From positions 1 to 29,171 of the forward strand of contig CAJWCD010000029.1 in the NCBI GenBank assembly GCA_913020725.1: a stretch of DNA of 29,171 nt. Direction: 5' to 3'. The notes beneath the pieces were generated by a model, which was given only the letters and a program-made list of their open reading frames with translations, did no database searches and had not been told where the DNA came from. The position numbers and the translations under genes are program-made. Numbering within the stretch: the first letter of the stretch is position 1; the number at the start of each line of letters is the position of its first letter. This DNA is from an uncultured Pseudomonadota bacterium (GTDB lineage Bacteria; SAR324; NAC60-12). Of the stretch, positions 1 to 29,171 are shown piece by piece.

Positions 1-446
1 CCATGATCCACTGAGGCGACCAGTGCGGCTTCGAGTAGTGCGGCCTGACTTTGACCGTAGCCCGAAATCGCGCAGTACACCAATTGCGGATTGACCTGCT
101 TGAGCATTTCAAAGCCAAGTCCAAGCCGGTCCATCACTCCGGGGCGAAAGTTTTCCACCACCACATCCGCCGTGCCTACGAGCTTCCGGAAAAGCACTCG
201 ACCCTCCTCATGCTTGAGATTGAGGGTGAGCGAACGCTTGCCCGCATTCTGTGCCAGAAAAGAGGTTCCCATTAGGCGCTCATTCAACTCCAAGTCTGCC
301 CCCAGCTGACGTGCAAGATCCCCCCGCTCCGGAACCTCCACCTTAATCACCTCAGCCCCCAAATGCACCAATTGATGGCAGCAGAACGGCCCTGCCAGCA
401 CATTGGTCAAGTCTAGGATCCTGATGTGTTCAAGCGGCTTTACCAT
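1..446 (-). CDS. Family III CoA-transferase (CaiB/BaiF), runs off the left edge; possibly a pseudogene
   Basis: Manual translation from ATG at 446: MVKPLEHIRILDLTNVLAGPFCCHQLVHLGAEVIKVEVPERGDLAR...NAGKRSLTLNLK...ADVVVENFRPGVMDRLGLG...NPQLVYCAISGYGQ, the classic CaiB N-terminal motifs. Not in the ORF track because it has no stop in the window. Sequence departs from the family pattern after GYGQ. Confidence 0.9.
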   Translation of the reverse strand, partial: MVKPLEHIRILDLTNVLAGPFCCHQLVHLGAEVIKVEVPERGDLARQLGADLELNERLMGTSFLAQNAGKRSLTLNLKHEEGRVLFRKLVGTADVVVENFRPGVMDRLGLGFEMLKQVNPQLVYCAISGYGQSQAALLEAALVASVDH

Positions 447-521
447 ATCTAGACCTTACCGCAAGTGATCGTGCGAATCGAGGCTGATTTTTTCGGGCAC
501 GGCAGCAGCAGCAAGGAACAC

Positions 522-560
522 GGTGGCCGCTTTGGATTGCACTTGGCGGCCACCTTTGTA
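522..560. other. GC-rich inverted repeat in a divergent intergenic region (terminator-like hairpin)
   Basis: GGTGGCCGC (522-530) and GCGGCCACC (546-554) form a perfect 9-bp stem with a 15-nt loop, followed by TTTGTA. Confidence 0.4.
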
Positions 561-644
561 CAATCACTGGGGGTGCGATACTGCGCAAAGCGAGGGTAAG
601 AACAGCAGCGCGGCCCTAGTGGTGACGCTGCGGAGCGAGGTTTC

Positions 645-681
645 TTGACAAAACGCAGGGACCCTGATTGATTAAATCAGG
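645..681 (+). promoter_or_regulatory. Putative sigma70 -35 element with an overlapping palindrome upstream of the OmpA-domain gene
   Basis: Perfect TTGACA at 645-650; dyad CCTGATT-N5-AATCAGG at 663-681 overlaps the expected -10 region. The -10 itself is not convincing. Confidence 0.35.
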
Positions 682-749
682 AAAATCCGTATCCTAAAAA
701 ATGAGGAAGGCTCAGGGAATTTATCCAACACCTTTGAAGAGGGAATCAG

Positions 750-2615
750 ATGATGAAGAATCAGTCCATCATTTTCTTGCTGTTTTTGAGTTTCACATTG
801 CTGCCCTCAGCGGAGGCCAGTGAGTGGTTTCCGGTGCCGCAGTTCATGAGCGAATCCGAAATCGCAAAAGTGTATCAGGACGCTGTCCGGAGCCAGATCA
901 TTGAGCAAAAGGGAGTGCGCAACTCCAGTGGCAGTTCCGGATTAGAACTGAACTGGTTGAAACAAGTCGCGCAGTCGGAGCGTGAGTGGCAGATGAACTT
1001 GCAGGAGTTGGAACGCGGCTACCGCCGAGCCCTCAGCGAGGTGATCCTGCGCCAGACGGAACATCAATCGCGGCTGGTGTTGGTCAGTCAGTATGACAAT
1101 CGCATTGCCACACTGGAAGCGGAAATCCGGGAACTGGAGGTGCGGAGTCGGCAGGTCGCGGGCGACCGCCAGCGCTACGAGCAGGGACTGGACAATCTCC
1201 CCTTGGCGATGGTGGCGGTGGTCAAGGCGCTCTACACGGAAGAACTCGCGGCGCGGCTCAAGGAGAGCGGGTACGAGGATTCTATCTTCCGCAAGGCCGG
1301 AGAGATCGCACTGACCGTCATGCTGGAAGCGTATTCCACACAAAGCGAAATCCCCTTTCGGCAGGGAGGAACCCGCGTGAGCTTTCTCTATCCGGAGAAC
1401 ATCTCACGCTTCGACGAGTCCGCGAACGAGTACGTTTACCTGTTCCCCATCATCGAGATCAACCCGTTCGCGGAGCAGAAGTGGGCACAAACCGATGAAA
1501 TGCCGGGAGTGACGTTCCAGTCCTTCATCTCGCTGGAACAGGCACAGGCTTATCTCCAGCAGGAGCAGGTGGGTGATGCACGACTGACCGAGTGGATTGA
1601 GGCAGAACTGAGCACGTTGCAGGCGAACAATGAGCATGTGCTGCAAACCATCAACGGCGCCTTGCGGCACTACAGTACCTTCCGGGAAGGCTTGGCCAGC
1701 GAGATCGGCTTGTTGCAGGCACAGATCGGCAAGTTGCAGGTCAAGCGCAACGAACTTTCCGGGAAGGAGGCGCTGTCGCAGAGCTTAGCCGCACTGGAGC
1801 AGATTCGTCAGGACTATCGCAGGCATTACGAGCAGCGGGTGCTGTTGGGGTACGAGGAGTATACGATGGAGTTCGATGTGATGTTCAGCGGCAGTTCGCC
1901 GGAGCCGCGTCCCCGGAAAACTCGTGCAAGTGGGGAGGATCAGGGCTTGATGGTACGCTCGCAGGAAGTCGTCAACGTTCCGGTCAGCGGACGACCCCTC
2001 AAGGACATCTACGCCGACATGATCCTCTCGGCCAATGGCAAGGCCTCCGAGCCGCCACTGATTCCGGAAACGTGGGTGATCCGTGTGAAAGCCGAGGATG
2101 AGGCCAGCGAGTTGTTGCAGGGGAAGTTGCGTTGGGGCATTGATCGCGAGGAATTTCAACTGCTGCAACTCAGCCGCCGCAGCATCGGTTCCCGCACCCA
2201 GTACCGGATTGCCGTCGCCAAGCGGATGCATCTGCTCTCAGAGGAAAACTTCCCGCCGTCACAAGCGGGAGTGTGTGAGTTCACCGTGTTTTTCCAGCCA
2301 GGCAATTTGAAGCTCAACAAAAACTCTCGTCAGGTGATCAACGAAAACACGGAGTGCCTGCTCAAGTATCCCAAGCAGTTGGTGGAACTCACGGGGCACA
2401 CAGACGGAAACGGGAAAATCAAGAAGGGCGACAACTATGTGAAGCAGGGGATCGTGCAAGCGACCGCTGTGATGGACTACCTCGTGTCGCAGGGTTTTGA
2501 TCCGGATCGCATTATTCTAGCGAGCAAGGGGGCGAGTATGATTCCAAATGGTTCCGAAACCTCTGATCCGAACAGTTTGCATCGGGTGGAGGTGATTTCC
2601 CGTCCGGAGATTTAG
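750..2615 (+). CDS. Exported coiled-coil protein with a C-terminal OmpA-like domain
   Basis: N-terminal signal peptide (hydrophobic stretch then AEA), two long heptad-rich helical segments, and a C-terminal VFFQPG...ELTGHTDG...AVMDYLVSQGFDPDRI...RVEV OmpA_C pattern; purine-rich RBS (GAGGGA). Confidence 0.8.
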   Translation: MMKNQSIIFLLFLSFTLLPSAEASEWFPVPQFMSESEIAKVYQDAVRSQIIEQKGVRNSSGSSGLELNWLKQVAQSEREWQMNLQELERGYRRALSEVILRQTEHQSRLVLVSQYDNRIATLEAEIRELEVRSRQVAGDRQRYEQGLDNLPLAMVAVVKALYTEELAARLKESGYEDSIFRKAGEIALTVMLEAYSTQSEIPFRQGGTRVSFLYPENISRFDESANEYVYLFPIIEINPFAEQKWAQTDEMPGVTFQSFISLEQAQAYLQQEQVGDARLTEWIEAELSTLQANNEHVLQTINGALRHYSTFREGLASEIGLLQAQIGKLQVKRNELSGKEALSQSLAALEQIRQDYRRHYEQRVLLGYEEYTMEFDVMFSGSSPEPRPRKTRASGEDQGLMVRSQEVVNVPVSGRPLKDIYADMILSANGKASEPPLIPETWVIRVKAEDEASELLQGKLRWGIDREEFQLLQLSRRSIGSRTQYRIAVAKRMHLLSEENFPPSQAGVCEFTVFFQPGNLKLNKNSRQVINENTECLLKYPKQLVELTGHTDGNGKIKKGDNYVKQGIVQATAVMDYLVSQGFDPDRIILASKGASMIPNGSETSDPNSLHRVEVISRPEI

Positions 2616-2625
2616 CGGGAGTTGC

Positions 2626-4281
2626 TCACTCGCGCTGCGGCCCGGACAGCGGTTCCGGGTGGTAGTGGCGGAGCAGGTAGAGCAGGGCCTTGCCCAGCAC
2701 CTTGCGGCTGTCGCCAGGCATGACGAGGCTGGAGACCGAACCGAGCTTGAGCGCTTCCTCCGGATTGAGCAGTTCGCGCTCGTAGCGGGTGCTCAACTCG
2801 GCGAGCGCAGCGTCGCGCTCGCTGGTGGAATCGGCTTCCGGAACTCCTTCTTTAAGCCGCTGTTGGTGGTCTGAGAAGATTTGGCGGTACTCGTCTTTGT
2901 AAACGAACTGCCGACCCGCCGGTCCCATCACGGCAATCCGCGCACTGGGCAGGGCGAACACAAAATCCGCGCCGATGTGGTAGCTGTTCCACGCGCAGTA
3001 GGCACCGCCGAAAGCGTTGCGGACGATGAGCGTGATGCGCGGCACCCGTAGGTCCACGATGGCGTCCAGCAGTTCCCGACCCGCCTGCACGATTCCTGCC
3101 TGCTCCTGTTCCGATCCGGGAGCGTAGCCACTGACATCCTCCAAGAAAACCAGCGGAATGTTGTAGAGGTTGCAGAAGCGGATGAACTTTGCGCCCTTGC
3201 GTGAGGCGTGGACATTGATGTTGCCGGAATCGAAGGCGCTGTTGTTGGCGATGAAACCGCAGACGTGTCCTCCCAAACGCCCGAAGGCGGTGGTGAGCTG
3301 GCGGGCGCGTCCGGGTTGCACCTCGAAATAATCCCCGTAATCGGCAATCTGCTGAAGCAGCAAACGCATGTCGAAGGGGGTGTTGAACTCGGAAGCAGGA
3401 TGGGTGAAGGTCTTGCGCAACAGGATGGCCTCCTCTGCCATGCAGTCGTCCAGTGACAGGGAAGTCTGGCGGAAAGGGGCGAGGCTGTGGTTGTTGTCCG
3501 GAAGGTAGCTCAAGAGGCGCAGCGCCATGCGCAACGCTCCTAATTCGTCCGGAGCCGTGAGATCGACCACGCCGCTTTGGCTGTGAACCTTGGGACCGCC
3601 GAGCTCGTCCGGAGTGATGTCCTCGCCCAAGGCATGGCGCACAACATCCGGGCCTGTCAGTCCGAAGAAGGTGTTTTCAGGTTGGATCAGAAAGGAGCCT
3701 TGCCGGGGCAGGTACGCTCCTCCTCCGGCATTGTAACCGAACATGAGCATGATCGAGGGCACCACGCCGCTGATCTTGCGCATGGCGCAGAAGGCCTCCG
3801 AGTAGCCGTCCAGCCCGCCGACTCCTGCAGGCACGAAGGCGCCAGCGGAATCGTTCATGCCGATGAGCGGGATGCCGTGTTCTCCGGCCAGCAAAATTAA
3901 GCGGGCGAGTTTGTTGCCGTTGGTCGCGTCCATCGCTCCGGCACGAACTGTGAAATCGTGTCCGTAGAGGGCGACATCACGTCCTGCGATGTTGAGGATG
4001 CCCGTGACAATTCCGGCACCATCGAGCTGCGCCCCCCAGTTCTGGAAGGTGATCTGCGGCTCGTGTTGCGTGAGAACCCGGATGCGCTCCCACACCGTCA
4101 TGCGTTCCTTGCTGTGTTGAATACGAATCCGTTTGGAACCGCCGCCTTGCTTGGGTTTGGCGATCAGTTCCTCTGCACGGTCCAGCATGTGGTCGTAACG
4201 GGAACGGTTCGATTCTCCGGAGGTGTTGGTTCCCGGAGCGAGCGGATTGTCGAGGGTGAGCAAGGCTGACATGAGTTTCAC
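2626..4281 (-). CDS. Acyl-CoA carboxylase carboxyltransferase (beta) subunit, PccB/AccD-like
   Basis: Motifs [40 protein letters not shown]...[33 protein letters not shown]. Start is GTG 4281 or ATG 4272. Confidence 0.92.
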
Positions 4282-4409
4282 AATGAGCGAGATGGTCTGA
4301 AAAGACCGGACATTCGTAATTTACGAAAAACCACTCGAAGGGCAAGCCGAACCTCTCAGCAAGGCAGAAGGCACCGCTCACTGGCCACCAGCAACCGACA
4401 ACCAGTAAG

Positions 4410-5330
4410 ATGCGTATTGTGTTCATGGGCACTCCGGAGTGGGCGATTCCTACTTTGCGGGTGCTGGTCGAGTCAGGAAATCCGGTCGTGGGCGTGTTCA
4501 CCCAGCCGGATCGCCCGGTGGGCCGCAAGCAACTCCTGAAACCGTCGCCCGTCCGGGAGTGGTCGGAAGCTCAGGGTTTGCGTGTTTGGACTCCGGAGCA
4601 AGCCAGCAGCCCGGAGACGCTGGAAACTCTGAGCGACCTGAAACCGGAGGTGGTGCTGGTCTGTGCTTATGGGCAACTGCTCTCCCAAGCGCTTCTCGAA
4701 CTGCCTTGGCTGGGATGCTTCAATCTGCATTTCTCGCTGCTCCCACGCTGGCGTGGAGCGAGTCCGGTGCAGGCTGCCATTCTCGCAGGGGATCCGATCA
4801 CTGGAGTTGCCCTCCAGAAAATGGTACTGAAGCTTGATGCCGGGCCGCTTTTGTGTGTTTCTGATTCGGTTCCGGTGACTCCGGAAGACACGAGCGAAAT
4901 GCTGGGAGCGCGCCTTGCGGAACTCGGAGCCAAACTTGTGCAAGTCGCATTGCCCCGCTTTGCTGCGGATACACTTGCTTTGACCCCGCAGGACGAATCC
5001 GCAGTGACGAACTGTCGCATCATCCGCAAGTCCCAAGGAGGGATCGACTGGTGTCATGAAAGCGCTGAGCAGATCGAACGCAAGCTGCGGGCCTACACCC
5101 CGTGGCCTGGAATCCATTGTTTCACGCCCAAGGGCAAACGTCTGCAGCTGGTGGAAGTGAAGGTTGTACTAGGCAGTTTTGAACCCGGACAAGTGTATCC
5201 GGAACTGCTGATCGGCACCAAGGCAGGAGGGTTGCGTGTTTTGCAACTCAAACCCGAAGGACGTGGGGTGATGATGGCTGAAGCCTTTCTGCGAGGACAT
5301 CCGGAGTTGCTTGGAGCAACCCTGCCCTAA
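4410..5330 (+). CDS. fmt: Methionyl-tRNA formyltransferase
   Basis: MRIVFMGTPE, VFTQPDRPVGR, CAYGQLL, NLHFSLLPRWRGASP, LDAGP, RAYTPWPG. Confidence 0.97.
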   Translation: MRIVFMGTPEWAIPTLRVLVESGNPVVGVFTQPDRPVGRKQLLKPSPVREWSEAQGLRVWTPEQASSPETLETLSDLKPEVVLVCAYGQLLSQALLELPWLGCFNLHFSLLPRWRGASPVQAAILAGDPITGVALQKMVLKLDAGPLLCVSDSVPVTPEDTSEMLGARLAELGAKLVQVALPRFAADTLALTPQDESAVTNCRIIRKSQGGIDWCHESAEQIERKLRAYTPWPGIHCFTPKGKRLQLVEVKVVLGSFEPGQVYPELLIGTKAGGLRVLQLKPEGRGVMMAEAFLRGHPELLGATLP

Positions 5331-5356
5331 ACGCAATGTTTTGTGGGGATCTGGGC

Positions 5357-5385
5357 TTGTGGTTTAGGGAAATTTCCATTAAAGT
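5357..5385 (+). promoter_or_regulatory. Putative sigma70 promoter for the WecA-like gene
   Basis: TTGTGG (5357-5362), 17-nt spacer, TAAAGT (5380-5385), in an AT-rich gap upstream of an AAGGA RBS and ATG 5414. Confidence 0.4.
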
Positions 5386-5413
5386 TTGAGGAAATCAATC
5401 GGTCAAGGAATTC

Positions 5414-6904
5414 ATGCAATCTGAGTTCAAACTCTACGCAGGCGGGTTTTTGCTGGCGTTGTTGGTCAGCAGCACACTAGTGTTGATGGTGCTGCACCGC
5501 TTGAGCCGCGTCTTGCAATCTCGCAGACAGCAATCCCTCCGGGATCAACGTGTCGAGCCAGTACCCCGCTTTGGGGGCATTGGGATTGCCGGTGGGTTTG
5601 TTGCAGTGCTGCTGTTGCTGGCGTTCGTGCCGCTCAAAGCAAAAGGCATTGACCTGCGCACCCTGCTGGGCGGAAACCTCGGAGTGGTTTTGCTCGGAGG
5701 AAGCGCTGCCTGCCTGCTGGGGTTCTGGGATGACTTGTTCGTCATTCGCGCTCGTTACAAGTTTGCTGGGCAGGTTGGAATTGCCCTGCTGACGGTGGTT
5801 TATGGACCCGTTGTTGAGTCCGTTAATCTACCGTTTTTCGGGACGCAAATTTCCTTGGGGGCGCTGGCGATTCCCCTGACGATGCTCTGGATTGTTGGAT
5901 TGATGAACGCTATCAATTTGGTTGATGGCATCGATGGTCTGGCGGGGGGCATTGCGATAGTTGCGGTGGGCTTCATGGCCATCATTGCTGGCATCTGGAA
6001 CCATCCGGAGTGGGTGTTGGTGTGCTTGGTGTTGTGCGGGGCGACTCTGGGTTTTTGGGTTTTTAACAAACCAACCGCCGCTATTTTCATGGGGGATTCC
6101 GGCAGCATGTTGCTGGGATACCTGCTGGCGGTACTCGCTTTGGAGGTCGCACGGGTTCCTCAAACAGGCGTCGTCCATTTGGCTCCTGTCGTGATTCTGG
6201 CAATCCCGATTTTGGATACGGTTTTTGCGTTGTTCCGACGCTACCTCAAGGGGATTCCCTTTTATTCCGCCGACCGGGATCATCTGCACCACCGTTTGCT
6301 GCAACGCGGCCTGAGACCCTGGCAGGCGTTGACCGTGTTGCTGGGGCTGGGCACGCTGTTTGGCGGGCTGGGCGTTGGCATGCTCCTGCGTCCGGAGTGG
6401 CAAGGGTATTTTGTGCTGGCTGCCCTCGGATTGGCCTACATGACCTTGTACTTGTTGGAGTATGAGGTTGTCCTGAATCTAGTGAAGCACCTCCGAGATC
6501 AACCGGATTTGCGCCGCCGCCGTAGCCTGATGGTCCACCTCGCGGAGGACATTGACCTTTTTTTGAGCAAGGACCGCACTCGGCAGGACTTGCTCCAGAG
6601 CTATGCGTTTTGGCTGTCCTTGGCCGGAATTGATCGTTTTGAACTCTTGCACCAAGGTCGGCGTCTCCACCCGCGCTCGACAGAGGAGTCTCGTACAACA
6701 AGCTTTCGGGAGCTGGTCTTTCGTGAGGAAGAATACGAGATTCACCTCGCTCTTGATGAAGCCACCGTGAGGCTTGACTCGGACGTTAAAGGGGAACTGC
6801 TGGATCGTGTGACCCACGAGTTGTTGCGCCAGTTCTCTCAGCGTCAAGAACCTGTCGGACGCCCCGCTTTGCAGGTGCTGGAATCTTCCCGCAACTTTCA
6901 CTAA
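5414..6904 (+). CDS. MraY/WecA (TagO) family undecaprenyl-phosphate sugar-1-phosphate transferase with a soluble C-terminal extension
   Basis: VPRFGGIGI, LGFWDD, NAINLVDGIDGLA, IFMGDSGS, PILDT, ADRDHLHH (WecA-type) and multiple TM helices. Confidence 0.92.
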   Translation: MQSEFKLYAGGFLLALLVSSTLVLMVLHRLSRVLQSRRQQSLRDQRVEPVPRFGGIGIAGGFVAVLLLLAFVPLKAKGIDLRTLLGGNLGVVLLGGSAACLLGFWDDLFVIRARYKFAGQVGIALLTVVYGPVVESVNLPFFGTQISLGALAIPLTMLWIVGLMNAINLVDGIDGLAGGIAIVAVGFMAIIAGIWNHPEWVLVCLVLCGATLGFWVFNKPTAAIFMGDSGSMLLGYLLAVLALEVARVPQTGVVHLAPVVILAIPILDTVFALFRRYLKGIPFYSADRDHLHHRLLQRGLRPWQALTVLLGLGTLFGGLGVGMLLRPEWQGYFVLAALGLAYMTLYLLEYEVVLNLVKHLRDQPDLRRRRSLMVHLAEDIDLFLSKDRTRQDLLQSYAFWLSLAGIDRFELLHQGRRLHPRSTEESRTTSFRELVFREEEYEIHLALDEATVRLDSDVKGELLDRVTHELLRQFSQRQEPVGRPALQVLESSRNFH

Positions 6905-6937
6905 CTTTCGCTCCGACGGCCCCATCGGAATTGGCAC

Positions 6938-8311
6938 TCACGACGGAGCGCCAGAACACTGGTGAATCTTCTGCACATGCCGACGCACCTCCTTCACCTT
7001 CCGGTACGAGCGTAGCGCTCGGCCTAAACGCCGGGGAGTGAAATAGCGCAGCAATTGCGCCGAGTCCAGTTTCTGAAAATTCTCCGGCCCCATTTCCTGC
7101 TGTAACTGAGTCAGCAGCCGTAGCATTGGGGATTGTCCATGATTGTAAGCCGCGACGGCAAGCAGTGGTCGCGCCTTCCAAGGGACCGGAATCGGCACCC
7201 CGTTGTGGTTCCACCGATAACGCAGGTAGTAGCGCACGAGCATTGCGCCCAGCAGGATGTTTGTTTCCGGATGGAACACGCTGTTGGGATCGTTGCCGAA
7301 GTGCTGCTCCACGGCGAGATTAAATGCGCTTTGCACAGGTATCAAGCGATCCGCCACTCGCCACCCGCGCCGCAGTCGATAGCTGAGTCGGCGCACCGCC
7401 GTGTCGTCCCACGCCTGCTGCCCCTGCCACTTCAGCCGCCACAGGGTTTTCCGGACCATCTCCGGGCCGATGCGGTCCAGCCGCACCTGTTGGGGAAGAG
7501 TCTGGAGGTCGAGAGGAAAGAACTGCAAGCCCAGTTGTTGCTGCCAGCGTTGAAACTCCGGATCGTGATGCAGTAAGCCGAGGTATCGGTAGGCCCGCTG
7601 CAAGCGGGTTTCCCACTCCGGCTGCTTCCGGAGTTGGTTGATCTGCCGTAAACCAATCGCTGTGAGTTGAGCCACGCCTCTTGCTCCGGTGCGGCTGGTC
7701 ACGGTGAAATCGAGCTGGGATTCCTGAAAAAGCAGGCAGAAGAAGGTGGGGAACGGCAGCTCGAAGAAGTGCGCTCCTGCATGAGCGGTGACGAAAACCC
7801 GCAGGAGCCGTGTTTCGGTGACCGCCCGATCCTGCGAATTCAGGAGCCGCGCAAGCACTTCGCGATGCCAGCGGCTGTTCATCAGGTAAGCCGTCAGTTC
7901 GCGCAAGGAACGCTGGTCCGGAAGACGTCCCACCCCACGCCCATACCGCAAGCGGCTGAAACGGTCGAACCCCAACATCAGCTTGAAGAGACTCGGCTGA
8001 GGGTTGTTGGAGGATGCGGCGGTGTCCGAAGTTTCGTGAAGTCCCTGCAACTCGGAAGCGATGACTTGGTTCAAGTGTGTTCGATTGATGCTGTGAAGTC
8101 GATCCGGTCGCCGGGTTGGCGTGAGGGGGCTGGTCGGGATCGGAGTCAGATCGAGCAAGCTGGAAGGCGGTTGCGGATAGCTCGCAATCGGATAACCCTC
8201 CTTCACGAGCAGACTTCCGAAAGCATCCAAGGGGCCAAGGGACTGCGGCGTGAGCATCCCGCAAGTGACGAGTAGCGCAGTCAGAGGGAGGAAGGAACGG
8301 GATGCAGGCAA
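6938..8311 (-). CDS. Lytic transglycosylase (SLT domain) protein
   Basis: Motif I LLFQES, motif II SRTGARGVAQL, PETNILLGA, motif III AAYNHG; N-terminal signal or lipoprotein-like segment. Non-ATG start, exact position uncertain. Confidence 0.8.
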   Translation of the reverse strand: MPASRSFLPLTALLVTCGMLTPQSLGPLDAFGSLLVKEGYPIASYPQPPSSLLDLTPIPTSPLTPTRRPDRLHSINRTHLNQVIASELQGLHETSDTAASSNNPQPSLFKLMLGFDRFSRLRYGRGVGRLPDQRSLRELTAYLMNSRWHREVLARLLNSQDRAVTETRLLRVFVTAHAGAHFFELPFPTFFCLLFQESQLDFTVTSRTGARGVAQLTAIGLRQINQLRKQPEWETRLQRAYRYLGLLHHDPEFQRWQQQLGLQFFPLDLQTLPQQVRLDRIGPEMVRKTLWRLKWQGQQAWDDTAVRRLSYRLRRGWRVADRLIPVQSAFNLAVEQHFGNDPNSVFHPETNILLGAMLVRYYLRYRWNHNGVPIPVPWKARPLLAVAAYNHGQSPMLRLLTQLQQEMGPENFQKLDSAQLLRYFTPRRLGRALRSYRKVKEVRRHVQKIHQCSGAPS

Positions 8312-8381
8312 TGTGGCACCAAGGCGTGAGGTGTGCTAAACTTGTAAACCCTACCACTACTTCGCATCATTCGCTATCCCT

Positions 8382-9575
8382 GTGTTGTCTGCAAAGCCGG
8401 AAACTCCGGAAATCTGGATTCGCCAAAAAGCCGAGGAACTTGGTTTTGGTTTGGTTGGATTTGCCAAGGTCGCCCCCAGCCGAACCATTGGGATTTATCA
8501 GGATTGGCTCCGTCAGGGTTATGCCGGAGCAATGGAATATTTGGAGCGGCATGCCGAGCTCAAGGAAGATCCCCGGCACTTGCTTCCGGAAGCGCAAACC
8601 CTCATTGCTCTCGGAATGCACTACCAAACCGTTGATCCGGACCTAGTGCAGTCCGACAATCCAGCGTTGGGGCGGGTGAGCCGTTACGCGTGGGGGGATG
8701 ACTACCATGAGGTCATCCGGGCTAAGCTCCGAGAACTGTCCGACGGCATTCAGCAGGAATTTCGGATCGGTGACGGGCAGCAGCGCCCGTGTGTGGACAC
8801 CGGCCCGCTGCTTGAGCGCGAGTTCGCGCATCATGCCGGGTTGGGCTGGTTTGGCAAGCACTCCAACCTCATTCATTGGCCACAGGGTTCATGGTTTTTC
8901 CTCGCGGAGCTGCTCGTGGATTTCCCACTGACTCCGGATGCCCCTTTCACGCGAGTGGATTGTGGTTCCTGCACCCGTTGCATTGCAGCGTGTCCCACTG
9001 ATGCGATTGTCGCAGACCGCACTGTGGACGCACGCCGCTGCATTTCCTACCTCACCATCGAATTGAAAGAAGCGATTCCTCAGGAACTCCGGACTCGAAT
9101 GGGCAACTGGATTTTCGGGTGCGACATCTGCCAAGAAGTCTGCCCGTGGAATCGGAACACTCCCAGGACTTCCGAGCCTGCGTTCCAGCCGCGCTCAGGA
9201 TTCCAGCATCCGGAACTTGTCGAGTGGATGGGAATGACTCAGGATGAGTTCAGTCGTCGTTTCCGGAAAAGCCCGCTCAAGCGGGCCAAGCGGCGTGGGT
9301 TGCTGCGCAATATCGCAGTGGCACTGGGAAACTGGGGCAGTCCAGAAGCAATCCCGGCACTGGGAAAGGGGTTGCGGGATCCGGAATCGCTCGTTCGGCA
9401 ACACGCCGCTTGGGCACTCGGACGGATTGCTGCTCCGGAATCACAACGCCTGTTGCGGCACTCGCTTGTTTCAGAAACAGACAAGGATGTGCGCCGTGAA
9501 ATTCGGGACGCATTGGACCGGCATGAAAGTGCGAATCGCATTGACTCCATAAGCGATTTCTCAGATAATCATTAG
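8382..9575 (+). CDS. queG: tRNA epoxyqueuosine(34) reductase QueG
   Basis: SRYAWGDDYH, VDTGPLLER, GLGWFGK, CGSCTRCIAACPT, CISYLTIE, GCDICQEVCPWN, C-terminal HEAT-like repeat. Confidence 0.96.
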   Translation: MLSAKPETPEIWIRQKAEELGFGLVGFAKVAPSRTIGIYQDWLRQGYAGAMEYLERHAELKEDPRHLLPEAQTLIALGMHYQTVDPDLVQSDNPALGRVSRYAWGDDYHEVIRAKLRELSDGIQQEFRIGDGQQRPCVDTGPLLEREFAHHAGLGWFGKHSNLIHWPQGSWFFLAELLVDFPLTPDAPFTRVDCGSCTRCIAACPTDAIVADRTVDARRCISYLTIELKEAIPQELRTRMGNWIFGCDICQEVCPWNRNTPRTSEPAFQPRSGFQHPELVEWMGMTQDEFSRRFRKSPLKRAKRRGLLRNIAVALGNWGSPEAIPALGKGLRDPESLVRQHAAWALGRIAAPESQRLLRHSLVSETDKDVRREIRDALDRHESANRIDSISDFSDNH

Positions 9576-9651
9576 TTTTCCTCTGCCCAGTTGGGCGCAA
9601 TGAGTTCACCCTAACCCGTGCCTGTGGGTGCGGCCAAATTTAAAGGACACA

Positions 9652-11643
9652 GTGACTGAAACAGAAATCAGCAACACGGTCATCGAACCGTTTATCTTCT
9701 TTGAAGAAGACGAGGATTTTGACGCGTTTTATGAAGAAAGCCTCCTAGGCGTCAAAGAACAGGACATCGTCAAGGGCACGGTAACGGACACCACCAAGGA
9801 GTGGGTCACCATCGACATCGGCTTCAAATCCGACTGCCTCGTCCCGACGACCGAGTTCCTGAACGAAGAGGGAGTGGTTGCGGCGGACATCGGTGAAATT
9901 TTTGAAGTCTTCGTTGAGGCGCTGGAAGACGACGATGGAGTCACCATTGTTTCCAAGCGCAAGGCCGAGAAGATGCGAACGTGGGAGAAGGTTGGCGAAA
10001 TCTTCGAGCAAGAGGGCACCGTCAACGGCACCATCAACGCTCGTGTCAAGGGCGGCATGCAGGTGGACATCGGGGTCAAGGCGTTCCTGCCGGGATCACA
10101 GGTGGACCTGCGGCCCGTCCGCAATCTCGACCAACTCTTGGGCGAGGCCTTTGAATTCAAGATCCTCAAGTACAACCGCAAGCGCGGCAACATCGTGCTT
10201 TCTCGGCGGGTGTTGCTGGAGGCCGAGCGCGAGGAGAAGCGCAAAGAAACTCTCAAGGTTCTCAAGGAAGGCTCGCTCATCGTGGGCAGTGTCAAGAACA
10301 TCACCGACTACGGGGTCTTTGTGGACTTGGGCGGAGTCGATGGCTTGCTCCACATCACCGACATGACGTGGGGGCGCATTGTCCACCCCTCGGAGATGTT
10401 CAACATCAGCGATGAGGTCGAGGTCGTGATCCTCAAGTACTACCCGGAAGAGCAGAAGGTTTCGCTCGGCTACAAGCAGAAGTTTACAAACCCATGGGAT
10501 CAGGTTGCCGACAAGTACGAACCCGGCAGCAAGATCACAGGCAAGATCGTCAGCCTGACCGACTACGGTGCGTTCATCGAGCTGGAACCGGGGGTCGAGG
10601 GCTTGATCCACGTCTCTGAGATGTCATGGACGAAGAAGGTGCGGCATCCGTCCAAGATCGTCCAGCTTGGCCAAGAGGTCGAGGCGATCGTCAAGGATTT
10701 GGACGTCGAGCGCAAGCGTATCTCGCTCTCGATGAAGGAAGCCGAGCCTAACCCGTGGCGGCTCGCCTTGGATCGCTACCCGGTGGGCTCCATTGTCATG
10801 GGGCGAGTCCGGAACATCACCGATTTTGGGGTCTTCATCGGACTCGACGAGGGCATTGACGGGTTGGTCCACATTTCAGACATCTCGTGGTCCCAGCGGC
10901 TTTGCAAACCCTCCGAGTTGGCTAAGAAGGGTGAGGAGATCGAGGTCAAGGTTTTGAACATCGACGTTTCGCAAGAACGCCTCTCGCTGGGGGTCAAGCA
11001 ACTCATCGGGGATCCGTGGAAGGATTTGGATGAGAAGTACCCGATCCGCTCTGAGGTGACGGGAACCATCGTGAACATCACGGACTTCGGTATCTTCGTT
11101 GAGGTTGAGGAAGGGGTTGAGGGATTGGTCCATATCTCCGAGGTTGATTCTTCGATTCCGAAAGCCAAGATCCCGGAGTTCTATCCGGTCAACACCGAGG
11201 TTCATGCTCGTGTGATCAAGGTGGATCTGGAGGAACGCCGCTTGGGCCTGAGCATCTTGGGGGTGGTTGCAGTCGAATCTCCGCTTGAGGACTCGGAGCA
11301 AGACGCAGAAGCAACTCCGGAAACCGAGGAAACTCCTGCTGAAACGGAAACTGCTCAGGCAGTAGAGGTTGAGGCTGCTCCGGAAGTGGAAGAAGCTGCT
11401 CCAGAGGTGGAAGCCACTGAGGCTGCTCCGGAAGTGGAAGAAACTGTTCCAGAGGCGGAAGCCGCTGAGGTTGCTCCGGAAGTGGAAGAAACTGCTCCAG
11501 AGGCGGAAGCCACTGAGGCTGCTCCGGAAGCAAAGGAGGAAAAACCCAAGAAGGTGGCCCCTAAGAAGACTGCCTCCAAGAAGACGACCAGCAAGGCGAA
11601 GAAAGCTGACGACGAGCAGCTCGCCGGCTCCTCCGAGGAGTAA
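9652..11643 (+). CDS. rpsA: 30S ribosomal protein S1 with an acidic repeat and basic tail
   Basis: Six S1 repeats (DIGFKSD, AFLPGSQVD, ITDYGVFVDLGGVDGLLHITD, LTDYGAFIE, ITDFGVFI, ITDFGIFV). Start placed at in-frame GTG 9652 after the AAAGGA RBS; the ORF track start is 9628. Confidence 0.97.
   Translation: MTETEISNTVIEPFIFFEEDEDFDAFYEESLLGVKEQDIVKGTVTDTTKEWVTIDIGFKSDCLVPTTEFLNEEGVVAADIGEIFEVFVEALEDDDGVTIVSKRKAEKMRTWEKVGEIFEQEGTVNGTINARVKGGMQVDIGVKAFLPGSQVDLRPVRNLDQLLGEAFEFKILKYNRKRGNIVLSRRVLLEAEREEKRKETLKVLKEGSLIVGSVKNITDYGVFVDLGGVDGLLHITDMTWGRIVHPSEMFNISDEVEVVILKYYPEEQKVSLGYKQKFTNPWDQVADKYEPGSKITGKIVSLTDYGAFIELEPGVEGLIHVSEMSWTKKVRHPSKIVQLGQEVEAIVKDLDVERKRISLSMKEAEPNPWRLALDRYPVGSIVMGRVRNITDFGVFIGLDEGIDGLVHISDISWSQRLCKPSELAKKGEEIEVKVLNIDVSQERLSLGVKQLIGDPWKDLDEKYPIRSEVTGTIVNITDFGIFVEVEEGVEGLVHISEVDSSIPKAKIPEFYPVNTEVHARVIKVDLEERRLGLSILGVVAVESPLEDSEQDAEATPETEETPAETETAQAVEVEAAPEVEEAAPEVEATEAAPEVEETVPEAEAAEVAPEVEETAPEAEATEAAPEAKEEKPKKVAPKKTASKKTTSKAKKADDEQLAGSSEE
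11371..11531 (+). repeat. 48-bp tandem repeat (3 full copies plus a partial) encoding EAAPEVEETAPEAEAT
   Basis: Units at 11371-11418, 11419-11466, 11467-11514 and a partial 11515-11531, differing by only a few bases. Confidence 0.95.
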
Positions 11644-11652
11644 GCTCTCGCA

Positions 11653-11718
11653 CCGGGGTGCCTACGGGCATCCCGGCCCTGCCTCTGGTCAGTCAATCTG
11701 GTTGACCCTCTCTTTTTC
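11653..11718 (+). terminator. Hairpins downstream of rpsA, probable terminator or 3' stabiliser
   Basis: CCGGGGTGCC-TACG-GGCATCCCGG (11653-11676; 10-bp stem, cUACGg tetraloop), then a weaker GGTCAGTC/GGTTGACC stem followed by CTCTCTTTTT. Confidence 0.55.
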
Positions 11719-11818
11719 GCTCAAGTTTTCCACACTCCTGCCGATAGGGAAATCAGAGACTTGCCCGGAGTGTTCCGGTCAGGCATCCATATTGCTCACT
11801 TCCCTAAGAAAGGACCCC

Positions 11819-12001
11819 ATGTCCGGACAAGACCATAACCTGAGCCTTTCGAGCCCGATGCACTCCGATGATTTTGACCAGCGCGTAGCACGCGCCGTAG
11901 AGTCGTTTTTGTACGATTTGGATTACATGCTGTTGGAAGAACAGCACCTACGCCCGCGCTTCAAGGTGCCGTTGGTGCGCCCGTTGACGGTTTGCAACTG
12001 A
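11819..12001 (+). CDS. Small hypothetical protein (60 aa)
   Basis: ATG 11819 preceded by AAAGGA, the same RBS style as rpsA and ahcY; MSGQDHNLSLSSPMHSDDFDQRVARAVESFLYDLDYMLLEEQHLRPRFKVPLVRPLTVCN; fills the gap and is followed by a hairpin. Confidence 0.6.
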   Translation: MSGQDHNLSLSSPMHSDDFDQRVARAVESFLYDLDYMLLEEQHLRPRFKVPLVRPLTVCN

Positions 12002-12014
12002 GTTGTCAAGACCT

Positions 12015-12037
12015 CGCAGCCGCTCTGGGCGGCTGCG
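12015..12037. terminator. Hairpin between convergent genes
   Basis: CGCAGCCGC/GCGGCTGCG 9-bp perfect stem between the stops at 12001 and 12044; no U-tract. Confidence 0.5.
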
Positions 12038-12043
12038 GTACGA

Positions 12044-13345
12044 TCAGGCTACGCGCTTTTCGGCAACCCTCTTGGTGGGCACACACCCCGGTAGCCGAAT
12101 CTCAAAAAACACTCCTTGATCCTCTGGGCAGTTCTCCACTTGGATCGTGCCTCCGTGCAACTCCACCATCCTTTGGCTGATCGCCAGCCCTAGCCCCGTA
12201 CCATCGAGTTTGCCTTCTGTCTGGAAAGCTTGAAAGAGATTGGGCAGGACGGACTCTGGAATGGGGGAGCCGTTGTCGTACACCCGAATGACCAAGTCGG
12301 TGTGATCCGGAACGAAGCTGATTTCGATGAGTCCACTTTCGTCATCGAGCAATTTTTCCCAAGCGTTTTTCACTAAGTTGACGATCACCCGGACGAGCTT
12401 GCGAGAATCCGCAGAAAAGCTAAAATCCGGGTCGCTGGGAAACAGGTATTCAACGACCACCGGATGTACGACAAACCCAAGATGGGTGTCGAGTTCGGAT
12501 TGGAAGTTCTCGAGATCGATGGCTTCGCTGTGCAATTCGATGCCGCGTGCAACTTCAAGGATGTCGCGGGTGAGTCCCTTGATGTTGACTGAGGAATGTT
12601 CGATACGCCGGATGAAGGAGAGTGCCCGGACGAGGTCCATGCTGGACACCGACTCCTTATTGAGTTGTTGAAGCAGAAGGGAGGAGAAGGTGAGGATGGA
12701 GCCGTTGGCGTTACCAATGTCATGCCCGAATTCCGCAACCGCGTAGCCCAATTCCACAAACCGGCGCTCCTGCTCCTTGGCCTGTTGCAGGTTGGTGACG
12801 GTGGTTTCCAACTCTTGCTTGGAATCCCCCAATTCCCGGACATGCTGGGAAAGTTGTTTTTGCATGGACTGGAACCGTGGCCACACCTCCTGAAGGATGC
12901 CCACTCGCCATTCAATATCCGAGCGCGGCTGTCGGCCTTGCAGTTCTTCGAGGTCGGTGGATTCATGCCTGCGTCGGTACGCCAGAAACTCACGGCAGAG
13001 GATGTTCACCTGCCGGATGATTTCCGCCGAACGTAGCCAAAGCAAAAAAGCCGTTGCGAGCAAACCCGCTGAAACCGAGATCAAAATCCGGAACAAGAGG
13101 CTGGGATCAGGGAGTGCGTTGAGAGCCGCCAGCGCCTCCTGCCACGGGAGCAACTCGGTCAGGGCAAAGACCAAACTGGCGACCAGCAACCCCAGTAGCA
13201 GAAAATGAAACTTCCGCACCTTGAAGCGCCCCTCGCTTTGTGGGTTGCCCTTGAGCTTCGCCTGTGGGGGCGGGTTCAGGGTGAAGTCCCGTTTCTTGCT
13301 GCGGCGTTTCGTTTGCTGATAATCGGTTGATTGGTACATGCTCAA
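12044..13345 (-). CDS. Membrane-bound sensor histidine kinase (HisKA + HATPase_c)
   Basis: Two TM helices, coiled coil, H-box AEFGHDIGN, N-box VIVNLVKNA, G1 VYDNG, F-box LFQAFQT, G2 GTGLGLAIS. Start is TTG 13345 or ATG 13339. Confidence 0.92.
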   Translation of the reverse strand: MSMYQSTDYQQTKRRSKKRDFTLNPPPQAKLKGNPQSEGRFKVRKFHFLLLGLLVASLVFALTELLPWQEALAALNALPDPSLLFRILISVSAGLLATAFLLWLRSAEIIRQVNILCREFLAYRRRHESTDLEELQGRQPRSDIEWRVGILQEVWPRFQSMQKQLSQHVRELGDSKQELETTVTNLQQAKEQERRFVELGYAVAEFGHDIGNANGSILTFSSLLLQQLNKESVSSMDLVRALSFIRRIEHSSVNIKGLTRDILEVARGIELHSEAIDLENFQSELDTHLGFVVHPVVVEYLFPSDPDFSFSADSRKLVRVIVNLVKNAWEKLLDDESGLIEISFVPDHTDLVIRVYDNGSPIPESVLPNLFQAFQTEGKLDGTGLGLAISQRMVELHGGTIQVENCPEDQGVFFEIRLPGCVPTKRVAEKRVA

Positions 13346-13474
13346 CTTGTGGGCTTCCTGCTAAAGCCTCTGGAAGGACTGAAAGTTAAAAAAGACATAT
13401 CGTGAATGCGCCAAGGATGCAAGCGGATACTCTGTTCAAGGGAAATCGCTTCATGCGAATGCAGTGATTTAAGC

Positions 13475-13506
13475 TTGTGAATCTAGCAGAAAATGCCATG
13501 CTAGAT
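13475..13506 (+). promoter_or_regulatory. Putative ahcY promoter overlapped by a perfect inverted repeat (candidate operator)
   Basis: TTGTGA at 13475-13480; ATCTAGCA (13481-13488)-N10-TGCTAGAT (13499-13506). Confidence 0.45.
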
Positions 13507-13575
13507 CGTTTAATCCGCCCGACGGGAAATCCCGGATTTGGGCGCGAATTTTTTCGCCAAAAAAAGGACAACCTC

Positions 13576-14895
13576 ATGAACGATTTTGCTTCCAGCGCTC
13601 GCGCCGACCACAAGGTGGCGGACCGCTCCCTCGCCGATTTGGGCCGCAAGAAAATCACCCTTGCCGAAAACGAGATGCCGGGCCTGATGGCCCTCCGCGA
13701 GGAGTATGGCGAGAGCAAGCCCTTGACGGGTTCCCGGATTACGGGGTCACTACACATGACGGTGGAAACGGCGGTACTGATTGAGACATTGACGGCGCTG
13801 GGGGCCGAACTGCGGTGGTCCTCATGCAACATCTTCTCCACACAGGACGAAGCGGCGGCGGCGATTGCAGCTACGGGAGTTCCAGTCTTCGCATGGAAGG
13901 GTGAGACCGAGGAAGAGTACTGGTGGTGCATCGAGCAAACCTTGCAATGGCCCGGAGGTCAGGGGCCGAACCTGTTGCTTGACGACGGCGGCGATCTCAC
14001 AGGCTACGTCCATGAGAAGCACCCGGAACTGCTTGCGGAAATTCGGGGCGTTTCTGAAGAGACCACCACTGGGGTCCATCGGTTGCATCAAATGATGCAG
14101 CAGGGGACGCTGAAACTGCCTGCGTTCAATGTCAACGACTCGGTCACGAAGAGCAAGTTTGACAACCTCTACGGCTGCCGTGAATCGCTGCTGGACGGCA
14201 TCAAGCGGGCAACCGATGTGATGCTCGCAGGCAAGCTCGCGGTGGTTGCGGGCTACGGGGATGTCGGCAAGGGATCGGCAGAATCACTCCGGGGGCCAGG
14301 AGCGCGGGTGGTTGTCACCGAGATTGATCCGATCTGTGCCCTGCAAGCCGCGATGGCGGGCTACGAGGTTCGTCCGATGGCCGAGGTTGCCCCTCTTGCA
14401 GACCTCTTCGTCACCACGACGGGTTGCTGCGGGGTCATCCGCCGCGAGCATTTGGACGTAATGAAGGACAACGCGATTGTCTGCAACATCGGACATTTCG
14501 ACATCGAGATTGACGTGGCTTCAATCAACAACGACCCGAACATCGAGCGCATCAACATCAAGCCGCAGGTGGATCAGTACGTCTGGCCGGACGGCAAGCG
14601 CATCCTGCTGCTGGCCGAAGGTCGGCTGGTGAACTTGGGCTGTGCGACTGGGCATCCGGCGTTTGTGATGTCCAACAGCTTCTGCAATCAGGTGCTGGCG
14701 CAGCTTGACCTCTGGGCGAATGGCAACGACTACGGGAATCAGGTCTATGTGCTGCCAAAATTGCTGGACGAGAAGGTGGCAATGCTGCACCTTCAGAAAC
14801 TCGGTGTGAAGTTGGAACGGCTCACTGCGCAACAAGCGGAGTACACTGGGATTCCCGCTGAGGGGCCGTACAAGCCCGAACATTACCGCTACTGA
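13576..14895 (+). CDS. ahcY: Adenosylhomocysteinase (SAH hydrolase)
   Basis: [96 protein letters not shown]. Start at ATG 13576 after AAAGGA. Confidence 0.98.
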
Positions 14896-14906
14896 GTCTG
14901 GACCTC

Positions 14907-15398
14907 GTGCAGGAACCCCAAACGGACCCCCTCCATTTCCGCAATGCACTAGGACGTTTTGCCACCGGAATTGCAGTGGTGACGATGTTTGTTCCGGAGG
15001 ACGGATTGCTGGGCGTGACGATCAATTCTTTCGCGTCCGTTTCTCTGGAACCACCCCTTGTGCTTTTTAGTCTGGCGCAGGATTCCCAGATGCTGGAACC
15101 TCTACTGGAACAGGAGCGTTTTGGCATCAGCGTTTTGGGCAGCGATCAGCAACGCCTCTCGGAGCAGTTTGCGTTTGAGGAACACCCCCGGAGCTATGAC
15201 AAGGCAGACATTGACATGGATTCCGGGCAGACGCCGTTGTTGGTTGGGGCACTTGCTGTACTTGATTGCCGGGTGCGGCAAGTGGTCGAGGGGGGGGATC
15301 ACCAGATCATCCTTGGTGAAGTGGAGTCTTTTGAATTCCGGGAGGGCGATCCTCTCTTGTATTTTCAAGGTCGGTACGCATGGTTGAATTCTCGCTGA
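14907..15398 (+). CDS. Flavin reductase family protein
   Basis: FRNALGRFATGIAVVT, GVTINSFASVSLEPPLVL, GGDHQIILGEV, PLLYFQGRY. Confidence 0.93.
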   Translation: MQEPQTDPLHFRNALGRFATGIAVVTMFVPEDGLLGVTINSFASVSLEPPLVLFSLAQDSQMLEPLLEQERFGISVLGSDQQRLSEQFAFEEHPRSYDKADIDMDSGQTPLLVGALAVLDCRVRQVVEGGDHQIILGEVESFEFREGDPLLYFQGRYAWLNSR

Positions 15399-16261
15399 TC
15401 CGTTTACGGCGATCCTTTGTGTTCGCCTGTACCCTGCTCGCCCTGCTGCTGGCGGGAGGCTGTCAGAAAAAGCCGCAGTACAACTTCCGCACGGCAACGC
15501 AGAGCGAACTGGACCTGAAGCAGTCGGACACCTACCCGACGGTGGAGGATCAGGCGCGGTCTCCGTACATCGCCTTTGCGTCCACTGAGTTTATCGGACG
15601 GCTTTCGCGCTACCACAAGACCTTGAGCGAAAGTTTTGTGCTGTCGGCGCTGGAGGAGTATTCCGACCTCAAGGTGATTGAAGATCAGCGTGTCCGGGGC
15701 GTGCTGGAATTTCAGGAGTTCCAAGGCTTCAACCGTAATTCTCAGCAGGATTTGCTCCGGCTGGGCAAACGGTTGCAGGCCGAGTACGTTGGGTTGCTGC
15801 GCGTGACCCCCAGTCCCGTGCGGGCCTCTCCGAACGACTGGAGCACCTACATCGGCCTGCAAGTTTACCGCATCAACCCGCCAAAGTTGATGCTTCGGGA
15901 CGAGTTTACCTTCGTCTTCTCGGAATCCGCCCAACAGCTCCGGGGGCTGCGCACCAACATCCAGAAAACCCTGCCGATGGAGGGGTTCATTCTGGAAACC
16001 TACAACGACCGCGCCTTTGCCGTGGTCAACTTGGGGCGTGACCGCAACATCACGTCTGGACGTCGCTGCAAGGTCTATCGTCGCAAACGCCGGGAACGTA
16101 TCGAGACGGACGGTACCAAGATCACGGAAACAAACTACGAGGAAGTCGGACAACTGCAAATCGTCGAGGTGCTGGACTTCACCTCATGGGCAGTGGTGCC
16201 CCCGGAGTTCCGGGGAAAAATCCTCAGCGGCGACCTCGTGACTGTGCAGCCCGGAGCATGA
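15380..16261 (+). CDS. Lipoprotein, CsgG/TolB_N-like body with a FlgT_C-like C-terminal beta domain (tentative)
   Basis: Lipobox LAGGC after a basic plus hydrophobic leader; LGKRLQAEYV and VVNLGRDRNITSG...VGQLQIVEV...ILSGDLV resemble CsgG/FlgT-type proteins; stop overlaps the next start (ATGA). Confidence 0.6.
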   Translation: MVEFSLIRLRRSFVFACTLLALLLAGGCQKKPQYNFRTATQSELDLKQSDTYPTVEDQARSPYIAFASTEFIGRLSRYHKTLSESFVLSALEEYSDLKVIEDQRVRGVLEFQEFQGFNRNSQQDLLRLGKRLQAEYVGLLRVTPSPVRASPNDWSTYIGLQVYRINPPKLMLRDEFTFVFSESAQQLRGLRTNIQKTLPMEGFILETYNDRAFAVVNLGRDRNITSGRRCKVYRRKRRERIETDGTKITETNYEEVGQLQIVEVLDFTSWAVVPPEFRGKILSGDLVTVQPGA

Positions 16262-16845
16262 GCAGCGGTTGCCCAAAAAGCGCTGTGCGTCAGCATGGCC
16301 TTTCCCAGCGGCGCAACCTCACTCCAGAACAACGCCAAGCCTTCACTCTTCGGATGTGGGAACATTTGGAATCGTGGGCACCGTTCCAGCAAATCCGCAC
16401 TCTCCATTGTTCGCTCGCGCTTCCGGAAGAACCGGACACGACCACTTGGTTTGAGCGGGTTTGGGCCTTGGGCAAGCAGACCGTTGTGCCCTGCATGATG
16501 CCGGGAACCCGGGAACTCAAGCACACTCGGTTGACTTCCCTTGCACACCTCCAGCGTGGAGCTTTTGGCCTTCCCGAACTGCTTCCAGAATTCCGGGAAT
16601 GGGTGAAACCGGAGAGCCTCGATCTCGTGCTGGTTCCGGGTGTGGCGTTTGACCGGAAGGGGGAGCGGCTCGGTTTCGGCAAAGGCTACTACGACCGTTT
16701 TCTTACCAAAACCTCGGCCTTGCTAGTGGGGGTTGCCTTTTCTGCACAGGTGATTCCGGATGTGCCTACGGAATCCCACGATGTTTCCATGAATGCCTTG
16801 CTCACTGAAAACGGGATCACCATGATTGACCGAGTTGACGCATAA
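16258..16845 (+). CDS. 5-formyltetrahydrofolate cyclo-ligase (YgfA family)
   Basis: EPDT, GAFGLPE, DLVLVPGVAFDRKGERLGFGKGYYDRFL, PTESHDV; ATG 16258 coupled to the upstream stop. Confidence 0.95.
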   Translation: MSSGCPKSAVRQHGLSQRRNLTPEQRQAFTLRMWEHLESWAPFQQIRTLHCSLALPEEPDTTTWFERVWALGKQTVVPCMMPGTRELKHTRLTSLAHLQRGAFGLPELLPEFREWVKPESLDLVLVPGVAFDRKGERLGFGKGYYDRFLTKTSALLVGVAFSAQVIPDVPTESHDVSMNALLTENGITMIDRVDA

Positions 16846-16852
16846 ACCTGTG

Positions 16853-17353
16853 ATGGCATGGCTTGTTCGAGACGCGCTCAAAACCGACGCGCAAGCAATC
16901 ATCAACATCCTCAACCCGATCATCGAAACCGGACGCTACACCTCGCTGGACACGACGTTTTCTTTACAGGAGGAGGAGGCGTTCATTGAGGCGTTTCCAG
17001 CACGGGGAATCTTCCACGTCGCCACCCACCCCGAAAGTGGTGAGGTTGTCGGCTTTCAGGACCTTGAAACCTTTGCGGCCTACACCCATGCCTTTGACCA
17101 CGTGGGAATTATGGGGACGTTTGTCCATCCGGATTGCCGCAGGCAGGGAGTGTCGTCCGCGCTGTTTGCCGCAAGCTTTGCAGCGGCGAGGGACAAAGGG
17201 TATGAGAAAATCTTCACCTTTGTCCGAGGGGATAATGATGTGGCGCTGTCCACCTACCTCAGTCAAGGGTTTCAGGTGATCGGAACGGCCAAAAAACAGG
17301 CGAAGGTTCAGGGAAACTACATTGATGAGAACCTCATCGAGAAATTCTTGTAG
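16853..17353 (+). CDS. GNAT family N-acetyltransferase (phosphinothricin acetyltransferase-like)
   Basis: VRDA...DAQAI, FVHPDCRRQGVSSAL acetyl-CoA motif, DNDVALSTYLSQGFQVIG. Start likely ATG 16853. Confidence 0.9.
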   Translation: MAWLVRDALKTDAQAIINILNPIIETGRYTSLDTTFSLQEEEAFIEAFPARGIFHVATHPESGEVVGFQDLETFAAYTHAFDHVGIMGTFVHPDCRRQGVSSALFAASFAAARDKGYEKIFTFVRGDNDVALSTYLSQGFQVIGTAKKQAKVQGNYIDENLIEKFL

Positions 17354-17401
17354 CACGGATTTGGTCACTGATCGATTGAAAAAACCAGCGGCAGAACGAC
17401 G

Positions 17402-18040
17402 ATGAAAAAATGGCTGTTTGTCTTGTTGATTTTGAGCGGAGTTGGCGTGTGGCAGCATCAGAAGGTGCTGACCACATATGCGTCCTTTTTCACGGTCAAC
17501 AATCCCAGCAAGGGCGCAGACGCAATCATTGTGCTGTCCGGAAGTGCAGCCACGCGCATTCCTCGTGGACTGGAACTCTACGGCTCTGGCTATGCCTCGA
17601 AGGTTTTTCTGACCGACGAGAAACGCAGCATGAATCCCAAGTTCCGTAAGTTTTTCCCGACGAACGCTCAACTTGCTGAAGCGATCATCGCAGAATTGGG
17701 AATGGAAGTGGAAACGCCGGTGATCCCATCGCTCAAAGGTGGGGCGACTTCGACCTTCGATGAAGCCTACGATGCTCGGACAAGGGCTGAATCCGAGGGT
17801 TGGCAGCACTTGATTTTGGTGACCGATGCATTTCACACCCGCCGGGCGCTCCATGCGTTCGAGAGCGTTTTCAACGGCAGTGGCATCCGCTTGGAGATGG
17901 CGGCGGCACCGAACGCGATCTTCCGAGAAGACAACTGGTGGACTTCCGATCAGGGCATTTCCGCCTACGTCCTCGAATCCATCAAGTACCCCGTCTATCT
18001 CCTCACCTCGCGCAACGTCTCCTTCGTCCGCAACGACTGA
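17402..18040 (+). CDS. YdcF/DUF218 (SanA/ElyC-like) protein
   Basis: N-terminal TM, ADAIIVLSG, STFDEA, LILVTDAFHTRRA. Confidence 0.9.
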   Translation: MKKWLFVLLILSGVGVWQHQKVLTTYASFFTVNNPSKGADAIIVLSGSAATRIPRGLELYGSGYASKVFLTDEKRSMNPKFRKFFPTNAQLAEAIIAELGMEVETPVIPSLKGGATSTFDEAYDARTRAESEGWQHLILVTDAFHTRRALHAFESVFNGSGIRLEMAAAPNAIFREDNWWTSDQGISAYVLESIKYPVYLLTSRNVSFVRND

Positions 18041-19438
18041 TCAGGGGATTGTCCGGATCTGCATCGAGTTGACATAACCCTCGCCGGTGAAGATATCTGC
18101 AAACACCAGCACTTGCTCTCCAGTTTGAAAATCCTCTTCGTCCTTGAGGCGCTGGAGGGCATTCGGGATGTTGACTTCTGGATCATTTGAAAAATCATCG
18201 AGCAAGAAAGGGGACACTCCCCGGTTGAAGACCATGCTCCGATAGACATCCTCGTGGTTCGTGAAAGCGTAGATGCCGATGTTGCGAGGTCGCCAGTTGG
18301 CAAGGTACATCGCGCCGCGTCCGTAGCGGGTGATGGAAACGATCCCCTTCATTTTAAGTTCCGCAGCGATAGTGGTTGCGGCTTGGGCGAGATGCTGGCG
18401 GTTGCTCGTTTTCTGCTGTTTCTCGGTGAAGCGCACCCCCGGAAATTCTTCGGTGCGGCGTGCCACACGCACCAGCATTTCCACGCAGCGTAACGGATAC
18501 TTGCCCATGGAAGTCTCTCCAGAGAGCATGACCGCGTCCGCCTGTTCATAAACCGCGTTGGCGATGTCTGAGACCTCAGCACGAGTAGGCACGGGATTCT
18601 CGATCATCGACTCTAGAAGTTGGGTCGCGACGATGAGGCGTTTGCCGCGGGTGGCACAGAGGTAGGCGATGCGACGCTGAATCTGTGGGACTTCCTCCAT
18701 GTCCACCTCAATGCCGAGATCGCCGCGAGCGACCATGATGCCATCGGCCTCGGCGACGATTTCTTCCAAGTGATCCACGCCCTCTTGGTTTTCGATTTTG
18801 GCGATGAGCTTGATCCGTTTGCCGCGCTGGCCCAGCAGGTCACGCACCTCCCGAATCCCTGCCGCACTGCGGACAAAGGAAAGGGCGATGCCGTCCACAT
18901 CCTGCTCCAACCCGAAGAGGATGTCCTCGCGGTCGCGCTCGGTGATGGAGGGAAGCTTGACCGCGATTCCAGGCAGGTTGACATGGCGGCGGGCACCAAG
19001 GGTTCCAGGGTCCAGCACTTTGCATTGCAAGGCAGTGCCATCTTTTTCCAGCACCCGGAGTGTCACCAAACCACTGTCCACAACGATGCTGCCACCCACC
19101 TCGACTTGTTCCGCAAGGTGGGCGTACTTGATGAACAGCTCGCCCTCGCGCTCCTCTTCCGGGGGGGTGGTGACGCGAATCTGATCTCCTGCGACAAGCT
19201 CGAGCCCCAATTCTCCTGTGCGGATTTCCGGGCCTCGTGTATCGAGCAGTAGAGCGGTTGGAAAGCGCCGCTGTGTGTTTAGTTTCCGGATGTGTGCGAT
19301 GATGCGACCGTGCGACTCGTGAGTGCCATGGGAGAAGTTGAGACGGGCGATGTTCATGCCGGCGTCCGCGAGTTGTGCGAGCATTTCCGGAGAGTCGCAG
19401 GCGGGTCCAATGGTGCAGATGATTTTGGTGCTAAGCAT
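18041..19438 (-). CDS. pyk: Pyruvate kinase
   Basis: TKIICTIGPA, ARLNFSHG, LDTRGPEIRTG, IAKIEN, DGIMVARGDLG, ATQLLESMI, PTRAEVSD, DAVMLSGET. Start at ATG 19438; the track's upstream extension is unlikely. Confidence 0.97.
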   Translation of the reverse strand: MLSTKIICTIGPACDSPEMLAQLADAGMNIARLNFSHGTHESHGRIIAHIRKLNTQRRFPTALLLDTRGPEIRTGELGLELVAGDQIRVTTPPEEEREGELFIKYAHLAEQVEVGGSIVVDSGLVTLRVLEKDGTALQCKVLDPGTLGARRHVNLPGIAVKLPSITERDREDILFGLEQDVDGIALSFVRSAAGIREVRDLLGQRGKRIKLIAKIENQEGVDHLEEIVAEADGIMVARGDLGIEVDMEEVPQIQRRIAYLCATRGKRLIVATQLLESMIENPVPTRAEVSDIANAVYEQADAVMLSGETSMGKYPLRCVEMLVRVARRTEEFPGVRFTEKQQKTSNRQHLAQAATTIAAELKMKGIVSITRYGRGAMYLANWRPRNIGIYAFTNHEDVYRSMVFNRGVSPFLLDDFSNDPEVNIPNALQRLKDEEDFQTGEQVLVFADIFTGEGYVNSMQIRTIP

Positions 19439-19550
19439 GGTCCATAAAATTTCGTATAGAACGCACCACCTCAGTGATGCTATGGTGTTTGGATGACAAA
19501 GATTCTTCAGCTTACGGTTTCTTGTCGCAAACCACACGCCGATTCACGAC

Positions 19551-20192
19551 ATGACCGCACACAACTCTGATCCTTGGAAAAGTGACGAACGTTCCCCGTT
19601 CCTTGAATCCGAAGCAGCTCCGGACCCCATCCAGCAATTTCAGGCATGGTTCGCCCACGCCCGTCAGTCTGGGATCAAAGAACCGACGGCGATGACTTTG
19701 GCGACCGTGACCCCGGAGGGGAGACCTTCAGCGCGAGTGGTGTTGCTCAAGGATGTGGGAGTACACGGATTCACCTTCTTCACCAATTACCAGAGCCGTA
19801 AGGGACAGGAACTTGCGGAGAACGCCTTCGCGACCCTCGTGTTCTGGTGGGATGTGCCCCATCGCCAAGTGCGGGTGGAGGGCACCGTGGAGAAAGTCTC
19901 TGTGGAGGAATCGGACACCTATTTCCAGACCCGACCACGGGGCAGCCAACTCGGAGCGCGGGCTTCTGCGCAAAGTGAAGTCGCTCCGGATCGCAAAACA
20001 CTGGAAGCCCAGATGCACGCAGAAATCGCTAGTTACGAAGGACAGGAGGTGCCGCGACCCCCGTATTGGGGCGGCTACTGCGTGACCCCGGACGCCATCG
20101 AATTCTGGCAGGGTCGTCCTGATCGTCTGCACGACCGACTGCGCTATGTCCGGGTTGCTGAAGGCTGGCGCATCGAGCGGCTGGCGCCGTGA
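19551..20192 (+). CDS. pdxH: Pyridoxine/pyridoxamine 5'-phosphate oxidase
   Basis: AMTLAT, PSARVVLLK, FFTNYQSRKG, RQVRVEG, YFQTRPRGSQLGA, EFWQGRPDRLHDR. Confidence 0.96.
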   Translation: MTAHNSDPWKSDERSPFLESEAAPDPIQQFQAWFAHARQSGIKEPTAMTLATVTPEGRPSARVVLLKDVGVHGFTFFTNYQSRKGQELAENAFATLVFWWDVPHRQVRVEGTVEKVSVEESDTYFQTRPRGSQLGARASAQSEVAPDRKTLEAQMHAEIASYEGQEVPRPPYWGGYCVTPDAIEFWQGRPDRLHDRLRYVRVAEGWRIERLAP

Positions 20193-20193
20193 T

Positions 20194-20649
20194 TCAGCCG
20201 ACGATGTAGGTTCCGGTGCCGACGGCGATGAGCGTTTCTTCGTCGTTGTGCAGTTCCATGCGCGTGACTGTGACTTTGTTGCCCGTGCGCAGCACATTCG
20301 AAGTCGCACGGAAATGCTTTCCCAATCCGGGACGCAGGTAGTCCACGCGCATGTCGATGGTGCCAATCTTCGCAAGTCGCTTGGCAGTTTCCTCAAACGG
20401 TTCACCCTGCGATTTTTTCAACAACCCCATCCACGCGCTCATTCCACCCGCGACATCTAGCACAGCCGCAATCACCCCCCCGTGCAGCATTCCACGAGTG
20501 AAGTTGCCCACGAGTTCCGGACGATGTTCAAAACGGATGGCGAAATGCTCAAAATCGAGGGTGTCCACTTGGATACCCAGCACTTTGTTGAACGGGATAA
20601 GCTGCTCGGCAATCTCGTGCATCTTCTCTAGGAGTTGTTCGCTGGGCAT
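20194..20649 (-). CDS. Hotdog-fold thioesterase (PaaI/YigI-like)
   Basis: PFNKVLG, LVGN...LHGGVIAAVLDVAGG, TIDMRVDYLRPG, GTGTYIVG. Confidence 0.92.
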   Translation of the reverse strand: MPSEQLLEKMHEIAEQLIPFNKVLGIQVDTLDFEHFAIRFEHRPELVGNFTRGMLHGGVIAAVLDVAGGMSAWMGLLKKSQGEPFEETAKRLAKIGTIDMRVDYLRPGLGKHFRATSNVLRTGNKVTVTRMELHNDEETLIAVGTGTYIVG

Positions 20650-21374
20650 CAGAAGCTAAGGTCGGAGTTGAGAAGCAATCCGCTGATCAGCCCGATCAAA
20701 CCGCCAAACACGCCTCCCCAGACCACGAGCCAACCGAGGTGTTCGTCAATCATGCGTTGCACGATCTCTTTGACCATTTGTGGAGTCAATTCATCGAGCC
20801 GCCGTTGCACGAGCGTTCCCACCTGATCGAGGATTCCAGAATCTCCTGTGATCCTCGCCTTCAAAGCCTTGCGGACTGATGCTTGGTTAGCGAGTTTGCC
20901 GATTTGGTTGTGGAGTGTTTCAAGGATCGGCTTCCGGAGGGATTCGAGCGCGCTCCGGCCTCCGATCATCGCGATCATCGGGCCAAAGTTGGATTCCTCA
21001 ATCGTCGTGACAAGGGAGTCAAAGGACGGACCAAGATCCACCGCCTCCAACACGGGTGTGAGGTCGAAGCCTGTTTCGTCGTTGGCGAACAGCCGTTCGA
21101 TGTGTTCTGGTGCAAAGAATTGCGTCATCACCATGTCGTGGATACCGAGCTTGAATTCTTCGAAATGCTCCGGGATCACCCCTGATCCGTATAGTCCGGG
21201 CACCTTCTCGAAGAGCATGTAGATGGCGAGCCAGTTGGTGAGGGCTCCGGAAAACGCAAACAGTCCGGTGAAGAACACAGGGTTATGCCACGGCTCCGCG
21301 AGTTGCCAGCCCGCCGCCGCAACAACGAGGGCGATCAGGTTGGTGCCGAGCCGCTTGTTAAAAAGGGAGTCCAT
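20649..21374 (-). CDS. DUF445-like membrane protein
   Basis: GLFAFSGALTNWLAIYMLFEKVPGLYGSGVIP and C-terminal HLGWLVVWGGVFGGLIG; stop overlaps the thioesterase start. Confidence 0.85.
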   Translation of the reverse strand: MDSLFNKRLGTNLIALVVAAAGWQLAEPWHNPVFFTGLFAFSGALTNWLAIYMLFEKVPGLYGSGVIPEHFEEFKLGIHDMVMTQFFAPEHIERLFANDETGFDLTPVLEAVDLGPSFDSLVTTIEESNFGPMIAMIGGRSALESLRKPILETLHNQIGKLANQASVRKALKARITGDSGILDQVGTLVQRRLDELTPQMVKEIVQRMIDEHLGWLVVWGGVFGGLIGLISGLLLNSDLSF

Positions 21375-21550
21375 TTACAACCAGCAGAGAATGAAAATCA
21401 AACATAACAGCATGGCAATTCCAGGAATACAGGACAAGACGAAGCCATCCAGCGGCTGGCCACGCTCGCTGGTGAACGGTGTCCTTTACACCAGCCAATG
21501 GCTGCGTTAGCCTGTTCCAGAAACAATGCAACAAAATGGAGAATCGCATT

Positions 21551-23857
21551 ATGGATGGAGTGGTAGCAAGTGAACTGGTTGGAGCCGCGTGGCCTGCGGT
21601 GCAGCCCGGAAGCGATCCCGTGCTGTACGGTCATGTCTCGCTGGACCCCGTTGGTGCGTTCGAGGCCCGCAGCCTTCAGACCTTCCGGCTGGTGTACACG
21701 GTGGGCCGCTACGGGATTGATGACACCGGCAGCATCCGTGTGGTCTTCCGCTTCATGGGAGACTGGGGGGCGTTTCAAACCAACAATCCCAGCGGTTACA
21801 ACTACGTCACAGCCGATGCGAGTACAGGAGCGCGGTTGTCCCTGAACTACGCCAACACTGGACATCAGCGTCCGTGGTTCAAATCCCTCACCGTTAGTCT
21901 GCACGGCGGCTATCTTAGCGAGGGGGACACAATCACCATCGTTTTTGGCGACACCTCACAGGGGTCTCCGGGCATGAAGATGCAGACCTTCTGCGAACCG
22001 GGATTCGAATTCAAAGTGCTGGCGGATGTCTGCGCGGTCGGGCACTACTATCCCCTTGCTGAAACACCCCATATTGCCATTGTACCCGGAGAAGTGCATG
22101 ATTGGAAAGCGGTGCTGCCATCTCTGCGACTTCCCGGAGAGGTATTCCGGTTCGGACTCAAAGCAGAGGACAAGTGGGGAAATCCGACCGATCAAGCCTC
22201 CGCATGTTTCCTGCTCCGCAGCAGTCATCCGGTAAATGGTTTGCCGGAAACCCTCGATTATCCGCTCGGCGAAAAATCGATTATCCTTGATGATCTTTCG
22301 ATGGAGGAACCCGGAATTTTACGGATACAGGTTTTAGACGAATCCGGAAGGTGCGTGTCCGAAGCAGGACCACTGTTGATCCGGGATGGTGAATTTTCAG
22401 GTTACTGGGGCGATCTGCACGGACAGAGCGGCGAATCGATCGGACTCACCACCTCGCGGGATTATTTTGAATTTGCGCGCAACAAATCCTTTCTGGATGT
22501 CACCGGCCACCAGGCCAACGATTTTCAAGTCAACAATGCCTTCTGGAAATACCTCAACGAACTCACCGCGGAATTTCACGAAGACGGTCGTTTTGTCGTT
22601 TTTCCGGGATACGAATGGTCGGGCAACACGGCGGTTGGCGGCGACCGTAACGTCTTTTTCCGGACTGAAGGCCGCCAGATTCGGCGTTCATCGCACGCCT
22701 TGTTGGAGGATCGCTCAGACCTTGACACTGATGCGTCCTCAGCAGCCCAGCTTTTTGAAGATTTGCAGGGAGAGGACTGTGTGGTGTACGCGCATGTTGG
22801 AGGACGCTATGCCGACATCATGCAGGCGCACGATTCCCGGCTGGAAACCGCAATGGAAATCCATTCGGCGTGGGGTACCTTTGAGTGGATGCTGACCGAC
22901 GGCTTTCCCCTCGGTCATCGTTCGGGAGTGGTGTGCAACAGCGACGGACACAAGGGTCGACCCGGAGCCAGTTATCCGGGGGCCTCAACCTTTGGAGCCT
23001 ACGGCGGGTTGACCTGCTTCCTCACCAAAGACCTGACGCGGGACGGCATTTTCGAGTGTCTGCGGCGACGGCATCACTATGGCACCACCGGCTGCCGGAT
23101 GCACATGGAAGTGGCAGTTCAGTTTGACGAAGACGCAACGGTTTTCGAGCGCGACCCCAACGCCTTTCCTGACACCAAGCGGTCAGCCTCCCGCGAGGTG
23201 ATGATGGGCGACATCGTGCAAAGCTCCGCCAGCGAAGCCACGCTCAAGCTCAACGTCCTCGCCCATTCGCCCATCGAGCGCATTGAAATCCGCAACGGCA
23301 CAGAGGTGCTGGAAACCTTCCGGCCCTACGCCGCCACCGATTTGGGAAATCGCATCCGCGTGATCTGGAGTGGGGCCGAGTATCGTGGACGCGGGCGTCA
23401 GAGCACTTGGACTGGACGGGCGGTTTTCAAAGGATGCCGCATCGAACGCTTGGCCAAGATCAACGCTTGGAACCATGAGCGGCGACTGGAACGGTGTAGC
23501 CGAGACACCGTGGAGTGGGACGCGATCACTACGGGGAATTTCGGCGGCTTCGATGTGTGGCTGGAAGAGGGTGCAGCAGCCGAGTTGGACGTAACCACCA
23601 ATCGCGGAGCCATCCGGAAACCGCTGGAAACCATTGGACTGGAAGACACCGTGCTGGAAGCAGGTGGGCTGGAGCGGCGGCTCCGTGTATTCCGGCTCCC
23701 AGAGGAAAACCCGCACCGCGAAGTGGAACATCAACTTCGAATTTCCCTCAAGCCGGAAGGAGACAACCCGCTCTGGATTTGCGTGACCAGCGAGGACGGT
23801 TTTCAGGCGTGGAGCAGTCCGGTGTTTGTGTATCGGAAGCCTTTCGAAGCCTTATGA
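21551..23857 (+). CDS. DUF3604-type PHP-fold metallohydrolase
   Basis: WGDLHGQSGES, HQANDF, PGYEWSG, GDRNV, AHVGG, EIHSAWG, NSDGHKGRPG, LTRDGIFECLRRRHHYGTTG, AWSSPVF. Start at ATG 21551 (GGAGA RBS) or ATG 21536. Confidence 0.8.
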   Translation: MDGVVASELVGAAWPAVQPGSDPVLYGHVSLDPVGAFEARSLQTFRLVYTVGRYGIDDTGSIRVVFRFMGDWGAFQTNNPSGYNYVTADASTGARLSLNYANTGHQRPWFKSLTVSLHGGYLSEGDTITIVFGDTSQGSPGMKMQTFCEPGFEFKVLADVCAVGHYYPLAETPHIAIVPGEVHDWKAVLPSLRLPGEVFRFGLKAEDKWGNPTDQASACFLLRSSHPVNGLPETLDYPLGEKSIILDDLSMEEPGILRIQVLDESGRCVSEAGPLLIRDGEFSGYWGDLHGQSGESIGLTTSRDYFEFARNKSFLDVTGHQANDFQVNNAFWKYLNELTAEFHEDGRFVVFPGYEWSGNTAVGGDRNVFFRTEGRQIRRSSHALLEDRSDLDTDASSAAQLFEDLQGEDCVVYAHVGGRYADIMQAHDSRLETAMEIHSAWGTFEWMLTDGFPLGHRSGVVCNSDGHKGRPGASYPGASTFGAYGGLTCFLTKDLTRDGIFECLRRRHHYGTTGCRMHMEVAVQFDEDATVFERDPNAFPDTKRSASREVMMGDIVQSSASEATLKLNVLAHSPIERIEIRNGTEVLETFRPYAATDLGNRIRVIWSGAEYRGRGRQSTWTGRAVFKGCRIERLAKINAWNHERRLERCSRDTVEWDAITTGNFGGFDVWLEEGAAAELDVTTNRGAIRKPLETIGLEDTVLEAGGLERRLRVFRLPEENPHREVEHQLRISLKPEGDNPLWICVTSEDGFQAWSSPVFVYRKPFEAL

Positions 23858-25008
23858 AAGCTCCACTTGAGGGTATCCGAGTCCTTGATCTGTCGCGGTT
23901 GGTTGCTGGAAATGTCTTGACCGCCCAGCTTGCCGATTTCGGTGCTGACGTGATAAAAATTGAGCGTCCAGGATGGGGTGACGACCTGCGGCACTGGCGG
24001 GATGAGGGCATTGAAACATGGTGGAAGGTTTACGGACGCAACAAGCGCAGCCTCTCGCTGAACCTCAAAGATGCGGAATCCTTGGCTCAACTGAAGGCGT
24101 TGATTCCCCTCAGTGATGTCCTTGTGGAGAACTTTGTTCCGGGAAAGCTGGAGGCGATGGGGCTGGGGGTTCCGGTACTGCACGGCCTCAACCCACGGTT
24201 GGTGATCGCCCGGGTCAGCGGCTGGGGGCAAACCGGGCCTTACGCGCACAAGCCTGGTTTCGGCACCTTGGTCGAGGCCATGTCCGGCTTTGCACACCTG
24301 AACGGGTTTGCTGACCGTGAACCGGTGCTGCCCCCACTGGCAATGGCCGACATGTATGCCGGGATTTACGGAGCTTTTGGAGTGCTGGCCGCTCTCCGCA
24401 ACGTCGAACACGGCGATGGCAAGGGGCAGGTTGTGGACGTGGCACTGTTTGAAAGCCTCTACTCCACGCTGGCCTCTGAGGCTGTCAAGCTTGAGGCCAC
24501 GGGTGCGTGCAGCATGCGGATGGGAAATCAGGCGGTCAACACCGCTCCGCGCAACGTGTACGCCTGTGCTGATGGACGCTATCTGGCACTGTCGGCCTCT
24601 GTGCAGTCCATGTTCGAACGCCTGGCACGAACCATTGGACGACCGGAGTTGATTGAGGACGAGCGCTTTGTGAGCAACGAGAACCGTGTGATAAACTGTG
24701 ACACACTCAATGCGATTCTGTCCGAGTATTTTGGGGCGAGGTCGCTGGACGAAAATCTGGAGTTGATGGACGCGGCAGGCGTGACGGTGGGGCCAGTGTT
24801 GTCCGCCGCAGACTTGGTCGGGCATCCCTATGCGGAAGGACGGGGATTGTTCACAAGAACCGAGGATGCCCAACTGGGCACCTGCCCCATTCCCAACCCA
24901 GTGCCGAGACTGTCCCGTACTCCGGGAGTGCGCCCTCGTCCAGCGCCACAGCAGGGTGAACACACTGAAGCCATTTTGCAACTGATCCGAACGAGCGATG
25001 AAACTTGA
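23854..25008 (+). CDS. Family III CoA-transferase (CaiB/BaiF)
   Basis: PLEGIRVLDLSRLVAG, DFGADVIKIE, RNKRSL, ENFVPG, SGWGQTGPY, the presumed catalytic Asp in LAMADMYAG, GQVVDVAL; ATGA overlap with the upstream stop. Confidence 0.95.
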   Translation: MKAPLEGIRVLDLSRLVAGNVLTAQLADFGADVIKIERPGWGDDLRHWRDEGIETWWKVYGRNKRSLSLNLKDAESLAQLKALIPLSDVLVENFVPGKLEAMGLGVPVLHGLNPRLVIARVSGWGQTGPYAHKPGFGTLVEAMSGFAHLNGFADREPVLPPLAMADMYAGIYGAFGVLAALRNVEHGDGKGQVVDVALFESLYSTLASEAVKLEATGACSMRMGNQAVNTAPRNVYACADGRYLALSASVQSMFERLARTIGRPELIEDERFVSNENRVINCDTLNAILSEYFGARSLDENLELMDAAGVTVGPVLSAADLVGHPYAEGRGLFTRTEDAQLGTCPIPNPVPRLSRTPGVRPRPAPQQGEHTEAILQLIRTSDET

Positions 25009-25876
25009 TCCTGACTTGTGCCGGTCGCTCCTGTTTGTCCCGGCAGGCAACGAGCGCTTTTTAAGCAGTGCCCTGCGGGGAGGTGCGGATGTCATCCAAC
25101 TCGATCTTGAGGATGCCATCGCCCCCGGCCAGAAACAGGCCGCCCGCCGGCACGCCCGTACAGAATTGGAGCAGGTTGCGGCGGCGGGCCGTGCTGTTTC
25201 GGTGCGGGTGAACGTAGAAATCGCGTTGCTCTCTGACGATTTGGACGCGGTGGTGCGCCCAGGGTTGTCCGCTCTAACTATTCCCAAGGTGGAGACTGTC
25301 GAGATGCTGGAGGCCATTGACCAGCAGGTCACCAAGCTGGAGGCCGAAGGCGGGATGTCCAGTGGCGAGGTCCAACTGATCGCGCAGATTGAATCGGCGA
25401 AAGGCGTTCTGAATGTGCGTGAGATCGCACATGCCACTCCCCGGTTGGTGGCCTTGGGCATTGGCATGGAGGATTTGATCGCCGATGTCGGGGGCACGGT
25501 CGGCCCGGATGCCCTCTACTTTCCGGCGATGCAGTCGTTGTACGCCGCCCGAGAGGCCGGGTTGACCCCAATCGGATACCTTGGCTCCATCACGGTGTAC
25601 AAGGACACCGAGCAGTTCCGGGAGTGGATTGTGCGGGCCAAGAACTTGGGGTTTGCCGGAGGCTTCTGCATTCATCCCAATCAGGTGGAAATCCTCAATG
25701 AAGCCTTCCGGCCAACACCGGACGAGGTCGCTGCCGCCCAAGCGGTTGTGGACGCAGCGGAACAACACGCCCAGGATGGCATCGGCGCTTTCTCCCACAA
25801 CGGGAAAATGGTGGATGCTCCTATCGTTGAACGGGCACAGCGCGTACTGCGCCTGCACGAGACCCATTCCCGTTGA
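24998..25876 (+). CDS. CitE/HpcH-HpaI family acyl-CoA lyase (citryl/malyl/citramalyl-CoA lyase-like)
   Basis: RSLLFVPA, DLEDAIAP, VRVN, PKVE, QIESAKG, GMED, CIHPNQV, GKMVDAP; overlaps the upstream gene. Confidence 0.93.
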   Translation: MKLDPDLCRSLLFVPAGNERFLSSALRGGADVIQLDLEDAIAPGQKQAARRHARTELEQVAAAGRAVSVRVNVEIALLSDDLDAVVRPGLSALTIPKVETVEMLEAIDQQVTKLEAEGGMSSGEVQLIAQIESAKGVLNVREIAHATPRLVALGIGMEDLIADVGGTVGPDALYFPAMQSLYAAREAGLTPIGYLGSITVYKDTEQFREWIVRAKNLGFAGGFCIHPNQVEILNEAFRPTPDEVAAAQAVVDAAEQHAQDGIGAFSHNGKMVDAPIVERAQRVLRLHETHSR

Positions 25877-25913
25877 GGGCTTGTTCGCTCCAGACGCCTT
25901 TTTCACCTCACCC

Positions 25914-26225
25914 TTGACCCTGAAGAAGCTGAAGCCAAGTATTGAGAAAATCGAGGTTTTTGTGCTGACCGGGCCGAATGAGCAGCGTCCCCATTGGGTG
26001 AGCCACTTCATCGTCCCTACCGCCAACGAACTGTTGGTGCGACTTCGCACCAACGAGGGGGTGGAGGGCTTTGGGCTGGCCACTTGCTACACGGACATCA
26101 AGCCAGTCCTCAAGGTGATTCAGTCTGGAATCACCGAAGTGATTGTGGGGCAAAACCCACTTGCACCCGAACACCTGTACCGCACGATCATGGACCTGAC
26201 CTCAAAGCGACTGGCTCACGAAAAA
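25914..26225 (+). pseudogene. Mandelate racemase/muconate lactonising enzyme family, N-terminal fragment only
   Basis: KPSIEKIEVFVL...ELLVRLRTNEGVEGFG...VIVGQNPLAPEHLY is the enolase-superfamily capping domain. The frame then runs into the antisense of the next gene with no AvDiAlWD motif or TIM barrel, and there is no clear ATG or RBS. Confidence 0.75.
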
Positions 26226-26238
26226 AGCTCATGCCGGG

Positions 26239-27246
26239 TCAGCTACAAAATGCCCGGATTTTATCCAACAGGGGTTCCGCCACGTCTACGCCTTCAGACT
26301 CGATGCGCTGACGGTTACTTTTGCGGCGGTCTCCGGGAAGCCGCGCCCCGTCCTGATTCCGGATGGCGGCAGTCAACGCTGCGATGCACTCGGCAAAAGC
26401 GGCTCCGGCGAAGGCATTGGGGTCGAGCGCAAGGAAGCACTGTCCGGTTTTTGGAGGCCCCCCGGTGGTGCCGGAAAACGGGCTCGCGTCTTTGCCGAGT
26501 GTTGCACCGCTGAGGGCTGCGGCCAGTACTTCCACCAGCAGTCCGGTGCCGAAGCCCTTGTAGCCACCGCTGGGGGCCATGCTGCCCTTGAGCGCAACTT
26601 CCGGATCGGCAGTGGGCTGCCCCTCGGAATCGAGTGCCCAGCCTTCCGGAATCGCGTGGCCCTCGCGGGCGCGCATCATGATCTCGCTTTTGGCCACCAC
26701 GCTCGCGCTCTGGTCCAGCACAAAGGCTGCGCCTCCGGAAGAATCCGGAACGGCGAGAGCAAAAGGATTGGTACCGATCACGGGGGTTTTGCCGCCCACA
26801 GGCGCGATCGATGCGGGTGCATTGGTGAAGCCGAGGCCGACCAGTCCGGACTCCGCAAGGCGTTCGACGTGATAGCCCAGTACCCCGCAGTTGTAGGAGT
26901 TGCGAATCGTCATTCCGGCACAGCCGTTCGCTTGGGCCAAGGGTTGCAGTTGCAGAAACCCGGCATCGATCGCCGGGTGCGCGAATCCGGTTTTGGCGTC
27001 CACCTGCAACGCCGAGGCACGGGACTGCGTGACCTCCGGAACTGCCGTGCCGTCCACCTTGCCGCAGCGCACATGCTCGCAGTAGGTGGGAACGTACATC
27101 AGGCCGTGGCTGCGGATGCCGTCACGCTCGGCGGCCCGCACGGCCCGGGCCAGCGATTGCGCGGATTCCGGGCAGGTACCCGCGCCCACCAGAGCGTCGG
27201 TCGCCAGTTGTTCCACGTCTTCCAAACTCAAATGCTGGATGTTCAT
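26239..27246 (-). CDS. Ldh_2 family oxidoreductase (malate/L-lactate/sulfolactate dehydrogenase, ComC-like)
   Basis: AERDGIRSHGL, VDAKTGFAHPA, IRNSYNCGVLG, FTNAPA, GTNPFA, DQSASVVAK, IPEGWALD, GGYKGFG, RLPGDR. Confidence 0.92.
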   Translation of the reverse strand: MNIQHLSLEDVEQLATDALVGAGTCPESAQSLARAVRAAERDGIRSHGLMYVPTYCEHVRCGKVDGTAVPEVTQSRASALQVDAKTGFAHPAIDAGFLQLQPLAQANGCAGMTIRNSYNCGVLGYHVERLAESGLVGLGFTNAPASIAPVGGKTPVIGTNPFALAVPDSSGGAAFVLDQSASVVAKSEIMMRAREGHAIPEGWALDSEGQPTADPEVALKGSMAPSGGYKGFGTGLLVEVLAAALSGATLGKDASPFSGTTGGPPKTGQCFLALDPNAFAGAAFAECIAALTAAIRNQDGARLPGDRRKSNRQRIESEGVDVAEPLLDKIRAFCS

Positions 27247-27279
27247 CGTTGTCTATTGCGAAGTGTCTATGAAATGGGG

Positions 27280-27561
27280 CTACATCTCCCAAATAATCGG
27301 ACCGCCCTTTCGGTCTGGAGGACTGGTCATGAACTCGGCCATGCCCCCCAGGATCTCCTGCACTGTGCTTGTTGCCGCAACAGCGCCCTCCTCACTGTCG
27401 TAGCGTGCAATGATAATGGACTGACCGACACCTACTTCTATGGTGTGAACGGACTGAATCCCCGGAACGGCTTTTATTTTATCCCTTTGCGAATCAGCAA
27501 AAGCCAGAAACTCAGTTCGACGAGCGGGATCGAAATTAGCGGTTGTGATTCTGAAACTCAT
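27280..27561 (-). CDS. Small hypothetical protein, probable dimeric alpha/beta barrel (ABM-like)
   Basis: 93 aa with a strong AGGAG RBS; IKAVPGIQSV...IIARYDSEEGA pattern; co-oriented 33 bp upstream of the Ldh_2 gene. Confidence 0.7.
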   Translation of the reverse strand: MSFRITTANFDPARRTEFLAFADSQRDKIKAVPGIQSVHTIEVGVGQSIIIARYDSEEGAVAATSTVQEILGGMAEFMTSPPDRKGGPIIWEM

Positions 27562-27716
27562 GACTGTCTCCTATTGAGGGATTATGGAATTGATGAAAGA
27601 TTCTACGGCATCAAAATAAAGGAAAATCACAACAGGTCAAGAGATTTCGTTGCCCCTGCTTCAGACTATGGCAAATCCGTACAGGTGGACTTTCCTGAAA
27701 ACCGGGATTATTGAAA

Positions 27717-27757
27717 AGGTACTGTGAGCGTGACAGAACAAGGGTATTGCGAAGCCC
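27717..27757 (+). other. Putative phage cos-like packaging signal (cosQ-like plus cosN-like)
   Basis: AGGTACT (27717-27723; 5/7 match to lambda cosQ GGGTCCT) followed 18 nt later by the partial dyad GGGTATTGCGAAGCCC (27742-27757), about 110 bp upstream of a Nu1-like gene. Confidence 0.4.
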
Positions 27758-27863
27758 GAACGTCTTCTAGGTGCAGGATTTTTGAATCCCATTTCAGTTG
27801 ACGCCGGGAAACCGTCAGCCTCACGGACAGAGAGGCTGGAGCGCATCACAACCGTTGAGCATT

Positions 27864-28316
27864 ATGCGAAAGACCTGCACCAAGGCCGAATTTTCGCGCT
27901 ACATGGGCGTCAGCAAGTCCTGTGTGTCAAAATGGCTCAAGATGGGGATCATCGCCGCACTGCCGGATGGCCGCTTGAACCTCCACGCATGCGATCGAAG
28001 GGTTGCAGAGTACTGGAACCGACCCCGGCGGTTTCGTGATGACATGGAGCATGATCTGCTGCGCTGGCGCACAGAAAAAATCCGCCAGCAAGCCGAGATG
28101 CTGGTCTTGCGCCGCAGGTGTTTGGAAGGAAAGCTGATCCCACTGACCGACCACCAGCGCGAACTCCGGGAGGTGCGTCAAGATTTTCTGGATGAGCTGC
28201 GGGACAAGATTCGGCTGATCATGGACGAAATTTATGACCGGAACCCTGATGATTTTTTCCCTTCGAGGGTCGAACTAATCTTGTCTCAGGAACTTCGACG
28301 AAGGCTCAGAATTTAG
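27864..28316 (+). CDS. Phage terminase small subunit-like protein (lambda Nu1-type winged HTH plus coiled coil)
   Basis: N-terminal HTH TKAEFSRYMGVSKSCVSKWLKMG...DGRLNL, then RTEKIRQQAEMLVLRRRCLEGKLIP matching the Nu1-type R..L...QA....L......G.LI pattern. Confidence 0.7.
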   Translation: MRKTCTKAEFSRYMGVSKSCVSKWLKMGIIAALPDGRLNLHACDRRVAEYWNRPRRFRDDMEHDLLRWRTEKIRQQAEMLVLRRRCLEGKLIPLTDHQRELREVRQDFLDELRDKIRLIMDEIYDRNPDDFFPSRVELILSQELRRRLRI

Positions 28317-28562
28317 TGAATCCAACACACTGGCAGTTTTTGACATGTCTCTCTGAGGTTGTTTTAGGCATGAGATGAAGAGGAAAGAGATGAGAAAATG
28401 ATCCCCTAACCATCACAATCCAAATTAAGACACAGGTTCCACAGGCAATTCGACCCACCACAGACCAACCTCGGCCCCGCATGGGCCTAATGAGTCTAAA
28501 GAGGATAGTAAGTCTATAGGGGGGTGACCCAAGATGCTATAAACAAGGAACTTTGGCTCCAT

Positions 28563-29171
28563 TTAGAAGACGATTCCTATTCCAAAAAGATAAGCACCAT
28601 TTGTTTCTACTAGGTTATTGGAATTTGTTTCGTCCGGTCTTTCAAATGGAACAGTGGTATAGTCTGCTTCAAGAATTATTTCAATATTTGAAATCCTAAA
28701 TCCTATTTGAAATAAAGGGGAGTTTTCCAATAGTTTATCAGGATTTTTCAGTGTTATTTCTGATCCTGAATCGTCCAAATATGTAATTTCACCAATTGCA
28801 TATAGATTAGCACCAATGGTAAAAAATATTTCATCACCAAAATTGTATAATAAAGACATAACACTCACATTACCTTTTTGGTAGGGTTTATCCGTTAAAC
28901 CATTATCACATTGTGTATAAATTCCACCCTCTTGCTTTAAATAACATCCTTCATTCTTATAGTTTGAAAAACCAATACCAATTGAATTATAAAATAAATT
29001 CAACGAAGTTATTTTATTTGTAACCCTTCCTCCTCTCTCCTTAAGTTTGTTTGTTTCAGACTTCCCAGATAAATACCGAATTCGTATTTTGCCACTCTGT
29101 GACCCTCTTGCTCTTCTTGATTTGCTTCCTCCACTCCTCATCATTTCCTGCTGACGCATTTGTTTTTCAAC
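28563..29171 (-). CDS. AT-rich hypothetical protein, probable outer-membrane beta-barrel; 5' end outside the window
   Basis: Frame is open to the window edge; amphipathic beta-strand pattern (SIGIGFS, FFTIGANL, FQIGFR) and C-terminal AYLFGIGIVF ending in Phe; GC visibly about 30-35%. Confidence 0.65.
   Translation of the reverse strand, partial: VEKQMRQQEMMRSGGSKSRRARGSQSGKIRIRYLSGKSETNKLKERGGRVTNKITSLNLFYNSIGIGFSNYKNEGCYLKQEGGIYTQCDNGLTDKPYQKGNVSVMSLLYNFGDEIFFTIGANLYAIGEITYLDDSGSEITLKNPDKLLENSPLFQIGFRISNIEIILEADYTTVPFERPDETNSNNLVETNGAYLFGIGIVF

Follow-up and report, generated by a model that had tools for sequence, protein, structure and literature searches.

TCCGGA in a SAR324 genome: a genome-wide, conserved and helically phased word that may serve as a protein-binding site

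The window analysed here, a stretch of 29,171 nucleotides from an uncultured bacterium of the SAR324 clade, carries the hexamer TCCGGA dispersed over most of its length. Its features are as follows.

185..27040, no strand: 67 dispersed TCCGGA sites, 2.3 per kb, a local sample of the genome-wide set
886..941, no strand: a pair of TCCGGA sites 50 bp or 4.8 turns apart, off-phase, the copy at 936 lying in the Ser-Gly frame
3497..3613, no strand: three TCCGGA sites, one gap being 51 bp (4.9 turns) and the other 60 bp (5.7 turns), inside a carboxyltransferase-like ORF (2626-4281, minus strand)
8382..9575, plus strand: the ORF richest in TCCGGA (nine sites), which we take to be QueG-like; its pairs 9209/9262 (53 bp) and 9380/9434 (54 bp) are among the few that lie close to a whole number of turns
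11379..11528, plus strand: four TCCGGA sites that follow one another every 48 bp (4.57 turns, opposite face), lying in the Ala-Pro-Glu frame of the Glu/Ala/Pro repeat tail of a ribosomal protein S1-like ORF
13477..14895, plus strand: an ORF with no TCCGGA site, presumably adenosylhomocysteinase-like
26600..27040, no strand: a cluster of six TCCGGA sites with spacings of 45, 89, 10, 101 and 190 bp; its 10-bp pair has the only near-integer spacing that escapes exclusion across the genome
27041..29171, no strand: the contig end, without TCCGGA, with short ORFs of foreign look

An initial annotation of this DNA had described TCCGGA as a highly iterated palindrome and a genome signature similar to cyanobacterial HIP1, and its counts were reproduced: 67 sites in the window (about 67 claimed), with starts from 185 to 27035 at the places reported, 35 of them in the first 9.6 kb (about 35 claimed). 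In that same part TCCGG is followed by A in 35 of 62 cases, where more than half had been announced; ACCGGT, called rare, occurs once, and the three codon-frame examples agree with the ORFs of the window. Because the window has a GC content of 56.8%, about nine sites would be expected, as had been estimated from a GC content of ~57%.

Confinement of the excess to this window, which the annotation named as grounds for abandoning its proposal, does not hold. The source genome (G000; 3.45 Mb, 93% complete, longest contig 93 kb) contains 7,675 TCCGGA sites across its contigs, 2.23 per kb, making it the commonest hexamer at 7.35 times the expectation from base composition (order 0), with the next palindrome at 2.6 times. 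Density per contig has a median of 2.25 per kb (5th-95th percentile 1.2-3.0), and the contig of the window lies at 2.30. Outlier abundance of a single palindrome at roughly 0.5-2.5 per kb, a hallmark of HIP sequences, is thus found in a genome that strongly avoids CCWGG and the majority of 6-bp palindromes. As the word is also present in all frames, conserved and common to a clade of relatives, its description as a HIP1-like signature stands.

The abundance of TCCGGA exceeded synonymous shuffles of the G000 genes 3.45-fold overall and 3.76-, 1.93- and 4.29-fold by frame, and outside called genes 919 sites were found against 152 expected, showing the independence from frame and codon usage typical of HIP words, extragenic DNA included. 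Against a dicodon null, applicable to two of the codon frames, the excess was 1.42-fold (3455 versus 2430) and 1.44-fold (1076 versus 746). TCCGGA occupies 3455 of 7336, 1966 of 6122 and 1076 of 6380 of the places that the protein sequence allows. Enrichment was seen at 42% and at 60% GC, and the observed/expected ratio ranged from 2.9 to 4.1 in all codon-bias gene classes, falling slightly close to starts and stops; low-GC3, probably foreign genes reached 2.2-2.6 versus 3.5. A codon-bias ranking meant to shortlist DNA-binding proteins of high abundance ended up tracking GC3 and was uninformative. The maximal-order ratio (TCCGG x CCGGA / CCGG) was 0.997 in G000, fourth of 64 palindromes (median 0.60), half of all TCCGG being TCCGGA. 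In this respect TCCGGA is not an outlier, which on the annotation's own terms speaks against its claim, whereas the excess over the dicodon null upholds it.

Orthologous sites proved conserved rather than turning over, and more so than control words, as in HIP systems. TCCGGA was retained in congener G002 at 364 of 536 sites versus 244 expected, the first of 517 hexamers, and less extremely in G001 (261 of 693 versus 171, rank 15 of 904), where the word appears to be decaying through exchanges with CCCGGA (144 versus 46). In the G002 comparison its terminal T/A at four-fold sites showed 39 changes versus 102 expected, and the three alternative first bases each paired with a congener T above background (31 versus 8.7, 8 versus 1.9 and 2 versus 0.8). 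Second-position four-fold sites showed little excess conservation (13 versus 21.5 in G002, 46 versus 43 in G001), and the inner C/T exchange was not suppressed (41 versus 33). The consensus is graded, with TCCGGA above TCCGGG and CCCGGA and these above the other one-off variants. Since the comparisons are pairwise and unpolarised, they do not separate selection from local protection against mutation. Among the 40 of 119 population variants listed, none fell within a TCCGGA site, which is uninformative because fewer than one was expected.

The most distinctive property of TCCGGA concerns its spacing. In G000, pairs two to five helical turns apart are nearly absent, with 6, 6, 5 and 4 pairs at 20-22, 31-33, 42-43 and 52-53 bp versus 19 per distance far off, and this holds after controlling for protein sequence: joint occupancy among protein-allowed pairs was 0.34 on the same face, with a floor of 0.12-0.21, compared with 1.24 on the opposite face and 1.06 far apart. 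The in-gene phase amplitude was 0.38 versus 0.055+-0.030 in the null (maximum 0.155 of 300), with a period of 10.49+-0.04 bp and a decay of ~51 bp. One-turn spacings (9-10 bp) were not excluded. The signal was limited to TCCGGA, its one-off variants and overlapping words, and no other word was phased with TCCGGA. One-off words that correspond to TCCGGA in a congener stood in phase with a shared site in 5 of 313 cases and out of phase in 40 of 700 (p=0.003).

Across the family the rule changes sign. Same-face/opposite-face pairs numbered 41/150 in G000, 114/34 in G031, 73/15 in G006 and 204/128 in G048, the signs for G031, G014 and G048 deriving from 3-bp bins (four each, six for G014). Genomes of genus g1 and G014 disfavour same-face pairs; g12, G006, G003 and G048 favour them, and in g12 (784 versus 424) and G006 (73 versus 26) they exceed random expectation. 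Where significant, the bias was 1.5- to 14-fold in either direction, and in the E. coli control GATC pairs 42-49 bp apart were even (291/299). Some motif-rich genomes or bins lacked phase: G016 (21/22), G003 at 31-33/36-38 bp (42/44) and G013 at 52-54/57-59 bp (15/19). Nine g3 genomes, with at most two pairs per bin, were omitted from the sign table, and related genomes share pairs, so that they are not independent. One phase test kept 18 of 26 loci in G006 and 11 of 20 in G001 after dropping those containing N; repeated with all loci, it gave unchanged signs (+0.40 and -0.53, se 0.07). Cyanobacterial plasmid GATC pairs (29/27 and 6/9) were too few, and are not HIP1-specific.

On balance, we favour the view that TCCGGA is a helically phased site, probably kept by selection as the putative binding site of an abundant protein. 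Such a protein would bend or bridge DNA, and bound neighbours within about eight turns would interact according to the helix face they occupy. Single sites would be beneficial. In g1 and G014 a further site on the same face might be harmful or bring no added benefit, through additive bending, an over-stable loop or occlusion, and in g12, G006, G003 and G048 same-face pairs might be bound cooperatively and favoured. The word may be read unmethylated. A bolder proposal, which we advance tentatively, is that in a SAR324 clade the entire chromosome is organised by an architectural protein, sequence-specific, independent of methylation and outside the described families, which would bind thousands of TCCGGA sites and whose pairing geometry would have switched between same-face cooperation and exclusion at least twice, written in the spacing of synonymous codons. 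As regards known architectural proteins, HU/IHF is present in three copies in G000, the same as in the motif-poor G004 and G015. The histone-fold profile PF00808, the sole histone profile run, passed the cut-off in 0 of 5 genomes and no A/T word or tract was phase-locked to TCCGGA (AA/TT helical amplitude 0.013 versus 0.3-0.5 for TCCGGA in G000), a picture unlike histone-type wrapping. Protein searches also returned one weak Lrp-family match.

An unlikely, neutral origin would be a ratchet of the type proposed by Elhai, in which methylation- or binding-directed mismatch repair turns near-matches into TCCGGA and shields existing copies, the phase arising because a repair complex, once bound, hinders or promotes action at sites close by. 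The half-sites are indeed multiplicative (the ratio of 0.997), as expected from two rounds of flank-biased fixation (section 3.4 of PMC4390886), MutS and MutL are present, and the same-face floor is close to the neutral background. However, the sites do not turn over, and the available portion of PMC5861425 argues for selection from such conservation. Neither Vsr, which with a C5 methyltransferase forms the Dcm/Vsr signature, nor a fitting methyltransferase was found in G000, and MutH was found in 0 of 5 genomes. The same-face excess in g12 and G006 requires a positive interaction. Of the options in the initial annotation, methylation-directed repair found no support, and the protein-binding mark gains some from the helical spacing.

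It is also improbable that TCCGGA is modified by an unrecognised methyltransferase and that, behind the replication fork, an oligomeric, SeqA-like reader recognises (hemi)methylated pairs by their helical phase. The same-face GATC preference of SeqA below ~50 bp, as given in the accessible text of PMC2912659 and PMC2691817, resembles the range and sign in g12 and G006, but in E. coli SeqA leaves GATC pairs 42-49 bp apart unbiased. E. coli Dam and SeqA had no match in G000 by tblastn or phmmer, where the MutL and Rpe controls matched. The C5 methyltransferase profile PF00145 had no match in G000 or in any of the three g1 genomes, and its presence in 12 of 31 relatives was unrelated to motif level. 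PF02384 (N6_Mtase) matched one G000 gene, cut by a contig end. The only match to PF01555 and PF02086 was an orphan (G000:C49) that resembles amino-DNA-methyltransferases as well as Trm11-like RNA enzymes. This PF01555/PF01170-type gene is conserved in 33 of 45 family genomes, yet it does not track the motif: it occurs, with PPY intact, in seven of nine genomes of the motif-poor g3, was not found in the motif-rich G031 (87% complete), and its PPY motif is degenerate or lost in the motif-rich G006 and also lost in G005 and G008. Its distribution and PPY decay speak against it as the TCCGGA writer, and the conserved orphan methyltransferase for TCCGGA or CCGG anticipated by the annotation did not emerge from these searches. 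In the supplements of PMC8919816 and PMC9516812, SAR324 gave no matches and no TCCGGA motif row was found; three deltaproteobacterial bins there, which may belong to another lineage, have no methylated motifs.

It seems quite improbable that TCCGGA is a signal for self-recognition or DNA uptake of the kind suggested for HIP1, two sites being bound simultaneously by the machinery of uptake or recombination. HIP1 is reported, in the accessible part of PMC13756078, to raise transformation in a way that depends on methylation, and the probably foreign low-GC3 genes are poorer in TCCGGA, but uptake drive alone predicts neither same-face exclusion nor the sign flip. We give very little credence to intrinsic DNA mechanics, whereby TCCGGA would be a flexible kink and additive curvature would be favoured or disfavoured by selection in different genomes, no specific reader being involved. 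The spacing period equals that of B-DNA, and transitions are better tolerated than transversions (phase amplitudes -0.34/-0.14/-0.11 and -0.12/+0.04/-0.02), but 42 other YYYRRR hexamers (+0.015, z 1.0) and the double-transition variants showed no phase, A/T tracts are not locked to TCCGGA, and opposite mechanics for one DNA word in sister genomes are impossible. Finally, a by-product of codon usage and avoidance of other CCGG palindromes as restriction sites, suggested by the palindrome and CCWGG avoidance and the maximal-order ratio of 1, is contradicted by the synonymous and dicodon nulls, the extragenic excess, the enrichment at both 42% and 60% GC and the protein-allowed pair occupancy, and could not produce spacing gaps spanning different frames.

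TCCGGA is a HIP-like word independent of HIP1, with a strong rotational rule that points to a physical reader. To our knowledge, HIP1 itself has gone three decades without a mechanistic explanation, and the spacing test used here is applicable to HIP1 chromosomes. Sister genomes of opposite sign, together with genomes lacking the excess, should allow phylogenetic profiling to find the reader. A DNA-level code can thus occupy one third of its open synonymous choices in an abundant ocean lineage.

TCCGGA is the recognition word of the restriction-modification systems Kpn2I, BspEI and AccIII, and two sites are bridged by related enzymes of the CCGG family. Genomes normally contain few copies of a restriction target, whereas TCCGGA is the most abundant hexamer of G000, with no cognate methyltransferase found. 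With the genome-wide 10-11 bp dinucleotide periodicity covered in the available text of PMC7537859, TCCGGA shares a selected helical-period pattern that differs between lineages, but it is one hexamer with near-total gaps. With the E. coli Dam/SeqA/MutH reading of GATC, as far as described in the accessible text of PMC2912659 and PMC2691817, it shares short palindrome pairs, a helical-face rule and a range of ~50 bp, here as a phase bias at the sequence level that would be consistent with pair reading. In contrast to that system, G000 has no detected Dam, SeqA or MutH and a sign opposite to that of SeqA, and GATC lacks a genome-wide bias at 42-49 bp. HIP sequences range from 500 to 2500 per Mb with a 15-300-fold excess, according to the available parts of PMC4390886 and PMC5861425. 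TCCGGA differs from HIP1 in belonging to another phylum and being another word, in its 7-fold excess, in the lack of a cognate methyltransferase among those found and in its 10.5-bp period, that of HIP1 being 18-94 kb, with the term 'helical' absent from the accessible portion of PMC5861425. As far as those sources describe them, cyanobacterial HIP1 (GCGATCGC) and the alternate HIPs are, like TCCGGA, GC-rich palindromes at about 2 per kb, present in all frames and conserved, with partly functional one-off variants and a clade-limited distribution with losses.

The initial annotation had reported about 67 TCCGGA palindromes in the window against some 9 expected; 67 sites were indeed counted where it had placed them, with about 9 expected at a GC content of 56.8%. 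Equally, 35 sites lay within the first 9.6 kb, TCCGG was followed by A there in over half of cases (35/62), and ACCGGT was as rare as described (n=1). The same annotation had named a maximal-order Markov model as a check, and in G000, the genome holding the window (3.45 Mb, 204 contigs, 93% complete), the ratio of TCCGGA at that order was 0.997, so that formally the word is no outlier, yet this null is largely built from TCCGGA itself. Genome-wide, 7,675 copies were counted, no hexamer being commoner, with an even contig-to-contig distribution and observed/expected ratios of 7.35, 6.51, 3.37 and 2.43 for Markov orders 0, 1, 2 and 3. At maximal order, it was the half-site TCCGG that stood out (1.56-fold, z 117), and the remaining 6-bp palindromes had a median ratio of 0.60. 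Using our own gene calls (genes of at least 450 nt, 2.70 Mb in total), TCCGGA reached 3.45 times the within-gene synonymous shuffle (3.76, 1.93 and 4.29 in the three frames) and 1.4 times the dicodon null, occupying 47%, 32% and 17% of the protein-allowed places by frame, while uncalled DNA held 919 copies versus 152 expected. The excess is real and no artefact.

Most 6-bp palindromes are strongly avoided in G000 (CCGCGG 0.14, CTCGAG 0.17 and GGGCCC 0.17 of maximal order), despite almost no DNA methyltransferases being found there. Its most depleted pentamer is CCAGG/CCTGG (0.21 times maximal order, 0.13–0.19 times synonymous shuffle), a depletion seen, in samples of G001, G002 and G007, in g1, the genus of G000 and its congeners G001 and G002 (0.16–0.39), and in G007 (0.19), and not in genera g2, g5 and g12; the search of g1 for a C5 methyltransferase gave none. 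Besides the palindrome, the window carries the following:

11300–11640: end of a ribosomal protein S1-like ORF, with a 16-residue Glu/Ala/Pro repeat (48 bp), then a Lys-rich tail

25994–26311: short ORF adjoining a dehydrogenase-like ORF (26239–27246, minus strand)

27798–28316: short ORF in the TCCGGA-free contig end, its N-terminus resembling a helix-turn-helix

One sequencing run showed a 21-base insertion at 11544, within the S1-like region. The ORF at 25994–26311 resembles the beginning of a mandelate-racemase-family gene, ended early, and that at 27798–28316 resembles phage terminase small subunits.

The sites of G000 obey a helical spacing rule. Pair counts dropped to 6 at 20–22 bp, 6 at 31–33, 5 at 42–43 and 4 at 52–53, from a far-off baseline of 19 per distance, and a damped fit gave a period of 10.49±0.04, decaying over ~51 bp, with pairs scarcest at whole turns. 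Within genes the amplitude at 10.5 bp was 0.38, against 0.055±0.030 for a frame-keeping null, and among protein-allowed pairs joint occupancy was 0.12, 0.17 and 0.21 at turns 2, 3 and 4. Pooled over 18–69 bp, it was 0.34 for same-face pairs (near whole helical turns, e.g. 42 bp) and 1.24 for opposite-face pairs (half a turn off, e.g. 47 bp), far pairs giving 1.06. Since the gaps occur at distances of different reading frames, protein helicity cannot cause them. An all-word correlation with TCCGGA picked out the word itself and words overlapping it, together with TCCGGG/CCCGGA (−0.34) and, more weakly, one-off variants (−0.11 to −0.14), with no phase-locking of other YYYRRR words or A/T tracts; spacing therefore yields a graded recognition spectrum independent of abundance. 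One-turn pairs (9–10 bp) escape exclusion. Short pairs depart from the 10.5-bp rule, those at 9–10 bp being common (37, 22) and those at 12–13 bp rare (4, 1), perhaps a second, adjacent binding mode. AA/TT autocorrelation in G000 and G013 carried a weak 10.6-bp signal (amplitude 0.010–0.013) peaking 3–4 bp away from whole turns, out of phase.

The excess characterises genera g1, g2, g12 and g5 (sampled sequence from G001, G002, G003, G006, G013 and G014 gave 4–9 times the order-0 expectation), which a one-gene tree arranges as g1 and g2 sisters (99/99), then g12 (86/78), then g5 (91/84). None was seen in 9 of 9 genomes of g3, where counts were near the control word, and it was weak or absent in a second family. 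The g12 members G035, G043 and G044 (bins 51–57% complete) had 0.12–0.16 sites per kb versus 0.9–2.1 in most congeners, an apparent loss.

The rotational rule differs in sign between lineages. Counting pairs genome-wide at 42–44 plus 52–54 bp against 47–49 plus 57–59 bp in 36 of 45 family genomes, the three g1 genomes were same-face-poor (41/150, 35/91, 4/63), as was G014 (64/110), whereas G003 (132/87), G048 (204/128) and G006 (73/15) were same-face-rich. All 13 g12 genomes with at least 34 pairs had ratios above 1 (1.5–4.4; p<0.05 in 11), pooling to 784/379 where random placement gives 424 each. Against the general pattern stood G016 (21/22), G056 (19/10, not significant) and G034 (4/8); G003 had no phase preference at 31–38 bp (42/44). 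Related genomes have pairs in common, so these are few independent lineages, not 36. Sequence-sample amplitudes matched the pair-count signs, a plus denoting same-face excess (G006 +0.40, G013 +0.17, G003 +0.04, G002 −0.23, G001 −0.53; se 0.06–0.08); the G013 sample was weak, its best period near 11.5. Among the family genomes compared, sign tracked neither site density nor GC. GATC pairs in E. coli at 42–44 versus 47–49 bp numbered 291/299.

Against G002 (221 kb aligned, 89% identical), 364 of 536 sites were kept where 244 were expected, ranking first of 517 hexamers, and the terminal T/A at four-fold sites had 39 changes with 102 expected. Against G001 (296 kb, 83%), 261 of 693 were kept (171 expected; rank 15 of 904), TCCGGA eroding to CCCGGA. 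In these pairwise alignments, exchange between inner C and T showed no suppression. As the three-way alignment covers only 19 kb, gains and losses are unpolarised. These data fit selection and protection against mutation alike. That a repair ratchet produces the pattern we consider unlikely. MutS and MutL are present in G000; Vsr and MutH were not found there.

That TCCGGA is methylated and read by a SeqA-like protein appears unlikely. The geometry of its pairs is reminiscent of SeqA (PMC2912659, PMC2691817). Neither a C5 methyltransferase, Dam, SeqA nor a histone fold was found in G000. HU/IHF has three copies there, and equally many in both motif-poor g3 genomes searched. One orphan was considered:

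L001:514–2253, minus strand: G000:C49, a conserved orphan methyltransferase-like gene adjoining an undecaprenyl-diphosphatase-like gene

This amino-methyltransferase-like gene is shared by 33 of the 45 family genomes and is an unlikely cause of the motif, being present in 7 of 9 g3 genomes, undetected in the motif-rich genomes G031, G041 and G046 (74–87% complete), and degenerate in its PPY motif in G006. Its product begins with a long tail rich in Arg, Glu and Asp and ends in tandem repeats, and its substrate may be DNA or RNA; the catalytic motif of orthologues is degenerate in G005, G006 and G008.

With abundance, conservation, graded consensus, helical rule and lineage-specific sign established for TCCGGA, we regard as moderately probable a predicted dimeric protein that binds it, bends or bridges DNA and responds to neighbours by face. 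Same-face neighbours would cooperate in most lineages, whereas in g1 and G014 they would either clash or bring no gain; the same-face floor lies close to the neutral background, which makes a penalty and a missing benefit indistinguishable.

In a mostly non-subscription literature, bioRxiv supplements lying outside coverage, no publication was found that describes, for SAR324, either an excess of TCCGGA or palindromes in helical phase. As far as the consulted parts of PMC4390886, PMC5861425 and PMC13756078 describe highly iterated palindromes (HIP), of which HIP1 is the cyanobacterial one, TCCGGA works likewise, but no cognate methyltransferase was found for it and its helical rule does not appear in those parts. 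Genome dinucleotide periodicity (PMC7537859) is far weaker than TCCGGA phasing. TCCGGA is a signature of the iterated-palindrome type that carries a rotational rule with lineage-dependent sign.
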